In this document: piece by piece, positions 1 through 64,000 of the stretch | How the letters are laid out: each line of letters starts with the position of its first letter | Position numbering within the stretch: position 1 is the stretch's first letter | Source of the DNA: Elsinoe ampelina | Taxonomy: Eukaryota | Direction: 5' to 3' | Assembly (NCBI GenBank): GCA_010093995.1 | Contig: ML992510.1 | Span: forward strand, 1,027,132 to 1,091,131 | Length of the DNA stretch: 64,000 bases | Program-made: the position numbers and the translations under genes | Notes under the pieces: generated by a model | The model's database searches: none | What the model saw: the letters and a program-made list of their open reading frames with translations, nothing else | Told to the model about the DNA's origin: nothing

Positions 1-1241
1 GGAGCTATAGGAGTAGCGTTAGCGCTACTCTACTAGTCCTTTTAGCCCTTATAGTCTTTATTATAGTAAGGCCTTTTAGTAAAAGTATTAGTCTTCTCTC
101 TAGTGTTATGCTTATACTACCCCTATATAGAGTTAAAGCGGCCCGGTAGGTTTTACTCTAAACGGGATAGATATACTAGAAGTTCTACCTTAATTAGAGG
201 TAGGTTCCTCTAATAGAGTACTTCCGAGCGTAGCTCTAGTATAGTATAGGTAATAAGCTATATATAGTAGGCGTTGTCCGGGAGTAGCGCTATCTTAATA
301 TAGAACTTATAACTATTAAGGAATATATAGAAATTAGTAATTAACTATTCTCTATACTAGCGTAATATAAAGAACTTTACTACGTAGCTATTACTATAGT
401 TTTTAGAACTCTAAGCTTAGTCCTAAAGCTAGAACTATATTAGGCTCTACGAGGGTATAATACTAGCACTCTTAGTATATAAGTCTTAATTATAGCTAAG
501 CTAACCTTTTAGGTAGCTAGTAGCTATATAGCACTAAGTAACTTCTTTAAAGTAGATATTTAGCACTATCTTAAAGACGTTATTATACATACGTATAAAT
601 TCCTTAACTCTTACTATAATAGTAAACTCTAAGGCCTTAGAGTAGTATAAGTTTAGCATACGCTCTCTTACGATTTATAGGTTTATTAGGTAAATATTGT
701 TAGGTTGTACATTGTTAAAGCAACTATATAGCACCGGCGCTATAACTAGGAAGTAACTACTAAGTATATTCTTAAGCTAAGCGATATAGGTAAGAAGCGC
801 TTCGTATATAGTATTATTTCCTGCGTCGGCTATACTTCCTATAGAAGCTATATTAGCGTAGTATAGTCTTAGCGCTAGGCCTTCCCCGGCCTAGTAATTT
901 TTAATAGGAGTTATCTCTAGAGTTATAGCTAATTCGGTAAATGTCTTACTAATAGCTAAGCTATTAGAGAGTTATCTATACTAGTACTACTCTAGTAGTA
1001 GTTAGTTATTTCGCTAGCGCTAAGTATAGGGTGCTATCTTATCTATATAGCTCTATCTAATAGAATATAAGAGAGATTAGAATTATAACGAAGGTAGAAT
1101 ATTAGAGCTAGAAAGACAAGTATATAGAAGTAGAATAGGTATTATACTAGTATACTCTTAATTATTATAAGACTAATCTCTACTCTATCTATTCTATAGG
1201 CAAGAAGTGTTTTATTCTTCTATAGAGAATAGTATCTCCGG
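1..1241 (-). mobile_element. Gypsy family A copy A'' (partial: gag and 5' LTR 1084-1241, cut by window edge and N gap)
   Basis: Reverse complement of roughly 14057-15300. Collinear with 2462-3702 but differs by many C/T and G/A transitions. Confidence 0.9.
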
Positions 1242-1981
1242 NNNNNNNNNNNNNNNNNNNNNNNNNNNNNNNNNNNNNNNNNNNNNNNNNNNNNNNNNNN
1301 NNNNNNNNNNNNNNNNNNNNNNNNNNNNNNNNNNNNNNNNNNNNNNNNNNNNNNNNNNNNNNNNNNNNNNNNNNNNNNNNNNNNNNNNNNNNNNNNNNNN
1401 NNNNNNNNNNNNNNNNNNNNNNNNNNNNNNNNNNNNNNNNNNNNNNNNNNNNNNNNNNNNNNNNNNNNNNNNNNNNNNNNNNNNNNNNNNNNNNNNNNNN
1501 NNNNNNNNNNNNNNNNNNNNNNNNNNNNNNNNNNNNNNNNNNNNNNNNNNNNNNNNNNNNNNNNNNNNNNNNNNNNNNNNNNNNNNNNNNNNNNNNNNNN
1601 NNNNNNNNNNNNNNNNNNNNNNNNNNNNNNNNNNNNNNNNNNNNNNNNNNNNNNNNNNNNNNNNNNNNNNNNNNNNNNNNNNNNNNNNNNNNNNNNNNNN
1701 NNNNNNNNNNNNNNNNNNNNNNNNNNNNNNNNNNNNNNNNNNNNNNNNNNNNNNNNNNNNNNNNNNNNNNNNNNNNNNNNNNNNNNNNNNNNNNNNNNNN
1801 NNNNNNNNNNNNNNNNNNNNNNNNNNNNNNNNNNNNNNNNNNNNNNNNNNNNNNNNNNNNNNNNNNNNNNNNNNNNNNNNNNNNNNNNNNNNNNNNNNNN
1901 NNNNNNNNNNNNNNNNNNNNNNNNNNNNNNNNNNNNNNNNNNNNNNNNNNNNNNNNNNNNNNNNNNNNNNNNNNNNNNNNN
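1242..1981. other. Assembly gap (740 N)
   Basis: Run of N. Confidence 1.
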
Positions 1982-3742
1982 GCGCTCTACTAAATCTTAG
2001 AGTTATAGAATAATAGCTATAGTAGGCCTAATATAAGATTATAACTAGTTATATTAACGCTTTTAAACCGCTAGCGTAACACCTATGTTATTCCTTTACT
2101 ATCCTTAATAGTAAAGGCTAACTTAGTATATCTATAGATAGTTAATTTATATTTATCTAAGCCGCGTACTTAGTATACTACTAGAGAGTTAATAGCGATA
2201 TAATAGCATATAGCAAAATACTAGCTAATAAAGTTACTATTAGCGCTACTATCTATTAGAGCTATCTCTTCGATAGAGCCTTTAGATAAGTTAACTATAA
2301 CGTCGGTACAAATTTAGTATATATTCTATATCGCACTAGAGCTACTTAGAATTAGTAAATATAAGAATACTATCTATTTTAAAGAGTCCTTCTAGAGATA
2401 GTTTAGCACTTAATAGTCTAGGCTCTTATAGATGTTATAAAGGTAAGTAGCACTAGGTTAAGGAGCTATAGAAGTAGCGCTAGTACTACTTTACTAGTCC
2501 TTTTAGCTCTTATAGTCTTCGTTATAGTAAGGCCTTTTAGTAAAAGTATTAGTCTTCTCTCTAGCGTTATACTTATACTATCTCTATATAGAGTCGAAGT
2601 AGCCTAGTAGGTTCTACTCTAAATAGAATAGATATACTAGAAGTTCTACCTTAATTAGAGATAGGTTCCCCTAATAGAGTACTTCTAAGCGTAGCTCTAG
2701 CGTAGTATAGGTAATAAGCTATATATAGTAGACATCGTCTAGGAGTAGTACTATCTTAATATAGGACTTATAACTATTAAGGAACATATAGAAATTAGTA
2801 ATTAACTATTCTCTACGCTAGTGTAATATAAAGAACTTTACTACGTAGCTATTACTATAGTTTTTAAGACTCTAGGCTTAGTCCTAAAGCTAGAACTATA
2901 TTAGGCTCTATAAGGGTATAACGCTAGTACTCTTAGTATATAAGTCCTAGTTATAGCTAAGCTAACCTTTTAAGTAGCTAGTAGCTATATAGCACTAAGT
3001 AACTTCTTTAAAGTAGATATTTAGTACTATCTTAAAGACGTTATTATATATATATATAAATTCCTTAACTCTTACTATAATAGTAGACTCTAAGGCCTTA
3101 AGGTAGTATAAGTTTAGTATATACTCTCTTATAATTTATAGGTTTATTAGGTAGATATTATTAAGTTATATATTATTAAAACAACTACGTAGCACTAGCG
3201 CTATAACTAGAAAGTAACTACTAAGTATATTCTCGAGCTAAGTAATATAAGTAAGAAGTGCTTTATATATAGTATTATTTCTTATATTAGCTATACTTCC
3301 TATAGAAGCTATATTAGCGTAGTATAGTCTTAGCGCTAAACCTTCCCTAGCCTAGTAATCTTTAATAGGAGTTATCTCTAGAGTTATAGCTAATTTAGTA
3401 AATATCTTACTAATAGCTAAGCTATTAGAGAGTTATCTATACTAGTACTACTCTAGTAGTAGTTAGTTATTTCGCTAGTGCTAAGTATAGAGTACTATCT
3501 TATCTATATAGCTCTATCTAATAGAATATAAAAGAGATTAGAATTATAACAAAGGTAGAATATTAAAGCTAGAAAAACAAGTATATAAGAGTAGAATAGG
3601 TGTTATGCTAGTATACTCTTAATTATTATAAGACTAATCTCTACTCTATCTATTCTATAGGCAAGAAGTGTTTTATTCTTCTATAGAGAATAGTATCTCC
3701 GGGGTAAGCTAGTATAGCATACTTACTATATTAGTCCTTATA
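1982..3742 (-). mobile_element. Gypsy family A copy A' (5' LTR 3545-3742, gag, protease), inserted in the RT region of C1
   Basis: Reverse complement of 14017-15777, including the 198-bp LTR. Sequence after 3742 matches the C2 RT region near 42795. Confidence 0.9.
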
Positions 3743-4673
3743 GTTAGTAAGGCTAAATAGTATTACTAGCTACTTAAAGTTACTTATATATATAAAGAAT
3801 ATAGTAAGGTCTTTACTATTAATAGAGTTATAGAGGTAGTAGAAGGCTTAATAAATATTAATCTTACTAAACTATTTAGCTTTATTTATACGCGTAAGTG
3901 TTTCTTTAATAAGGGATAGAAGATATATATCTCGCTTAGTTACCTTATTAAAGCTATAGTAATCGATATAAAGGCAAAGTCTACTACTTAGCTTATAAAC
4001 AAAAAGAATAGGTAAGAAGTAGCTAGCTAAGCTTAGTATAATAAAGCTCTTATTAAGGTACTTATAAATAAACTACTTTATAAGATCTAGCTCTTCTAGT
4101 AATAGGCAGTAAAGGGGCTCGGTATAGAGTAGCTTAGCGCTATTCTTTAACGTAATTTAGTTATTAAAATCTAGCCGATAGAGTAGTAGAGTATTAGATT
4201 ACTTCTTAGAGAAGATATTAGTAAATTCGTATAGTTCCTTAGGTAGGACTACTATAGAGTTTAGCTCTAGTTTAGAGCTTAGCTAGTAATAATCCTTAAT
4301 ATCCTTTACTAAGATAGTAAAAACCTTATTCTTTTAGTATTTAGCTACCGATATAAAGGTAGTAGCGCTAATAAAAGTAATAGTTAGTTCTTTCTATTTA
4401 GCTTTACTTACGTAGGTAGAAATGTAGAAGAACTTATACATTAACTAAGTACTATAGGAGATTAGCTTAAACTTCTCCTAATTTAGCTTAAAGTTCGACC
4501 TAAGGGTAAGGAGTTAATATAGTCTAGTTCGTTCTATCTTAGTAGCTAAGCTAGAACCTAAGTTATAAGTCGAACTAGAACTAAACTAGTTCTAAACTAG
4601 AATAGTAGCTTTACTAAGTTAAATTTTTAGATCCGAGCTAGGCTTAGATCTAGATTCTAGCTCTTTAATTAGC

Positions 4674-4846
4674 TATAGGGGAGACTTAGTATATAGCTCC
4701 GGCTAAGTCTATTACGTAATAAACCCTCTCTAGCTACCTTCTATATAGTCTCTAGCTACTATAAATAAAGATAGCTATTAGTTTATCTATCTATCTAGCT
4801 TATAGATATTAGTAGTTCTATACGTTACTATATATCTACCCTTATA
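4674..4846 (+). repeat. 5' LTR of E
   Basis: Direct repeat of 11956-12128. TA..TA ends are consistent with RIP-mutated TG..CA. Confidence 0.95.
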
Positions 4847-4949
4847 GTTCTAATAGCTCCCTTTAGTTATAGCCTATAGAATTACTACTATAGACAATTA
4901 AATTATATAAGATCGTTCTAATTTAGAACTTGTCTAGATAGATAGTAGT

Positions 4950-7900
4950 ATTATCGAGGACGTCTTATATTCTTAGTCGAGAATATTAGAAGAGCTAGGA
5001 GATAGTAGAGATAGCCGAGAGAGATATACTTCTACTAGTAGTAATAGTAGCTACGTAGCTATTATATTAGAAGTAATAATAGCCTAGCTAGACAAAGTTA
5101 AAAATTTAGTGTAGAACTATAATTAACTTTAATATACTAGTACTACTCTAGCTAGAGGCCGGATAACTACCGAAGCGGTTCCTTTAGTACCTCTAGGGCT
5201 AGTATTAATAGGTCTACCTACTATAGGTTAATCTATAACGCTAATAACTAGGGGGCTATTAACTAAGGCTAAGGAGCTAGAGCTATATAAGGCTAAGAGT
5301 ATCTCCGAGGCTTAGACCTTTAGAAGGAGCCTCTAGATAGTCTTTAACTACGAACTAACGTAGTTTTCTAATCTAGAGAATTTAGACTAATAACATATTA
5401 CTTACGTAGTAATATACCTTTCTCTATCTCTCTAGGAGATATAGAAACGCCTCTATACACTAGAATTAATAAACTAGTGTTATCTCTTATATAAAGGAGA
5501 CTTCTTAAGCTTCGTTAACAATTAAGTAGAAGACCCTATTAACCGAGAAATAAATATAGTTCTATTCTATTATAGCTACTACTAGAAGAATAATAAGAGC
5601 GCCTAGAAGTTCTTTAATTAATTAGTATCTCTAGAAGAGATAATCGAGCTAAAGTATAATAGTAAGTACCTAGCTTAGTACTACCTAGCTAAACTATTAC
5701 TCGATCTACGTAAGTAGATCCTATAGTTCTCTAATATACTAACTACTTATATAGAGCTTATTATATAAGCCTCTACTCTTAAGAACCTTACCTAGAGCGA
5801 AGACTATAACTAATAGAAGCGCTATAGAGCCTCCCTAGAGGCGTCCGGTAGCGATTATAGAAAGCGCTCTAGAGGCGAGAGAGAAGATAAGTAGAAGAGT
5901 AAAAGTAAGAGTAAGAGCTAGTAGAGAGGTACTTATTAGAGAGCTAGCTATTAGGCTAGTAGTAGAAACAATTCCTAAGGGAGTTTCGTAGGTAAGTGTT
6001 TCTACTATTATAAGAAAGAGTACTACGCCTACTCCTGTCCTAAGAAGCTAGATTTAAGCTAGAATAGTAGTAGCAAGAGAGGTAGTAATATTAGAAATAT
6101 AAAGGTAAAAGGTAGTACGCCTATACCTATATAACACATTATAGAACACTAGAGAAGCTTACCCTAGAGCTATAGAGCTCTTATAGTGCTTCTAGTATAG
6201 GCTTACTCGAGCCTAGTTCTTAGCTCTAATAATAAGGTTAAGGTTAAGATACTCTTAGATAATATAGCTAATATTAACGTTATTAACCTAGCGTTTATAC
6301 TCTAGTATAACTTACGAAAGATAGACGTAGAGTACTCTTAGGTAAGAGGCTTCTAGAGAAAGAAGACTTACTATTATAGCGCCTACGAAGTAGACTTACG
6401 CCTTATAGACGACACTAGAGTAATATAAGAGTCGAAAGATATTTTCTATACGTTAGAAACTAGCTCTCCTATTATCCTTAGTAGGCTATAGCGTTATAAC
6501 TAAGATATTATAATAGATAGCTATACTAACTAGTAGAGATATAGCTATAATGTTACTAGTGTTAGAGTAGTATAAGCAAAGGAGTTTATAAACCTCCTAC
6601 TCGCTAGGAACTAAGGATTTACTCTAGTAGTATCCGATATAACACTAGATACGATAGTTTAGAAGGTAGCTAGATCCTCTATAAAGGAACTACCTAGTAG
6701 AGCTATAAACCTACTACTCTACGTAAAAGAGTTTAGCGACGTATTTATTATCGACCCTATATATATATATACTATAGATAGTGTAGTATACTCTATCGAT
6801 CTAACGGAAGAGAAATAACCTCTCTTCTAACCCCTTTATAACCTCTTAGTAAAGAAACTCGTAGTACTCCGTAAGTATCTTAATAATGTACTAGCTAAAG
6901 GATAAATCTATAGGTTAGAGAGTCTAGCTAGCGCGCTAATCCTTTTCGTTCTAAAGAAAGATAGTAGTCTACGCCTATATATCGACTACTATAGCTTAAA
7001 CGCTATTACTATTAAGAATTAATACTCTTTACTCTTAATTAGCGAGACGCTTAATAGGCTAGGTAAAGTAGTAGTGTACTTTAAGCTTAATCTAAAGGAT
7101 ACGTACCACCGTATTAGAATTAAGGCTAGAGACAAGTAGAAAACTACTTTCCGAACTTACTATAGCTACTTTAAGTATATAGTTATACCTTTTAGCTTAA
7201 CTAACGCTCTAGCTACGTTCTAGACCTATATTAACTAAGCACTTACGGGGCTAGTTAACGACTTCTATATAGTGTATTTAGATAATATTCTAATCTATAG
7301 TAACTCTATAAAGAAGTACAAGAAGTACCTAGAGAAAGTACTAGAGAAGTTAAAGTAGTTCGCGTTATACGCGAACCTAAAGAAGTATAACTTCTTTAAA
7401 AAGAAAATTAAGTTCTTAGGCTTTATAGTAACTACCGAGGGAGTTATATTAGACCCCTAGAGAGTTTCTATAATTGTAGATTAGCTAACCTCTAGGAGTT
7501 ACTACGAGGTTTAGTAGTTTCTTAGCTTTGCTAACTTCTATCGAAGGTTTATCTAGAACTATTTAAAGATCGTAGGGCCCTTAATAGTGTTATTTAAGGA
7601 GTTATAGAAAGGGAAGTAATTAGCACTCTAGAAGTAGGCTACCCTAGAATAAAAGGCATTTAAGGCTATCTAGAAGGCCTTTACCGAGGCGCTAGTACTT
7701 AGGTACTATAAGCTATCTAGGCTAATTAAGATCGAGACTAATACGTCTAAGCTAGCGCTTAGAGTAATTATCTCCTAGTTAGTTCTAGTTAGGGATACTA
7801 GTAAATAGCACTCTATTACTTTTTAGTCTTATAAGCTACTCTCTATAGAATAGAACTATAAGACCTATAATTAGGAGCTTCTCTCTATTATAGAGGCATT

Positions 7901-10020
7901 TAAGTAGTAGAGATACTACTATAAGGGTACTCTAGACCTAGTCTAGGTAATTTCTAATTATAATAACCTAAGGTACTTTATAACAACGAAGCATTTAAAT
8001 AGTTACTAGGCCTAGTAGGCTATATATCTATAAGTATTTAACTTTATAATTAAGTACTACGTAGGCTCTAAGAACCTAGCGGATACTCCCTTACGTTATT
8101 TTAACCTAATAGTAGACGAGATAGGCCTTATAAATAGCCTACTAACTTTATAGTTAAAGCTAGAGGCTAGCTAGCTAGCTATAGGCGGTATAGTATAGCG
8201 GATCTATATATCCTTATTAGAACGCTTAAAGGGCGCTACTTTAGAAGAAGGCGTAGACGTAACTATCTATATAGTACACACTAGTTGTTTAGATATAAAT
8301 AAGAACTAGAGGAACTTCGAGGAGTTTTTAGAAAATAAGTCTAAATACGAAAGAGACGCTAAGGACGCTAGAGGTAGTTCTCTAGAAGCTAACTAGCCTA
8401 ACTAGCTACAAAGTAAGTAGTTAAAGCATAGAGAGGTAAGGCTATACTAATTTAGTACGATACTAAGATTAATACCTTATATCGCTACTATAGTAGTAAT
8501 AGAAGAGGAAAATCTATAGAGAGAGAGTTCTAGCAACTAGCTTCTCGAAGCTATCTATAGTCTATAGAAGCAGGATTTAATAGCGTAGTAGTACGCGAAC
8601 CTCTCTAATTAGAGAGCTAATAGAGGCTCCCTAGTATAGTATCGAAAGGGCAAACTTCTATATAAGGACGATGCTATATATATACTAGAAGATATAGTAC
8701 TCTATATAGATTTACTATAGTAGTACTATAATAAGTTTAATAGTAGTTACTTCGCTTATAATAAAATATATAAACTCTTAGCTAGAAAGTACTACTAGCC
8801 TAGTATATATTATAACGTTAATAACTACATTAAGATGTACTATATATACTAAACTATAAAGACTTAGACCTATACCCCTTATAGTAAGCTTATAAATTTA
8901 CTAATGCCTAAGGCGCTATAGAAAGAGTTAACGATAGACTTTATTATAGATATACCTCTAAGTAAGCTAAATAGCGTCGTATACGACGTAGTACTTATAG
9001 TAGTAGATTAACTTACTAAGATAGTAAAGTATATTCCGTACTAGAAGATAATTACGGCCTAGTAGCTTACTAAGCTATTTTTCGATTAAATTATACTAGA
9101 GTATAGTGTTCTAGAAGGAGTAGTATTAGACTATAGAATAGTCTTTACTATAGCCTAGTAGTAAACATTTATCTACGAATTACAATTTGTAAGGCGTTTA
9201 TTAACTACTTTCTACCCTTAAACGGATAGACAAATAGAATAACAAAATAGATCTCTAATCTAGTATCTACGCTATTATAGAGTATAGGACTAATCGGATT
9301 AGTCTTGCTAGTTAAAGATAGTAACTTACGCGGTAAATATCTTCTAGAATAAGACATTATAAATGTCCCTATTTAAGATATATACTAGTAAGGATACTAA
9401 GGGAGATCCGAATAGGGACTAAAAGTATTCCCCTTAGAGAGAGGTACTAGCTATATAAGATTATATAGCTACTCTAGTCTTAATAAGGTAGAGCTTATAG
9501 AAGCGCTAGAAGTAAGCTTAGGAGTAGTAGAAGAACTTCTATAATAAGTAGCATAAGCTAATATTCTTTAATATAGAAGATAGAGTTCTCTTATTTACTA
9601 AGAACCTAAGGCTAAAGGTAGTAAAACATAAGCTAGCGCCGAAGTACTTTAGACTATTTAAGGTGCTAAATTCCGTAGAAGTCTAGGCATACTAGTTATA
9701 GTTACTAGAGAGGTTCTATATCTACGACGTATTCTACGTCTCTTTATTTAAGCTATATAACTCCTATAGGAGTGCTAAGGTAGATCCTAGGCTAGTCGAG
9801 GTAGACGATAGTATAGAATATAAGGTAGAGTAGATCTTAAAGTATAGTTAGCGGAAAGAAGGTACGTTCCTAAAGGTGCTCTAGAAAGGCTATACCCTAG
9901 TAGAAGTAACCTAGGAACTAGAAGAGGCATTAGAGAATACCTTAGAGGTAGTAACTAAGTACTAGGCGAACGTTAGCTAGAAGGCTAATAGAAGAGTTAT
10001 AAAGAGAGTATAGAGATAAA
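4950..10020 (+). pseudogene. gag-pol of E (zinc knuckle ~5995-6040, protease ~6250, RT, RNase H, integrase, chromodomain ~9815-9970)
   Basis: Zinc-knuckle remnant (GKCF...SCP), PILFV-KK near 6935, YLD(N)ILIY at 7275. Domain order PR-RT-RH-IN-CHD. Many TAA/TAG stops. Boundaries approximate. Confidence 0.9.
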
Positions 10021-10052
10021 CATAAGTAGTATAAACTATATATTTTAAAAAT

Positions 10053-11433
10053 CTATCTACTATAACTCTCTAACTTTACGCTTAAGGTACTAACTACCTA
10101 GTCTTACTTAGTACTACTCTACTTAGTAGCGTAGAGAGTATTCTTATATATATCTTAGTAGGTAGCAACAATAGAGTTCTCTACTCTAGACCTTAGCTAT
10201 AGGTTAGCCTTATAAGCTACTAGATCCTCTATAGTCTTATTACTAAAGTTAAGCATCTTATAGGTACTAATAGTAAAGGCGTAAAGATTATCTATAGAGA
10301 GAATAGTAACGAGGAAGTGCCTAACGGCGTAGCGGTAGTTAGCTATAGCCTAATAAGCGTTACTACCTTTAGAGAGCTTAAGAGACTTAGCTAGTAGGTC
10401 GACGTAATACTAATAAGCCTTATTACTACTAAAGGACGTAAGGGAGTAAGTCTCGAGAGTAAAGTAGTTAACTACAGAACTAGCGCGAGAGCTAACTAAA
10501 TTACTAGCGGAAGCTTTATAGGCTTAGGTACTCGTAGGCAAATTACGCCTAATAGTGCTACTAGGAGATATAAAGCTCTTGTTATTACTATTAGCGTCGG
10601 CGTCGGCTATATTAGTATTATAGTTTAAGTAAGAAGAGTAGTAGATAGAGGTAGCTAGCGTAGTAGCCTAGGTGCCCTTACTAGAGAATATAGTAGGTTT
10701 CTTAGCTAGAGTAGCGAGTTTCTTAGCCTTAGGCTTCTTAGAAGTAGTAGGCTTAATAAGCTTCTTAGGCTCTAGAGACTTAGTAGCCTCCTTAGCCTTA
10801 TACTTCTTTCTATAGATGTCTATATAGAAGAGAGTTAGAGCTACTAGAAAGTCCTTACTAAAGTAGTACTATAGGCAAGTTAGTAGTAAAGAATACTCTC
10901 GATAAGGTCGACATCTATAGCGTAGAGAATAGTAGTAATATTCTTAATAGTAAGGTATAAGCTATGTATTTTAGTAACCTTAGCGCGCTCTATATTCTCT
11001 CTCTAGAGAGAGGTAATATTAGTACTAGTATAAGTGTTCTATATACCCTTAGTCTACTTATATTCCTTAATAAGGTTTATAGCCTTAATATACTTATTAG
11101 TATAGTAGTTATACTTCTCGATAGATATAAGGTTAGTAGAGTTCTAGGAGACGTAGTTATAGTACTAGATAGCGCTATAGGCGTTATTAACGTAGTCTAG
11201 TAGAATAGCATTATCGATGTTATAGTAAGCAACCTTCGCATACTTATAGTAAGTATAAGTCTTAGTAACCCCTAGGTTATAGTTATAGAAGGTATCTAGC
11301 GAATGTTAGTAGCGCCTCTAGAGAACTACTAGTAGAGTACTAAAGACTTACTAATTATATCCCCGACGTAGTTACTATAGTAGTAGTAAGGAGTAATACG
11401 TAGTAGTAGTGCCTAAGAAGCTCTAGAAGCTAT
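10053..11433 (-). pseudogene. Antisense spliced accessory gene of E, ~425 codons: Zn2Cys6-like N-terminus and Lys/Ala/Pro-rich segment
   Basis: Intron 11296-11351 has GTAAGT..CTAAC..TAG. Probable intron 10869-10918 has a RIP-altered donor. TAY codons sit at Cx2C-x11-C-x9-Cx2C-x6-C spacing across the first splice. Confidence 0.7.
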
Positions 11434-11955
11434 AGTACTTACTAAGGTATTCGAGAAGCTATATATAGAAAGGACTAACGTATTAGAGTATAAGAGGTGC
11501 CTATATAGGCGTATTTTATTTACTATATAATATAACAAATATAGAAGGTAGATCTATATACGTCGCTATCTTCTAGGAGGTAGTAGTATCGTCTAAGAAT
11601 TAACGTTATAAAGTGTCGATATATAATACTTACTTAGGACCTCTAAGGGAGTTCCGCGTAGTAAACGAACTAATCCTATACGTTTACTAAAGCGCTTATT
11701 ATTTCTTAAAGCAATAAATACTTTAGCTTATAATATAAAAGAATAGCTATTAAAGGAGAGCTACGTTTGCCTTAATATATTAGTGTCGTTAGTAAATAAA
11801 GGTATAATAGATATAGAGAGTAAATAAAGAAGCTAAGTTCTTCTCCTATATAAGAAATACTAACTTACTCTTATAGAAGAGGCTAATAATAGTAATTAGA
11901 GGCCTACGAAGAATATAGTTTAATTAAGAGTAATTAAATATAAAGAAGAGATAAT

Positions 11956-12128
11956 TATAGAGGAGACTTAGTATATAGCTCCGGCTAAGTCTATTACGTA
12001 ATAAACTCTCTCTAGCTACCTTCTATATAGCCTCTAGCTACTACGAATAAAGGTAGCTATTAGTTTATCTATCTATCTAGCTTATAGATATTAGTAGTTC
12101 TATACGTTACTATATACCTACTCTTATA
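11956..12128 (+). repeat. 3' LTR of E
   Basis: Direct repeat of 4674-4846. Confidence 0.95.
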
Positions 12129-14329
12129 TTAGCTATAGTAGCTCCTACTTAATAATAACTAGTAAAAACTCTTCTTTATATATAACTTAGCTATATTTAT
12201 AATTAATAGTAGCCTTATTAGCCTTAAGCTAGCTAAGGCTAAGAATAATATTAAATTAGCTAATATCTATAATATAGAAGGTAGTAAGAGTATTTAGCTT
12301 ACTAGAAATAGTAGTAGTAAGAGAGACACTATAAGTAACTTATTCTATTAGAACACTATTATAAGCCTAAAGCTAAATAGAGCTAGCTAGTGCTACTAGG
12401 TAGCTAAAACTCTTTAGCTTATTAAGAATGTTATAGTTAACTATAGCGCCGATAAGCGCGCTAGTATTAATAAAAGCTTAGAGCGTAATAGTATAAAAGT
12501 AGTTATAGGGATTATAAATAGTAATAGGAGTTATAATAGCGGGGATATAGTAGCTAATAACGCTATTTAGTAACCGTATACCTCCGGATCTATCTCGAAT
12601 TACTCTTATTCTACTAGAGAATAGAACTTGTCCTCTAGCTACTTATTTCTCTAGCTAGATAGGTTAGTAGACTTATAATCTATTTTAGAATTAAACTAAG
12701 GCTAAACTAGATCTAGTTCGTAAGCTAAACTAGTATTAACTTAGTTACTTAATTTAGCTAAGTAATTCTAGAGCTATTATATCTCTTCTATAGTACTAAT
12801 ATATATAGAGTATATAGTAGCGTAAGTAGTCTTCTCTAAAGCGCTAGCTATATACTTAGTAGAGATATAGCTAGGCTTACTATATACGTAATAGGTAAGT
12901 ATTAGAGCTAGACGGAAAGGCTATAGAGCTCCTCTAGTAATAGAGCGAAAGATAGCTAGAGTAGTAGGTATAGAGATAGAATAAGGTATACAAATTAGTA
13001 CTATAGTAGTACGGCTTATAGCTAGGCTAGAGTATAAGGCCTAAGTACACTTAGTAATAAGGTTACTCTACTAGATATTATAGTTAGTAGCGTAGGTCTT
13101 TATAATAAAGATAGAGAGGTTATTAGTGTTAAAATTAATAAGGGTAGTACGTAGCTTACTAGATATCTTCTAGCGTAGCTAATAAAGCTATTTATCTTTA
13201 GCAATCTTAGTATAGAGAGTATACTTATTAAACTTACTAATAAAGGAGTTAAAAGAGATATTATACTAGAAGAGGCTAGCGAACTAAGCGCGCGTAGTAG
13301 CCTTATAGTTTAGATCCTCGAAGCGCTAGGCTAAAAGGCTAAGAGTAGCTTTAACATTAAGAGTGTTATTACTAGCAAAGTCTATAATAAGAGTATTATA
13401 AGAGCCTAGTGTTAGAGCGGCACTTAGTAGCGGCTAGTCCTACTTACGTAACGTACCTACTTATCTTATATAGCACTTATACCTTAGACTTAATAGTAAT
13501 TAGTTCTACTACTAATAGACTATTTAGTTAGATAAGCGTTCTCTATATTATAATATATATAGCTTTAATATAAGGCTTTAATAGTTCTAATTGCTCTACC
13601 TATAGTTATAATCTATTAGACTCTATAGACAACTAGAACTCTATTAGTAAGGCGCCTATACCTCGTATAAATAATGTTATAAAGATAAACTCTATTAAGT
13701 AGACTTCTCTAGAGAAAGAAGAAACTCTCGCGGAGTAGCTACTATACCTATGTACTAAGTATAAGTATTTAGAGCTAGAGCTTAAGGCTTAGAGCCTTAA
13801 GAAAGAAATTAAGTAAATATACTATATACGCGATATAGAATACTACTAAAGGGGCTTTAATTATAACTTATATACTTCTACTAAGCCTATAGTAAGTAAC
13901 GCTAGCACGTAGAGCGTATATAGTAGTAGTAGACTATTTATAAGACTATTCTCTAGACAACCTTAACTAAGAGAACCTTATCTCTATTAGAGTAAAACTC
14001 TAAAAGAGGTAAGATCTATAAGGACTAGTATAGTAAGTATACTATACTAGCTTACTCTAGAGATACTATTCTCTATAGAAGAATAAAACACTTCTTGCCT
14101 ATAGGACTAATAGAGTAGAGATTAGTCTTATAATAATTAAGAGTATACTAGTATAATACTTGTTCTACTTCTATATACTTATCTTTCTAGCTCTAATATT
14201 CTATCTTTGTTATAATTCTAATCTCTCTTATATTCTATTAAATAGAGCTATATAGACAAGATAGCACTCCGTGCTTAGCGCTAGCGAAATAACTAACTAC
14301 TACTAGAGTAGTACTAGTATAGATAACTC

Positions 14330-17300
14330 TCTAATAGCTTAGCTATTAGTAAGACATTTACTAAATTAGCTATAACTCTAGAGATAACCTCTATTAAAGA
14401 TTACTAGGCCGGAGAAGAGCTAGCGCTAAGACTATACTACGCTAATATAGCTCCTATAGAAAGTATAGCCGATATAGGAAATAATACTATATATAAAGCG
14501 CTCTTTGCTTATATTACTTAGCTTAAGAATATACTTAGTAGTCGCTCTCTAGTTATAGCGCCGGTGCTACGTAGTTGTTTTAATAATATATAACTTAATA
14601 ATATCTGCCTAATAAACCTATAAATCGTAAAAGAATATATACTAAGCTTATACTACCCCGAGGCCTTAGAGTTTACTATTATAGTAAGAGTTAAGGAATT
14701 TTTATATATATATAATAACATCTTTAAGATAGTACTAAATATTTACTTTAAAGAAGTTACTTAGTGCTATATAGCTATTAGCTACTTAAAAGGTTAGCTT
14801 AGCTATAATTAGGACTTATATACTAAAAGCGCTAGTATTATACCCTTATAAAGCCTAATATAGTTCTAGCTTTAGAACTAAGCCTAGAGTTCTAAAAACT
14901 ATAGTAATAGCTACGTAGTAAAGTTCTTTATATTATACTAGCGTAGAGAATAGTTAATTACTAATTTCTATATGTTCCTTAATAGTTATAAGTTTTATAT
15001 TAAGATAGCGCTACTCCTAGATAATACCTACTATATATAGCTTATTACCTATACTACGCCGGAGCTACGCTTAGAAGTACTCTATTAAGAGAACCTACTC
15101 TTAATTAAGGTAGAACTTCTAGTATATCTATTCTATTTAGAGTAGAACCTACTAGGCTACTTTAACTCTATATAGGGGTAGTATAAGTATAACGCTAGAG
15201 AGAAGACTAATACTTTTACTAAAAGGCCTTACTATAACGAAGACTATAAGGGCTAAAAGGACTAGTAGAGTAGCGCTAATACTACCCCTATAGCTCCCCG
15301 ACTTAGTACTACTTACTCTTATAACATCTATAAGAGCCTAGACTATTAGGCGCTAAACTATCCCTAGAAGAACTCTTTAAAATGGATAGTGTCCTTATAT
15401 TTACTAATCCTAAGTAGCTCTAGCGTAATATAGAATATATACTAAATTTGTACTAACGTTATAGTTAACCTACCTAAAGGCCCTATTAAAGGGGTAGCTC
15501 TAATAGATAGTAGCGCTAATAGTAACTTTATTAGCTAGTATTTTGCTATATACTATTATATCGCTATTAACCCCCTAGTAGTATATTAAGTATATAGCTT
15601 AGACAAATACAAATTAACTACCTATAGATATACTAAGTTAGCCTTTGCTATTAAGGATACCGAAGGAATAATATAGGCGTTATACTAGTAGTTTAAAAGC
15701 GTTAATATAACTAGTTATAATCTTATATTAGGCCTACTATAGCTATTATTCTATAACTCTAAGATTTAGTAAAGCGCTAGTGTATAGAGGTATTATACTA
15801 GCGCTATATAGGTGTTAATCCTAGATATACTCTTCTTCTTCTAGAAGCTAAATTAGTCTAATGCCTAGCTCTACCTAGTATATATATGCTAGGACGAACC
15901 TAGCGCCCTAACTCTACTATACTAGCTTAATAACTACGTAGATGTTTTTAATAAGAGTATAGTAATAGCGCTACTAGGTAATAATTTTACTTACTCTATT
16001 AATATTAAAGAGAGAGAATAGCTACTCTAGAGACCTATCTACCCCCTTAGTAAGAAGAAGCTTTAGGTACTTCGAGAGTATATAGATAATAGCTTAGTAA
16101 TAAGTTAACTCTAGTATAGTACTAGCTCTATAGAGTCTTCTATTCTATTCGTTCCTAAGAAGAATAGTTTACTACGCCTATATATTAACTATTATAGGCT
16201 AAATAATGTTACTATTAAGAACTATTACCTCTTACCTCTAATTGCTAAGATACTTAATTATATCGAGGGTATATACTTATTTAGCAAGCTAGACCTTATA
16301 GATGTCTACTATAGAGTATATATCTAGCGTAGTAATAAATAGAAGATAGTATTCTACTATTACTATAGCTACTTTAAATATACTATTATACCTTTTAGCC
16401 TTACTAATGCCCTAGCTATATTCTAGACTTATATATATTAGTACTTAAGTAGCTTAGTAGACTACTACTATATTATATATCTAGATAATATTCTAATCTA
16501 CGCTAGCGACAAGGAAGAGTATTACTAGGCTATTAGAAGTATACTAGACTACCTATATAAGAATAGCCTCTATATAAAACTAAAGAAGTATATCTTTAAG
16601 GTAATATAGGTAGTATTTCTAAGCTACGTTGTTAGTAGTAATAGTATTATAATAGAGTAGCCTTAGGTATAAGCCGTTACTAACTAGCCTATCTTTACTA
16701 GCCTTAAGGAGTTATAAACCTTTCTTAAATTTACTAATTTCTACTATTAATTTATTAAGAGCTTCTTCTATATAGCGCTACTACTAACTATACTTATACG
16801 AGAGTTAGTCTAAGAGAAGTAAGTAGGTCTATTTCTATAGAGTAATAATATAGTATAGGCCTTTAATAGGCTTAAAGCTACCTTTACGTAAGCGTCTATA
16901 CTATACTACTTTTTATTAGGTAAGCCTCTCTAGCTTAAGACTAACACTTTAGATTTTATACTCTCTAGAGTAATCTTCTAGTAAAACGAAAGTAATACTT
17001 CTATACGATACTAGTACTCTATAGCGTTCTAGTTCTAGAAGCTATAAGGTATAGAACTAAACTATACTACCTACGATAAAGAGCTTCTTACTATTATAGA
17101 AGTAGTATAGTACTAGCGCTAGTAATTACTTAGCGCTACTACTCTAATTAAAGTTCTCTTTAACTATAATAACCTTAGGTATTTTCTAACTACTAAGAAG
17201 CTTTTATAGTACTAGGCCTACTACGCCGAGGTACTAGCGTAGTTTAATATTGTTATTTAGTACTATAGTAGAAAGACTAACCTAGCTAATAGCCTATTAT

Positions 17301-19390
17301 ATAGACCTAACTACTATAAGTATAAAGAAGGTATATAGAAAGAGCGCTATATATTAGTCTCTCTCTTAGAGTAAGTATTATAAATACGAAGTAAAGGAGT
17401 TATACCTATATCTATTATAGATAAGAAACCTAAGGCTAGTAGGGCCTAGAAAGACAGTAATAAAGCTAGTATAGCTTATATACCTTAAACTACTCCCTAA
17501 TATAATACGCTTATATAATTCTAGCATACCTTTAGAATAGCGCCTATAAGTCTACCTATTACCTTAGGAGCGCTATAGCTATACTAAGAAGAGTTAGAGC
17601 CTCTAGAGTAAGAAGAGTAGTATCTAGAGAGTACTTATATAAACCTTTCTCTAAGCCTAACTAGTAATATTAAATTAGAACAATATATACCTACTCTAGT
17701 ATCCTAGGACATGCCGCTACTCGCCTAGGAAATAATAGAGAGCTAAGGGTATAAAGATAATATAACGCCTATATAACTCTAGGATACCTTTAGTAGAAAG
17801 CTCGCTATAATTTTAAACTAGAGTTAGTAAATTACGCACCTCTATACTATATAAGTACTAGTAGATAAAACTATATATACTTCTTCTACTCCTATATTAC
17901 TCTAGGACCTTATCTACGTAGTATAGTAAAGAGATACCTTTACTTATAGTAAGAAATAGAAACTTCTAAAAGAGAGAACCTTAACTAGTAATAGTACTAC
18001 CTCTAAGTAGAGCCTATCTAGTAATAGCTTACTCCGGAACGGAGATAGAGTATATATCCTAGAAGAAACTACCTTAAGAGTAGAGCTTATATAGTATAAT
18101 TATAATAATCCCTTAGAGAGTTACTTTAGCTATATAAAGACCTACCTTAATATAAGAAGGAAGTACTAGTAGCTAGGTATATCTATCGCTATAAAAGCGT
18201 ATATTAAGCGCTATAATAGCTACTAAAGGCATAAAGTAACGTAGTATAAGCCTTATAGCCTCCTATAACTCTTACTAATTCTACCTATACTCGAGGCCTT
18301 ATAATACTAGTTACTTAATTTTATTACTAGCTTACCCTCGGTAGAGCTCTAGCCTAGTATTATTATAGATACAATTATTATATATATCTATCGCTTGTCT
18401 AAGTTTAGTATCTATATACTGATATTAACTAAGCTTAACGCTAGGGACTTTACTAATCTATTTAAAACAGATATTATAACGTTGTTTAGAATACTAAAGA
18501 TACTAGTCTTAGATAGAGAGTCTATCTTTATAAGCAAATTCTAGAGTGCGCTATACTAGCGCTAGAAGGCGTAATATAAGCTTAGTACTAGTTTCTACCT
18601 ATAGATAGATAGCTAAACTAAAAGGCAAAACTAGATACTAGAGTAGTACCTCCGCTACTTTATTAACTATTACTAGATAGACTAGCTATACTAGGTTAAG
18701 TAGGCGTAATTCGTATATAATAACATATATTAAGTATTACTATATACTATACTAGTATAGTTCTTATTTATGTAGGAGATATATCTACTTAATAATATTA
18801 AAGTACTAGCGCTACCTAGCTACGTACTAGCGTATAACTTGTTAGTTAATAACTAAGTATAATTTATTACTAAAACGTATATAGAGCTTGCCTAACACCT
18901 ATATAAAGTATAGAAAGACTAGGCGCTAGCCTATAATAGAGATTAATAAGTAAAAGTCTTCTATAATAGCGATAAGGTTATACTTAGTACTAAGAACCTT
19001 TATAGCGCTAGACCTAGCTATAAGCTATTAGCTAAGTATATTAGCCTATTTATAATTATATAACGAATTAGTATATAGGTATATAAGCTATACTTACTAG
19101 ATAAAATAAAGATAATCTATAACATCTTTAACATTACGCTACTAGAGCTATATAGGCGTAGTAAGAGCATATACCTACTACCCCTAGAGGTAGAAGGGTA
19201 GGAAGAATATATTATTAAACATATCCTTAGTAAGAGCTATACTAGCACTCTAAAGGCGCTATACTACCTAGTAAAGTAGTAGAGTTACTCTATAGAAGAA
19301 AGTATATAGAAGCTAGTAAAAAACCTTATAAACGCTAAGGAATTACTATATAAATACAAGGTAGCTTAGTATAAGTATAGCGCTAGCTAA
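14330..19390 (+). pseudogene. gag-pol of A (zinc knuckle ~15320-15365, protease ~15500, RT, RNase H, integrase, chromodomain ~19200-19370)
   Basis: ALIDSSA protease-like motif, ILFVPKKN near 16140, YLD(N)ILIY at 16478. Many RIP stops. Boundaries approximate. Confidence 0.9.
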
Positions 19391-19582
19391 ACACTCTAGA
19401 CATACTTAGGATTAATAAGTTAAAGGTACAAATTTTAAAGTAAAGAGTACTTAGGCGTAGTACTAGGTTAGCTTAGAGTATTATTAGCTTACGTAAGGAG
19501 AACACTAGCGTAGTAAAAACTATAGAATTATACTAAAGTAAAGAGAGTATAGTATAGGTATAGTACTCTAGCTCTCTCTACT

Positions 19583-20453
19583 TTAACTATCTATGTTATC
19601 TACCTTAGTCTTATTCTTATTATTCTCCTTAATACTATTAATACGCCTAGTTAGTGCCCTTATAGCGTTATTAATTACCTACGTAGTAGTAGCTTACTTA
19701 TTCTTAGTAACTACCTATAAGAAAGTTAGTATAGCTTAAGCATTATAGAGGCGTACTTTTAGACTTATATAATTAGCTAAAGCCTTAAGTATAAAGCTAG
19801 TGTTACTAATTATACCTAGGTATAGCGCCTTTACTAGCTACTTAGTATTAACTTTAGAGGCGAAGAGTGTAGTAATAGTACTATTATAGCGTAAAGAAGT
19901 TATACTATTACTATTACTCTTATTAACTACCTTACTCTTGCTCTTAGTATTAGACTTACTCTATATATACTTAGCGCTAGCCTTCTTATATATATAGTTA
20001 GTATAGGCGGTAATCTAGCACTTTAGGAGAATAATATTCTTCTTAGAAGTAGTAGCGTTATTATAGAGTAGTATATACGTAGTAAAGTATTTATCCTAGA
20101 GCTTCTTAGTAGTAACTTAATCTTTAGAGTTAAGCTTAGTAGGCTACTAAGATTAGTATAAAGTAGATATAGTATAGGTATAAAGTATATCTAGTAGTAG
20201 TGTTTATTACTATAACTATAACAATTATAGTAGGTAGCCTTAGCCTTAGTAATCTAGTAGAGAGGATTCTTAATAGGGAGTATACTATCTTCGAGCTAGA
20301 GGTGCTTATTAATAGTAATAGCGTAGCGTAAGTATAGTATAGAGTACTAGTCCTAGTTAGTAAAATTACTCTTATAAGATCTATAAAAGGTTAGTACTAG
20401 CATAGTATAAGTACTATATATAATACTTACTCCTTAGAGACTTTAGAGGCTAT
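19583..20453 (-). pseudogene. Antisense spliced accessory gene of A, ~240 codons, Zn2Cys6-like
   Basis: Intron 20381-20430 has GTAAGT..CTAAC..TAG. Introns ~20144-20190 and 19715-19768 have RIP-altered donors. TAY codons at Cx2C-x21-C-x9-Cx2C-x6-C spacing (20197-20334). Confidence 0.65.
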
Positions 20454-21314
20454 AGTTATTAAAGTACGTAAGTATATAGGAGATAAGCTAGTATAGAGCT
20501 AGAATAATAAAGGAAAAAAAAAATTACTACGGAGGTACTATACTAGGTTAGTAAATAAATAACTAAATAGATAAGCTCGATAGCTAGATCTATAGTAGCG
20601 TAGGCTTAGTATATATACTAAGTCTCCTCTACTAGCCCTTAGACTAGTAAGACCTAGTCTATACTATATAGCACCTAAAATAGGTTACTAGTATAGTGTT
20701 AGACCTATATAAGTATAGAGCTAGTATTAAGTAGAATACTTACGCGAAGGAAGTATTATAAAGGAGAAAAGAAGAAGAGAAGAAGAAGAGAAAGATATAT
20801 ATCTAGCTCCGAGCTAAGACTAATCTAGAGAATAGTAGGTAGTAGTATATAATAATAAGTAGATTCTTATATATAAAAATAATAACGTAAGAGCGCTATA
20901 TTCTATATATAAAGAATTATACTATTATTACTATATCTAATATACGAAGAATAGTATAGGCTACTATAGGTACGCTATATATATAAAAAGTATACTATAC
21001 CTAAGAGGCGCTAGTAAGACACTCTTTCTTAGTTTTCTTCTATACTAGGTTTTCTAGGTTTTATTAAGGCTTATAAGTATAAGAGTATACCTCTTAAAGG
21101 GGAAGAATAATTATAAGAACTAGTATAGTAAGTATACTATACTAGCTTACTCTAGAGATACTATTCTCCGTAGAAGAATAAAACACTTCTTACCTATAGG
21201 ACTAATAGAGTAGAGATTAGTCTTATAATAATTAAGGGTATACTAGTATAACACCTATTCTACTTCTATATACTTGTCTTTCTAGCTCTAATATTCTACC
21301 TTTATTATAAGATT

Positions 21315-24300
21315 CTTCCTAAAGGATCTTAAGGTTATTTTTACTCTAGCCTCTAAGGCTTACTCTACTAACTAGTAGAAGGTACTATATAGAGTTATAT
21401 TTCTTATAGGCGAGCTAGATAAGATATAGTACTACTACTACTACGTAGATAGCTTAGAAGACTATATATAGAAGTAATTCCGCTAGTTTATATAGGATAT
21501 AGTTAATAACTCTATTAATTATAGAGTATATATAACTCTTATATATAAGAGAGCCTAATAATATAAAGGCTAATCTATCTAGGCCTTTACCTTAGAACTT
21601 ACTACCCTTAAGAAGTAACTAGCTCTCTACTCCGAAGAGTAGAGAGTATACTATCTTCTTACTAAGCTATAGCCTACGCTACGTACTACTATTATTAAAT
21701 ACTATACTATTCTAGCTACGCGCTAGAAGTTAGTCTCTTTAGACTTATATATTAAGTCTATAGACTATACTAGTAGTAAGCGTACTATATAAGAAAATAA
21801 AAGTAACTATCTATATAAGTATAGTAGTTATAGTAGCCCCCGAGAAGAATACTACTACTAGTCTAGTAGTAGCTCTTAAGCTTACTATAAGTATAAAGCT
21901 ACTAACTTACCTACTAAATAGTTTAGTAAGTAAAGGAGTTTCTCTAATAAGTAGAAGAAGAATACTAAGTACTATAGCTATAGTAGAACTAGTTATATTA
22001 AGCTAGAGTATAGGTTAAAGCACTTATAGAAGAATAATAAGTCGTAGGCGATATATAAGGTTACTACTATAGATAAGGTTAATAACTCTAAGTTAGTAAA
22101 CTCTAAGAGCTTAGCTAAAGAGTATAACTAAGCTCTTCTTCTCTCCTAATTAATACTTATCTATCGCTGCCTTATTATAGTACTATTATAGTGCCTATAG
22201 AGTACAAAGACTATATATTTCTTATAGACAATTATATAGAAGTTAATCTTATATCTTAGGTATTTACTCTTCGTTATAATCTACTAAGAGTTAAGTATAC
22301 TTAGTATCTAAGTATATCTTTCTTTATAGAGTAAGCTAGATTCTACTACGGCACGTACTAGCTTTATATATGTCTAGTAGACTTCTATAGCGACCTTAAG
22401 GAGACAATTAGCCTCTTCTACGCTATAGACTTAGGACTAGGCCCTCTAGTTATTTTAGGGCGCCTATAGCGAAGAAAGTAATATATAATTATAGATAGCG
22501 CTATAAATAACTAGTTATATAGCTACTTTTTATATATAGTTTACCTACGTAAACTAGAAGACTTTATAAAGAACCTCTAGAACGAGCTAAAGGTATATAC
22601 TATAGTATAGACTCTATCTAAGAACTATAACTACGCCGTAGGTAACTTAGCTCTACTATTAGAGTTCGTAAAGTTCTTTAATATCTTTGTCTATAAGAAT
22701 ATTACTAAATTACTACGCCTACTAGGCGTAGAGTATATAATTAAGCTAGAGCTAGGTAAGAGGCCTCTATTCTAGCCCTTATATAATCTCTTAGTTAAGA
22801 AGCTTAAGGTACTTAAGAACTATCTTAAGACTACTTAATTAAATAAGTAAATTAGGCGCTTTATAAGTAAGATAGGTACTTCTATCCTATTTGTGCCTAA
22901 GAAAGATAGTAGTCTATACTTATATATAGATTATTAGGGCTTAAACAAGGTAACTATTAAGAATTGCTACTTGCTTTTACTTATTAGTAAGATGCTTAAT
23001 TAGCTCGAGTAAGCCTAGTAGTTCTCGAAGTTAGATCTAAAGGATATTTACTATAGAATCTCTATTAAGTATAGCGACGAGTAAAAGACTATATTCCGTA
23101 TATACTATAGCTATTTTAAGTACTTAGTTATACTATTTAGATTAACTAACGCTCTAGCTACCTTCTAAGCGTATATTAATAAGGCGCTAAGTAGGCTAGT
23201 TAATACTATCTATATCGTCTACCTTAACAATATTCTTATCTATAGTAATTTAAGAAAGAACTATATATATTATATTTATAAGATTCTAGTAAGGCTATAG
23301 AAGTTTACTTTATATACTAACCTTAAGAAATATAAATTCTTTACTAAGGAGGTAGAATTCCTTAGCTATATTATTTCTACTATAGGCGTCTTAATAGATC
23401 CTAGTAAAGTAACTATAATTAAGAATTAGCTAAGGCTAAAGAGTTACTATAAGGTCTAGTAGTTTACTAGCTTTATAAACTTCTATTATTACTTCGTGTA
23501 GTACTACTCTAAGATTATTACTCTTCTCTCTAGCCTTCTTAAAGACTTAGTTAAAGGTTATAAGTATAGCTCTTTTATATAGGGCATAAGCAAATAGTAG
23601 ATATTTAAGGATATTAGGGACGCCTTTATACGTACCTCTATTCTCTATTACTATAATTCTACGCTGCCTCTATATATCAAAAGTAATATATTAAAGTTTA
23701 TAGTAGCGGTAATTCTATTCTAGTAATTCGATAGTACTTAGTACCTAATTACCTTCTAGTCGAGGATGTTTATCCTAGCTAAGTATAATTATAAGATATA
23801 TAACTAAGAGCTATTAGTAATTATATATATATTTAAGTAATAGTAATACTACCTTAAAGGTGTCTTATATATAATTTAAGTACTTACTAACTATAATAAT
23901 CTCTAAGGATTTATAAAGCTAAAATAGCTAAATAGCTAATAAGCTTACTAGGCTACTTTCCTTACCGCTTTTAACTTTATAATAGAGTATTAGGTAGGTA
24001 TAAGGAACCTAGCTAATATACCTTCGAGACGCCTTAACTACGTAGTAGAAGAGTAAGAGATATTATATCTCCTTTCTACCCTTTAGAATAAGCTTCGTAT
24101 ATAGAACTAAACTACTAACGTTAAGGAAGCTACTTCGCTTATTAGATATATCTACGCTATATACGAGACTACTCTAGGATAGGCCTAGGCTACCTATACG
24201 CTATATAGTAGTAACTTCTCTTCTAAGAACTTCTAGGGGCTTATAATAATCTAGCGAGTTATAGTTATAGCAACTATAAGAGAGAATCCCTTTAAAGATC

Positions 24301-25780
24301 TATCTACTAACCTAATATTAGTAGTAGAGCTACTATAAGAATAAGACTCTAAGATTATAAAGCTACGTTCGTAAGCGAGAAGTAGTAGAGACAAGAATAG
24401 AGCGCTATAGAATATATAAGATAATCTTCTCTTCTATAAAGAGTTACTAGTTATTCTAAATAATAGTATACTTAAGGCATAAGTACTACGTATATACTAT
24501 AATAGCGAATAGGCTAGTTACTTTAGTAAGAATAAGACGCTTAAACTTCTCTTATAGAAGTACTTCTAGATAACTATAAGAAAAGACATTAATAACTATA
24601 TATAGTTATACTAAGTATACTAGAAATATAAGACGTGCCGCTATTACCTCTATAGTAAGCTATATACGCTACCGATACTAGACTACCTATAGTAAGAAAT
24701 TATAATAGATTTTATTACTAACCTACTACTAAGTAAGCGAGGTAGTAGCATCTATAATATAGTACTAGTAATTATAGACTATTATACTAAGATATTACTA
24801 TATGTCTCTACTACTAAGAAGTATATATCTATAGAGCTAGTAGAGATCCTACGTAACTATATTATTTACTATTATAGTGTTCTAAGAGAAATAGTAAGTA
24901 ATTAAGAATTAGTCTTTACTAGCTAGTTCTAAAGTAAATTCTACTACGAAACACGTATAAAGCGTAGACTTAGTATAGTCTTTTACTTATAGATAGATAG
25001 TTAAACTAAGTAGTAAAACTAGACATTAGAATAGTACCTAAGGTACTACTATATAGAGCTATAAAATAACTAGGCTAAATGTCTATTACAAGTAGAATTT
25101 GTAAGTAATAATAGCATTTATACTACACTATATATAAGCCTCTTCTAAATAATATATAGCTACTATCTAGAGTTAGAGGTAATAGCTATTAAGTCTTAGG
25201 ACAAAACTTTAGAGAGAAGAGTACTAGTAGTAGTAGAGTTAGTATAACACTTATAAGATATATATATAAAGCTAGTAGAGTAATAGAAAGAGGCTTCTAC
25301 CTACTAGGCTAAGTACTATAATAGGAAGTATATACTAAGAGTATATAGTATAAGTAACTTAGTACTACTCTTAGCTAAGAACTTATAGCTACCTATACTA
25401 AAGAAGAAGATAAAACTATAGTTCCTTAGCCTATTCTATATACTTAATATAATTAGATCGTAGGTATATCGCCTAGCTTTACTAAGTTAGTATTATATCT
25501 ATAATATCTTTTATATATTTCTTCTTAAACTATAGATAGGTAGAGCTAGTAAGAAGCTAGAAGAGAGTATATCTCTCGCTAACGAAGTAGATAAGTAGAT
25601 AGTAAAGAAGATCCTAGATAAGAGAACTACGAAGAGTAAGGTATTCTACTTAGTAAAGTAGAAGAACTAGCTTATTAAGTTTAATAGCTAGGAACCTAAA
25701 GAGAATTATATAAATACGAGAGAGCTAATTACTATATATAAGTTATAGCTAAGAGTAGCTAAGAAAGGTCGCTAAAGGCG
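21315..25780 (+). pseudogene. Remainder of gag plus pol of B1
   Basis: ILFVPKKD near 22885, YL(N)(N)ILIY near 23220, integrase region, chromodomain ~25590-25740. Collinear with B2. Confidence 0.9.
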
Positions 25781-25829
25781 TAGATTATAGAGTATATAAG
25801 TAGATAGATTATATAAATATATAAATAGG

Positions 25830-26709
25830 GTAAAGAGTAGACTCCTTATCTAGAGAAATATATTTTAATAAAGCGCTATACTTACGCTACTATTACAAGT
25901 ATTAACCTAAACTCTATACTCTATTATACTCTATATAAGGCCTTATTATAGGTATAGCGCTAGAGATACGTACCTAGCTTATATATACTTACTNNNNNNN
26001 NNNGGCTATAAGCTACTTACTAGCTATAATATAGTTAATTTTAGTAGTAGAACTACTAGAGTTATATACTATCTAAACCTATTAGCTATATTTATAACAT
26101 ATAAGAAGCATAGTTTAACTTACCTCCTTACTAATAGTAATTAAGCTATAAAGGCTATACCTAATCTTCTATAGCTTCTTAACCTTCTTATACTTAAGCG
26201 TAATACTACTAAGCGAGCTATCTACGGGTCCTATATAAGGAGTTAAGACCTCGCTAATAACTTTATTCTTATTAGTGTAGTATACCTTAAGTATAGTCTT
26301 AAACTTCTTAACCTTAGGGACGTTCTTATAGGCTATAGTATATATATACTTCTTAGCTATAGTAATACTAGCCTAGCTAGGGGCCTTAAGCTTAGTAACT
26401 ACGTTAAAGGCGTTAATATATATATTACGTAGGATAGATAGAAGCGGCTCGTATATATACTTACTATAGATATAGTATTTATACTTATAATAGAAGAAGA
26501 TACTAAAGTTACCTCTAGTATAGACACGACCTACTACGAATTAGTTATATCTCTTATAAGAGCTCTATTAGCTTACTCTTAGCAATACTATTAGTGTACC
26601 TAGTATAAGTATTAGTCTTCTCTTTAGGAAGTAAGAGAGTTATAGAGTTAGCGCTAGTAGTAATAGCTCTCTAGACGCTAGCTAACCTTATACTATAAGT
26701 GTTAGCTAT
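25830..26709 (-). pseudogene. Antisense spliced accessory gene of B1, Zn2Cys6-like
   Basis: Introns 26534-26576 and 26073-26123. Same layout as in B2. The 3' end is uncertain and spans a small gap. Confidence 0.65.
25994..26003. other. Assembly gap (10 N; about 60 bp missing relative to B2)
   Basis: N run. B2 has about 61 bp between the same flanks. Confidence 0.95.
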
Positions 26710-28119
26710 AAGAGAGCTAGAGTTAGATAATATAATAGTTATAGGTAGTACACTTATATAGTAAGAGGTTAATAAAATATAGATATATTTTAGGTAGAAA
26801 AGAAAAACATAAGAGAGAATAATAAGATTATATAGACTAACCTCTAGTATACTATATCTTTGTTATAGCTACTAGTATAAGGCGTATATCTTCTATAATA
26901 CTACTAGGAATTCTAAGAAAAGTAATATTATTACTACTAATTAGCTTTAGCGCTATAGCGACTAGATAAACGCCCTTATAGAAACTAGATCTCTAGGATT
27001 ACTACTACTAAGTAGTATATAAGATATATATAAGACTTTTATATAAATACCTTAACTACCTTAAGCCTATATTACCTCTAGAAGGCGCTATACGTTATAT
27101 ACTTCTAGTTAAGAGCTAAGGATAGCTCTCCTAGAAGAGAAGGTAATTATAAGAGCCTAGTATTAAGGTAGTACTTAGTAGTAGCTAGTTCTACTTACGT
27201 AACGTACTTACTTATCTTATATAGTACTTATGCCTTAGACTTAACAGTAATTAGTTCTACTACTAATAGACTATTTAGTTAGATAGGCGTTCTCTATATT
27301 ACGATATATATAGCTTTAATATAAGGCTTTAATAGATATATACTTCGCTAGAGAGATAAGAGTAGAGATAGGTAAACTAAGTAGCCTTAGTAGAGAAGTA
27401 GTTAGCGTTAGTACGTATCTTATTCTTTATCTAATACTTAAAAACCTTAAACTATTCTAGAGTACTACTAGAGAAAATAGTAGAGTCTAGTATCTTTTTA
27501 AACAACGTAGTACTATATATAAAGGGAGCTAGTATAGTATATTCTATCTTAGCTCTTAGCTAGGCTAGTTCGGCCTTAAGTTTACTAATATCTACGAGAT
27601 AGTACGTAGTTTAGATAGTAAGATTATTAGTAGTGCTATTAGTAGTATCTAGCTCTATTAGAATATTATCTAACTAGTTATATAGACTAAGAGTATTAGT
27701 ATATACTAAGTTACGTATAGTAACCTATTTATTATAAGTAGACTCGACAAAGACAAAGGCCTTATATAGAGTAGTTATACTATCTATCTCTTATAGCCTC
27801 TTCTTAAAGTTAGTGTCGCTAAGGTAGATAAGGTTATAATAGGCTAACTAGACTAGTTTATTATTATTATTATATAAGGGCCTAGTATTAGAGCGGCACT
27901 TAGTAGCGGCTAGTTCCGCTTACGTAACGTACCTACTTATCTTATATAGCGCTTATATCTTAAACTTAATAGTAATTAGTTCTACTACTAATAGACTATT
28001 TAGTTAGATAGGCATTCTCTATATTATAATATATATAGCTTTAATATAAGGCTTTAATAGTTCTAATTACTCCCCTATAGTTATAATCTATTAGACTCTA
28101 TAGACAACTAGAACTCTAT

Positions 28120-31100
28120 TAGCGAGGCGCTAGTACCTTATATAATTAATGTTATAGAGATAGACTTTATTAAGTAGACTTCCCTAGAGAAAGAAGAGAC
28201 TCTTACGGAGTAGCTACTATACCTATATACTAAGTATAAGCGTTTAGAGCTAGAGCTTAAGGCTTAGAGCCTCGAGGAAGAGATTAAGTAAATATACTAT
28301 ATATATAATATAGAATACTACTAAGGAGGCTTCGACTATAACTTATATACTTCTACTAAGCCTATAGTAAGTAATACTAGTACATAGAGTATATATAGTA
28401 GTAGTAGACTATTTATAAGACTATTCTCTAGATAACCTCGACTAAGGGAACTCTATCTCTACTAGAGTAAGACTCTAAAAGAGGTAAGATCCTTCCTAAA
28501 GAATCTCGAGGTTATCTTTACTCTAGCCTCTAAGGCTTATTCTACTAACTAGTAGAAGGTGCTCTATAGAGTTATATTTCTTATAGGTAAGCTAGATAAG
28601 ATATAGTATTACTACTACTACGTAGATAGCCTAGAAGGCTATACGTAGGAGCAATTCTACTAGTTTATATAGGATATAGTTAATAACTCTATTAATTATA
28701 GAGTGTATATAACTCTTATATATAAAGAAGCTTAATAATATAAGAGCTAATCTATCTAGGCCTTTACTTCGGAACTTACTACTCTTAAGGAGTAACTAGC
28801 TTTCTACTCTAAAGAGTAGAGAGTACGCTATCTTCTTACTAAGCTATAGCCTACACTACGTACTACTATTATTAAACACTATACTATTCTAGCTATACGC
28901 TAGAAGTTAGTCTCTTTAGACTTATATATCGAGTCTATAGACTATACTAGTAGTAAGTATACTATATAGAAAGATAAAAGTAACTACCTACATAAGTATA
29001 GTAGTTATAGTAGCCCCTAAGGAGAATACTACTACTAGTCCGGTAGTAACTCTTAAGCTTACTATAAGCGCGAAGCTACTAACTTATCTATTAAAGAGTT
29101 TAGTAGTTAGGGGAGTTTCTCTAATAAGTAAAAGAGAGACGCTAAGTACTATAGTTATAGTAAAACTAGTTATATTAAGCCGAAGTATAAGTCGAAGTAC
29201 CTATAGAAGAATAGTAAGTCTTAGGCAGTACGTAAGGTTACTACTATAGATAAGTCTAATAACTCTAAGTTAGAAAACTCTAAGGGCTTAGCTAAAGAGT
29301 ATAACTAAGCTCTTTCTCTCTTCTAATTAACACTTATCTATCGCTACTCTATTATAGTACTATTATAGCGCCTATAGAGTATAAAGACTATATATTTCTT
29401 ATAGACAATTATATAGAAGTTAATCTTATATCTTAGGTATTTACTCTTTGTTATAATCTGCCGAGAGTTAAGTATACTTAGTATCTAAGTATCTTCTCCT
29501 TTATAGAGTAAGCCGAATTCTACTATAGTACGTACTAGCTTCGTATATATCTAGTAGACTTCTATAGTAACCTTAGAGAGACAATTAGCCTCTTCTATAC
29601 TATAGACTTAGGACTAGGCCCTCTAGTTATTTTAGAGTGCCTATAGTAGAGAAGATAGTATATAATTATAGATAGCGCTATAGATAACTAGTTATATAGC
29701 TACTCCTTATATATAGTTTACTTACGTAAACTAGAAGACTTTATAAAGGACCTTAAGAACGAGCTAAGAGTATATACTATAGTATAGACTCTATCTAAGG
29801 ACTACACTTATGCTATAGATAACCTAGCTCTACTATTAGAGTTCGTAAAGTTCTTTAATATCTTTATCTATAAGAATATTATAAATCTACTATACCTACT
29901 AGGCGCCGAGTATATAATTAAGCTAGAGCTAGGTAAAAGGCCTCTATTCTAGCCCTTATATAATCTTTTAGTTAAGAAGCTTAAAGTGCTTAAGAACTAT
30001 CTCGAGACTACTTAATTAAATAGGTAAATTAGGCACTCTATAAGTAAGATAGGTACTTCTATCTTATTCGTACCTAAGAAAGATAGTAGTCTACGCTTAT
30101 ATATAGATTACTAGGGCTTAAACAAGATAATTATTAAGAATTGCTACCTACTTCTACTTATTAGTAAGACACTTAATTAGCTTAGGTAAGCCTAGTAGTT
30201 TTCGAAGTTAGATCTAAAGAATGTCTACTATAGGATCTCTATTAAGCGTAGTAACGAGTAGAAGACTATATTCTATATATACTATAGCTATTTTAAGTAT
30301 TTAGTTATACCTTTTAGATTAACTAACGCCCTAGCTACCTTCTAAGCGTATATTAATAAGGCGCTAGGTAGGCTAGTTAATACTATCTATATCGTCTACC
30401 TCGATAATATTCTTATCTATAGTAATTTAAGGGAGAACTATATATATTATATTTATAAGATTCTAGCGAGGCTATAGAAGTTTACTTTATATATTAACCT
30501 TAAGAAATATAAATTCTTTACTAAGGAGGTAGAATTCCTTAGCTATATTATCTCTACTATAGATGTCTTAATAGATCCTAGTAGAGTAACTATAATTAAG
30601 AATTAGCTAAGGCTAAAGAGTTATTATAAGGTCTAGTAGTTTACTAGCTTTATAAACTTCTATTATTACTTTATATAGTACTACTCTAAGATTATTACTC
30701 TCCTCTCTAGTCTTCTTAAAAGCTTAGTTAAAGGTTATAAGTATAGCTCTTTTATATAAGGTATAAGTAAATAGTAGGCATTTAAGGATATTAGGGACGC
30801 CTTTATACGTACCTCTATCCTTCGTTACTATAATTCTACGCTACCCCTATATATTAAAAGTAATACGTTAAAGTTTATAGTAGTAGTAATCCTATCCTAG
30901 CTATTTAATAGTACTTAGTACCTAATTGCCTTCTAGTTAAGGAAGTTTATCCTAGCTAAGTATAATTATAAGATATATAACTAAGAGCTATTAGTAATTG
31001 TATATATATTTAAGTAATAGCGACACTACCTCGAAGGTACCTTATATATAATTTAAGTACTTACTAACTATAATAATCTCTAAGGATTTATAAAGCTAAA

Positions 31101-32960
31101 ATAGCTAAATAGCTAATAGGCTTACTAGGCTACCTTTCTTGCTGCTTTTAACTTTATAATAGAGTATTAGCTAGGCATAAGGAACCTAGCCGATATACCC
31201 TCGAGGTACCTTAACTACGTAGTAGAAGAGTAAGAAGTATTATATCTCCTTTCTACTCTTTAGAATAAGCTTCGTATATAGGACTAAACTACTAACGTTA
31301 AGGAAGCTACTTCGCTTATTAGATATATCTACGCTATATATAAGGCTACTCTAGAATAGGCCTAGGCTACCTATATACTATATAGTAGTAACTTCTCTTC
31401 TAAGAACTTCTAGAGGCTTATAATAACCTAGTAAGTTATAGTTATAGTAACTATAAGAGAGAATCCCTTTAAAGATCTATCTACTAACCTAATATTAGTA
31501 GTAGAGCTACTATAAGGATAAGACCCCGAGATTATAAAGCTATATTTATAAGTAGAAAGTAGTAGAGATAAGAGTAAAGCGCTATAGAATATATAAGATA
31601 ATCTTCTCTTCTATAAAGAGTTACTAGTTATTGTAAATAATAGCGTACTTAAGGTGTAGGTACTATATATATACTATAATAGTAAATAGGCTAGTTACTT
31701 TAGTAAGAATAAGACGCTTAAGCTCCTATTATAGAAATACTTCTAGCTAACTATAAGAAAAGATATTAATAACTATATATAGTTATACTAAGTTTACTAG
31801 AAGTATAAGGCGCACTACTATTACCTCTATAGCGAGCTATATACGCTATCGATACTAGACTACCTATAGTAAGAAATTATAATAGATTTTATTACTAACC
31901 TACTACTAAGTAAGTAAGGTAGTAGCGTCTATAATATAGTACTAGTAATTATAGACTATTACACTAAGATGTTACTATATATCTCTACTACTAAGAAGTA
32001 TATATCTATAGAGCTAGTAGAGATCCTACGTAACTATATTATTTACTATTATAGTGTCCTAAGAGGAATAGTAAGTAATTAAGGATTAGTCTTTACTAGC
32101 TAGTTCTAGAGTAAATTCTGTTATAAAACACATATAAAGTATAGGCTTAGTATAGCCTTTTACCTATAGATAGATAGTTAAACTAAGTAGTAAAACTAGA
32201 CATTAGAATAGTACCTAAGATACTACTATATAGAGCTATAGAATAACTAGGCTAAATATCTATTACAAGCGGAATTTGTAAGTAATAATAGTATTTATAC
32301 TATACTACATATAAGCCTCTTCTAAATAATATATAGCTACTATCTAGAGTTAGAGGTAATAGCTATTAAGTCTCGAGATAAAACTTTAAAGGGAAGAGTA
32401 CTAGTAGTAGTAGAGTTAGTATAACACTTATAAGATATATATATAAAGCTAGTAGAGCAATAGAAAGAGGCTTCTACCTACTAGGCTAAGTACTATAATA
32501 GGAAGCATACGCTAAGAGTATATAGCGTAGGTAACTTAGTACTACTCTTAGCTAAGAACTTATAGCTACCTATACTAAAGAAGAAGATAGAACTATAATT
32601 CCTTAGCTTATTTTACATACTTAATATAATTAGATCGTAGGTGTATCGCCTAGCTTTACCGAGTTAGTATTACATCTATAATGTCTTTTATATATCTCTT
32701 CTTAAACTATAGATAGGTAAAGCTAGTAAGGAGCTAGAAGAGAGTATATCTCTCGCTAACGAAGTAGATAAGTAGATAGTAGAGAAGATCCTAGGTAAGA
32801 GAACTATAAAGAGTAAGGTATTCTACTTAGTAAAGTAAAAGGACTAGCCTATTAAGTTTAATAGCTAGAAATCTAAAGAGAATTATATAAATATAAGAGA
32901 GCTAATTACTATATATAAGTTATAGCTAAGAGTAGCTAAGAAAGGTTACTAAAGGTGTAG
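28120..32960 (+). pseudogene. gag-pol of B2
   Basis: Zinc knuckle ~29145-29190, protease-like motif ~29400, YLD(N)ILIY at 30397, chromodomain ~32760-32920. Boundaries approximate. Confidence 0.9.
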
Positions 32961-32999
32961 ATTATAAAGTATATAAGTAGATAAATTATATAAATATAT

Positions 33000-33937
33000 A
33001 AATAGGGTAAAGAGTAGACTTCTTACCTAGGGAAATACATTTTAATAAAGTACTATACTTACGCTACTATTATAGGTATTAACCTAAACTCTATACTCTA
33101 TTATACTCTATATAAGGCCTTATTATAGGTATAGCGCTAGAGATACGTACCTAGCTTATATATACTTACTTATCCTTACTATTCTTCTTATTTATCTCTA
33201 TACTAAGATTCTTTCCTATAGGTGCTATAGGGGCTATAAGCTACTTACTAGCTATAATATAGTTAATTTTAGTAGTAGAACTACTAGAGTTATATACTAT
33301 CTAAACCTATTAGCTATATTTATAACGTATAAGGAGCATAGTTTAACTTACCTCCTTACTAATAGTAATTAAGCTATAAAGGCTATACCTAATTTTCTAT
33401 AGCTTCTTAACCTTCTTATACTTAAGCGCGACACTACTAAGTAAGCTACCTATAGGCTCTATATAAAGAGTCGAGACCTTACTAACGACCTTATTCTTGT
33501 TAGTATAGTATGCCTTAAGTATAGTCTTAAACTTCTTAACTACGGGAATGTTCTTATAGGCTATAGTATATATATACTTCTTAGCCGCGGTAATACTAGT
33601 CTAGTTAGAGACCTTAAGCTTAGTAACTACGTTAAAGGCGTTAATATATATATTACATAGAATAGATAGAAGTAGCTTATATATATACTTACTATAGACG
33701 TAGTGTTTATACTTATAATAGAAGAAGATACTAAAGTTACCTCTAGTATAGATATAACCTACTACGAATTAGTTATATCTCTTATAAGAGCTCTATTAGC
33801 TTACCCTTAGTAACGCTATTAGTATACCTAGTATAGGTATTAGTCTCCTCTTTAGAAAGTAAGAAAGTTATAGAGTTAGCGCTAGTAGTAATAACTCTCT
33901 AGGTGCTAGTAGACCTTATACTATAAGTATTAGCTAT
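33000..33937 (-). pseudogene. Antisense spliced accessory gene of B2, Zn2Cys6-like
   Basis: Introns 33762-33804 (GTAAGC..CTAAT..TAG) and 33301-33351 (GTAAGT..CTAAT..TAG). TAY codons at Cx2C-x10-C-x12-Cx2C-x6-C spacing (33679-33835). The spliced frame is nearly stop-free. Confidence 0.7.
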
Positions 33938-34959
33938 AAGAGAGCTAGAGTTAGATAATATAATAGTTATAGGTAGTACGCTTATATAGTAAAGAGTTAA
34001 TAAAATATAGATATGTTTTAGGTAGAAAAGGAGAATATAAGAGAGAATAATAAAGTTATATAGACTAATCTCTAGTATACTATATCTTTATTATAGCTAC
34101 TAGTATAAGGCGTACGTCTCCTACGATACTACTAAGAATTCTAAGAAAAGTAATATTATTGCTACTAATTAGCTTTAGTACTATAGCGACTAGATAAACG
34201 CCTCTATAGAAACTAGATCTCTAGAATTACTATTACTAAATAGTATATAAGATATATACTAGACTTTCGTATAAATACCTTAACTACCTTAAGCCTACGT
34301 TACTTCTAGAAGGCGCTATATGTTATATACTTCTAGTTAAGAGCTAAGGATAGCTCTCCTAGAGAAGGAGGCAATTATAAGAGCCTAGTATTAGGGTAGT
34401 ACTTAGTAGCGGCTAGTTCTACTTACGTAACGTACTTACTTATCTTACGTAGCGCTTATGCCTTAAACTTAATAGTAATTAGTTCTACTACTAACGGACT
34501 ATTTAGTTAGATAGGTGTTCTTTATATTACGATATATATAGCTTTAATATAAGGCTTTAATATATTAGTAGGGAGTAGAGGGATCTTACTTATATAGTAA
34601 TTATCTTTACTATAGTTAGAGTAAGCTATACTTAGTATAGTTAGTTATAAATAAATAGTATAAAAAGTTAACGCGTAACAAAGGGAATATTAAAATTTTT
34701 TAGCTAGTAGCTTACTTCCTTTAAGAGTCGTCTATAACTTAACTTATTACCTTCTTCTTGTATTTATAGTTTATAGTATTAACCTATATAGTAGTAGTAA
34801 GGATCTATTATAGTATATGTAGGAACTATAGTTATAATAGCTTCTTCTTTAATTCTTTAATTCTTTATAAGTAGGTGTTAGTAGTTACGTAAGTAGTAGA
34901 ATAACTAGATAATTTAATAGCTCTATTACTTATTATAGTTATTTAAAGTCTCGATATAG

Positions 34960-35162
34960 TAATTATAGCTAGTAAGATAAGAGGTTAATTACGTCTATTT
35001 ATTAAGATATCGAGACTTAGAAGAAGAAGAAGAAAAGCTAGTATATAAAGCATATATAATATCGAGAGTAAAGTAGCTAAAAGCCTAAGCTATAATACTA
35101 AGATTACGTAACTAATCTAAACTAGATCCTAACTAAATCTAGTTCGTATCTATCTTATATTA
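34960..35162 (-). repeat. 5' LTR of C1
   Basis: 203 bp. Its inner flank matches that of the C2 5' LTR. Confidence 0.9.
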
Positions 35163-38100
35163 ATAGAGATAATATACTATTTTAGATTTAGTAGAGACTT
35201 CTCTAGTAACTATAACTATAACTATAGTAAGAGCTCTAAGCCTAAGTTTCTATAGTTCTAGACCTCTTCTAACTATACTACGCTAGTATACTATTATTAG
35301 TATAAGCCTTATATTTACTACTAGACTACTATATACCTTAACTACGAGTAGGCCTAGTCCTGATATATTTATAATAATAATATAGGTACTTTCCTCTACT
35401 ACTACCTCTATTAATACTTCTATACTAAATATATCTTTATATGTTTTTATTCTATATCGTTACTATAATAGCTAACCTATAGTAGTATAATGTCTCTTAT
35501 ACTTTACTTATTAAGAGTCTTATTTCGACCTAGTACGCCTTTAATACTACTATCTATATTTAGGAGTCTAATAAAGATGTAATAGAGTCCCTATATAGTA
35601 ATCTTATCCTTAAGCTAGTAAAGCTAGATAAGCTTAAAGATTTAGAGGATAGAATTAAGATAGACCTCTTATAATCTACTAGTATTATATTAGAGATATA
35701 TTATTAGACTAATATTATACTTTTTTATAATATAGACTTACTTTTTTAAATCTTAATCTTATACTATCTCTTTACTTCTCTCTTTCTCTATAGTGTAAGT
35801 TTAAGCTCTTTAAGTCTTATAAGTCTCTTACTTAATATAGTATTACTTCGCTATTATACTTAGAATAAGATCTTTCTTCTTAAAGTTCTTAATTTTGCTA
35901 ATAGTATTCTATAGATACTCTATTAGCTTCTAGCTAGCTTTCTCTTTAGAATAGCCTTTCTAAAGTACTTTATAGTAAGTCTTATCCCTAATAAGGCTTT
36001 TATTAACTACCTCTTTAACTTTATATTTTTCTTCTTTCTTAATCTCTACTAGTAGTAGAGTAATATTATTACCTTATTAATAAGCCTTAAAGAGAGATAT
36101 ATAAAAGGTTAAGTAGATTAATTTTATATATACTAGAAAGTTAAGTTAGTATACTTAGTAGCTTACTATCTTAGTAATAGTAAATAGACCTATAAACTTT
36201 ACTACTAGCTTCTTCTTTAGCTAGAGAAACTAGAGGTTCTTAGTACTTAGTATAACTTCTTAGCCTTTCTTAAACCTTATTAGCTAGTGCTTCCTATTAT
36301 AGTATACCTTCTACTACGTAATAGTGTTAAGCCTATACTACTTAAGTTCTTCTTTTATATCTTATAAAGCCTTTACTCTTACTTCTACTACTAGTACTTC
36401 TAGTAGTTATAGAGCTATCTTCTTCTCTATAGCGTTAGCCTTAACATTATTAGGGAGATATAGGACTATTCTATAAATATAATAGAGTAGGCTTACCCCT
36501 AGTAATACGCTATAGGAGCTATTATAGGTAAACTCGGTCTAATATAGCTAGTATAGCTAGTTATCTTAGTAGAAATTAATAAATACTCTTAGGTACTATT
36601 TAATTATCTAGTTCTACTTCTCTATAGCGCTATTAGTTTAAGAGTAGAATACTATTAAGAGGCGTTTCTAGACCTTCTATTTCTAGTAGAGAAATGTCTA
36701 AAATTTAGACTTAAATAGAGTACCTCTATTAGTAATCTAGCTTCTTAGGAACCTATAGCGACTAAGAATCTCTCTCTCTATAATGTTAGCTAGCTCTTAG
36801 GCCTTTATATCTTTTCTTACTAGAATATATCTAATATATTTAGACACTCTATCTACTAGGACTAAAATTAAATTAGTAATAGAGCTCTATTAGTCCTTCG
36901 CTAGAGATAAATTAGTAATAAAGTCTATTAACTAATACTAGAGTACTTCTCTAATAGGGAGTAATCTTAGAGTCTATATTTTACTATAGGGCTAATATTA
37001 AGAAACTTTTATTCTTTAGTACTTATTATAGTAATTTATATATATAGTAATATCTATTATTATACCCTTCTAATAGTACTTCTACTTTAGTATAAAGAGT
37101 ATCTTTTCTATTCTAAGGTAGTCTACTATTAGATTATTATAATTCCTACGGAGTATCTCTATAGTTAGCATTTTTATAGCTAGAATAAAGACTTTATCTT
37201 AGAATAGTAGGACGCTATTATTCTACTATCTCTAGCTCTCTTTCTTAGTAGTCTCTCTTTCTTTAGGATTACTAAGACGCTTTAGTATTATCTTTACTAT
37301 TATATCTTACTACTATAGTCTCTTTACTAGACTAAGTAGCCTCGGTAGTGCCTCTTTATATATATTATCTTTTTTTGTAGCTTTTATATATAGATATCTA
37401 AGACTAGTAAGTTCTCTATAATCTCTCTATAATCTCTCTACTATAGTTATCTATAGAGAATAGTAAAAGGAACTACTTACCTCTAGAGAAGTAGACCTAC
37501 TATCTCTACCCTTATAGAGAGCTATCTTAGCTTTCGTATCTATATCTAGTATCTCGTCTTAGGCTATAATACTCTCTTAGGTATCTTTAGATCTTCTAGT
37601 ATACTCTACTTTACTATACTATCTTAGTAAGAAGTCCTTAGTAACTACTAAGTTTATATCTAGTATCTTACCTTATATATCTTAGGTTAACTTAACCTAC
37701 TTAGCTACTATTATAGTGTTAAGGAGGAAATATCTCTCTAGTCTCTTATATAAGTCTCTTAGGACCTATAGGTATAAGTCTACCTTAGCTTACTTATCTC
37801 TAGTATCTAGGTCTAGCCTCCTTAATAGTCTATTAGTAGAATTAAGCTTCTCTAGGTTATAAGTAATCTAGATATTATATTATAATAGCTCTTTACTAAT
37901 ATAGGTCTATCGAGCTAAAAGTGTCTTAGTTATTAAGAAGTATTTTAGGTTATTATAATCTATAAATATAGTAGTAGTAGAAGAAATAGAGAGGAGATAC
38001 TACTACTAGTAGTATACTATCTCGAGAATAGTAAGTAGCTCTTAGTTATATATAGGCTAGTTTAACTCTATTCTCTATAGTTTTCGTAAATAGTATATAA

Positions 38101-39870
38101 TAGAGTACTATTAGACTATCTTCTTCTTAATATTACTAAATAGTTATATAGTAATTCTAGAGATAGTAAATCTAGAGGAGTTAGTATATATTCTTATATC
38201 TTTACTTTTATTAAAAAACTATAGAAGAGAAGTAGTTATAAAGTAGTCTTTAAAATGTTAAAATAATTATCTAGTACTATTAGTAAAGTAGAAAGGACTT
38301 ATCTATTTTCTATTTTTACTCCCTATAAGTAGTTAGGTTATAGGTCTTATTATCTCTATATAGCTATTAATAAACTATTAGTAAAAGTTTATAAATCTAA
38401 GAAAGATTTAAAGTTCTTTTAAGGAAGTAGGTTATAGCTAATCTATAATAGCTTAAACTCTCTAGAGCTCTATTAAGATACTCTTAGGGCCTAGAATATA
38501 TTCTAGAAACTATACTTCCTTAACTTTAAAGATATACTTAGAAGCCTTTATAAAAAGAAAATACTTTCTAAGTTACTCTAGAACTTCCTTAATATACCTA
38601 TAGTACTATAATAGATCTTAGGAGTAGATAAGAATATTATCTATATAGATAATATAGTAGTAATTAACTAAGCTATTAAGGTATTAGCTAATATATAACT
38701 AGAAGGTAGTAGAAGTATTTATAAGGCTAAAAGGTATAACTATATATTTAAAATGTCTATATCTATATTAGAACGCTATCTTCTATTCGTTACCCCCTTT
38801 AATCTAGATATAGTAGTATATATCTCTAAGATCTATTTTTAAGTATATCTTTACTCTCTAGATTCTATCGAGTATCTTAGTAATAAGAGGTAAAGAGTAG
38901 TAGTTCTTTACTAAGACATTATTAAGACCTTAGTAGTTAACGTAGAGATATAGTAACTTATTAGCCTTAGGCATAAAGAGAATAGAAGCCTCTATAAAGC
39001 TAGTAGAGTAGCAAATATAGCCTAGCTTTAAATTCTTAGCTAGGTACTCTCTAAGAGTACTTAGCTCTATTTCTATAAGGGTGTAAATAGATCTCTATAG
39101 AGGTTACTTCTCTTTAATAAGTTTAATTAAGTAGTTATATAGCGCTAGAGAGGATATAGTAATAGCTTTCTTATTATTAAATATATCTAAGAAGTTATAG
39201 AGCTAGCTTAGAAGCCTACTCTATTAGTAACGTTAGAGTATTATCTTTATAAATTATATTTAAGAAAACTATATAGTACTATAGCTACTCTAACATTTCC
39301 TTAGTAAATTCTTCTACTATTAGGAGCGTTATATTAACACTAGTAGAGTAATATCTCTACCTCTAGCTTTACTAATTAATATCTAGGTTAATACTAAAGA
39401 GCTATATCTAGCTTAGTACTAAGTTATATCCCTTTATCTCTACTAACTCGAAGTACTATCGAATCTCCTTTATAACGCTATAGTAGTTAGTAGCTTCTAC
39501 TATAAGATAGTAGTATCTATATAAGTATATCTTATACTAGTTAAGGGACTTTACTCTTATTACGCTATTAGTATATAGGTAGACTTCTTTCTTCTTTATA
39601 TAATAGTAGTTAATAAAACAAATATTAGCCTCTAAATCTATAAGAGATATAGCTATATAATTAGTAAATAGAGCTCTACCTTTCTAACTAAGGTAAATAT
39701 CTATCCTTAGTTAGCTTAGTAGTAGACCTCCTTTAGATACTTCTAGCTATATAGAGGCGAGATCTATAGCTAGAGTATTTAGTTTTTTATCTTATTATAA
39801 GAGTAGTTAGAGTAGATATAGCTAGGTTACTTACATCTATAGTACTTTACCTCTAAGAAGTTAAGGTAAT
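35163..39870 (-). mobile_element. Basal Gypsy H: pol remnant (protease ~39630, RT, RNase H, integrase, chromodomain ~35885-36020) and part of its 3' region
   Basis: On the minus strand: LID(L/S)(E/G)ANICF protease motif, YID(N)ILIYS near 38635, and YKVL*KGYSKE.AS*.. chromodomain motif. Continues at 63689 across TSD GTAAT. Confidence 0.85.
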
Positions 39871-40089
39871 TAATTATAACTAGTAAGATAAGAAGTTAAT
39901 TATATCTATTTATTAAAATATTAAGACTTAGAAGAAGAAGAAGAAAACTAGTATATAAAGTACATATAATATCGAGGGTAGAGTAGCTAGAAGCCTAGGC
40001 TATAATACTAAAATTATATAACTAATCTAAACTAGATCCTAACTAAATCTAGTTTATAATTTATCTTATATTACTACTTTCTCTCTTAA

Positions 40090-43000
40090 ACGTATTTACT
40101 CTTAAACACTATTATATATTATTCGTCGATCTATCTTAGCCTTAGCTTATCTATATAAGAATCTAGATAGTTATAAAGCATATTAGCTACTCTTTTAAGA
40201 TTGTTAATTAGCTACTAGGTAAGGTCCTCTAGATAGCCTTTCTAGCTTATATAAGTAACTAGCTTACTACGTAGTATATATATATTAATTATATCGTCTA
40301 CCTTATATTTCTCTTTACCGTTAACTTATACTAGAGGTAGTTTATTAAAGGCTTAGCCTAGTAGAGAGTTATTTAGGTACTTAGTAAGGAGGTTAGTATA
40401 GAACACTAAGTAGATCCTTTATAGTATAGCTAGTAAATTAAGCTTATATACTAGTAGTAATTATTTCTTAAGAATCTTATAGAGACCGACATGCTTTAGT
40501 AGTAGCTTTAGATTACTCTATAGCCAGAGGTTCTTTATTAATAGCTAAACTAAATTACCTACCTTAAACTCTATTAGCTAGTAGTACTTATTAGCTTATT
40601 CTACTATCCGTAACTAGGCAATAGCGAGGTTAGCCTTAGTAATAGCTAGTGCCTCTTCTAGTTGCTTAGTAAGTATATAGATGTCGACCTTACTTAGCTT
40701 AGCTCTTATTAATAGTACGTTAGAAGAAAGCTAGAAGCTTAGCCTTAGCTTATATCCTCTAGTAACCTCGAATAGTAATAGCTTAGTACTTTCTAATAGA
40801 TTAATATTAGTAGAGAATTCTACAACTAGTAGAACAAGTAACTAATTACTAAAGTGTATAGTATATAAATAAATAACTCGCTTAAACTTATAATTTATAA
40901 CCTCTAATTAGCTATCTATTTATAGATACTCTATAGTAGATAGTTTAGTAGTAATCTTTAGGACTTAGTAGAGCCTCTTCTATATATTACTAACGAACTA
41001 AGGGCTATAATCCGAGGTAATACTATCTAGTAGACTATATAGTTTCTACACGTAGAAGAATAATAGCTTAGTAGTCTTAAACGCTAAAGTACTACCTTCT
41101 CTAGAGAAGTATAGAATTAAGTATTGTTCCTTAGATAGGTAGTTAACGATATAGAGTACTACGTTATAGCTATCTACTAGAGGTAGACTAGTAACGAAGT
41201 TTATAGTAATATATTACTATAGTCTTACTAGAATAGGTAATAGCGATAGAAGGCTAGCTAGTAAGCTATAGTAAGCCTTTAAGTGCTTATAGTTATAATA
41301 GTTAGCAACGAACCTCTTAATATTACTATTATATCTAGAGATATAGAAAGTAGACTTAATTATAGTAGCTATTTTAATAGCTTCTTCGTGTATATAATTC
41401 TTTAATATATAGACTCCTTAGATAACTTTTATAGCTATAGAGAAAGGCATAATTAACTAGCTAGCGGCGTATAGTATTCCTTTCTTAATTATAACATTAG
41501 TCGATAGTAACTATTTCCTCTTTAGGAAGGCCTCTATTATATAGTAGATGCCTTAAGCTAACTTAAACTTAGCGTCTTATAAGTTAGCCTTAGCTACCTT
41601 ATCGAAAAGGAGTAAAGGCTCTTCTATAGTTAAAATAGGTACTATATAGATGTCTAGTTTAGTAGCCGAAATAGGCGCTAATATAGGTAGCGAAATAGGA
41701 GGTAAACTAGAAGGTAAAATAAGTAATAAACTAGATAGTAAACTAGTTCGCGAACTAGATACTAAACTAGATCTTAGTTCGGCTTAGATTAGTAATCTAG
41801 TTTAGATATAACCTAGATTTAGTTTGTTAATAATACGCTAATCTAGCACCTTATATAGTAGTAGTGTCTAGTATAGATTAGAGTCTTCTTTCGAATATAG
41901 TACGTTTCTATTTCTCCTTATAAGTATATTAGCCTTGCCGTTAGTAGTACTAGGCCTATATATAATCTTAAAGTTAAACTACGTAAGGTAGAGAGCTTAG
42001 TACACTTAGTAGCGTAATAGCTTCTAAGTCTTTATAAAGTGTATTAAGGATTAGTAGTTAGTAAGAACGTAGATAGCCTTATTAATTTAAGTACTTATAA
42101 GCTTAGGGGCCTACTTCTCGAAGGCTTAGATAATAGCTAGTAGTTCCTTATTATAGATAGCGTAGTTACGTTCGGCTTTATTTATAGATTTACTAAAAAA
42201 AGTAATAGGCCGAAGAATATTAGACTTATTATATTATAATAGAATTCCGGCGGTAGTAGTGTTAGAGGCGTCTATCTTAAGGACTATCTATTTTAAGTAA
42301 TTAAAGTGTATAAGGATAGGTACGCTTATAATAGTATAATTTATATAATTAAATATAGTAGTATACTTATTATTCTATAGTATAGTATTCTTCTTAAGTA
42401 GATTATTTAGTAGCTTAGCGATAGTACTAAATCCCTTAATAAAGTAATAATAGTAGCTATAGAAGCTAATAAAGCTTCTTACCTAAGTAGTATTACTAAA
42501 GGCTAGCTATTTCTACACTTATATAGCTTCTACTTTCTTAGGATCTATCTTAACTCTATCTTAGCTAATAATAATACTAAGGTAGTTTATCTCTATTAGG
42601 TAGAACTTACTCTTCTTAATGTTAGTATTTAGGCCTAATTTATAGAGCCTCTAGAGTACTAGCTTAATATACTTAGTATACTCTTAGTAAGAGTCGTTTA
42701 TATAGATAAGAATATTATCTAGGTAAATCGATATAAAGCGCTCTAGTATATTAATAAAGTTATAATTTATAAACCTCTACTAGACTATAGAGGTATTAGT
42801 AAGACTAAATAGTATTACTAGCTACTTAAAGTTACTTATATATATAAAGAACATAGTAAGATCTTTATTATTAACAGAGTTATAGAGGTAATAGAAGGCT
42901 TAATAGATATTAATCTTACTAAACTATTTAGCCTTACTTACACGCGTAAGTGTTTCTTTAATAAGAAGTAGAGGATAGATATCTTACTTAGTTACCTTAT

Positions 43001-43859
43001 TAAGGCTATAGTAGTTAACGTAGAGATAGAGTCCTCTACCTAGCTTACGAATAAAGAGAATAGGTAAGGAATAGCTAGTAGAACTCGGTGTAATAAAGCC
43101 TTTATTAAGATATTCTTAGATAAATTGTTCTACTATATTAAGTTTTTCTAGTAATAGACAGTATAAAGGCTCTATATATAGTAGCTTAGTACTATCTTTA
43201 AGTATAATATAGTTGTTAAAATTTAGCCGATACTAAGGAAGTATATTAGATTATTCTTTAGAGAAGATATTAGTAAACTTCTATAGCTCCTTTAGGAGAA
43301 CTACTATAGGATCTAGTTCTAGCTTAGAGACTATCTAGTAGTAGTCTTCGATATTCTTTACTAAGATTATAAATACCTTATTCTTTTAGTATTTAGCTAC
43401 TAATATAAAGGTAGCTATACTAATAAAGGTAATAGTTAGCTCTTCTTATTTAGCATTACTTACGTAGGTAAGTAAGTAGAAGAACTTATACATTAACTAA
43501 GTACTATAGGAGATTAGCTTAAACTCTCTCTAATTTAGCTTAAAGTTTAACCTAAGAGCTAGTAGCTAATATAGTCTAGTTCGTCCTAACTTAGTAGCTA
43601 AGCTAGAACTTAGTTTATAAGTTAGACTAGAACTAAACTAATTCTAAACTAAAAGAGTAGCTTTGCTAAGCTAGATTCCTAGATCTAAGCTAGGCTTAGA
43701 TCTAGATCCTAGTCTTTTAATTAGCTATAGTAGCTTCTACTTAATAATAACTAGTAAAAACTCTTCTTTATATATAACTTAGCTATACTTATAGTCGGTA
43801 GTAGCTCTATTAGCTTTAAGCTAGCTAAGGCTAAGAATAATGTTAAAATAGCTAATATC
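40090..43859 (-). pseudogene. pol of C2 (RT, RNase H, integrase, chromodomain)
   Basis: IYLD(N)ILIY near 42700-42730 on the minus strand, ILFIRK-type motif near 43050, chromodomain ~40130-40290. Confidence 0.9.
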
Positions 43860-44062
43860 TATTAAGAATATAGCTCTCTCTAGATAATTAAGCTATAAAG
43901 TTATATAACCTTAAGTTATGTAATGCTAAGGCCTAGGGATTTATAGCTGTTCTTTCTTCTAGTAGATAGACTTCTTTTAATTAATTAACTCGTCTATTAC
44001 CTAACTAGTGTACGATTAGTTCTATATAATATTCTATCCCTAAACATGCCTTCTACTTAACA

Positions 44063-44074
44063 GGTTATAAGCCC
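44063..44074 (+). promoter_or_regulatory. Primer-binding site of Copia-D (GGTTATAAGCCC, probably RIP-mutated GGTTATGAGCCC; half-tRNAiMet type)
   Basis: Lies directly after the LTR-terminal CA. Same motif in G at 55952-55963. Resembles the copia/Ty5-type PBS. Confidence 0.75.
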
Positions 44075-45989
44075 GGAGCTATAGCATAAGTATAGAATTA
44101 TATATACTATAGTTAAGTATCTACGTTATTAAAATTAGGCCGGATTCTATTAGTATTCTCCTTCGTTTCTCCTTTATTATCTTAATCCTAGACAGATTAG
44201 TAGAGGTAGTATAAAGCGTAAAAGACTAGTTACTTAGTACATTAAGTAGAACGTATTAAGACGTCTACTATAGATTTATTTCTATAATTGTATAATAGCT
44301 ACTATTTATTAGCTATAAATAACTAAACAATATTTATTTTATTACTGTTTTCTCTCTCGAGATTAAGTACCTATTAATCTTATTAATAATTATCTAGTTA
44401 AGACTAGTATAGAGATCTTAACACCTAGAAGAATTAACTTAAAGGTAATTAACCTCCAGATCCCAACCTTTATCTATTTATTTATAAAGTTCTTTTCTAC
44501 TCTAGAACTTATCTTTAGCTATAGAAGACAATAATACCTAATTAAGGCAGCTAGTACCTATACTCTCTAAAGATAACTATAAGAAGTAGTTCTAATAAAT
44601 AGAGCTCTAGCTTATATTAAAGAAGGTATTATAGACTCTTACTTCCCTTACTAAACTATTAGTAATAACTCTAGGGTTATTATTAACTTCCTTATTTAAC
44701 TCCTAGTATTCTCCTCTATCGGTAGAGGAGAATAGTACTACCCTTTACTAGATCTATAGATATATCTCTAAGAGAGATTAAGAGATAATTTAGGAATAGT
44801 AGTAGGCTAAACTAGCTTAAGAGAAGCTAAAGAGTAAGTATATAAAGTAGATAGATACATAGGTAAGATAACTTTAGAAAGAGTTTATAATATACACTAT
44901 AAGTAATAATATAACTATCTTAGATGCCTAGTTATACCTAACTATATTAGGAAGGAGAATTAATAGATCTTTAGAGATTAAGTAATACTTCTTACTAATA
45001 ATAAGAATTTAGAGACTACTTAGTACTCTTTTAGCTTTATAGTTAACTATAAGAGATGCCTTAGATGCTTAACTATACCTTAGTATAGATAAGATCTATA
45101 ACATTCTTAAAGAAAAGAAAGTATAGAAGGGAGAAGAGAAATCTATTATATTTATAAGAGATAGACTATAACAGGAAACTAGTAGGAGTTTAAACTATAT
45201 ATATATCTTATATAAGAAACCTAGACACTCTATATTAAGGTATCCTTATCTCTAATAAGCTAAGAAGCATATCTAGCTATTCTATAGAGTTACTAAAAGA
45301 AGTAGCTCTATAAGGAGGTAGTTACCTAAGCGCTAGGAACTACTTAAACTTATAAGGTAGCTTACTAAGAGAATAGACTTCCTTAAAGTAGCTAAATTAA
45401 GAAGGAGAGGTAAAGCCTATCTAGCTACTAAGAGTAGTTTATTACGAACTAGTAGGACAGCTAGAATATAGAGACGTTAGGACTAATTAAGCTACTAAGA
45501 TTATTACGTAACCTAGCCTAACATTTACTTAGTTCTCTATCTTCTCTAGTAGCTCTACCCCTAAAACTATAAAGTATATAGGTTACTAGTAGACGTATAC
45601 TCTATATTACTTTTAACTCTTACTACGAAGCATATAGAGTATATAGAGAACGTAATAGAAAATATATATATATAGGAATAGTCCTTACCTTATGTAAGTA
45701 CTATAGTTAACCTCGTCTAGATAGCGAACACTAGTATTACTAAGGCTAGCCTTTATAATACTATCTAATTGTACTTTATTATTTATAAGACATACCTTCT
45801 CTAACTCTTACCTTAGTGCTATACTACTATAGAAGTAGAACTACCTCATTCCTAGCTTAGCTTAGACTACTAGTGTAGGCTATATTTAGACGGTTCGTAA
45901 CATTTTAACTACTCTTACTATAGTATAGCACGCTATAAGGTTAATAAGTAACTCTCGCTCTAAGTTACTATTAGTATCTTCGATCGCTA

Positions 45990-48900
45990 GTAAGCTAGGA
46001 AAGCTTACTATTAACGACATATCTACTACTAGTTTAACCTCGGGTAAATATAGAAGGTCTTTTAGTATAGAAGGACGGAGTAGGCCTAAGTTAGAGGTAG
46101 AACTCTTCTACGGGGACCGCGCCTACTTAAGGCGCTTTCTTGTTTAACTTAAAGCCTTCTTTGCTCTAGAGAGAGATAAGTATAGTAACGACGTAGTAAA
46201 GGTCCTCTATACCGGGATATACCTTAAGGGCGCTACCTTTAGGTAGTTTAAGCCTTATATAAGTAGCTACCTAGATAGATAACTAGGCCTAGATATAAAG
46301 GCTATCTTTAAGAGCTTTAGTATCTTCTAGGCAAAGATTAAGTAAGTCTTTAACGTATCTAACGAGAAACACGTCGCTATAATAAAGATCTAACAATTAT
46401 AACAATATAGGTCTATAGCCTAGTACTATTCCTAGTTCTAACAACTTATAATATACCTAGACTAGGACAATAGTGCTAAACACTTAGTATTCTATTAAGG
46501 ACTAAGCGACTCGGTTAAAGACTAAATAATACCTAAGCTGCCCGATAGCCTTTAGGAACTAGTAGATACTATAATTGCTATTAATAATAGACTTTATAAA
46601 CGACATATAGAACGTTATAGAGGATATAAGGTAAATACTAGATATATACGTTCCTCTCGAAACTATAGAGACTCTATAGAACTTAATACTATATATAAAG
46701 GCTACCCCTTATAGGTATAAGGCTATAGTTATAGAGGAAAGTTCCTTAGTAGAAAAGAGAGAGAGAAGTATAAATAAGATAATCTATATTTTAAGTGTAA
46801 AAGACCTAAGCATCGGGCTAGAGACTACCGATAAGAGGCGCTAGCTAATAGATTATATATAATAGTTGCCGGGCTAGTAGAAAAAAAGGCTAATACTACT
46901 ATAGAAGACCTAACGACCTTTAGCGTAGATAAGGAAATATAGAAGAGATCTACGACGACTTAAGAGGTAATAGAATTCTCTCCGGATGTTATACTTAATA
47001 TCTCTATAACTAATAGCGAATAACAAAGCTAAAACATAACGCTATTATAGATAGTATATTATAATAACTCTTATTATATTTACTTATTAGACAAGTAAGA
47101 ATCTAGTTAGTTCCTATATAAGCTATCTAAGCGTAGGTAACTAATAAAATAGCTAGACTAGGGGCTTAACCTAGAAAGGCTCTCTATAATTAGTAGTAAC
47201 ATTAACTAACCTTAGAAGGTAGTTAGCGACAATTACTAATATACGATTATTAAGATAAAGTATTAGGACGTAAGTGCTACGCGATAATATAGTAGCCTTA
47301 CCTTTAGCTCTTATAGTAAACTATAAGGAAAGGCATATTATATGTTACTCTAGAAATATATAAATCTAAATTATAAATAGTACTATACTATCTACTTATA
47401 CGATATGCTTAGAGAAGACGCTATTAGTCTTAAATATACTATAGACTTCTCGGTAATCGAGATAGATAGTACTATTCCCTATAGCTAAGTAAAAGAATAT
47501 ACTTAGTATAGCTTTACTAACTATAACTATACTAGGGGTAGTAGCGATAAAGAGAAATATAACAAAGAATATACTAAATAACTACGATGTAATAATATAG
47601 ATAAGAACTTATTTAACAATAATAATAACAATATACTACTATCGGGTAAACAACTTAAAGTATACCTTATAGAGATATAGAGAAATTATATAATAATATA
47701 TACCTACTACTAGAATAGAACGCAATAAGACAAATCTATATAACTTATTTTTGTCTTTAATACTAATACCTAGCTATACCTAGAAGAAATAGTTATACCT
47801 ATACGAGTATATAACACTACTTAGTACAACTAGTAGAGAATTATTAAACTTTATAGTTACTAAGGGACTTAGGCGCTAGAAGTTTACTTTACTATATTAA
47901 ATAGCAACAAAACACAACTTACCTAATAGATATAGTACTAATAGTAGATACGTATAGAAAGGAATTAGCTACTTATCTAAGGAGCTATAATAACAAAAAA
48001 CTAGCTAGTTATTGCCTAATAAGGTAAGACAATAACACTAGCTAAAGCCTTAATATAATAAAGATCTATATATTAAACTACTTTATACTAGAAGTTAAAA
48101 TATAAGAAAGTAAAGTAAGAGCAATAATAGATTTAGGAGCTAACTATAGCTACGTCTCTATAACAGTTACTAATTAGCTTAAACCTTATTAATACTAGAA
48201 GGAGTTACCTTATCTACTTACTATAGTAGATAGAACCCCTATAGAGAAGAACGGGAAAGTTACTTAGGAACTACGAAACGTTATAATCTAAATCGAAACA
48301 TACACGGAAAAACAATTAATTAATATAGTTAATATATAGTATAATATAGTACTTAGTATAGACTAGCTTTAATAACATAATCTAGACGTAGACTAGATTA
48401 AAAGAACACTCGAATTCCCTAAGTGTAATTATAGAATATAGAGAGTATAATTAGCTCTGTAGATACTAACTATAAGGATAGTATAGATATAACTAATAGT
48501 TAGAGCTATTACTAGTATAAGCGATTAAGTACTTCTACTAGAATATAAAGACTTTAAGGACTTATTTAAAGAAAGAGAAGGTATTATAGCCTTACTCTAA
48601 TATAAACTATAGAATTACGAAATACCTTTTAAAGAAGATAAATCCCTAATACACTATTAAGGTCTTATACTACTATCGAAACAAGAGAAGAATATTCTTA
48701 AGAACTACATCGATAAGTACTTACTTAAAGGATTTATATAACTATTAAAATTACCTATTACGTACGAAGTACTTTTTATACTAAAAAAGAATAGAACGTT
48801 ATAAATATACATTAATTACTAGAAACTTAATACACTTACTAGGAAGAATTACTATCCCCTACTAAGGATTAATAAACTTTAAGACTAACTACTTAGAGCT

Positions 48901-50840
48901 AAATAGTTTACTATAATTAATATTAGAGATGCCTATTATTAAGTATAAATAAAAGAGAGTAAGGAGTAGAAGATAGCTTTTAGAACGTAATAGAGTCTAT
49001 ATAAGTACCTCGTTATACTCTTTAGGTTAACTAACGCTCCTATAACCTTCTAAGAGTTAATTAATAACACTCTATAAGAATACCTTAACAATTTTATCTT
49101 AGCATATTTAGATAATATTATTATCTTCTTAAAGATGTATAATAAACACATAGGACATATTTATAAAGTACTATAGAAACTAAAAGAAAAAGATCTACTA
49201 GTAAAACTCTCTAAGTGTAAGTTCTATAAATATAAGATACAATTTCTAGACTATGTTATATCTACTAATAGTATTAGACCTAATCCGAAGAAGATTAAGT
49301 TAGTAAATAACTAGCCGGAACCTAGGACAGTTAAGAAGGTTTAAGCGCTACTAGAGTTCTTTAACTACTACTATAAGTTTATTAAAGAATTCTCTAAGGT
49401 AGCTATACTAATATCTAACCTTACGAAAAAGAAAACTAGCTTTATCTTCGACAAGAGATATAAGTAGGCCTTTAAGGAGCTAAAGCTTAGGCTTATAATA
49501 GTACCTATCCTAGCACTCTTCGACCTAGACTAATAAGCACTACTAGAAATAGATACTTTAGACTTTATAATAGAAGCGTATCTAGCATAGAAGAGCGTAG
49601 AAGAATAACGCTACCTAATTGTATACTACTTATAAAAAATAACCGGACCTAAACTTAACTACGATATATACGATAAGGAATTACTTATAATTATAAAAGT
49701 GTTCTACGAATAGAGAGTATACCTAGAAGAGATAACCTTACCTATATAAGTCTACACTAACTATAAGAACCTTCTATATTAAATAATAACTAAGGTTCTT
49801 AATAGATAATAGGTTTAATAGTTAGAAACACTTATAAGCTATAACTTCTAGATCTACTATGTTAAGGGATTAGAGAATAGTAGAGTAGACGCTCTTAGCT
49901 ACTAGCTAGATTACTTAAAAAATATAATAACAATAGAGGCCTCTATACTAAAGTAGTAGGATAACGCTCTAGTCTATAAGTACCTAAAGGTAGAGTAGTT
50001 ATATAGCCTTACCTAGGAGCTTACGTAAGAACGAAAGAAAGAAGTTATTTAAATATACTATAATAACCTAATAGCGGGACATAGTAGGATTAATAAGACT
50101 ATTAAACTTATTATATAAAACTACATCTAGAAAGGACTTTAAAACAATATTAAGACATATATCGCTACCTACGATATATGCTATAAGTCTAAGCACTCTT
50201 AACATAGACTATATAGCCTACTATAACTCTTACTACTACTAGATAAACTATAGCAATTAGTTACGATAGACTTTATAGGACCTCTACTACTATTAGAAGA
50301 ACCTCTTATAGGTATAAAGTATAATAGTATTCTAGTCCTAGTAGATAGGTTTACGAAGTATTACTACTTTGTCCTATATAAGACAATAGTAACTACCGAG
50401 GATATAGCCTTTATCTTTCTCTAAATAATTGTTTTATAATACGGAGTACTATAAGACCTAATAACCGATAGAGATAAGCTATTTACGTTATAATTCTAGT
50501 AATTATTTATAGATCTACTAGGAGTTAAATATAAACTATTAACCTTCTTTTACCTATAAATAAACAGATAAACTAAATAGGCAAATTAAGTACTAGAGTA
50601 GTACCTATAATACTACCTAAACTATAAGTAAGACTTATAGGTAACGCTATTACTACTTATAGAGCTCGCTATTAACAATAGAAAGTTAGCAAATAGAATT
50701 TTACTATTCTATATAAACTATAAGATATACCCGGATCTATACTACGACATACTTAGAATTAAGCTAGTATCTAAGGATACTAATATACTAGTAGCTAACA
50801 TTAAGAAACTATATAACTAGCTATACTATAATATAGTATT
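45990..50840 (+). pseudogene. gag-pol of F, 5' part (zinc knuckle ~46785-46830, protease ~48125, RT, RNase H, integrase)
   Basis: CFKC..GH.A.DC-like knuckle, AIID(L/S)GAN protease motif, YLD(N)IIIF at 49105. Continues at 56172-56700 with the chromodomain. Confidence 0.9.
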
Positions 50841-53800
50841 TATTAAGCGGAAGGCACGTTTAGGGGTAGAGTATTATATAGAACTAATCCGCACACTAGT
50901 TAGGTAATAGACGAGTTAATTAATTAAGAAGTCTATCTACCGAAAGAAAGAATAGCTATAAATCCCTAGGACTTAGCATTACATAACCTATAGTTATATA
51001 ACCTTCGGGCCTTAGTCTAATTATCTAGAGAGAGCTATATTCTTAACACTTCTACTTAGCTCCTATAGATAAGCTATTAGGTTAATAATAAGCTAAGTTA
51101 CTTTATAAACCTCGTAAAGTTCTAACCTTATAATAGCTTAGTTAACCTATTAGCTACTATGTCTACTGTCCTTATAAACTTAACCTATATCCTCTAGTCC
51201 CTCTATAGCCTCCTAACGTAGTAGTAAGCAACATTAATGTGTTTTGCCCTTTTATAAGTATATAGCTCCTTTATAAGTAAAAGAGCTACCTAGTTATTAC
51301 TATTAATCTTAGTAGTAAAGGGTAATCTTATTATTGCTTTCTAAGACTCCTTTATAGTTAGCTTCTAAGGTAATTAACTAACTATCTTATAACAGCCTAT
51401 GTCTCTTAGTAACTAAGATAGGAACTATAATCTCTTTATATAAGAGTATATTACTATATATTTAGCCTCTATAGTAGAGGTTAAAATAGACTTCTACTTC
51501 TTACTTATCTAGCTAATAGAACTACCTATAAGCATAAAGACGTATCTAAGAATAGAGACTCTATCTGTCTTGTCTAAGGCATAGTCTAAATCAGAATATC
51601 CCTTAAGAGTCTTATTACTATTCCTCCTAAATACTATACTAAGATCTTTAGTTAATCTAATATATCTTAATATCTTCTTTATCTTAATAGTATAGCTATC
51701 TATTAGATCTGCTATGAACTAACTAAGCCTTCCTAAGGCAAAGGCAGTATCTAGTCTTATTAGGGTACTAAGGTACATCTAGCTTCTAATAGTATATAAG
51801 TACTTAGTTCTGCTAAACCTTATATCTTTAGTCTAAGCTCTCTAAGGGAGCTTATTGTCTATTAGCTACTTTATTAGAGTAACCTTGTTAGAGGTTATAT
51901 TAAGCCTCTATAGCACATTATCTATATAGTAGGTCTAGTTAAGCCTTAAGGTTCCTTATTATCTATCCCTTATAACCTTAACTCTAAGAACTTTACTAAC
52001 CTTACTAAGATTCTTAATCTTAAAGATTCTACTAAGCTCTTGCTTAAACTACTAGATGTTCTCTTTACTTTGTGCTATAAATAGTATGTTATTAATATAA
52101 ACTAAAAGAATAATCTTCTTGTTATAGTATATAAGAAGATAGAGGTCTACTTTGCTCTAAGTAAAGCCTAGCTTTAAAAGCTTAGAGATGTAGTGCTAAT
52201 TCTAATCTCTAGTAGCTTACTTAAGTCTATATAAGCTCCTAAGAATACGAAAGGTAATGCTAGGTTAGACCTTAAGTCTAGGTAGTAGCCTTATATAAAT
52301 TACTTCTCTAAGGAATAATTCTATAAAGGCATTATTAATATCTACCTAATAACATTTAAGGTTAAGTATATATATAATAGCAAAGAACAGTCTTAGTGTA
52401 TCTACTCTAACTGTTAGTATAAATATGTCTTTATAGTTAATGCTATACTTCTATAAGAAGCCTCTAGTAACAAGTCTAGCCTTAAACTTCTTAATAGAGC
52501 TATCTATGTTATACTTAACGTTAAAGACCTACTTAGATGTTACTAAGTTTAATCCTTTTAGAGAAATAACCTCTTCCTATATGTTATTTAATTCTAAAGT
52601 ATTAAGCTCTATATTAATTGCTTTCTGCTACTTACTTCCCTAAACTAGATTAGTAATAGCCTTATAGTAGTCTCTTAGAATTAGGACATATTACTTAATA
52701 GAGGCTGTTATAGTAATCTTATTAACCTTATCTTACTAATTAATACACTTAGTAATAAATGCTCTATAATACTTTACCTTAGGCTCTTTATTATTAGATT
52801 CTTTATCTCTTAATCTCTTAAGTGATTAACCTACATAATTAGGTAATATAGATTAAACTATTAGCTCTTCTCTATATTAGAATTCTATAAGGTTAATAGG
52901 GTTAACCCTTAGAATCTCGATATATAAGAAGCTTCTCTCTATAGGCGCTTCTTACTAAATAGGCTAGTCTAATTAGTCCACCTTAGGATTAAGCTAGGCT
53001 CGGATCTAGGTTAGTCTACTAATTAGTCTCCTAACTAGTGCTTAATTGCTTGTAGTGCTAATCTTAATACTAAGATTAATATTCCTACCTTTCTTAAATT
53101 TAGAGAACTTAACATTTAGTAATACAATTACTGCCTTCCTATTAGGTACCTATATCTTATACATCCTATTAGTTCTATCTATATAGCTAAGGAATACTCC
53201 TACTCTTCCTCTGTCTATAAGCTTATCTTTTCTTCTATATATAGGAAAGGACTTTAGGTTTATATAGGTATATACCTTATAGCTCTAGACTCTAATGTAA
53301 TTAACTAATAGCTTAATGCCTATATAGGCCTTAATTAGTGTAACTTGCTTATTATTAATTATAGGTCTAGTTACTATTCTGTTTCTTAGATATATATCTA
53401 CCTAAACTGCTTTAGGCTAGAACTTATTTAGTATCTTTAAGTCCTTAAGCATTGCTCTTATGCTATTCTCTAAGGTTTAGATGCCTTTCTCTACTAGTCT
53501 ATTCTAGATTAAATTATATAGCTTAGTAGTTATATAATAGATGTCTTCTTAGCGCTCTTACTACTTTAGAATCTTATTAAGCTTACTAGCATTATCTAAT
53601 CTAGTAACTTTAACTTTAGTATTACTTTTCTTTTTAACCCTTAGCTTCTATTTAATAAGCCTTTATAGAGCTTTATCTCTTATCTTAAGTAGTATAATCT
53701 ATGTTATTCTTAAATAGCTATCTATAAGCTTAAGGAAGTATCTAAACCCTTTCTTACTTACTTTAATTAGGCTATAGATATTAGCATAGATAAGCTAAAG

Positions 53801-56171
53801 AACCTCTAGTCTTCTCTATGAGGTTTTGCCTCTTCTATTTCTTATTTTAGTAAGGGAATAGACCTTATATAGGATCGACAGATTATAGTTTAAGTTAATA
53901 AGCTTCTTAAGGGTTATAACCTTATAAAGATCCCTTAGCTTCTTAATTCTAAGGTAAGCAAATCTCCTATGCTAGAGTTAGTACTCTATCTTAGAGTTAT
54001 TAGATCTTAAATTAATAAGATCCTTATGTTACTTATCCTAGGTTAGATATACATACTTAGTATATAATATAATTACTAGCTAAGTAGTAAGGAATGCTAT
54101 GTCCTAATTAGCTAGATCTAGAATTAAGCCGGGCTTAGATCTAGAATACAGCTTTTAATTAGCTTACTACTTAAAGAGGGATTAGATAATATATACCCCC
54201 CCTCGAATCCTAGCTTTAAGTAGTAGCTACTTTTATAAATTAAGAATAAGAAAAGAATTTAAATTAAGAACTCTAGAAACTCCTAAATCTATATATAGCT
54301 TATAATAGAAGACTAAATTAATACTAAGATTAGGTATATAAAGAGCTTATATCTTTATCTTATCTCCCTTCTTAGTCCTAATAACTATAGTTCCTATTAA
54401 CTATAACTAAAGGTAACCCCCCCTAACCTAGATCTATCAAGTATATATCTTACTTAATAGGCCTCTAAAGAGAGTTAGCTTATCTATTATATAGTTAGAT
54501 ACTCTAGAGTTAAGTATCTACTAATAATATAGAAGCTTACCTTATACCTCTAATGTAGAGCCTATAGTCTTAAGTTCCTCTTTACCTAATAGAACTTTAG
54601 GTAGTAGAGTTAAGATTAGAGAGGAAGGTTTAGACCGGCCTTTAGTAGTAGTAAAGGCTTTACCTTTCTTTAACTTAGATACTGCTTCTAGTCTATTAAC
54701 CTTCTTAGTAAGATGCCTAACAAGGGTAATTAGATTATTAGAAGCTAATAGAGATCTTCTTCTCCTTAGTAGGCTCTTAGTAATCCTATAGGAAGGCTAA
54801 ATATGCCTCTATACTCTTTAAAGTTAAGGGCATCTAGTTATAGTATAACTAGCCTATAAGCAGAGGATATATATATAGCTTATACTTCTACTAAGTCCTT
54901 AATTTAGTCTCCCCCTAGCAAATATAGTAATCTTATACTTACTAAGGCGTCTCTCTTTCTCCTTAAGAATAAGAAGGACCTTATCTATGTTAGTTAATCC
55001 CCTTACTTTAATTACTTACCTTGTAAACCTATAGTCGTTAGGAAGAGAAGAGAGAAGCTACTATAATCTCTCTACTACTCTCTAATAACCCTTATCTAGG
55101 TAGATAATAGTAATCTATCTTCCTAGGCTAGTAAGGTAGGACTAAGCTTTATTAATAGTGTCTTGCTTATCTATCTTATAGTTTATAAATTAGATAACTA
55201 GCTCTCTTACACTTGCTTTAAGGTTTGTTTTATACTTAGACTTAAGTAATCTCTAATACTCTAATGTAAGCTCTTCCTTATATAGTAACTCTTTGTTATT
55301 TTATAAGATACACTAGACAACCTAGTACTTAGTAGTTATATTAGCCTTTTGCTAGTCCTTTAACTTAATAGGTAGGACTAAAAAGGAGCTAGAGGTATTA
55401 TCAGATAATAGTATTACTAAAGGGGTAGTCTAACTACGAATAGTCTAGAAGGCATTCTTACTTATAAGGTACATTTCTATCTAGTAGAACTATTCCCTCT
55501 AGTTAAGTCTATTAAGCTTAATAACTAGTCTTCTTAAAGATAAGGACTAATCTTCTATAGTTAGGAATTAAGTTCTCTAAGGAGAAGAGAATCAAATAAA
55601 TAGATAAAGGTTAAGTTTAGTTAATAACCTCTAGTTAATAGTTGTCTATAAGGCTAGCTAGGCCTTAGAGGAAGTTAGTAAATTAAATATGTTTAGTTAA
55701 TCTAGCTAATAAACAGCAGCTATAGTAGAACAATTATAGGAGTTAAACCTATGCTAAATAGAAGTACTATTCCTACTTATTGTCCTAAGTAGTACAATCT
55801 TTTACGACTTATAGTATAGTCTACTAGGCTTACTAAAGGTATCTAGATAGTTAACTATAAGGCGGTAGAGATATTATAATTCCGCTTCTATTTTATTTAA
55901 GTAGTAGGCTAACTACTATATATATAATTCTATACTTATACTATAAGCTCTAGGCTTATAACCTATTAAGCAAAAGGCACGTTTAGGGGTAAAGTATTAT
56001 ATAGAACTAATCCGTACACTAGTTAGGTAATAGACGAGTTAATTAATTAAGGAGTCTATCTACCGAAAGAAAGAATAGCTATAAATCCCTAGGACTTAGC
56101 ATTATATAACCTATAGTTATATAACCTTCGGGCCTTAGTCTAATTATCTAGAGAGAGCTATATTCTTAATA
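50841..56171 (-). mobile_element. Full-length Ty1/Copia element G, 5331 bp, same lineage as D
   Basis: 208-bp LTRs at 50841-51048 and 55964-56171. Perfect TSD GTATT. GYSD.DYA RNase H motif near 51580-51603. Reverse-complement similarity to D. Confidence 0.95.
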
Positions 56172-56700
56172 GTATTTATATTATAAAGAATAGTAGAGTT
56201 TACTAACTAGAAGAGAATTACAAGACTAATTCTATAGGAGAGAGAGAAAGTTTATCTCCTTAGTAAAAACATTAAAACGAAACAACCGAGTAAGAAACTT
56301 AATTATACTAAACTAGAACTCTTTAAGATCCTAGAAAAGAAAAACAAGAACGTATATAAACTAGAACTACTAAGACATATAAGGATTTATCTAGTCTTTT
56401 ATATATTACTACTAGAGAAAGCACTATAGAATACTATACCTAGACCTATCGAACTAGAGGAAGAAACATAGGAGCTATAGTATAAGATAGAAAGAGTTTT
56501 ACATTATAAACTTATAAAAGAAAAACGCTACTATCTTATTTACTAGAAGAGACATTAGTATAGTAAAGTAATATAGGAACTAGAGGAGCACCTTACCTCG
56601 TAAGCAATTCTAGATTACTAGATTAAGAACCTATCCTAAGTAAACCGACTAGACGGACCTAGTACTCGAAATACTAAATAAAAATAAGAACGCCTAAGGA
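56172..56700 (+). pseudogene. End of F pol (integrase C-terminus and chromodomain)
   Basis: IYLVFYILLLEK (RIP-mutated IHPVFHVSLLE) and YYLIY*K..*EL.EHL motifs. Confidence 0.85.
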
Positions 56701-56707
56701 AGATTAC

Positions 56708-57256
56708 TTAACTAATAGAAGTACCTTAATCGTTGCTAAGTAAGGAACTCTAATTAGAGTCGGGCATAAATAACTACTAGTCCTATAGTAGGACAGGATC
56801 TACTAATAATAGTATTTCCTTCTACTCTAAGACTTAAATACAAGTCTCTTCTAGAGAGATTACTTTCTCTACCTTATCCTCTAACTTTTATATCTCTTTA
56901 TATAGGCAAAGCTTATTACCTATAGCTCTTTAATAAGCCTCTTTTGCCTTTTTATAAGCTTCTTTAGCTTCTCTTCTAGTAGCCTTAGCTATAACTAATT
57001 CCTTTTATAAACGAATATACTTAGACTAAAGACGCTACTATTTCGATTTTGTTACCTAAATATTATAACCTAAGTAGTTACTTACGATATACTAGCTATA
57101 GATACTTAACTAAATATAGACCTTATAGTCTAGCCCCTTCGATTTGCAACAAGAATAAGCCTATAGTATATTAGTTCTAAATAGTTTAATAAACTCCGAG
57201 AGATTCTTTCGTATAGATATACTAGATTCGCTATACCTTTAATAACTAGGAGATAT
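56708..57256 (-). pseudogene. Antisense accessory gene of F, ~180 codons: canonical Zn2Cys6 spacing followed by a coiled coil
   Basis: Cx2C-x6-C-x8-Cx2C-x7-C at 57065-57157 (second Cys still TGC, the others TAT), followed by an E/K/A/R-rich helical stretch. No intron is needed. Confidence 0.75.
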
Positions 57257-57913
57257 ATTTAGTATATAGCGTATAAGGATAAGGAAGAATATTTACTTAT
57301 TAGAATAACTTAATTAAAGAAGAAGAGTAATATTATAAACTAGTAGGACAGCTAGAATATAAGGACGTTAGGACTAATTAAGCTACTAAGATTATTACGT
57401 AACCTAGCCCGACATTTACCTAGTTCTCTATCTTCTCTAGTAGCTCTACCTCTAAAACTATAAAGTACGTAGGTTACTAGCGGACGTATACTCTATATTA
57501 CCTTCGACTCTCGCTACGAAGTATATAAAGCACATAGAGAACGCAATAGAGAACATATATATATAGAAATAGTCCTTACCTTATATAAGTACTATAGTTA
57601 ACCTCGTCTAGATAGCGAACACTAGTATTACTAAGGCTAGCCTTTATAATACTATCTAATTGTACTTTATTATCTATAAGATATACCTTCTCCGACTCTT
57701 ACCTTAGTGCTATACTACTATAGAAGTAGAACTACCTCGTTCCTAGCTTAGCTTAGACTACTAGTGTAGGCTATGTTTAGACAGTTCGTAACATAGTTTA
57801 TTATTAATATCTCTATCTCTACTACTAGAAGTTCTATCTAGGGATAAAGAGCTTAAAACTATAGGTTCTATATTAGAGGTTTAAGGTAAGCTTCTATATT
57901 ATTAGTAGATACT

Positions 57914-58373
57914 NNNNNNNNNNNNNNNNNNNNNNNNNNNNNNNNNNNNNNNNNNNNNNNNNNNNNNNNNNNNNNNNNNNNNNNNNNNNNNNNNNNNNNN
58001 NNNNNNNNNNNNNNNNNNNNNNNNNNNNNNNNNNNNNNNNNNNNNNNNNNNNNNNNNNNNNNNNNNNNNNNNNNNNNNNNNNNNNNNNNNNNNNNNNNNN
58101 NNNNNNNNNNNNNNNNNNNNNNNNNNNNNNNNNNNNNNNNNNNNNNNNNNNNNNNNNNNNNNNNNNNNNNNNNNNNNNNNNNNNNNNNNNNNNNNNNNNN
58201 NNNNNNNNNNNNNNNNNNNNNNNNNNNNNNNNNNNNNNNNNNNNNNNNNNNNNNNNNNNNNNNNNNNNNNNNNNNNNNNNNNNNNNNNNNNNNNNNNNNN
58301 NNNNNNNNNNNNNNNNNNNNNNNNNNNNNNNNNNNNNNNNNNNNNNNNNNNNNNNNNNNNNNNNNNNNNNNNN
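57914..58373. other. Assembly gap (460 N)
   Basis: N run inside Copia-D. Confidence 1.
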
Positions 58374-61170
58374 CTATTCTATATAAGGTCTATTCCCTTA
58401 CTAAGATAAGAAACAGAAGAGGTAAAACCTTATAGAGAAGACTAGAGGTTCTTTAGCTTATCTATACTAACATCTATAGCCTAATTAAAGTAAGTAAAGA
58501 AGGATTTAGATACTGCTAAGAGCTTATAGATAGCTACTTAAGAATAACATAGATTAGTTTACTTAAGACAAGAGATAAAGCTCTAAAAAGGCTTATTAAG
58601 TAGAAGCTAAGAGTTAAGAAGGAAAGTAATACTAAGGTTAAGGTTACTAGATTAGATAATACTAGTAAACTTAATAAGATCCTAAAGTAGTAGAAGCGCT
58701 AAGAAGGTATCTATTATATAACTACTAAGCTATATAATTTAATCTAGAATAGACTAGTAAAGAAAGGTATCTAAACCTTAGAGAATAGTATAAGAGCAAT
58801 GCTTAAGAACTTAAAGATACTAAATAAGTTCTAGCCTAAAGTAGTTTAGGTAGATATATATCTAAGAAACAGAACAGTAACTAGACCTATAATTAATAAT
58901 AAGCAAGTTACACCTATTAAGGCCTATATAGGTATTAAGCTATCTATTAATTATATTAGAGTCTAGAGCTATAAGGTATATACCTATATAAATCTAAAGT
59001 CCTTTCTAGTTTATAGAAGAAAAGACAAGCTTATAGATAGAGGAAGAGTAGGAGTATTCCTTAGCTATATAGATAGAACTAATAGGATGTATAAGATATA
59101 GACACCTAATAGAAAGGTAGTAATTGTGTTACTAAATATTAAATTCTCTAAGTTTAAGAAAGGTAGTAATATTAATCTTAGTATTAAGATTAACACTACA
59201 AATAATTAGGCACTAGTTAGGAGACTAGTTAGTAGGCTAACCTAGAATCGAACCCGGTTTAGTTCTAGGATAGACTAATTAAATTAGCCTACTTAGATAG
59301 AAGTACCTATAGAGAGAATCTTCTTACATATTAAGATCCTAAGGGTTAACTCTATTAACCTTATAGATTTCTAACATAGAGAAGAGCTAATAGTCTAATC
59401 TTTACTAACTAATTATATAGGTTAATTACTTAAAAGATTAAGAGATAAGAACTCTAATAATAAGTAGCCCGAGGCTAAGTATTATAGAGCCTTTATTACT
59501 AAGTATATTAATTAGTAAGATAAGATTAATAAGATTACTATAATAGCCTTTGTTAAGTAATATATCCTAATCCTAAGGGACTATAATAAGGCTATTACTA
59601 ATTTAGTATAGGGAAGCAAATAGTAGAAAGCAATTAATATAGAACTTAATACTCTATACTTAAATAATATATAGGAAGAGGTTATTCCTCTAAAGAGATC
59701 TAACTTAGTAACATCTAAATAGGTCTTTAGTATTAAGTACAACATAGATAGCTCTATTAAATAGTTTAAGGCTAGACTAGTTACTAGAGGCTTCTTATAG
59801 AAGTATAGTATTAACTACAAAGACATATTTACACTAATAGTTAAAGTAGACACACTTAGGCTATTCTTCGCTATTGTTTATATACGCGACCTTAAGTGTT
59901 ACTAGGTAGATGTTAATAACGCCTTTATAGAGTTCTTTCTCTATAAAAGGATTTATATAAAGCTACTACCTAGCCTAAAGATTAGTTCTAGAATTGCCTT
60001 CCGGATTCTAAGGAGCTTATATAGACTTAAGTAAGCTACTAGAGATTAGAATTAGCACTATATCTCTAAGCTATTAAAGCTAGGCTTTACTTAGAGCAAA
60101 GTAGATCTCTATCTTCTTATTTACTATAACAAGAAGATTATTCTCTTAGTTTATATTAATAATATACTATTTATAGCATAAAGCAAGGAGAATATCTAGT
60201 AGTTTAAGTAAGAACTTAGTAAGATCTTTAAGATTAAAGATCTTAGCGAGGTTAATAAAGTTCTTAGAGTTAAGGTTATAAGGGATAAATAATAAGGCAC
60301 CTTAAGACTTAATTAAACCTACTATATAGATAATATACTATAGAGGCTTAATATAACCTCTAACAAGGTTACTCTAATAAAGTAGCTAATAGATAATAAA
60401 CTTCCTTAAAGAGCTTAGGAAGATAATATAAGGTTTAGTAGAAGTAAGTACTTATATACTATTAGAAGCTAGATGTACCTTAGTACTCTAATAAGGCTAG
60501 ATACTACCTTTGCCTTAGGAAGGCTAAGTTAGTTTATAGCAGATCTAATAGACAGTTATACTATTAAGATAAAGAAGATATTAAGATATATTAGATTAAC
60601 TAAAGATCTTAGCATCGTATTTAGGAGGAATAGAAATAAGACTCTTAAGAGATACTCTAATTTAGACTATGCCTTAGACAAGTTAGATAGAGTCTCTATC
60701 CTTAGATATGTCTTTATGCTTATAGGTAGTCCTATTAGCTAGATAAGTAAGAAGTAGAAGTCTATTTTAACCTCTACTATAGAGGCTAAATATATAGTAA
60801 TATACTCTTATATAAAGAGATTATAGTTCCTATCTTAGTTACTAAGAGACATAGGCTATTATAAGATAGTTAGGCGATTACTATAGAGGCTAACTATAAA
60901 GGAATCTTAGAAAGCAATAATAAGATTACCCTTTACTACTAGGATTAATAGTAATAACTAAGTAGCTCTTTTACTCGTAAAAGAGCTATACACTTATAAA
61001 AGAGCAAAGTATATTAATGTCGCTTACTACTACGTTAGGAGGCTATAGAGGGACTAGAGGATTTAAGTAGAGTTTATAAGGATAGTAGACATAGTAGCTA
61101 ATAGGTTAACTAAGCTATTATAAGGTTAGATCTTTACAAGGTTTATAAAGTAACTTAGCTTATTATTAAC
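58374..61170 (+). pseudogene. pol of Copia-D (integrase, RT, RNase H)
   Basis: FKARLV(T)RGF near 59765, VDVNNAF near 59905, YINN (YVDD) near 60152, K(Y/H)INVAYY near 61007. Confidence 0.9.
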
Positions 61171-61405
61171 CTAATAGCTTATCTATAGGAGCTAAGTAGG
61201 AGTATTAAGAATATAGCTCTCTCTAGATAATTAGGCTATAAAGTTATATAACCTTAAGTTATATAATGCTAAGGCCTAGAGATTTATAGCTGTTCTTTCT
61301 TCTAGTAGATAGACTTCTTTTAATTAATTAACTCGTCTATTACCTAACTAGTGTACGATTAGTTCTATATAATATTCTACCCCTAAACGTGCCTTCCGCT
61401 TAATA

Positions 61406-63200
61406 ATATCTATAATACAGAAGATAGTAAGAGCGTTTAGGTTACTAGAGATAGTAGTAGTAAGAGAAATACTATAAGTAACTTACTCTATTAGAATACT
61501 ATTATAAGCCTAAAGCTAAATAGGGCTAGCTAACGCTACGGGGTAGCTAAAGCTCTTTAGCTTATTAAGGACGTTATAATTAACTACGGCGCTAATAAGC
61601 GTACTAGTGTTAATAAAGACTTAAAGTATAATAGTACGTAAGTAGTTATAAGAGTTATAAATAGTAATAGGAGTTATAATAGCGAGGATATAGTAGCTAA
61701 TAACACTATTTAGTAACTATATACCTTCGAATCTATCTCGAATTACTCTTATTCTACTAGAGAATAGAACTTATTCTCTAGCTACTTATTTCTCTAGCTA
61801 GAGAGACTAGTAGGCTTATAGTCTATTTCGGAGTTAAACTAAGGCTAAACTAGATCTAGTTTATAAGCCGAACTAGTATTAACTTAGTTACTTAACTTAG
61901 CTAATTAATTCTAGAGCTACTATATTTCTTCTATAGCGCTAATATATATAGGGCATATTATAGTATAGGCTACCTTCTCGGAAGTGCTAGCTATATATTT
62001 AGTAGAGATATAGCTAGGCTTACCGCACGTGTAGTAGGTAAGTGTCTAAGTTAAATAGAAAGGCTATAGAGCACCTCTAGTAATAGAGTAGAAGGTAGGT
62101 AGAGCTATAGACATAGAGGTAAAATAAGATATATAAGTAGGTATAGTAGTAGTATAGCTTATAGCTAGTATAGAATATAAAGCCTAAGTGTACTTAGTAA
62201 TAAGGTTATTCTATTAGATGTTATAGTTAGTAGCGTAGGCCTTAGTAATAAAGGTAGTAAAGTTATTAGTATTATAGTTAACTAGAGCATTATATAGCTT
62301 ATTAGATATCTTCTAATAGATCTAGTATAGCTACTTCTCTTTAGTAATCTTAGCGTAAAGAGCGTACTTATTAAACTTACTAATAAAGGAGTTAAATATA
62401 CTATTATACTAGAAGAGGTTAGCGAACTAAGTACGTATAGTAGCTCTATAGTTAGGATCTTTAAAGCGCTAGGCTAGAAGAGTAAAAACCTCTTCGACGC
62501 TAATAACGTTATTACTAGCTAAGTCTATAATAAGGGTATAGGCTTCTCTAGAGAGGTATAAGTATAGATAGGCAAACTAGGTGTCTCTTATAGAGAAATA
62601 ATCTATATTAGTATATATCTTATTCCTTATCTAGTACTTAAAGATCTTAAACTACTCCGGTGTACCTATACTAAAGATAGTAGAGTCTAGTATCTTTTCT
62701 AATAAGGTAGAGCTACGTATAGAAAGGGCTAGTATACTATACTCTATCTCGTCTCTTAGTTAGTTTACTTTAGCCTTAAGCTTTTAGATTTTGTCTAGGT
62801 AGTAAGTAGCTTAGGTAGTAACGCTATTAGTATAGAACTAAGATATATCTAGTTCGAATTAGAGGTTACTAAGCTAGGCCTAAGTAGTATCTAACTTATA
62901 GTAATAGTAGAGAGCGTTAGTATAAGTGTCTTTTACCTACGTAGTCTACTTATTATAGGAGAACTTAATATAGTTAAATACGTCTCTTAGTGCCTATATA
63001 CTATACTCTTTCTATAGCTTCTTAAAGAGTATAGCGTTAAAGAGAGTAAAAAGATTATAGTAGAGAGAGTAGATAGAGGCGTTATTATTATTAGAGATAG
63101 GTTAAGGTAGCTTACTTTAGTAGTGCTCTTTATTACTATAGTTAAATCGAGCTATACTTAGCGTAGTTAGTTATAAATACAATAGTAGAAAAAGTTAATA
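61406..63200 (-). pseudogene. gag and protease of C2
   Basis: Collinear with C1 segments 12265-13396, 27335-27872 and 34563-34700. ALINTSA (ALIDTGA-like) motif near 61600. Confidence 0.8.
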
Positions 63201-63688
63201 TGTAATAAAGGAAATATTTAAAAATTTAGCTAGTAGCTTACTTTCTTTAGGAGTCGTCTATAACTTAACTTATTACCTTCTTCTTATATCTTTAGGGTTT
63301 ATAGTATTAACCTATATAGTAGTAGCGAAGATCTATTATAGTATACGTAGGAACTATAGTTATAATAGCTTCTTCTTTAATTCTTTATAAGTAGGTAGTT
63401 ATTAATAGTTACGTAAGTAGTAGAATAACTAGATAATTTAATAGCTCTATTGCTTAGTCGCGGTCGTTTAGAAGTCTTAATATAGTAATTACAACTAGTA
63501 AGATAAGAAGTTAATTACGTCTATTTATTAAAATATCGAGACTTAGAAAAAGAAGAAGAAAACTAGTATATAAAGTATATATAATATCGAGGGTAAAGCG
63601 GCTAGAAGCCTAGGCTATAATACTAAGATTACGTAACTAATCTAAACTAGATTCTAACTAAATCTAGTTTATAATCTATCTTATATTA

Positions 63689-64000
63689 GTAATAGAGTAT
63701 CGAAGTTATATTAACTCTAGATATAGAGTCTTTAAACCTTCTTTTTTTCTTATTTTTATTATTCTAGAATTTCTAGTTACCTCTCTTTAGCTTATCTACG
63801 AAGTAGTAAGAGATATATATTATCTTAGAGATAGCTTAGCTCTTAAATATACTCTTAATATAAGTAAAGTAGAAGATAGTCTTATCTTTACTCCTTAGAA
63901 AGTCTTAGAGCGCTATATAGCTCTATTAATATATAGGCTTTACGCCGTTAATAAGATAGCTTATAAACTAAGCCTTATCTATAGTAGTATTACTAATTTC
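63689..64000 (-). mobile_element. Continuation of basal Gypsy H (probably gag), cut by window edge
   Basis: Follows the TSD GTAAT that pairs with 39866-39870. Confidence 0.7.

Follow-up and report, generated by a model that had tools for sequence, protein, structure and literature searches.

A lineage of ascomycete chromoviruses probably carries a third gene, lying antisense between pol and the 3′ LTR and encoding a zinc-cluster-type protein. In the window analyzed here (64,000 nt of Elsinoe ampelina contig ML992510.1), one Ty3/Gypsy element, F, would hold a dead copy of this gene, and three other families, E, A, and B, would retain degraded antisense coding sequence at the same position. We give this reading as a whole a probability of about three in four. 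LTR retrotransposons are usually taken to encode gag and pol only.

The window (30% GC, TpA/ApT ratio of 2.04) is crowded with nested Ty3/Gypsy chromoviruses degraded by RIP, and the copies it contains are dead relics. As the first-pass annotation stated, E, A, B (copies B1 and B2), and F represent distinct families; all four are Ty3/Gypsy chromoviruses, and their pol lies on the plus strand. The stretches it singled out lie between the end of the integrase SH3/chromodomain region and the 3′ LTR (table 1), except that no LTR was found for A, whose 5′ part is interrupted by another repeat (14016–15777). E is inserted in another Gypsy element, of which an uninterrupted copy is present at 42796–43873. 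B1 is 90% identical to 28485–34565 (B2) over 6082 columns. B2 displays LTRs and the chromovirus domain order, with Pfam matches to RVT_1, RT_RNaseH_2, Integrase_H2C2, and SH3_Tf2-1. In the degraded copies of the window, Pfam gave no match to the Chromo domain proper; this domain is carried (PF00385) by the cluster of protein P0001, which shows a full-length alignment with B2 pol (residues 1–1176 of 1198 at 29392–32919). The premise of the first-pass annotation, that RIP converts Cys codons into Tyr codons, holds here: the Cys and His residues of the integrase zinc finger read as Tyr in these copies when the translation is compared with the Pfam Integrase_H2C2 match.

Table 1. Features of the window (positions counted from its first nucleotide)
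Feature	Position	Strand	Description
Element E	4675–12140	+	Ty3/Gypsy chromovirus; pol ~6255–9990, pol matches
E LTRs	4675–4860 / 11956–12140		Pair 92.6% identical
E SH3_Tf2-1	9579–9759	+	Pfam match
E antisense stretch	9900–11700	−	Coding-like; 2–5 stops/100 codons at 10075–10974
E true-Cys Cx2Cx6C	11208–11240	−	TGC GAA GGT TGC TTA CTA TAA CAT CGA TAA TGC
Element A pol	15971–19420 (end ~19420)	+	Pol matches; SH3_Tf2-1 at 18971–19154
A antisense stretch	19300–20650	−	Coding-like; 4–6 stops/100 codons; minus strand best in 7 consecutive windows
Element B copy 1 (B1), internal part	21308–27146	+	Pol 22215–25742, aligned to P0001
B1 antisense stretch	26000–27050	−	Coding-like by stop counts, codon-usage ratio, codon model
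Element B copy 2 (B2)	27873–34562	+	Pol 29392–32985 (end ~32985)
B2 LTRs	27873–28491 (5′) / 34374–34562 (3′)		3′ LTR truncated
B2 antisense stretch	33200–34250	−	Coding-like by stop counts, codon-usage ratio, codon model
Element F	45430–57794	+	Pol 47551–50840, resumes at 56170, end ~56650; pol matches
F LTRs	45430–45903 / 57323–57794		Pair 92.4% identical
F SH3_Tf2-1	56244–56424	+	Pfam match
Ty1/Copia nested in F integrase	50841–56169	−	Copia RT probe matches 52264–51398
Nested Copia LTRs	50841–51046 / 55964–56169		206 bases each, 97% identical
F putative accessory gene, RIP-inactivated	56666–57256	−	Zinc-cluster and coiled-coil family; between pol end (~56650) and LTR (57323)
F six cluster positions	57065–57157	−	Spacing x2/x6/x8/x2/x7; TAT, TGC, TAT, TAT, TAT, TAT

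The minus frame of F, taken unaltered, was matched by 72 of 120 proteins of a family encoded by intact relatives. The best match scored 29.8 bits (56816–57214), compared with 5.5 bits for the next unrelated place. Similarly, the family HMM scored 8.2 bits on the raw frame and, once Tyr was read as Cys, 21.2 bits, compared with at most 1.6 bits elsewhere. In the alignment, the six cluster positions of F fall on the invariant Cys residues of the family; five of these Cys we infer from TAT codons, and the sixth is an actual TGC. By its pol, F is nearest to exactly the loci that carry the gene (L018, L035, L024, L013, L051, L021, and L041). These matches support the F frame as a degraded member of a conserved antisense zinc-cluster family. 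RIP would have turned five of its six Cys codons into TAT and introduced its 19 stops (in 197 codons), which are all TAG or TAA. Stop-poor minus frames, reported in all four families by the first-pass annotation, are thus a property of E, A, and B (2–5 stops per 100 codons vs. about 11 in the window) and not of F. A codon model left the strand undecided at the F antisense frame, with margins of only 0.5–1.3.

Position, strand, conservation, Cys pattern, and selection can be read directly in the intact relatives, to which F is linked by homology. These are 79 intact loci from metagenomes, 60 of which hold the 3′ end of pol, 48 with at least 600 nt beyond it. We searched them for the stop-free motif Cx2Cx6Cx5–12Cx2Cx6–8C with true Cys codons. 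Eleven loci yielded 12 such motifs. Each of them lies on the minus strand, adjoining the 3′ end of pol, and the plus strand of the 79 loci has none; the full motif is present in 10 of the 48 loci with at least 600 nt past the pol end. In L033, L058, L061, and L065, two half motifs lie about 110 nt apart. In L033, a 55-nt intron (GTGAGT...CTAAC...TAG) separates them, and its removal joins the halves at spacing x11. The antisense ORFs are convergent with pol and often overlap its last codons. Values of dN/dS in the ORF frame are 0.04–0.06 (L013/L024/L029) and 0.30–0.33 (L042/L077/L047); in the other five frames they are higher, at least 0.10 and mostly above 1. Judged from these ratios, the F-type antisense family is under purifying selection. 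The first-pass annotation had suggested looking for intact homologues, and for the F-type family they exist 3′ of pol, in antisense orientation and with dN/dS below 1.

Among 8000 proteins scored, at least 345 are homologues at E ≤ 0.001, several of them from Bipolaris maydis, Pyrenophora teres, Exserohilum turcicum, and Stemphylium. In databases, family members appear either as hypothetical proteins or as Zn(2)-C6 proteins of the host; some homologues bear the UniRef label "Zn(2)-C6 fungal-type domain-containing." As ascomycete genomes contain a great many Zn2Cys6 genes of their own, the F match could be a piece of such a host gene, captured by or nested in the element, rather than a gene of the element. 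We consider such an origin highly improbable: the same ORF is found at the same place and on the same strand in 11 intact relatives, and it follows the pol phylogeny. Furthermore, family members lie on element-sized contigs (1–7 kb), with several copies per named genome, and at 155–280 aa they are devoid of the long regulatory domain of host factors.

The intact ORFs encode proteins of 170–220 aa with six invariant Cys followed by a long helix and an acidic tail. The six Cys are invariant across nine proteins that are only 22–30% identical to the first of them. Pfam Zn_clus is among the weak matches in five of the 12 intact ORFs (11–17 bits; best 17.0, for L021); none of the 12 reaches its cut-off of 21 bits, and seven have no Zn_clus match at all. 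No Zn_clus match was found by Pfam in the RIP-degraded frames of the window. Compared with the PDB, the family profile gave weak matches to Pho7, Leu3, LAC9, and Gal4 (E of 0.17–2), and no match in the PDB sequence search had an E-value below 0.07. An AF2 model (pLDDT of 77.3) predicts helices at residues 32–36, 51–56, and 66–150. Most of the Foldseek matches listed for this model are Zn2Cys6 domains, led by Pho7 at a weak E of 0.4; LAC9 aligned with a TM-score of 0.65 over 32 columns, and no match was obtained at E ≤ 0.001. Comparison with PF00172 and structure prediction, as initially proposed, thus led for the F-type family to Zn2Cys6 domains, but with weak scores and a Zn_clus match below the cut-off. 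Though weak, the sequence and fold matches point to Zn2Cys6 DNA-binding domains.

The protein modeled as a homodimer scored 0.44, compared with 0.00 for the best control. Of 30 proteins whose solved structure pairs one chain with itself, 21 attained this mark; of 23 solved as single chains, none did. At least 76% of the contacts agree between runs, with a partner pLDDT of at least 74. The modeled geometry looks antiparallel (contacts i+j near 194); the coiled coils of Gal4-type factors are parallel. The homodimer score may also reflect coiled coils that the model has memorized.

In E, A, and B, the region past pol displays 3-periodic signals that favor the minus strand. Contig depth is about equal over pol and the post-pol region in A and B, indicating that the latter belongs to the families and not to a single copy. 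The plus frame on the same triplets is as open as the minus frame in the three families, so stop counts alone cannot choose the strand. In E and B this plus frame continues the phase of pol, the post-pol plus ORFs of some relatives form small clusters (L039/L057/L078 and L057/L062), and no homologue was found for the minus frames. The signal might therefore originate from composition or from a sense ORF, which would be a pol extension or a third ORF. In that case the minus frame would be open only as a mirror, and E, A, and B would have no antisense gene. We judge this improbable. Intact Pol proteins end about 20–40 residues past the chromodomain, P0001 ending 22 residues past its alignment, and the plus frames have no Pfam match beyond SH3_Tf2-1. 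The same-triplet codon-usage ratio ranges from −5.7 to −20 per 200 codons, whereas true-sense windows are positive in 46 of 47 cases and never fall below −3.6; for E it is −16.6, vs. +10.8 (SD 6.0) for true sense. The codon model, right about the strand in only 61 of 68 test windows, prefers minus in 27 windows forming consecutive runs in the four regions, with a run of ten in E. The preferred reading, that E, A, and B retain degraded minus-strand coding sequence at an F-like position, shares the probability given above jointly with the F-type family. The E stretch gave no Pfam match and no homologue, the A stretch no real Pfam match, and a profile of B1 and B2 found no relative among 1.84 billion representatives.

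The first-pass annotation had gone further, claiming that each of the four families encodes its own Zn2Cys6-type antisense protein. This is confirmed by homology for F. In contrast, the E, A, and B stretches match neither each other nor any intact antisense protein, even after simulated RIP of the relatives. E is in between, as it carries at the correct place and strand a Cx2Cx6C motif with true Cys codons. This motif, the only one of its kind in the window, is not due to chance (0 of 200 first-order Markov simulations contain one). It lies in a locally stop-rich frame, and a second zinc-cluster half was not detected in E. As clusters are split by introns in relatives, this second half could be hidden, and the motif may be the first half of such a cluster. 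A and B combine minus-strand coding signals with Tyr-dense N-terminal patches. Two of the loci nearest by pol to E, A, and B (L009 and L005) have Cys-rich antisense ORFs, but with non-canonical spacing and without a Zn_clus match.

The Cys/Tyr patterns invoked for the four families are at chance level. Tyr accounts for 9–10% of the codons in all frames of the window, where the six frames contain 97 occurrences of the relaxed pattern and 21 of the Gal4-spaced one; two of these 21 fall in post-pol minus frames, compared with about 1.2 expected. The proposed spacings were reproduced exactly for A (x21/x9/x6, 20197–20334) and F (x6/x8/x7), but not for E and B. The A pattern contains three stops. 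B2 fits a different spacing within the Gal4 range (x6/x11/x7, minus strand, 33685–33786), its six positions being all TAT; in B1 the third proposed Cys is CGT (Arg), vs. TAT in B2. Overall the claim is partly supported, its Cys/Tyr and spacing evidence being weak, and a Zn2Cys6-type protein in all four families seems unlikely.

The third gene of the F-type lineage would thus be convergent with pol and transcribed inward from the 3′ LTR side. Its predicted product of about 170–220 aa would consist of a short basic N-terminus, six Gal4-spaced Cys modeled as two short helical turns, a long helix modeled as the homodimer interface, and an acidic disordered tail. It might bind zinc and, as a dimer, DNA, and act on the LTR of its own element or on the targets of the latter. 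More tentatively, and with somewhat less than even odds in our view, this widespread lineage may encode a Gal4-type dimeric, sequence-specific DNA-binding factor that would bind LTR or host sites to control sense vs. antisense transcription, silencing, or integration, the antisense gene starting where the 3′ LTR meets the internal region. If true, these elements would bring their own regulator, with consequences for the activation of fungal transposons, their escape from silencing, or their choice of targets. The at least 345 proteins, several from genomes of plant-pathogenic Pleosporales, either lack a family name or count as host Zn(2)-C6 factors, which inflates transcription-factor censuses. 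The family also lends itself to testing, as it offers a small protein, the LTR as a defined candidate target, and numerous natural variants.

Genes in antisense at this position, past pol and before the 3′ LTR, are already known. One of them, brtn, was reportedly described by Zhao et al. in 2011 (Virology 417:248) in Gypsy elements of the Boty type from Botrytis cinerea and Sclerotinia. Published descriptions present brtn as an extra gene of fungal Ty3/Gypsy elements that lies on the opposite strand, past pol and before the 3′ LTR (PMC8365987, PMC7264820, PMC4227169). By these descriptions it resembles the F-type gene in position and orientation, and none of them mentions a domain. One Monilinia transcript is described as matching a truncated Pol and BRTN (PMC5987419), which would fit the overlap with pol seen in our intact relatives. 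In plants, the aORF-3R of Grande1, RIRE2, Retand, and PvRetro13 are likewise described as antisense, located between pol and the 3′ LTR, and conserved within families (PMC7264820). They are likened to the F-type gene through this description of position and orientation; they differ by their plant hosts and partly non-chromovirus lineages, and a zinc cluster is not part of the descriptions given. With such genes published for plants and for Boty of Botrytis, the earlier statement that the module lies outside the standard gag-pol model was overstated (PMC7264820, PMC8365987). We found no paper attributing a zinc-cluster identity to an antisense gene at this position.

Gal4-type factors (Gal4, Pho7, Leu3, Ppr1, Hap1, Put3, and LAC9) head the sequence and fold matches of the family, though with weak scores. 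They share with it the x2/x6/x5–12/x2/x6–8 Cys spacing and, in the model, two short helical turns followed by a long helix. The family differs from them by its score below the Pfam threshold, its size of about 200 aa, the lack of the middle homology region (Fungal_trans), its encoding by a retrotransposon, and a dimer modeled as antiparallel.

The bZIP factor HBZ of HTLV-1 is encoded in antisense, and its transcription starts from the 3′ LTR. It differs from the family in belonging to a human deltaretrovirus, in being a bZIP and not a zinc-cluster protein, and in sharing no homology with it. The likeness is one of design: a minus-strand gene near the 3′ LTR encoding a small, dimerizing factor of DNA-binding type. 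By this analogy, the tentative reading of the product as a Gal4-type regulator would make the family a fungal retrotransposon counterpart of HBZ, not described as such before.

The window has a GC content of ~30% throughout, TpA/ApT is 2.04 and (CpA+TpG)/(ApC+GpT) is 0.13. Set against the threshold values of the usual RIP indices, these figures reveal heavy RIP across the window. Transitions make up nearly all differences between the window and other genomic copies. In run X1, we counted 617 A>G, 564 T>C, 366 G>A, and 316 C>T differences relative to the window, with at most 13 for each transversion class; the contig lay-out differs from the window at 2053 places. Self-comparison and pol searches resolve the window into a nest of LTR elements, including four Ty3/Gypsy chromovirus families, E, A, B (copies B1 and B2), and F (see table). 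The Pfam domains RVT_1, RT_RNaseH, Integrase_H2C2, and SH3_Tf2-1 are present in B2, and the SH3 domain was also detected in E, A, and F. P0001, an Elsinoe fawcettii protein labelled Transposon Tf2-5 polyprotein-like, is 46% identical to the B pol over its full length. These searches and domains confirm the elements, their orientation, and the positions after the chromodomain reported in the first-pass annotation. The ends of E are fixed by the intact copy of its insertion site. Contig depth summed over runs X1 and X2 (window 9900-27200) is ~1,500-2,400 in the E post-pol region and 12,000-25,000 in A and B; contig depth is not a copy number, and A and B look like high-copy families in the genome and E like a lower-copy one.

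Features of the window and, by locus name, of intact related Gypsy loci on metagenome contigs (local coordinates)
Feature	Coordinates	Strand	Remarks
E	4675-12140	pol +	LTRs ~185 bases
Gypsy element around E, flanks	3744-4678; 12117-12277	RT −	E sits within it
E insertion site, uninterrupted copy	42796-43873		39 kb away
E minus frame	10074-10973	−	used in protein search
E true-Cys Cx2Cx6C	11208-11240	−
A pol	15971-19420	+	5' part interrupted by other repeat; no LTR found
B1 internal part	21308-27146	pol +	90% like B2
B2 internal part	28492-34373	pol +	90% like B1
F	45430-57794	pol +	split by Ty1/Copia element
F antisense gene copy, first-pass extent	56708-57256	−
F best antisense match	56816-57214	−	29.8 bits
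Ty1/Copia element	50841-56169	−	206-base LTRs (97% alike); interrupts F integrase
Second Ty1/Copia copy	58376-61420		inverted, downstream
Ty1/Copia LTR-sized fragments	43860-44060; 61203-61403		206 bases
Further repeat family, type not recognised	1-3743; 14016-15777		second copy inverted; ~91% identical; one copy truncates A
Piece of this repeat	21108-21310		200 bases, at B1 5' edge
N runs	1242-1981; 25994-26003; 57914-58373		740, 10, and 460 bases; the 10-base run is inside the B1 antisense stretch, where B2 has ~17 extra codons
Two-exon antisense gene, L042	9140-10343	−
Two-exon antisense gene, L077	6732-8088	−
Cys-rich antisense ORF, L009	5905-7012	−	appears multi-exonic
Cys-rich antisense ORF, L005	7248-7778	−
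Post-pol ORF cluster, L039, L057, L078	3379-4044; 6372-6950; 9277-9885	sense
Second post-pol ORF cluster, L057, L062	6191-6688; 5235-5702	sense
Copia RT, L064	9515-10489	−	RVT_2, E 1.5e-25; nested after pol

A search with the pol alignment yielded 79 related loci on metagenome contigs of 40-60% GC, in which the stretch from pol to the 3' LTR ranges from 36 bases to ~1.6 kb. We scanned all 79 in six frames for a stop-free Cx2Cx6Cx5-12Cx2Cx6-8C motif made of true cysteines. Twelve motifs were found in 11 loci, all antisense to pol and starting just past the pol end or overlapping it; the same scan found no six-Cys motif on the sense strand. The full motif is carried by 10 of the 48 loci having at least 600 bases after pol. 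Four more (L033, L058, L061, and L065) show two half motifs ~110 bases apart, which in L033 are joined at spacing x11 by a canonical 55-base intron (GTGAGT...CTAAC...TAG). In L042 and L077, exon 1 encodes a charged helical region and exon 2 the cluster. The ORFs directly beside the pol end are not mirror artefacts, as the six-Cys motif is present in them.

The six cysteines are invariant across nine intact antisense proteins whose identity to the first is just 22-30%. Estimates of dN/dS for the ORF frame are 0.04-0.06 in one subfamily and 0.30-0.33 in another, each of the other five frames giving a higher value. A profile search scored 8000 proteins, of which at least 345 reach E<=0.001. Lengths among the 120 family proteins listed run from 155 to 280 aa, and many are encoded on contigs of 1-7 kb; their sources include Bipolaris maydis C5 (several copies), Pyrenophora teres, Exserohilum turcicum, and Stemphylium lycopersici. 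Some members bear the UniRef label "Zn(2)-C6 fungal-type domain-containing protein", and the Atlas assigns family members to Ascomycota clusters that lack a Pfam family.

A second, two-exon subfamily of the antisense gene is found on the minus strand of L042, L077, L047, L074, L076, and L033. Its exon 1 begins with a serine-rich segment and also encodes a long helix of Glu, Arg, and Lys; in its exon 2 the cluster is accompanied by a Lys/Gly-rich stretch, a conserved region ("..MDRL.."), and an acidic tail. L074 resembles a deletion variant without the cluster. In other relatives, small clusters of post-pol ORFs lie on the sense strand. L064 carries a nested Copia RT on the minus strand, so an antisense ORF after pol is not always the element's own.

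Within the window, the antisense family is represented in F. The unaltered translation of the F minus frame, with stops as X, is matched by 72 of the 120 family proteins. The best match reaches 29.8 bits, versus 5.5 bits for the best match anywhere else in the window. A subfamily HMM scores 8.2 bits on the raw F sequence; when Tyr is read as Cys in every frame, F reaches 21.2 bits versus at most 1.6 elsewhere. The codons at the six cluster columns are TAT, TGC, TAT, TAT, TAT, and TAT. The frame contains 19 stops, all TAG or TAA, as expected from RIP of CAG, CAA, or TGG. In addition, the F pol is nearest to those of the loci carrying the six-Cys motif. F therefore holds a dead copy of an antisense zinc-cluster-like gene, and the interval proposed for it in the first-pass annotation fits this copy well.

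The family has the six-Cys spacing of Zn2Cys6 domains. Pfam Zn_clus gives a weak match in 5 of 12 ORFs (11-17 bits; the cut-off is 21). Against PDB sequences, the family profile returned Pho7 (E 0.17), an S. pombe relative (0.24), Leu3 (0.56), LAC9 (1.1), and Gal4 (2), with coiled-coil proteins alongside. The AF2 model of a family protein (pLDDT 77.3) has two short helices, one after each Cx2C, a helix at 66-150, and a disordered tail. With this model Foldseek gave no match at E<=0.001, and its listed rows are mostly Zn2Cys6 DNA-binding domains. The homodimer model scored 0.44 versus 0.00 for the best control; among proteins of solved structure, 21 of 30 same-chain pairs and none of 23 single chains attain the homodimer mark. 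Contact agreement between runs is at least 76%, with a partner pLDDT of at least 74. The contacts appear antiparallel. A coiled coil may also attain the mark because the model has memorised such structures. We thus describe the domain as Zn2Cys6-like, not as a proven member.

The first-pass observation of antisense frames with a RIP-altered Cys pattern in all four families is partly confirmed. The stop-poor minus frames of E, A, and B are real, with 2-5 stops per 100 codons versus ~11, stops rising to 20-25 per 100 codons in neighbouring frames. Three-base periodicity in these post-pol stretches exceeds that in pol. Read on the + strand, the same triplets are equally open, so a strand test is required. 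With a codon-usage model derived from the degraded pol frames of the window, true sense scores +10.8 (SD 6.0) per 200 codons, 46 of 47 windows being positive. On the same scale the post-pol stretches give -16.6 (E), -8.0 (B2), -5.7 (B1), and -20.1 and -10.8 (A), with one A frame at +1.6. A six-frame codon model, correct for strand in 61 of 68 test windows, picks minus in 10 consecutive windows in E, 7 in A, and 5 in each of B1 and B2; it gives no strand decision in F. A sense-strand continuation of pol can be ruled out, since P0001 and five further intact Pol proteins stop ~20-40 aa past the chromodomain.

Unlike F, the antisense frames of E, A, and B have no matching antisense protein: searches with family HMMs, 10 further ORFs, the 120 database proteins, and relatives put through simulated RIP found no match there. 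A weak B1 match at 26836-26898 (3.1 bits) was dropped, as it contains three stops. Pfam detected nothing real in any minus frame of the four post-pol regions (stops as X), a weak test that also missed rve and Chromo in the degraded pol. The protein search with the E minus frame gave no match, and a B1/B2 profile found none among 1.84 billion representatives. Six-frame comparison likewise found no match between the E, A, and B post-pol regions; the sole cross-family match remaining after composition correction is a sense-strand A/F match, probably the pol 3' end, and uncorrected scores are noise on both strands. Among the loci closest to E, A, and B by pol (L001, L003, L005, L007, and L009), L009 and L005 carry antisense ORFs that are rich in Cys but spaced differently (for example, Cx2C-x14-C-x22-Cx2C-x5-C) and have no Pfam family; L001 and L003 have no evident antisense ORF after pol.

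The spacing argument made for the four families, in which Cys or Tyr is accepted at each position, is weak. Tyr codons account for 8.9-10.6% and Cys codons for 0.5-0.8% in all six window frames. A pattern as loose as the one used occurs 97 times in the window. The Gal4-spaced form occurs 21 times, on both strands and also within pol and LTRs, with 2 of the 21 in post-pol minus frames versus ~1.2 expected. As presented, the pattern is thus no better than chance. The spacings quoted for A and F reproduce and those for E and B do not. B2 instead fits x6/x11/x7, whose third position is CGT (Arg) in its sister copy B1, so descent from Cys at this site would require a change other than RIP. On its minus strand E retains a Cx2Cx6C built of true cysteines, the only one in the window; none of 200 simulations yields one. 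The surrounding frame is locally stop-rich, and we found no convincing second half of a cluster. The zinc-cluster interpretation is right for F, may apply to E, and is unproven for A and B.

The open antisense frame of L077 extends into the LTR; that of L042 starts ~150 bases away from it. Of the carriers, 2-3 have defined LTRs. We propose that the antisense gene starts beside or within the 3' LTR and runs toward pol. With such a start, a promoter would be expected in the LTR, reading inward. The product may be organised like a minimal Gal4-type DNA-binding protein, with a helix for dimerisation and a tail that is acidic. It would likely bind repeated sites in the element's own LTR, tuning sense or antisense transcription.

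In the full-text literature searched, subscription journals and Repbase entries lying outside its scope, we found no paper linking a zinc cluster to Gypsy or to an antisense ORF, and thus no zinc-cluster identity in print for such a gene. An antisense gene between pol and the 3' LTR is itself a known class of feature, described in passages of the literature on plant elements and Boty (brtn) (PMC7264820, PMC8365987, PMC4227169, PMC5987419).

Follow-up and report, generated by a model that had tools for sequence, protein, structure and literature searches.

A putative antisense open reading frame in the tail of a RIP-mutated Ty3/gypsy retrotransposon of Elsinoe ampelina

Results

The stretch of DNA analysed here (the window, 64,000 nucleotides of contig ML992510.1, assembly GCA_010093995.1, positions 1,027,132 to 1,091,131) is strongly RIP-mutated, and the locus of interest within it, at 11225-11433, is enclosed by a complete Ty3/gypsy LTR retrotransposon that occupies positions 4674-12128 on the plus strand. 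This setting was overlooked in the sequence-only reading of the locus, in which a spliced antisense gene with a zinc cluster had been proposed. The element and its flanks comprise the following features:

4669-4673, no strand: left copy of the TSD, TTAGC, the same 5 nt being found at 12129-12133
4674-4846, plus strand: 5' LTR of 173 nt with ends TA...TA, identical to 11956-12128 at 165 of 173 positions
4863-9965, plus strand: gag-pol frame, RIP-degraded, codon start = 0 mod 3, recognised by Pfam matches
5997-6038, plus strand: gag CCHC zinc knuckle with the inner Cys and the His changed to Tyr, CFYYYKKEYYAYSC, spacing CX2(Y)X4(Y)X4C taken from the translation
11940-11955, plus strand: polypurine-tract-like run, ATAAAGAAGAGATAAT, recognised by eye only and abutting the 3' LTR
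11956-12128, plus strand: 3' LTR, recognised by the LTR pair and the TSD
12129-12133, no strand: right copy of the TSD, TTAGC, paired with 4669-4673

The two LTRs differ at eight positions, all of them transitions, and an identity of 92.6% was obtained for the pair in a separate repeat comparison; their ends, now TA...TA, were TG...CA before RIP. Another copy of the host repeat, at 43717-43734, has a single TTAGC and represents the empty site. On the plus strand, the gag-pol frame matched the Pfam families RVT_1 (E 1.7e-18, nt 6951-7430), RT_RNaseH_2 and RT_RNaseH (E 3.9e-13 and 4.3e-11, nt 7650-8030), SH3_Tf2-1, the integrase SH3 domain (E 6.2e-08, nt 9579-9758), and, weakly and under the family cut-off, Integrase_H2C2 (E 0.0041, nt 8712-8834). 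The order RT, RNase H, integrase is the one that Ty3/gypsy requires, and the remaining five of the six frames of the element gave no Pfam family. A chromodomain-like stretch was seen by eye at about 9840-9960, but no chromodomain came out of the Pfam search at E up to 1. The gag knuckle CFYYYKKEYYAYSC serves as an internal control for the conversion of Cys and His to Tyr by RIP. The pol region ends at about 9965 and is separated from the start of the 3' LTR at 11956 by a tail of 1.9 kb, in which the following parts were distinguished:

10050-10868, minus strand: distal part (part B) of a putative antisense ORF, codon start = 2 mod 3, RNY 0.62-0.79, low in stops
10871-11295, minus strand: putative exon 2 and its continuation (part A), codon start = 1 mod 3, RNY 0.64-0.74, 6 stops in 141 codons
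11296-11351, minus strand: intron-like stretch of 56 nt, GTAAGT...CTAAC...TAG, with its signals read and its pattern at chance frequency
11352-11433, minus strand: putative exon 1, codon start = 0 mod 3, 27 codons and 1 base, one TAG, periodicity weak
11434-11939, no strand: spacer without sustained codon periodicity, R1 0.45, R3 0.45, RNY about 0.5

The tail was very probably once protein-coding from about 10050 to 11300. Over this interval the RNY codon periodicity, a purine/pyrimidine measure that is invariant under RIP and blind to strand, is strong and falls into two registers; it is gone beyond about 11500, with a weak register-0 signal extending into the spacer to about 11490. In the minus frame at 10119-10958 the stop density falls to 6 per 250 codons, the lowest value among 11,969 windows, for which the mean is 28.7 and the 1st percentile 13, and TAY codons exceed TAR codons by 24:6 and 24:8. 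On the minus strand, part A reads Tyr-rich at its 5' end, and the reading of 10050-10868 includes a stretch rich in Lys, Ala, Pro and Thr. Across the three parts the minus frames hold 17 in-frame stops, TAA or TAG. Stops that RIP can explain had been put forward as a criterion for the gene; nevertheless, in all frames compared every stop was TAA or TAG and none was TGA, and RIP-explainability therefore does not discriminate between frames and provides no test. A second register change on the minus strand lies near 10850, where neither a canonical intron nor a majority indel among the other copies was found. Two candidates at this place were rejected on inspection by eye, namely a 28-nt GTATTC..TACTAAC..TAG as an intron and GTAAGG as a donor, the latter having no in-phase YAG.

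Introns of filamentous fungi typically combine a GT donor, a branch site and an AG acceptor within about 50-70 nt. The letters of the proposed intron and of its flanks are as the sequence-only reading had given them: the minus strand begins with ATA GCT from 11433, its frame runs to ...ITPYYYYSNYVGDII with one spare base at 11352, and the reading resumes at 11295, in a different genomic frame, as (N)TFYNYNLGVTKTYTYYKYAKVAY..., a length of 56 nt (2 mod 3) making this a phase-1 join of two frames. The one in-frame TAG contained in the putative exon 1 was absent from that account. CTAAC lies 6 nt ahead of the final TAG, the interval 11296-11351 has stops in all three frames, and it is here that the codon register shifts from 0 to 1, the signal upstream being weak (RNY 0.55-0.63, about 11280-11490). 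The pattern GTAAGT N20-50 CTAAC N3-20 TAG was counted 8 times in the window and 7.35 +/- 2.97 times in dinucleotide-preserving shuffles, 43 of 100 of which reached at least 8 matches. Moreover, 5 of 12 such patterns in the window led to virtual products with at most 9 stops in 167 codons, and the product of 11296-11351, with 7 stops, was equalled by that of one other pattern. The signals and the frame join of a canonical intron are present, but the pattern is not evidence in itself because its frequency is that of chance. What backs 11296-11351 as an intron is its position at the codon-register change, and the intron is unproven.

The spacing of Zn2Cys6 (Gal4-type) clusters is CX2CX6CX5-12CX2CX6-8C. 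The locus had been read as such a cluster assembled across the splice, yet this spacing is missing from the virtual spliced product and, unspliced, from frame -1 (11293-10871) and frame -0 (11433-11296), even when every Tyr is taken as Cys. The first half-motif alone matches, as Y x2 Y x6 Y at 11257-11225. Tyr makes up 9.4% of all residues in the six frames of the window, in which the half-motif [C/Y]x2[C/Y]x6[C/Y] occurs 184 times, and the full spacing with Tyr taken as Cys is matched 21 times elsewhere. In addition, the proposed order, with a CX2C ahead of the CX2CX6C half, is unlike that of the family, and several of the proposed Arg residues need a two-step change from CGY to TAY and were chosen to fit; changes from CG to TA are seen by means of other copies at 11215/6 and 11655/6, so two-step changes are possible. 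The three minus-strand pieces matched no Pfam family at E up to 10, although a true member with all of its Cys lost to RIP could escape such a search. Of the 62 N-terminal residues 18 are Tyr, whereas the remaining 349 residues of the frame contain 35, a local excess with a binomial P of 2.5e-5. No 62-residue stretch of gag-pol holds more than 16 Tyr, a maximum that is reached in the RIP-mutated integrase HHCC zinc domain; the Tyr excess at the N-terminus lies above this, and it is therefore plausible that the N-terminus was once a Cys/His-rich domain.

The minus strand is the more likely sense strand of the tail gene, which would make it convergent with pol. Two codon models favour this strand, not decisively. 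For the first, a codon-usage LLR, 10 other pol segments served as the training set; all 33 held-out pol windows and all 10 leave-one-out segments came out positive, and the minus strand received +16.4 bits in part A and +24.9/+30.8 bits in part B, with +4.0 bits in the non-periodic spacer and +2.4 bits in the putative exon 1. A RIP-aware generic model, positive in only 9 of 11 known pol segments, of which two lay near zero, gave the minus strand +15.8/+25.9 bits in part B and, depending on the codon weights, -2.3 (uniform) or +13.7 bits in part A. For the other gypsy family, both LLR models call the tail minus and its stop counts favour plus (6 vs about 17), which may mean that the models are biased outside pol. 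In the present tail, the plus frames of the same register have stops in 4 of 141 codons (10871-11293) and 17 of 286 (10101-10958), and the matching minus frames have 6 and 10, respectively; both strands are similarly open and stop counts therefore leave the strand undecided. Further strand signals are weak or contradictory: TA at codon positions 1-2, divided by TA at 2-3, gives 3.0 and 1.43 in the minus reading and 0.33 and 0.70 in the plus reading (0.78-1.13 in pol), part A being no better in the latter, and the purine richness of the plus strand of the tail equals that of the pol sense strand. The minus reading has R1 below Y3, as do the strongly periodic known sense frames. A six-frame codon model was right for only 31 of 38 pol windows and gave small margins in the tail, and little weight is placed on it.

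Diverged copies in the same organism carry the tail. Contigs of the DNA runs X1/X2, which come from one sample, span every one of the 30 bins of 9500-12200, and the listed variant sites, 40 of 474, are represented by 1-9 contigs each, at the pol end and in the tail alike, a contig depth that is not to be read as copy number. None of these 40 sites coincides with the Tyr codons of the proposed zinc cluster. Two further runs, X3 and X6, presumed to be RNA, contributed nothing across 9500-12200, which speaks neither for nor against transcription. The X1 differences are almost all transitions (154 A>G, 132 T>C, 84 G>A, 69 C>T and 8 others). Within the window no further copy of the tail was found by DNA, protein or six-frame comparison, and the tail bore no similarity to those of the other gypsy family. 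Homology searches gave no relative: a word-indexed search with part B ('near') yielded 429 candidates, none at E <= 0.01, and with part A 308 candidates without a match ('longer') or no candidate ('shorter'); phmmer with part B against 1,835,955,588 representatives returned no match at E <= 0.001. Among PDB sequences there was likewise no match; three weak ones at E 0.14-0.98, to beta-glucosidase and a kelch-like protein, were taken as noise. The plus frames of the tail gave one sub-threshold Pfam match (E 0.057, 13.9 bits against a cut-off of 25).

Discussion

The reading that we favour, with moderate confidence, is that 11225-11433 represents the 5' end of a RIP-inactivated antisense additional ORF in the tail of the Ty3/gypsy element at 4674-12128. 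The splice between two frames had been taken to argue for a real gene, and a former coding gene is in fact very probable here; a host gene it is not, since the locus lies within the tail of a retrotransposon, which makes the gene an extra ORF belonging to that element. Such a gene would be transcribed from the spacer adjoining the 3' LTR, where 11434-11939 would contain its promoter or 5' UTR, and its product would have about 400-430 residues, with a Cys/His-rich, now Tyr-rich, N-terminus followed by a basic stretch rich in Lys, Ala, Pro and Thr and then by a C-terminal part. The intron, if real, would survive retrotransposition through its antisense orientation, and would be inherited by every new copy because it cannot be spliced from the sense-strand genomic RNA. 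In the present copy the gene is dead, as seen from its 17 stops and the register change near 10850.

An unlikely explanation is that the tail holds a third ORF after pol on the sense (plus) strand, env-like or other, and that the minus gene, the intron and the Tyr runs are by-products in the complementary frames. The RNY periodicity carries no strand information, the plus frames in register are open (4 of 141 and 17 of 286 stops), part B shares the frame of pol, the purine excess of pol continues on the plus strand of the tail, and the tail of the other gypsy family has clearly fewer stops in plus than in minus frames. Such an ORF, however, would need R1 of 0.69-0.74, a range not reached by any of the known sense segments compared here (0.52-0.60), and its product would consist mostly of Ile, Val, Leu and Ser, with Ser and Arg coming almost only from AGN codons. 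The strand models point to minus, by +16 to +31 bits and by up to +26 bits, and the single Pfam match of the plus frames is sub-threshold (E 0.057). We regard as very unlikely that the tail is foreign, that is, a fragment of a host gene or a piece of another transposon captured by or inserted in the founder and carried as passive cargo. This would agree with the failure to match it elsewhere in the window in any frame or to the tails of the other gypsy family, and the intron would speak against an origin from processed mRNA and fit a genomic fragment. Against this, other diverged copies cover the tail as they do the pol end, which places the tail in the founder and implies that it was retained as the family amplified; it is enclosed by the element's own TSD, PPT and LTRs, and antisense aORFs at exactly the same place are described in PMC7264820 as a conserved feature of other families.

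A genuine gene for a Zn2Cys6 (Gal4-type) transcription factor, its cluster split by the 56-nt intron, has a probability that we place slightly lower still. The half-motif Y x2 Y x6 Y at 11257-11225 is flanked by Lys, the N-terminus is strongly Tyr-rich, and the change of TGY to TAY, from Cys to Tyr, is expected from RIP and is seen in the gag knuckle. One CX2CX6C-like half in Tyr space, together with basic residues near the N-terminus of a fungal gene, does resemble the Gal4 arrangement; it differs in that the second half is missing at the required spacing, no profile matches at E up to 10, and the locus belongs to a retrotransposon. Moreover, the full spacing that this gene fails to show with Tyr as Cys is found 21 times elsewhere in the window, its half-motif is common (184 occurrences), and the proposed order of the Cys pairs is not that of the family. 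It is highly improbable that nothing here was ever coding and that open frames, intron and Tyr runs arose by chance from RIP composition. The intron pattern and the Cys-like spacings do occur at chance frequency, and no homologue emerged from the Pfam, word-indexed or phmmer searches, but chance does not account for RNY values of 0.62-0.79 across 1.25 kb with a sharp stop on both sides, for a stop density that is the minimum of 11,969 windows, or for the excess of TAY over TAR (24:6 and 24:8).

The favoured reading, an antisense additional ORF of the element, has counterparts. PMC7264820 and PMC8365987 describe aORFs that lie antisense in the interval from pol to the 3' LTR, both in Boty (Botrytis and Sclerotinia) and in plant elements. 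The gene of Boty, an element of the grey-mould fungus, is named brtn (Zhao et al. 2011, Virology 417:248, as cited in PMC7264820, PMC8365987, PMC4227169 and PMC5987419). The plant aORF-3R genes occur in maize Grande, rice RIRE2, Silene Retand and Phaseolus PvRetro13, and according to PMC7264820 they show conservation among the members of a family and are presumed to act on behalf of the element. Boty, as described there, and the Elsinoe element are both Ty3/gypsy elements of fungi that encode gag with a zinc knuckle, RT and integrase. Both have an additional gene after pol and before the 3' LTR, antisense to gag-pol (putative in our case, with the strand inferred), and in both the gene-bearing tail is present in other copies of the family. 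The Elsinoe element differs in its short LTRs (173 nt) and in being RIP-dead, and the likeness is one of arrangement. Likewise, plant aORF-3R, as described there, agrees in position and in the orientation proposed here, and belongs to another kingdom and to other lineages. By analogy with brtn and the plant aORFs, the function of the gene would serve the life cycle or the regulation of the element, not the host.

The antisense-gene arrangement itself is already known from Boty, the brtn gene being the only fungal antisense additional gene of an LTR retrotransposon found in the literature searched; the passages of Muszewska et al. 2011 considered here hold nothing on antisense or additional ORFs. 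We may further hypothesize, although we consider it quite unlikely, that Elsinoe ampelina harbors a fungal gypsy family with an intron-bearing antisense gene of its own, encoding a zinc-binding, possibly DNA-binding regulator unrelated in sequence to brtn, the intron of which would have been kept as it runs the wrong way in the genomic RNA.

For the reading of RIP-mutated DNA in general, canonical GTAAGT..CTAAC..TAG introns, Tyr-for-Cys motifs and stops that RIP can explain carry no weight, whereas purine/pyrimidine codon periodicity outlasts RIP and does carry weight. Antisense additional genes of LTR retrotransposons are poorly understood. A second fungal family with such a gene, unrelated to the first, would, if true, suggest that the arrangement recurs and is therefore useful to the element, and would do so more strongly with a gene for a zinc-binding protein that had retained an intron.

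The host element

The locus under study, a minus-strand stretch at 11225..11433, is enclosed by a 7,455-bp element (4674-12128) with TTAGC on both flanks, and a single TTAGC at 43717-43734, in a paralogous copy of the host repeat that the element interrupts, represents the empty site. All 8 differences between its LTRs are transitions, the LTR ends TA...TA would have been TG...CA before RIP (repeat-induced point mutation), and a purine run, judged by eye, lies immediately 5' of the 3' LTR. When the internal part was translated in six frames, Pfam matches were obtained only in the + frame starting at 4863. Integrase_H2C2, between the RNase H and SH3 domains, scored weakly and under its cut-off (E 0.0041), and a chromodomain-like stretch seen by eye at about 9840-9960 is not among the Pfam matches. 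Based on the LTRs, the target duplication and the pol domains, the element is a complete + strand Ty3/gypsy retrotransposon. Its pol stops near 9965, and the locus is found on the opposite strand to pol, within the 1.9-kb tail that separates pol from the 3' LTR.

Table. Features of the element and of its tail
4674-4846 and 11956-12128: 5' LTR and 3' LTR, 173 nt each, identical at 165/173 positions
+ frame from 4863: RVT_1, Pfam E 1.7e-18
+ frame from 4863: RT_RNaseH_2, Pfam E 3.9e-13
+ frame from 4863: RT_RNaseH, Pfam E 4.3e-11
+ frame from 4863: SH3_Tf2-1, Pfam E 6.2e-08
10101-10958, minus frame: distal part of the putative antisense ORF
10871-11293, minus frame: proximal part of the putative antisense ORF
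from 11295, minus strand: proposed exon 2
11351-11296, minus strand: intron-like stretch
11433-11352, minus strand: proposed exon 1

The window is an AT-rich nest of diverged repeats (GC 0.25-0.36 outside N runs, over 64 kb). Assembly gaps in the nest appear as the N runs, which make up 1.9% of the window (about 1239-1981, from 25994 on, and in 58001-59000). An inverted repeat at 51013-53875 and 58376-61238 has arms of 2.86 kb, 90% complementary and 4.5 kb apart. The signature of RIP, which causes C>T and G>A changes, extends across the window: TpA/ApT is 2.04, (CpA+TpG)/(ApC+GpT) is 0.13, and the frequencies of CpA and TpG are 0.15 and 0.12 of those expected. In six-frame translation stops account for 11.2%, and the 9.4% of Tyr against 0.6% of Cys and 0.4% of His indicates that ancestral TGY (Cys) and CAY (His) codons are now largely TAY (Tyr). 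CpG is at 0.77 of expectation versus 1.49 for GpC. At 11215/11216 and 11655/11656 the window has CG where most other copies, in two DNA runs of the same organism (X1 and X2), have TA; RIP in this organism thus hits CpG too, making a two-step change from Arg (CGY) to Tyr possible.

Probable former coding capacity of the tail

Stop density was scanned in 11,969 windows of 250 codons over all six frames (mean 28.7 stops, first percentile 13). The fewest stops, 6, were found in the minus frame at 10119-10958, with 8 in the RT region. The third stop-poorest frame, on the minus strand at 41019-41798 (8 stops per 250 codons), adjoins a minus-strand pol segment (43169-42522) and probably belongs to the pol of the same element as that segment. 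Since RIP produces only these two kinds of transition, it leaves the purine/pyrimidine pattern unaltered. RNY codon periodicity was strong over two stretches in different registers, about 10050 to 10860 (scores 0.62-0.79) and about 10830 to 11300 (0.64-0.74), and weak in a third register from about 11280 to 11490 (0.55-0.63); none was seen past about 11500 or before about 10020. The tail was very probably once coding, and these registers delimit some 1.25 kb of ex-coding sequence that stops at the acceptor site of the proposed intron, past which a weak coding continuation follows in the frame of exon 1. The register of the tail gene shifts by one base at about 10850-10880, where a canonical intron is lacking and other copies show no majority indel. 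Elsewhere, RNY periodicity in two registers was observed at 19540-20470, near two minus-strand GTAAGT..CTAAC..TAG patterns (20381-20430 and 20688-20743); here too an adjacent element might carry a tail gene.

No further copy of the tail is present within the window. The X1 and X2 contigs of at least 80% likeness (340 and 418; one sample, one study) covered all 30 bins of 9500-12200. For the 40 of 474 variant sites listed, 1-9 contigs were counted per site, pol end and tail alike, bearing in mind that contig depth is not copy number and that X1 may be the window's own source sample. It follows from this coverage that the tail was present in the founder and retained through amplification. The X1 differences are nearly all transitions (A>G 154, T>C 132, G>A 84, C>T 69, others 8). 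Among the same 40 sites, 11279 and 11290 replace a Phe of the sequence-only reading by Leu in most copies, 11427 changes Ser to Pro, 11343 falls within the intron-like stretch outside its signals, and none affects the Tyr codons or splice signals of the locus.

Strand of the tail gene

RNY periodicity and stop counts are blind to strand: the in-register frames of the tail, over 141 and 286 codons, hold 4 and 17 stops on the + strand and 6 and 10 on the minus strand. The strand was assessed with an empirical codon-usage log-likelihood ratio of sense versus in-register antisense, trained on RIP-mutated pol from 10 other segments of the window, which was positive in 33/33 held-out windows of the element's own pol and in 10/10 leave-one-out segments. 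As minus sense, the proximal part scored +16.4 bits and the distal part +24.9 bits (+30.8 when trained on all pol segments), a non-periodic spacer scoring +4.0. A generic model, combining average amino-acid frequencies with explicit CpA/TpG->TpA mutation (9/11 pol segments positive, two of them close to zero), gave +15.8 and +25.9 bits for the minus reading of the distal part, and -2.3 and +13.7 for the proximal part, varying with codon weights. In the minus reading R1 is lower than Y3, as in strongly periodic known sense frames, whereas reading the plus strand would put R1 at 0.69-0.74, exceeding all known segments (0.52 to 0.60). Likewise, a Lys/Ala/Pro/Thr-rich stretch encoded by AAG, GCT, CCT and ACT on the minus strand would on the plus strand be Leu/Ser/Arg, using no codons but CTT and AGN. 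Three observations speak against the minus strand: the purine excess of pol persists on the + strand of the tail, the TA codon-phase ratio fits either strand poorly, and both models also call minus in the tail of another gypsy family, a tail for which stop counts point to plus. Weighing these observations, we consider it likely that the tail gene lies on the minus strand. The other family is represented by two tandem copies (21308-27337 and 28485-34565; 90% identical, spacing 7177), in whose tails a periodic, stop-poor stretch is likewise present (25900-26574 and 33100-33774), with 6 stops in the + frame versus about 17 on the minus strand.

The proposed intron

The spelling given in the sequence-only reading was reproduced throughout: the minus strand reads ATA GCT from 11433, in the frame ...ITPYYYYSNYVGDII, which leaves a single base over at 11352; GTAAGT...CTAAC...TAG then spans the 56 nt of 11351-11296, and the second frame reads (N)TFYNYNLGVTKTYTYYKYAKVAY from 11295 and then continues. 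The two exon frames differ and become continuous once the 56 nt (2 mod 3) are taken out; the frame from 11433 holds one in-frame TAG. That the frames join only through this splice had been taken to argue for a real gene, but the intron pattern is not rare: the window has 8 occurrences of GTAAGT N20-50 CTAAC N3-20 TAG, versus 7.35 +/- 2.97 in 100 dinucleotide-preserving shuffles (at least 8 in 43 of them), and 107 of GTAAGT alone over the two strands. In favour of splicing are the consensus signals, typical length and correct phase, the stops in all three frames within the 56 nt, the position where the strong register stops and the weak one starts, and the fact that the unspliced Tyr-rich part has no in-frame candidate start (ATG, or ATA left by RIP) until about codon 60. 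On the other hand, among 12 patterns of this kind in the window, 5 give virtual products with 9 stops or fewer in 167 codons, the 7 of the locus being tied with one other, and exon 1 comprises only 27 codons of weak periodicity (LLR +2.4 bits). On balance the intron may be real, with doubt slightly prevailing. If so, it would be antisense in the genomic RNA of the element and could not be removed before reverse transcription, which would explain its persistence. A second strict pattern in the same tail, at 10446-10507 on the + strand, has poor flanking frames (14 stops in 167 codons) and illustrates the ease with which such patterns arise here.

The proposed zinc cluster

The zinc cluster said to be assembled across the splice was not recovered: even with every Tyr allowed as Cys, Zn2Cys6 spacing is absent from the spliced product and from either unspliced frame, while the pattern relaxed in this way has 21 matches in other parts of the window. 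Only a Zn2Cys6-like first half is found, at 11257-11225, and the proposed CX2C ahead of it departs from the order of the family. This half-motif spacing, [C/Y]x2[C/Y]x6[C/Y], has 184 occurrences in the six frames of the window, and is no evidence in itself; a C4-like spacing across the junction belongs to patterns that occur 54 times in the window. Nor is it a test that RIP can account for the in-frame stops, every stop in the compared frames being TAA or TAG, with TGA absent alike from the pol, minus and plus frames. What stands of the zinc intuition is a Tyr-rich N-terminus, with 18 Tyr in 62 residues versus 35 in 349 in the rest of the frame (P 2.5e-5). In the element's gag-pol, Tyr is most abundant (16 in a 62-residue stretch) in the integrase HHCC zinc domain, and the gag CCHC knuckle now reads CFYYYKKEYYAYSC. 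Judging from these parallels, it is plausible that the N-terminus of the tail gene was formerly Cys/His-rich and possibly zinc-binding, of a type unreadable from Tyr positions alone.

Relation to known antisense genes

Homologue searches with the RIP-mutated translation of the tail gave no matches, which does not show the protein to be an orphan, many residues having been changed by RIP. Additional ORFs lying antisense between pol and the 3' LTR are documented in the plant elements Grande, RIRE2, Retand and PvRetro13 (PMC7264820), a fungal case is brtn, the antisense gene of Boty in Botrytis cinerea and Sclerotinia sclerotiorum (PMC7264820, PMC8365987, PMC4227169), and BRTN-like transcripts are reported in Monilinia (PMC5987419). 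The tail gene resembles these in lying between pol and the 3' LTR, putatively antisense, a likeness of arrangement. In the literature searched, no fungal antisense additional ORF besides brtn was found.

The claim of a real gene thus holds as regards very probable former coding; as to its nature, the reading becomes a dead additional gene of a retrotransposon, for which intron and zinc cluster are no evidence themselves. As the best interpretation, we hypothesize that a gypsy retrotransposon here carried an additional antisense gene, now dead, and that the locus is its 5' end. The arrangement is of a known kind, and the gene would be a new, unrelated-looking member, possibly with a former Cys/His-rich N-terminus and an antisense intron.

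What the first reader, a model, noticed from the sequence alone, without database searches (positions are those of the whole stretch)
33301..33937. Family B: antisense two-intron gene conserved in both copies
Both introns keep GT, branch site and AG in B1 and B2. Differences between the copies restore residues: B1 has GGT CGT GTC (GRV) before Cys3 and GAG CCG (EP) after Cys6. The inferred sequence is TCTRC-x10-C-x12-CEHCVRGKHVC-EP. Roughly 190 codons contain only a few TAG stops despite heavy RIP.
Basis: partly seen in the sequence, partly recalled or inferred. Interest (0 to 1): 0.7.

Follow-up and report, generated by a model that had tools for sequence, protein, structure and literature searches.

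The report
Backwards zinc-cluster gene in fungal retrotransposon
A mutation-killed fungal retrotransposon carries, backwards between its polymerase gene and its end repeat, the remains of a real two-intron gene for a six-cysteine protein that intact relatives still encode, and two sister forms of the element appear to have swapped versions of this extra gene, as if it were an exchangeable regulator module.

Summary
The gene is real but dead. Family B is a RIP-mutated Ty3/Gypsy element. Splice signals hold in nearly all of 30 genomic copies. TGY survives at Cys2 (4/30) and Cys4 (9/30) only. An intact natural homologue (Elsinoe fawcettii KAF4546987.1, E 1e-15) has cysteine at all four exon-2 columns plus an N-terminal CxxC, with spacing x2-x9-x12-x2-x6. 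All 8 assessable intact Gypsy relatives from metagenomes carry an antisense six-Cys gene at the same place. It is not a formal Zn2Cys6 member (no Pfam hit, longer first loop), and fold searches were inconclusive. Between B and a six-copy sister subfamily, RIP-blind transversions are 22% in the introns but 6% at pol four-fold sites and 2% in the LTR, so the 3' module looks older than its backbone, probably through recombinational exchange. An un-RIPed control pair shows no such contrast. The best guess for function is a trans-acting nuclear regulator of the element (inferred only). The layout is known from Botrytis brtn, and this scan noted the same gene type before on other DNA.

The parts
27873..34562 (+). 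B2, full-length RIP-mutated Ty3/Gypsy LTR retrotransposon; 5-bp target-site duplication TATTA
27873..28059 (+). B2 5' LTR (about 190 bp)
29401..32950 (+). B2 pol, one frame with RIP stops: RT, RNase H, integrase zinc domain, SH3; chromodomain-like end seen by eye only
   Evidence: RVT_1 E 5e-18, RT_RNaseH_2 2e-12, SH3_Tf2-1 8e-6, Integrase_H2C2 0.002
33805..33961 (-). Exon 1 of the antisense gene, with Cys1 (33835) and Cys2 (33826); start at 33961 inferred; one RIP stop
33759..33804 (-). Intron 1, phase 1 (46 nt to the second of two tandem acceptors, 43 nt to the first)
33352..33758 (-). Exon 2: Cys3 (33750), Cys4 (33711), Cys5 (33702), Cys6 (33681), then the helical region; two RIP stops
33307..33351 (-). 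Intron 2, phase 0, 45 nt
33166..33306 (-). Exon 3 with terminal stop at 33168-33166; matches the acidic tail region of the intact homologue by position; two RIP stops
33962..34373 (-). Upstream region of the antisense gene (promoter inferred); holds a 120-nt island (34080-34200) with no transversion against three sister copies
34374..34562 (+). B2 3' LTR, preceded by a purine-rich tract
13397..27334 (+). B1, second copy, split by another LTR element inserted at about 14017-21307
26004..26733 (-). Antisense gene in B1 (start column 26733, donors 26576 and 26123); exon 3 is cut short by a run of N

Best explanation
This is a RIP-killed accessory gene of a fungal Ty3/Gypsy element. SHOWN: it lies antisense between pol and the 3' LTR, has two spliceosomal introns, and encoded a protein of about 234 aa; the intact homologue has six cysteines, a helical hairpin plus one more helix, and an acidic tail. 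INFERRED from retroelement biology: the introns survive reverse transcription because they face away from the genomic RNA, so the gene had its own antisense transcript from the upstream region or the 3' LTR. INFERRED, least certain: the six cysteines form a Gal4-like two-zinc cluster, and the protein acts in the nucleus in trans on its own element, binding DNA or chromatin and switching the element on or relieving silencing through the acidic tail. SUPPORTED BY STATISTICS: family B and its sister subfamily hold two old alleles of this 3' module on nearly the same gag-pol-LTR backbone, most simply through recombination between co-resident elements.
For: Gene: third-position bias of transversions 15.2/21.1/31.5 per 112 codons, mean of 140 non-independent pairs; one pair p=0.048; hhalign probability 99, E 4e-18. 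Distribution; the carriers are spread over the RT tree at 63-77% identity apart from one close pair, and six of them share a GT-AG intron two codons after Cys6. Model of the homologue (mean pLDDT 69): short helices begin at Cys1/2 (32-39) and Cys4/5 (58-63), as in Zn2Cys6 clusters (recalled), followed by helices 72-88, 99-130 and 151-171. Its last 40 residues hold 18 D/E and no K/R; residues 50-70 hold 7 K/R/H. Module age: introns 20/90 transversions, pol four-fold sites 19/315, LTR 4/187 (Fisher p 2e-5 and 1e-7), with similar figures for two more sister copies.
Against: No Pfam Zn_clus hit for any of 15 aligned members at E up to 5 or for 8 intact proteins. The Cys2-Cys3 loop is 9 here and 11-20 in relatives, not the 6-residue DNA-reading loop of Gal4 (recalled). 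Four of six cysteine columns show no TGY in any of 30 copies, so they rest on the homologue. Function is untested. In the un-RIPed pair L075/L096 the accessory gene is no older than pol at silent sites (transversions 13/57 against 115/500), so exchange is not general; there the protein simply evolves like Gag (56-64% against 57% identity; Pol 83%). No third family that could have donated either allele was found in the genome (38 matches, all B or sister). The context of the Elsinoe protein could not be seen.
Confidence: 0.5

Rival explanations
1. Counter-defence protein: a zinc-binding suppressor of RNA silencing, meiotic silencing or heterochromatin formation that binds host proteins or small RNA rather than the element's DNA.
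For: Fast protein evolution and two old alleles on one backbone suggest conflict. The host genome is under very heavy RIP (composite index about 2 across the window). The non-canonical first loop argues against Gal4-type base reading.
Against: No sequence or fold link to a known suppressor (searches gave nothing clear). All 30 B copies examined were killed anyway. The basic second loop and acidic tail fit a transcription factor at least as well.
Confidence: 0.2
2. Self-restraint or exclusion factor: it limits copy number or blocks related elements, and the two alleles define two exclusion groups.
For: Antisense retroviral and retrotransposon products have been proposed as regulators of transposition (passages of PMC7264820). 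Two alleles coexist on one backbone.
Against: B reached at least 30 copies with this gene. Nothing links the protein to Gag or to particles.
Confidence: 0.15
3. No exchange took place: the 3' module looks old only because gag, pol and the LTR are unusually constrained at silent sites or were homogenised by gene conversion.
For: Pol four-fold sites and LTRs can be under RNA-level constraint. Two zero- or low-transversion islands lie inside the 3' region (33120-33180, 34080-34200). Homogenisation of the backbone gives the same pattern as a swap.
Against: In L075/L096, pol four-fold sites diverge as freely as the accessory gene's, so constraint alone is unlikely. The contrast has sharp borders near the gene's stop codon and at the LTR.
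Confidence: 0.2
4. Selfish passenger (poison/antidote or drive-type gene) that protects the element from loss.
For: Only the allele diversity and the intron-bearing, self-contained transcription unit.
Against: No membrane segment or known toxin fold was seen; a single small protein; all local copies lost it without trace.
Confidence: 0.05
5. Chance pattern in RIP-biased DNA, or a non-functional captured host fragment.
For: RIP makes TAY codons and GTAAG/CTAAT/TAG words common: 10 of 136 exon-2 columns are TAY/TGY in all copies.
Against: Intact homologue at E 1e-15 with cysteine in those columns; same introns and frame in a subfamily only about 40% identical in protein; 8 of 8 intact relatives, with no six-Cys match on the plus strand in any of 80 loci.
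Confidence: 0.02

Closest known systems
[quoted passage not shown] 2011, PMID 21802103; paper not held, seen only through passages and reference lists of PMC7264820, PMC8365987 and PMC4227169)
   Same: Fungal chromodomain-bearing Gypsy element with an extra antisense gene between pol and the 3' LTR; function unknown.
   Different: No brtn sequence was available, so homology is untested. The passages read mention no cysteine cluster, no introns and no allele exchange; the original paper may.
Antisense additional ORFs (aORF-3R) of plant LTR elements: maize Grande gene23, rice RIRE2, Silene Retand, bean PvRetro13 (passages of PMC7264820)
   Same: Same position and orientation; own promoter and a nuclear product shown for Grande gene23.
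   Different: Plant elements. The review reports no clear similarity to database proteins, and the word intron does not occur in its main text.
Zn2Cys6 binuclear cluster transcription factors (Gal4 type, Pfam Zn_clus PF00172; pattern recalled)
   Same: Six cysteines as CxxC...C...CxxC-x6-C, two short predicted helices, following helices and an acidic tail.
   Different: First loop 9-20 instead of 6 residues, no Pfam match, small stand-alone protein carried by a transposon.
VANC anti-silencing proteins of Arabidopsis VANDAL transposons (abstract of PMC5735166)
   Same: Analogy only: a transposon-encoded accessory protein whose related forms act on different element families.
   Different: DNA transposon in plants; no homology tested or claimed.
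Elsinoe fawcettii hypothetical protein KAF4546987.1 (P0004)
   Same: True homologue over exon 2 (29-39% identity to individual RIP-mutated copies), with all six cysteines.
   Different: Intact, 213 aa; whether it lies in a Gypsy element could not be checked.

Membership tests
Ty3/Gypsy LTR retrotransposon (host element) | Two LTRs with a target-site duplication | tested here: met
   LTRs of about 190 bp, 90% alike; TATTA on both sides of B2
Ty3/Gypsy LTR retrotransposon (host element) | pol order RT - RNase H - integrase | tested here: met
Chromovirus clade | Chromodomain at the end of integrase | tested here: inconclusive
   Chromodomain-like residues by eye at the end of pol and in intact relatives; no Pfam Chromo hit on the RIP-mutated copy
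Antisense additional ORF between pol and 3' LTR (brtn / aORF-3R kind) | [quoted passage not shown] | tested here: met
   30 full-length matches in the genome, 6 sister copies, 8 of 8 assessable intact relatives
Antisense additional ORF between pol and 3' LTR (brtn / aORF-3R kind) | Own antisense transcript | tested here: inconclusive
   No RNA holder listed and nothing laid from 4 of 4 runs; retained introns imply it only by inference
brtn protein family | Sequence homology to brtn | not testable with these tools
   No brtn sequence was returned by any search; paper not held
Zn2Cys6 (PF00172) | Six cysteines as two CxxC plus two single Cys | tested here: met
   P0004 Cys31, 34, 44, 57, 60, 67; the four exon-2 positions match TAY/TGY columns in 28/28 B and 5/5 sister copies
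Zn2Cys6 (PF00172) | Six-residue basic loop between Cys2 and Cys3 (recalled) | tested here: not met
   9 in P0004 and, with the second acceptor, in B; 11-20 in relatives
Zn2Cys6 (PF00172) | Match to the Pfam model | tested here: not met
   0 of 8 intact proteins, 0 of 15 alignment members
Zn2Cys6 (PF00172) | Binuclear zinc-cluster fold | tested here: inconclusive
   Helix pattern compatible; the fold lists were filled by helical bundles, best Z 5.1, Foldseek none at E 0.001; the cluster was not folded alone
Zn2Cys6 (PF00172) | Zinc binding, dimerisation, sequence-specific DNA binding | not testable with these tools
   Bench work needed; no complex prediction was obtained

The most novel reading that the evidence does not exclude
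Many fungal Gypsy elements carry a previously unnamed family of spliced, antisense, Zn-cluster-like regulators that act as specificity modules: each allele recognises its own element or a host silencing factor, and co-resident elements exchange the whole 3' module by recombination, a fungal retrotransposon counterpart of retroviral accessory genes and of plant VANC anti-silencing proteins.
Probability: 0.25. Interest if true: 0.8.

Novelty: new variant of a known kind. Interest (0 to 1): 0.52.

Why it matters
The role of antisense extra genes in LTR retrotransposons is an open question (PMC7264820), and fungal Gypsy elements are usually annotated as gag-pol only. Here the extra gene has a recognisable motif, intact natural representatives that can be tested at the protein level, and a sign of allele exchange between sister elements. 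If it regulates or de-silences its element, it would explain how these elements persist under RIP and RNA silencing. It would also account for a set of orphan six-cysteine 'hypothetical proteins' in fungal annotations. The copies in this window are dead and matter only as evidence.

Tried and rejected
Pfam on RIP-mutated exon 2: nothing above noise. The first exon-2 alignment had the five sister rows out of frame and was redone; one row of A5 was out of frame and was redone. The profile of RIP-mutated copies found nothing in the 80 metagenome loci, so those relatives are linked by layout, cysteine pattern, an intron position shared among six of them and a weak motif, not by a significant score to family B. 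The other profile hit, P0003, is a tandem-repeat protein and was dropped. Three word-index protein searches found only the query or near-copies of the queries. Atlas: unnamed ascomycete clusters at 0.91 for P0004, leads only. PDB sequence search: best E 0.019, an unrelated helix. The single-sequence fold was unusable (pLDDT 43.5). Fold searches listed no zinc-cluster protein; this is not evidence of absence. RNA: no RNA holder listed; four same-species runs gave no cover. The viral-contig scan returned no answer. No dimer prediction was obtained. My interim note that the 33961 codon lines up with an ATG of sister copies was wrong: 2 of 6 sister copies keep an in-frame ATG 48 codons before the donor, against 52 for 33961, in a poorly alignable exon. 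Literature: seven searches found no paper describing a six-cysteine antisense gene in fungal Gypsy elements; subscription papers, including Zhao 2011, are not covered. The two text supplements of PMC8365987 held no mention of brtn; its figure S1 could not be seen.

Full report
Setting. The window is a nest of RIP-mutated fungal LTR elements: GC about 30% and composite RIP index about 2 throughout. Family B has two copies here. B2 spans 27873-34562, with LTRs of about 190 bp and a TATTA target-site duplication; B1 spans 13397-27334 and is split by another element. The plus strand holds one long pol frame with RT (E 5e-18), RNase H, integrase zinc domain and SH3 in Ty3/Gypsy order, ending in chromodomain-like residues seen by eye. 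The finding lies on the minus strand between the end of pol and the 3' LTR.

Observation. A search of the own genome gave 40 matches, 30 of them near full length (a lower bound). I compared these 30 one by one and built no consensus. Donor 1 is GTAAGC in 28/30, branch 1 ACTAAT in 30/30, donor 2 GTAAGY in 30/30, branch 2 GCTAAY in 29/30 and acceptor 2 YAG in 28/30. All six proposed cysteine columns are TAY or TGY in 30/30. Exon 2 has exactly two stops in 136 codons in 28 of 28 indel-free copies; two copies with frameshifts were left out. The mean for 3642 frames of that length from the window is 15.5, and none had two or fewer.

Corrections. The codon at 33937 varies as ATA, GTA, GCG and ACG, which rules it out as a start. 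The column at 33961 is ATA in 30/30 and is the likely start (inference). Intron 1 ends in two tandem acceptors; the second is CAG in one copy and gives nine residues between Cys2 and Cys3. Exon 3 continues to a stop at 33168-33166. The gene is thus about 234 codons in three exons. All 30 copies are broken: four stop columns are shared by 30/30 and a fifth by 27/30.

Sister subfamily. Four weak DNA matches led to a sister subfamily of six copies. It has introns at the same two places, TAY/TGY in the cysteine columns, and an exon 2 shorter by exactly seven codons in 5 of 6 copies; the sixth has a frameshifting duplication. Protein identity to B2 is 37-42%. Because RIP makes only transitions, transversions record older change. 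In exon 2 they fall 15.2, 21.1 and 31.5 on codon positions 1, 2 and 3 of the antisense frame (mean of 140 non-independent pairs, 112 codons; one pair p=0.048), a modest signal of selection on the protein.

Intact relatives. A profile of 18 per-copy exon-2 translations (X at stops), run against 1.84 billion representatives, gave two hits. One is a repeat protein and was dropped. The other, P0004, is Elsinoe fawcettii hypothetical protein KAF4546987.1 (213 aa, E 1.2e-15; hhalign probability 99). It has cysteines at 31, 34, 44, 57, 60 and 67 (spacing x2-x9-x12-x2-x6). The last four fall on the TAY/TGY columns of 28/28 B and 5/5 sister copies; only 10 of 136 B columns are of that kind. Searching the own genome with it gave 38 matches, all B or sister copies, and no intact or host version.

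Independently, the RT of B2 fetched 80 metagenome loci (the best 80 of 425). Eighteen have an RT without stops and 10 a pol frame of 900 aa or more. Three of those 10 end within 500 nt of pol and could not be assessed. The other seven, plus L073 (pol split over the contig ends), are assessable. Seven of these eight match a six-cysteine pattern on the minus strand. The eighth, L102, has six cysteines with a last loop one residue beyond my pattern. In L073 and L075 the contig appears circularly permuted, so the gene follows pol across the ends. L083 has a stop just before Cys1. No plus-strand match occurred in any of the 80 loci; one further minus-strand match (L140) lies beside a RIP-mutated RT and was not counted. 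Six carriers share a GT-AG intron two codons after Cys6; family B lacks that intron and has its own two. The carriers are spread over the RT tree. The profile of RIP-mutated copies did not score on these loci, so their kinship with family B rests on layout, cysteine pattern and a weak motif shared by P0004, L083 and L084.

What the protein is. No Pfam family reaches significance for 8 intact proteins or 15 alignment members, and Zn_clus is not among the weak hits. The Cys2-Cys3 loop is 9-20 residues, not the six of Gal4-type clusters (recalled), so membership of PF00172 fails. A model of P0004 on a 15-row alignment (mean pLDDT 69, pTM 0.46) has short helices starting at each CxxC, then a helical hairpin (72-130, pLDDT 79-90) and a helix at 151-171. 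The tail is acidic (18 D/E and no K/R in 40 residues) and the Cys4-Cys6 region is basic. Fold searches returned only generic helical bundles (Foldseek none at E 0.001; best Z 5.1), and the cluster was not folded alone, so the fold is open. No RNA holder was listed and four runs gave no cover; this says nothing about expression.

An older module on a shared backbone. Between B and the sister subfamily, transversions per site are 0.012 at the end of pol and 0.016 in the LTR, but 0.20 in exon 2, 0.33 in exon 1 and 0.19-0.26 in the introns; within B all regions are at or below 0.013. At near-neutral sites, B2 against L031 shows 20/90 in introns and 6/20 at exon-2 four-fold sites, against 19/315 at pol four-fold sites and 4/187 in the LTR (Fisher p 2e-5, 0.002 and 1e-7); two more sister copies agree. 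The rise begins near the gene's stop codon and ends at the LTR, with two quiet islands. Selection on the protein cannot explain old introns, so the 3' module has a deeper ancestry than gag-pol and the LTRs. Template switching or recombination between co-resident elements is the simplest cause; homogenisation of the backbone gives the same pattern. Against generalising: in the un-RIPed pair L075/L096 the accessory gene and pol are equally diverged at silent sites (13/57 against 115/500), and the accessory protein evolves like Gag (56-64% and 57% identity; Pol 83%).

Mechanism. Shown: a spliced-type antisense gene, conserved across fungal Gypsy lineages, now dead in this genome. Inferred: the introns persist because they are antisense to the genomic RNA, so the gene has its own transcript. 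Most likely function (about 0.5): a nuclear zinc-cluster-like protein acting in trans on its own element, as activator or anti-silencing factor. Rivals are a suppressor of host silencing (0.2), a copy-control or exclusion factor (0.15) and a selfish passenger (0.05).

Known systems. Antisense extra genes between pol and the 3' LTR are described for plant elements and for Boty of Botrytis and Sclerotinia (brtn), with function unknown (passages of PMC7264820; passages of PMC8365987 and PMC4227169). The brtn paper itself is not held, so homology is untested. VANC proteins are an analogy only (abstract of PMC5735166). Seven literature searches found no description of a six-cysteine antisense gene in fungal Gypsy elements, within a library that lacks most subscription papers. 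This scan has 20 earlier notes with these words in at least four genomes, including this one. A words search for cassette exchange found none.

Verdict. A real, dead accessory gene; a new variant of a known kind. The six-cysteine family and the apparent module exchange are the parts worth following up. Interest 0.52.

Noticed in passing
window 10943-10200, minus strand: A 248-codon frame with 5 stops lies antisense near the 3' end of a different Gypsy-type element (RT near 6800-7300); possibly that family's own accessory gene, but it does not match the family B profiles.
   Followed up: partly
window 20253-19930, minus strand: A 108-codon frame with 2 stops lies antisense before the LTR (21070-21310) of the element inserted in B1; another candidate accessory region.
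   Followed up: no
window 34080-34200 and 33120-33180: Two islands with 0 and 1-2 transversions against three sister copies, inside an otherwise highly diverged 3' region; candidate promoter, binding or polyadenylation elements, or conversion tracts.
   Followed up: no
L073, L075, L084, L096, L102: Metagenome contigs that hold a whole un-RIPed Gypsy element with long gag and pol frames; four have terminal overlaps of 123-216 nt, as expected for collapsed multi-copy elements.
   Followed up: partly
L102:7612-6500, minus strand: The antisense gene here appears to have five or more introns and an acidic tail, so intron number in this family varies widely; L073 shows none in the part read.
   Followed up: no
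window 50826-53875 and 58376-61420: Two inverted copies (90% alike) of a Copia-type pol region, judged by eye from integrase-like and RT/RNase H-like frames.
   Followed up: no
L032:2743-3707: A fold-back array of inverted repeats of about 400 bp next to a sister copy; may be an assembly artefact or a real palindrome.
   Followed up: no
window 33913-33889 and B1 equivalent: Family B copies fall into two exon-1 haplotypes that differ by transversions, so the variation predates RIP.
   Followed up: no

What the first reader, a model, noticed from the sequence alone, without database searches (positions are those of the whole stretch)
56708..57256. Element F: intronless antisense ORF with exact GAL4 cysteine spacing and a coiled coil
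The frame reads A-Y-S-C-C-K-S-K-G-L-D-Y-K-V-Y-I-*-L-S-I-Y-S-*-Y-I-V-S-N-Y-L-G-Y-N, inferred as ACSRCKSKGLDCKVHIRSGICGQC..SGCD. One TGC survives. It is followed by VTKS(E)(W).RL.S...RL.KEL and an AKEAYKKAKEA helix, which matches the cluster-linker-dimerisation layout of Zn2Cys6 factors. The ORF ends tail-to-tail with the end of pol.
Basis: partly seen in the sequence, partly recalled or inferred. Interest (0 to 1): 0.75.

Follow-up and report, generated by a model that had tools for sequence, protein, structure and literature searches.

The report
Retrotransposon's antisense zinc-cluster gene, mutated relic
This stretch is a mutation-riddled dead copy of a small extra gene that a family of fungal Gypsy retrotransposons carries backwards between pol and the right-hand repeat, and whose intact relatives encode a protein that looks like a miniature GAL4-type zinc-cluster DNA-binding factor with a long pairing helix.

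Summary
The reading is in the sequence as written (minus strand, 57256 to 56708). The Tyr pattern alone is not rare: the relaxed [CY] spacing occurs 21 times in the window. Homology settles it. The stop-masked translation finds 8 proteins of 175-211 aa in 1.84 billion (best E 5.6e-13). They carry six Cys exactly where the window has Tyr or Cys. At 43 of 46 conserved family columns the window codon is identical or one RIP-type transition away (random codons: 7.6 +/- 2.5).

The family has over 100 members. Its named members are Dothideomycetes, all called 'hypothetical'. It evolves under purifying selection (median dN/dS 0.34). In 31 of 34 metagenome loci with flank it sits tail-to-tail with a Ty3/Gypsy chromodomain pol.

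The six-Cys module does not reach Pfam Zn_clus (0 of 41 at threshold). Its predicted fold nevertheless picks out almost only solved Zn2Cys6 DNA-binding domains, at weak scores. An 80-residue helix follows and is predicted to self-pair.

The window copy has 21 stops and is dead. Antisense genes in fungal Gypsy elements are in print (brtn in Boty); I found no zinc-cluster one. Verdict: real feature, reader essentially right, a new variant of a known kind.

The parts
45430..45903 (+). 5' LTR of the Ty3/Gypsy element that carries the finding
   Evidence: 92% identical to 57323-57795 by blastn. Every visible difference in the alignment is a transition.
45904..50876 (+). gag-pol of the Gypsy element up to the Copia insertion. 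RT about 48850-49255, RNase H about 49456-49834, integrase zinc domain about 50032-50197.
   Evidence: Pfam on the stop-masked frame: RVT_1 1.4e-12, RT_RNaseH_2 3.9e-12, Integrase_H2C2 2.4e-6. blastx gives 47% identity over 949 aa to the L004 pol.
50877..56170 (-). Nested Ty1/Copia element inserted in the Gypsy integrase. Its roughly 170-nt LTRs are 50877-51046 and 56000-56170.
   Evidence: The two 170-nt ends are 98% identical. RVT_2 scores 1.7e-24 on the minus strand. The two Gypsy pol pieces abut at L004 pol residues 1011/1010.
56171..56707 (+). C-terminal end of Gypsy pol: integrase SH3 (56244-56423), then a chromodomain-like stretch
   Evidence: SH3_Tf2-1 2.4e-6. blastx to L004 pol residues 1010-1151, 44% identity. 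Translation shown.
56708..57256 (-). RIP-inactivated antisense accessory gene of 183 codons, with ATA at 57254-57256 where relatives have ATG. The wider 205-codon read 56708-57322 contains 21 stops.
   Evidence: In run X1 most other copies read C at 57254 and G at 57253, which gives Met-Pro, the family's N-terminus.
57176..57223 (-). N-terminal conserved motif (family SSTxRRxxLxxFIxxFG; window SSISIRKNLSEFIKLFR), predicted helix
   Evidence: Alignments. Helix 17-31 in the P0002 model and helix 3-17 in the domain model.
57065..57157 (-). Six-Cys module with one invariant His. Five Cys codons now read TAT, one is still TGC (57146-57148), and the His codon now reads TAT (57116-57118).
   Evidence: One search lists each codon and its place. 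Fold searches are.
56810..57055 (-). Region matching the long helix or coiled coil of intact relatives (includes REAKEAYKKAKEAY)
   Evidence: Helix 75-156 of P0002 at pLDDT 94-98. Homodimer prediction: score 0.49, best control 0.00. Alignment.
56745..56775 (-). Remnant of the C-terminal motif (family LxLSPxTWxA; window LFMPDSN*SS)
   Evidence: the L column is at 56773 and the W column reads TAG at 56752.
57317..57328 (+). Polypurine tract AAAGAAGAAGAG next to the 3' LTR
   Evidence: Read directly. Its function is inferred.
57323..57796 (+). 3' LTR. Read antisense, it lies directly upstream of the accessory gene.
57395..57402 (.). TTACGTAA, the RIP-type derivative of the palindrome TCACGTGA that relatives carry upstream of the gene
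   Evidence: 22 of 41 loci have TCACGTG 135-231 nt upstream of the ATG. The window motif lies 146 nt upstream. The same motif is in the 5' LTR.

Best explanation
Shown: the stretch is a dead copy, wrecked by RIP-type C>T/G>A mutation, of a third gene of a Ty3/Gypsy chromodomain retrotransposon. The gene is intronless and has about 183 codons. It lies on the opposite strand between the end of pol and the 3' LTR. It is conserved and under purifying selection in intact relatives.

Predicted for intact relatives (about 190 aa):
- a basic N-terminal helix;
- a six-Cys, one-His module whose model resembles the Zn2Cys6 binuclear-cluster DNA-binding domains of GAL4, LAC9 and Pho7;
- a short linker;
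- an 80-residue helix that pairs with itself;
- a disordered acidic tail with a conserved Trp/Phe motif.

Inferred mechanism: the gene is transcribed inward from the 3' LTR, as HBZ of HTLV-1 is and as brtn of Boty may be. Its product enters the nucleus, binds DNA through the zinc module as a dimer, and regulates the element itself, either LTR transcription or cDNA/integration handling.

My odds:
- real element-borne gene relic: 0.97;
- zinc-binding module with the Zn2Cys6 fold: about 0.65;
- sequence-specific DNA-binding regulator of the element: about 0.45.

In this window it does nothing.
For: Homology:
- phmmer of the stop-masked frame found 8 hits at E<=1e-3 in 1.84e9 proteins. The best is 5.6e-13, and the hits cover query residues 29-177.
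- All six Cys columns and the invariant His align to Tyr or Cys codons in the window.
- 22 of 46 conserved columns are identical, 21 are reachable by reverting RIP-type changes, and 3 are not. The control gives 7.6 +/- 2.5.

RIP:
- TpA/ApT is 1.8-2.0 and (CpA+TpG)/(ApC+GpT) is 0.13-0.19.
- Differences among the many copies in run X1 comprise 165 transitions and 7 transversions.

Family:
- Profile searches found 41 and then 69 proteins, all unnamed or 'hypothetical', with no precomputed Pfam domain.
- Named members come from Bathelium, Elasticomyces, Friedmanniomyces, Aulographum and Sporormia.

Context:
- The metagenome scan returned 61 loci.
- Of the 34 with flank, 31 have pol tail-to-tail downstream.
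- I sent 24 adjacent ORFs from 18 loci to Pfam. All 24 are Gypsy pol (PR-RT-RH-INT-SH3-Chromo) or gag.
- L006 and L007 keep only a gag remnant.

Selection: NG86 on 29 distinct intact ORFs gave 62 usable pairs of 406. Median dN/dS is 0.34, range 0.03-0.54, none above 1.

Fold:
- The AF2 models have pLDDT 80.9 and 83.4, with a short helix starting at each CxxC pair.
- Foldseek with the domain model: 23 of 27 listed hits are Zn2Cys6 DNA-binding domains, best E 0.21.

Self-pairing:
- Score 0.49, best of 3 controls 0.00.
- The mark was reached by 21 of 30 proteins solved as pairs of one chain and by 0 of 23 solved as single chains.
- On eukaryotes it was reached by 17 of 29 pairs, but by only 1 of the 7 with no older solved relative, and by 0 of 30 single chains.
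- The runs agree in at least 64% of their contacts, and the partner's pLDDT is at least 67.
- The model supports binding; it does not show it.
Against: - Pfam Zn_clus is not reached by any of 41 members. The best E is 0.097, and 7 of 41 score E<=1.
- The window translation gives no Pfam family at E<=10.
- A family profile against PDB sequences finds LEU3 only at E 1.8.
- The models are predictions without metal, and the network may simply recall the Cys pattern.
- The invariant His, the 8-residue C3-C4 loop and the residues between C2 and C3 differ from classical clusters. The recalled PS00463 pattern fits 5 of 41.
- The predicted pairing is antiparallel, with contact pairs summing to about 211-218. 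That would put the two zinc modules at opposite ends, unlike GAL4.
- No paired CGG sites are enriched in 9 LTR intervals.
- Transcription, nuclear location, zinc binding and DNA binding are all untested.
Confidence: 0.8

Rival explanations
1. The element-borne gene is real, but its Cys/His module is not a DNA-binding Zn2Cys6 cluster. It would be another small zinc module, for example cross-braced CxxC / CxxH / CxxC / C. It would mediate protein or RNA contacts, for instance with Gag, integrase, the chromodomain or the element's RNA. The long helix would act as a scaffold.
For: - An invariant His sits three residues after the third Cys.
- Pfam Zn_clus is below threshold in all 41 members.
- The recalled PS00463 pattern fits 5 of 41.
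- The predicted dimer is antiparallel.
- No CGG pairs are enriched in the LTRs.
Against: - The spacing 2-6-8-2-6/7/8 fits the general Zn2Cys6 consensus in 38 of 41 members.
- Each CxxC pair begins a short helix, as in those domains.
Confidence: 0.3
2. The family is simply the already described antisense gene brtn of Boty-like Gypsy elements of Botrytis, seen here in another class of fungi. Nothing would then be new beyond a domain annotation.
For: - Same place and strand: between pol and the 3' LTR, antisense, in a fungal chromodomain Gypsy element.
- This rests on the title of Zhao et al. 2011 and on passages that cite it in PMC8365987, PMC4227169 and PMC5987419.
Against: - No hit named BRTN, and no Botrytis or Monilinia protein, appeared among the 41 and 69 family hits. 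The collection searched includes NCBI nr, and every named hit is a Dothideomycete 'hypothetical protein'.
- This is weak evidence, because the searches depend on shared words.
- I could not see the brtn sequence or the paper itself.
Confidence: 0.2
3. The pattern arose by chance. Tyr-rich, stop-rich RIP-mutated non-coding DNA between pol and the LTR happens to imitate a cysteine motif.
For: - The relaxed pattern occurs 21 times in the window.
- Stop density in the frame is no lower than in the other frames.
- The window translation has no Pfam hit.
Against: - phmmer E 5.6e-13 over 145 residues.
- 43 of 46 conserved columns are explained, against 7.6 expected.
- Relatives show the same gene order.
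Confidence: 0.01
4. A fragment of a host transcription-factor gene lies next to the element, or was captured once. It would not be a regular gene of the element.
For: - Zn2Cys6 factors are abundant host genes in ascomycetes (general knowledge).
- One intact copy (L006/L007) sits among ordinary host genes without pol.
Against: - 31 of 34 loci with flank have pol tail-to-tail, across elements whose pol proteins are only about 30-50% identical to the window's.
- The L007 copy still has a gag remnant 640 nt downstream.
- No longer host-like protein of 385-2000 aa matched the family profile, which is weak evidence.
Confidence: 0.02

Closest known systems
brtn, the additional antisense gene of Boty-like Ty3/Gypsy retrotransposons of Botrytis cinerea (Zhao et al. 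2011, Virology 417:248). I saw only the reference and citing passages in PMC8365987, PMC4227169 and PMC5987419.
   Same: A fungal chromodomain Gypsy element with an extra gene on the opposite strand between pol and the 3' LTR.
   Different: Sequence relationship unknown. No BRTN-named protein appeared in the family searches. Nothing I saw says that brtn encodes a zinc cluster. The host is a Leotiomycete, whereas the named members here are Dothideomycetes.
HBZ of HTLV-1, an antisense-encoded bZIP factor transcribed from the 3' LTR (recalled, no call)
   Same: A retroelement gene on the minus strand next to the 3' LTR. Its product has a DNA-binding-type region plus a coiled-coil pairing helix and a transactivation-like segment.
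   Different: HBZ is a bZIP protein of a vertebrate retrovirus, not a zinc cluster of a fungal retrotransposon. There is no sequence relationship. Transcription from the LTR is shown for HBZ and only inferred here.
Zn2Cys6 binuclear-cluster DNA-binding domains (GAL4, LAC9, PPR1, PUT3, HAP1, LEU3, Pho7, Cep3; Pfam PF00172)
   Same: - Six Cys with spacing inside the family consensus.
- A short helix starting at each CxxC pair.
- A cluster, short linker and long helix layout.
- Found only in fungi so far.
- These are the best structural matches.
   Different: - Below the Pfam threshold in 41 of 41 members.
- An invariant His and an 8-residue third loop.
- A different residue pattern between Cys2 and Cys3.
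- A conserved helix before the cluster.
- The protein is only about 190 aa and has no middle homology region.
- The predicted pairing is antiparallel.
- It is encoded by a mobile element.
Antisense additional ORFs at the 3' end of plant Tat/Retand Gypsy elements (PMD plus coiled coil; passages of PMC4408406; abstract of PMC7264820)
   Same: [quoted passage not shown] The products include a coiled coil. Function unknown.
   Different: These are plant, non-chromovirus lineages. Their domain is PMD or transposase 28, not a Cys cluster.

Membership tests
Zn2Cys6 binuclear cluster (Pfam PF00172, GAL4 type) | Six Cys spaced C-x2-C-x6-C-x5-12-C-x2-C-x6-8-C | tested here: met
   38 of 41 family proteins fit: spacing 2-6-8-2-6 in 23, 2-6-8-2-7 in 14 and 2-6-8-2-8 in 1. 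The window has Tyr or Cys codons at all six places with spacing 2-6-8-2-7.
Zn2Cys6 binuclear cluster (Pfam PF00172, GAL4 type) | Score at or above Pfam's gathering cut-off (21 bits) | tested here: not met
   0 of 41 members reach it. 7 of 41 score E<=1, and the best is 0.097. Among the first 8 homologues the scores were 9.7-12.1 bits in 3 of 8. The window translation gave none.
Zn2Cys6 binuclear cluster (Pfam PF00172, GAL4 type) | PROSITE PS00463 signature, including the basic residues between Cys2 and Cys3 (pattern recalled from memory) | tested here: not met
   5 of 41 members fit the recalled pattern. The pattern came from memory, so this row carries less weight.
Zn2Cys6 binuclear cluster (Pfam PF00172, GAL4 type) | Fold: two short helices, each beginning at a CxxC pair, superposable on solved cluster domains | tested here: inconclusive
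   - Predicted helices at 40-45 and 59-63 of P0002 and at 26-31 and 45-50 of the domain model.
- Foldseek best E 0.21; 23 of 27 hits are Zn2Cys6 domains.
- The models are predicted and contain no metal.
Zn2Cys6 binuclear cluster (Pfam PF00172, GAL4 type) | Two zinc ions bridged by six Cys; binding to CGG-type half-sites | not testable with these tools
   Needs metal analysis and DNA-binding assays. A count of paired CGG sites in 9 LTR intervals showed no enrichment, which says little.
Zn2Cys6 binuclear cluster (Pfam PF00172, GAL4 type) | Parallel coiled-coil dimerisation element after a linker | tested here: inconclusive
   A long helix at 75-156, pLDDT 94-98. The homodimer prediction passes its mark (0.49 against 0.00) but is antiparallel.
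Additional antisense gene of an LTR retrotransposon (brtn-like position) | Lies between pol and the 3' LTR on the opposite strand of a complete element | tested here: met
   Window. Relatives: 31 of 34 loci with flank.
Additional antisense gene of an LTR retrotransposon (brtn-like position) | Kept open and constrained across diverged elements | tested here: met
   29 distinct intact ORFs of 173-213 aa. Median dN/dS is 0.34 over 62 usable pairs of 406, with none above 1.
Additional antisense gene of an LTR retrotransposon (brtn-like position) | Sequence homology to BRTN of Botrytis | not testable with these tools
   The paper and the sequence are not held. No BRTN-named hit appeared.
Additional antisense gene of an LTR retrotransposon (brtn-like position) | Antisense transcript starting in the 3' LTR | not tested
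   No usable RNA data; see Tried and rejected.
Ty3/Gypsy chromovirus (host element) | PR-RT-RNase H-integrase order with a C-terminal chromodomain, flanked by LTRs | tested here: met
   Window: RVT_1, RT_RNaseH, Integrase_H2C2 and SH3_Tf2-1, LTR pair. Relatives: full domain sets including Chromo.
Repeat-induced point mutation (RIP) relic | Excess TpA, depleted CpA/TpG, and differences between copies that are C>T/G>A transitions | tested here: met
   TpA/ApT is 1.8-2.0 and (CpA+TpG)/(ApC+GpT) is 0.13-0.19. The LTR pair differs by transitions. Copies in run X1 differ by 165 transitions and 7 transversions.

The most novel reading that the evidence does not exclude
A lineage of Dothideomycete chromodomain retrotransposons encodes its own transcription-factor-like protein. 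This would be the first Zn2Cys6-type DNA-binding factor known to be carried by a mobile element. It would be expressed antisense from the 3' LTR like HBZ of HTLV-1. It would act as an antiparallel rod-shaped dimer with one zinc module at each end, able to bridge two DNA sites: the two LTR ends of the cDNA, or the element and a chromosomal target. In that way it would control the element's transcription or integration.
Probability: 0.3. Interest if true: 0.8.

Novelty: new variant of a known kind. Interest (0 to 1): 0.6.

Why it matters
Extra genes in LTR retrotransposons are rare and mostly unexplained. In fungi only brtn of Boty is in print, and nothing I could see gives it a domain assignment.

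Here a whole family of over 100 proteins, all annotated 'hypothetical' or misnamed, gets three things:
- a place, as the third gene of a Gypsy lineage;
- evidence of constraint;
- a concrete, testable biochemical reading: a zinc-cluster-like DNA binder with a pairing helix.

If the reading holds, mobile elements in fungi would carry their own member of the kingdom's largest transcription-factor class. That bears on how such elements control themselves, and on how their insertions could rewire nearby host genes.

It also shows that RIP-mutated DNA can be read back reliably when Tyr, stop and Lys/Asn codons are treated as possible Cys/His, Gln/Trp/Arg and Glu/Asp codons.

The copy in this window is itself inert.

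Tried and rejected
- **Whole genome:** not held, so other copies in this genome could be seen only through run X1.
- **Earlier findings:** none by place or by sequence.
- **Pfam on the window translation:** nothing at E<=10.
- **Stop density per frame:** does not separate coding from non-coding frames at this level of RIP.
- **First RIP-aware script:** it had an indexing error. It is replaced, and its numbers are void.
- **PDB sequence search with the family profile:** only coiled-coil noise (Gfh1, E 0.017) and LEU3 at E 1.8.
- **Protein atlas on residues 1-75:** best score 0.89, unnamed Ascomycota clusters. This is a lead only.
- **Search for longer, fused forms (385-2000 aa):** none at E<=0.001. 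The tool calls this weak evidence.
- **Profile-profile test against true Zn2Cys6 domains:** A pattern scan of all 61 loci found no other cluster gene. The test was not done.
- **Paired CGG sites in 9 LTR intervals:** no enrichment over shuffles.
- **RNA:** no RNA holder is listed. Of the two runs guessed to be RNA, X6 laid nothing and X9 laid one contig on the LTR only. This says nothing about expression.
- **Organism B (run X3):** contigs cover the pol end and the LTR but not 56693-57330. No conclusion drawn.
- **Literature:**
  - 'antisense' + 'LTR retrotransposon' + 'Zn2Cys6' gave 0 papers.
  - 'Zn2Cys6' + 'Gypsy' + 'LTR' gave 22 genome papers. I opened one of the 12 listed, and its only mention was in the reference list.
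  - 'antisense ORF' + 'retrotransposon' + 'fungi' gave 1 unrelated paper.
  - Zhao et al. 2011 is not held.
  - I did not open any paper's supplementary files, including those of PMC8365987, so a figure of brtn there could bear on the brtn question.
Full report
**1. The observation**

The window is AT-rich throughout (GC 0.21-0.34) and carries the marks of repeat-induced point mutation. TpA/ApT is 1.8-2.0 and (CpA+TpG)/(ApC+GpT) is 0.13-0.19.

One Cys codon, TGC at 57146-57148, survives.

Taken alone, the pattern is weak evidence:
- Tyr makes up 9.4% of all six-frame codons.
- The relaxed [CY] version of the cluster spacing occurs 21 times in the window, against 2.3 +/- 1.6 in 100 Markov simulations. 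Most of these sit in Tyr-rich junk.
- The frame has 21 stops in 205 codons, no fewer than the other frames. The true pol frame is no better, at 0.08.
- The stop-masked translation (P0001) hits no Pfam family at E<=10.

**2. The surroundings**

The finding sits inside a Ty3/Gypsy element on the plus strand.
- LTRs at 45430-45903 and 57323-57796 are 92% identical, and the differences visible in the alignment are transitions.
- RT, RNase H and the integrase zinc domain lie at about 48850-50197.
- A Copia element on the minus strand, with 170-nt LTRs 98% alike, is nested at 50877-56170.
- The two halves of Gypsy pol abut exactly across it, at residues 1011/1010 of the closest intact relative, L004.
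- Pol resumes at 56171 with the integrase SH3 domain and a chromodomain-like end.

The 620 nt between the end of pol and the 3' LTR hold the finding. No second copy of this stretch exists in the window.

**3. Homology**

phmmer of P0001 against 1.84 billion representative proteins found 8 proteins at E<=0.001. The best scores 5.6e-13. All are 175-211 aa and cover query residues 29-177.

They read MPRACSxCxxxGxxCKVHVRSGRCGxC......C[DN][IV]RVTxSEWxRL. An Ala/Glu/Arg-rich stretch follows, then AEEAIAVEE, then a tail LALSPxTWSAxDGLxDxFW.

In the alignment every one of the six Cys columns meets a Tyr or Cys codon of the window. The invariant His meets Tyr, Arg meets a stop, and Ser-Gly meets Leu-Ser.

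I quantified this on 41 family proteins, using the 46 columns where at least 80% share a residue:
- the window codon encodes the same residue in 22 columns;
- in 21 it is a codon that arises from the family residue by C>T or G>A changes;
- in 3 it is neither.

Random codons from the neighbouring RIP-mutated DNA reach 7.6 +/- 2.5, with a maximum of 17 in 5000 draws. An earlier version of this script was mis-indexed and is void.

Contigs of a DNA run of the same organism label show many diverged copies of the stretch. 5324 contigs were laid, and the listed differences comprise 165 transitions and 7 transversions. Most other copies read C at 57254 and G at 57253. That turns the window's ATA-TCT into ATG-CCT, Met-Pro, which is the family's N-terminus.

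**4. The family and where it lives**

Profile searches found 41 and then 69 proteins. None has a precomputed Pfam domain. All are unnamed, called 'hypothetical', or misnamed after their helix (AcrA, chromosome segregation ATPase, YdcH). Named members come from Bathelium, Elasticomyces, Friedmanniomyces, Aulographum and Sporormia, all Dothideomycetes.

A scan of metagenome contigs gave 61 loci. Of the 34 with useful flank:
- 20 have a long minus-strand ORF directly after, or overlapping, the 3' end of the gene.
- I sent 24 adjacent ORFs from 18 of these loci to Pfam. All 24 are Gypsy pol (protease, RT, RNase H, integrase, SH3, chromodomain) or gag.
- The two of these 20 loci not sent to Pfam (L014, L038) also carry pol there by blastx, as do 11 more loci whose pol is broken. 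That makes 31 of 34.
- L055 ends at the match.
- L006 and L007 are the same sequence. They have an intact gene amid host genes, with only a gag remnant 640 nt downstream, so pol has been deleted.

In some elements the gene overlaps the end of pol by up to 137 nt, tail to tail. In others it does not overlap.

Several contigs are circular permutations of one 6.9-7.3 kb unit. In these, only 250-570 nt separate the start of gag from the start of this gene. One LTR therefore lies between them. Any promoter for the gene must sit in the LTR read backwards, or in the 60-nt spacer.

**5. Selection**

On 29 distinct intact ORFs from the loci, pairwise Nei-Gojobori estimates gave 62 usable pairs of 406 (dS between 0.05 and 2). 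Median dN/dS is 0.34 and the range is 0.03-0.54. None exceeds 1, and the closest pairs are at 0.03-0.15. The gene is kept by selection in active elements.

**6. Is the Cys module a Zn2Cys6 cluster?**

Sequence tests are negative or marginal:
- The spacing is 2-6-8-2-6, -7 or -8 in 38 of 41 proteins. This lies inside the general consensus but is not GAL4's 2-6-6-2-6 (the GAL4 spacing is recalled).
- Pfam Zn_clus scores E<=1 in 7 of 41, with a best of 0.097. None reaches the 21-bit cut-off.
- The recalled PROSITE pattern fits 5 of 41.
- A family profile against PDB sequences finds LEU3 only at E 1.8.

Structure prediction points the other way, but weakly:
- An AlphaFold2 model of P0002 with the 41-sequence alignment has pLDDT 80.9. 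It shows a helix at 17-31, two short helices that begin at the two CxxC pairs, and a single helix at 75-156 with pLDDT 94-98.
- A 70-residue domain model has pLDDT 83.4.
- Foldseek finds nothing at E<=0.001. Yet 23 of its 27 listed hits for the domain model are solved Zn2Cys6 DNA-binding domains (Pho7, Leu3, Gal4, Put3, Hap1, Lac9, Ppr1, Cep3), with a best E of 0.21. The full model gave the same picture.

I read this as follows. The module probably has the Zn2Cys6 fold (about 0.65), but it is a divergent branch. It has an invariant His, a longer third loop, different residues between Cys2 and Cys3, and a conserved helix in front. The models contain no metal and may lean on the Cys pattern.

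**7. Pairing**

A controlled complex prediction of two copies of residues 33-160 scored 0.49, against 0.00 for the best of three controls.
- That mark was reached by 21 of 30 proteins solved as pairs of one chain and by 0 of 23 solved as single chains.
- On eukaryotes it was reached by 17 of 29 pairs, but by only 1 of the 7 with no older solved relative, and by 0 of 30 single chains.
- The runs agree in at least 64% of their contacts, and the partner's pLDDT is at least 67.

The model supports binding; it does not show it. The contact pairs sum to about 211-218, so the helices run antiparallel in the model. That would place the two zinc modules at opposite ends of a rod. This differs from GAL4-type factors.

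**8. Mechanism**

Shown:
- a conserved, constrained, element-borne antisense gene;
- in this window, a dead copy of it.

Inferred:
- transcription inward from the 3' LTR;
- a nuclear, dimeric, zinc-dependent DNA binder that acts on the element itself;
- an acidic Trp/Phe tail that works as an activation or docking motif.

I looked for a target.
- Paired CGG sites are not enriched in 9 LTR intervals.
- The palindrome TCACGTG[AC] lies 135-231 nt upstream of the ATG in 22 of 41 loci with at least 200 nt upstream. The background is 0.25 CACGTG per kb.
- The window carries its RIP-type derivative TTACGTAA at 57395-57402 and in the 5' LTR.
- That palindrome is the classical site of bHLH factors (recalled). 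It may be a host-factor site and need not be this protein's.

**9. What is known**

An additional antisense gene, brtn, between pol and the 3' LTR of Boty-like Gypsy elements of Botrytis is in print (Zhao et al. 2011). I saw only the reference and citing passages. The paper itself is not held.

Plant Tat elements carry antisense ORFs with a PMD domain and a coiled coil (passages).

Searches combining antisense, LTR retrotransposon, Gypsy and Zn2Cys6 found no paper that describes a zinc-cluster gene in a retrotransposon.

I could not test whether brtn is a distant relative. No BRTN-named protein appeared among the family hits.

**10. Verdict**

There are three corrections: the spacing is not exactly GAL4's, formal Pfam membership is not met, and the copy here is an inert relic.

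The kind of thing, an extra antisense gene in an LTR retrotransposon, is known. A zinc-cluster-like, self-pairing version spread through Dothideomycete chromoviruses appears to be new.

Noticed in passing
window 57395-57402 and the matching place in the 5' LTR (about 45502-45509); loci L001-L046, upstream of the gene: The palindrome TCACGTG[AC] lies 135-231 nt upstream of the antisense gene's ATG, inside the LTR, in 22 of 41 loci with at least 200 nt upstream. The background is 0.25 CACGTG per kb. The window has the RIP-type derivative TTACGTAA 146 nt upstream. Whether a host bHLH factor or the element's own protein uses it is unknown.
   Followed up: partly
window 50877-56170: A Ty1/Copia element on the minus strand is nested in the Gypsy integrase. 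Its 170-nt LTRs are 98% alike, which is much closer than the Gypsy LTR pair (92%). Further copies of its LTR lie at 43854-44026 and 61203-61369, and a related Copia body at about 59.5-63 kb.
   Followed up: partly
L006 5087-5614 and L007 9965-10492: An intact 175-aa copy of the gene sits among ordinary host genes (MIF4G/MA3, methyltransferase, FAD-binding). No pol lies within 10 kb, and only a gag remnant is found 640 nt downstream. It may be a pol-deleted derivative or a step towards domestication.
   Followed up: partly
window 57914-58373 (also 1242-1981 and 25994-26003): Runs of N. The first begins 118 nt after the 3' LTR, so the element's right flank and target-site duplication cannot be read.
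   Followed up: no
P0008; loci L041, L042, L049, L051, L053-L061: Copies of the gene in other assemblies are also RIP-like. They show Tyr for Cys, stops and GC of 0.33-0.46, next to broken pol. The gene is inactivated together with its element in several genomes.
   Followed up: partly
proteins P0039, P0040, P0051, P0069: Automatic names given by a source (AcrA membrane-fusion protein, chromosome segregation ATPase, YdcH/DUF465) are almost certainly coiled-coil artefacts on members of this fungal family.
   Followed up: no
L019, L027, L030 (contig ends): Metagenome contigs of these elements end in exact 127-128-nt overlaps, giving a unit of 6.9-7.3 kb. This probably comes from the assembler collapsing the two LTRs, or from tandem or circular forms. 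It makes the contigs circular permutations of the element.
   Followed up: no
L005, L015, L018, L019 against L027, L033: The gene's 3' end overlaps the 3' end of pol on the other strand by 86-137 nt in some elements and not at all in others. The overlap is therefore not a fixed feature.
   Followed up: no
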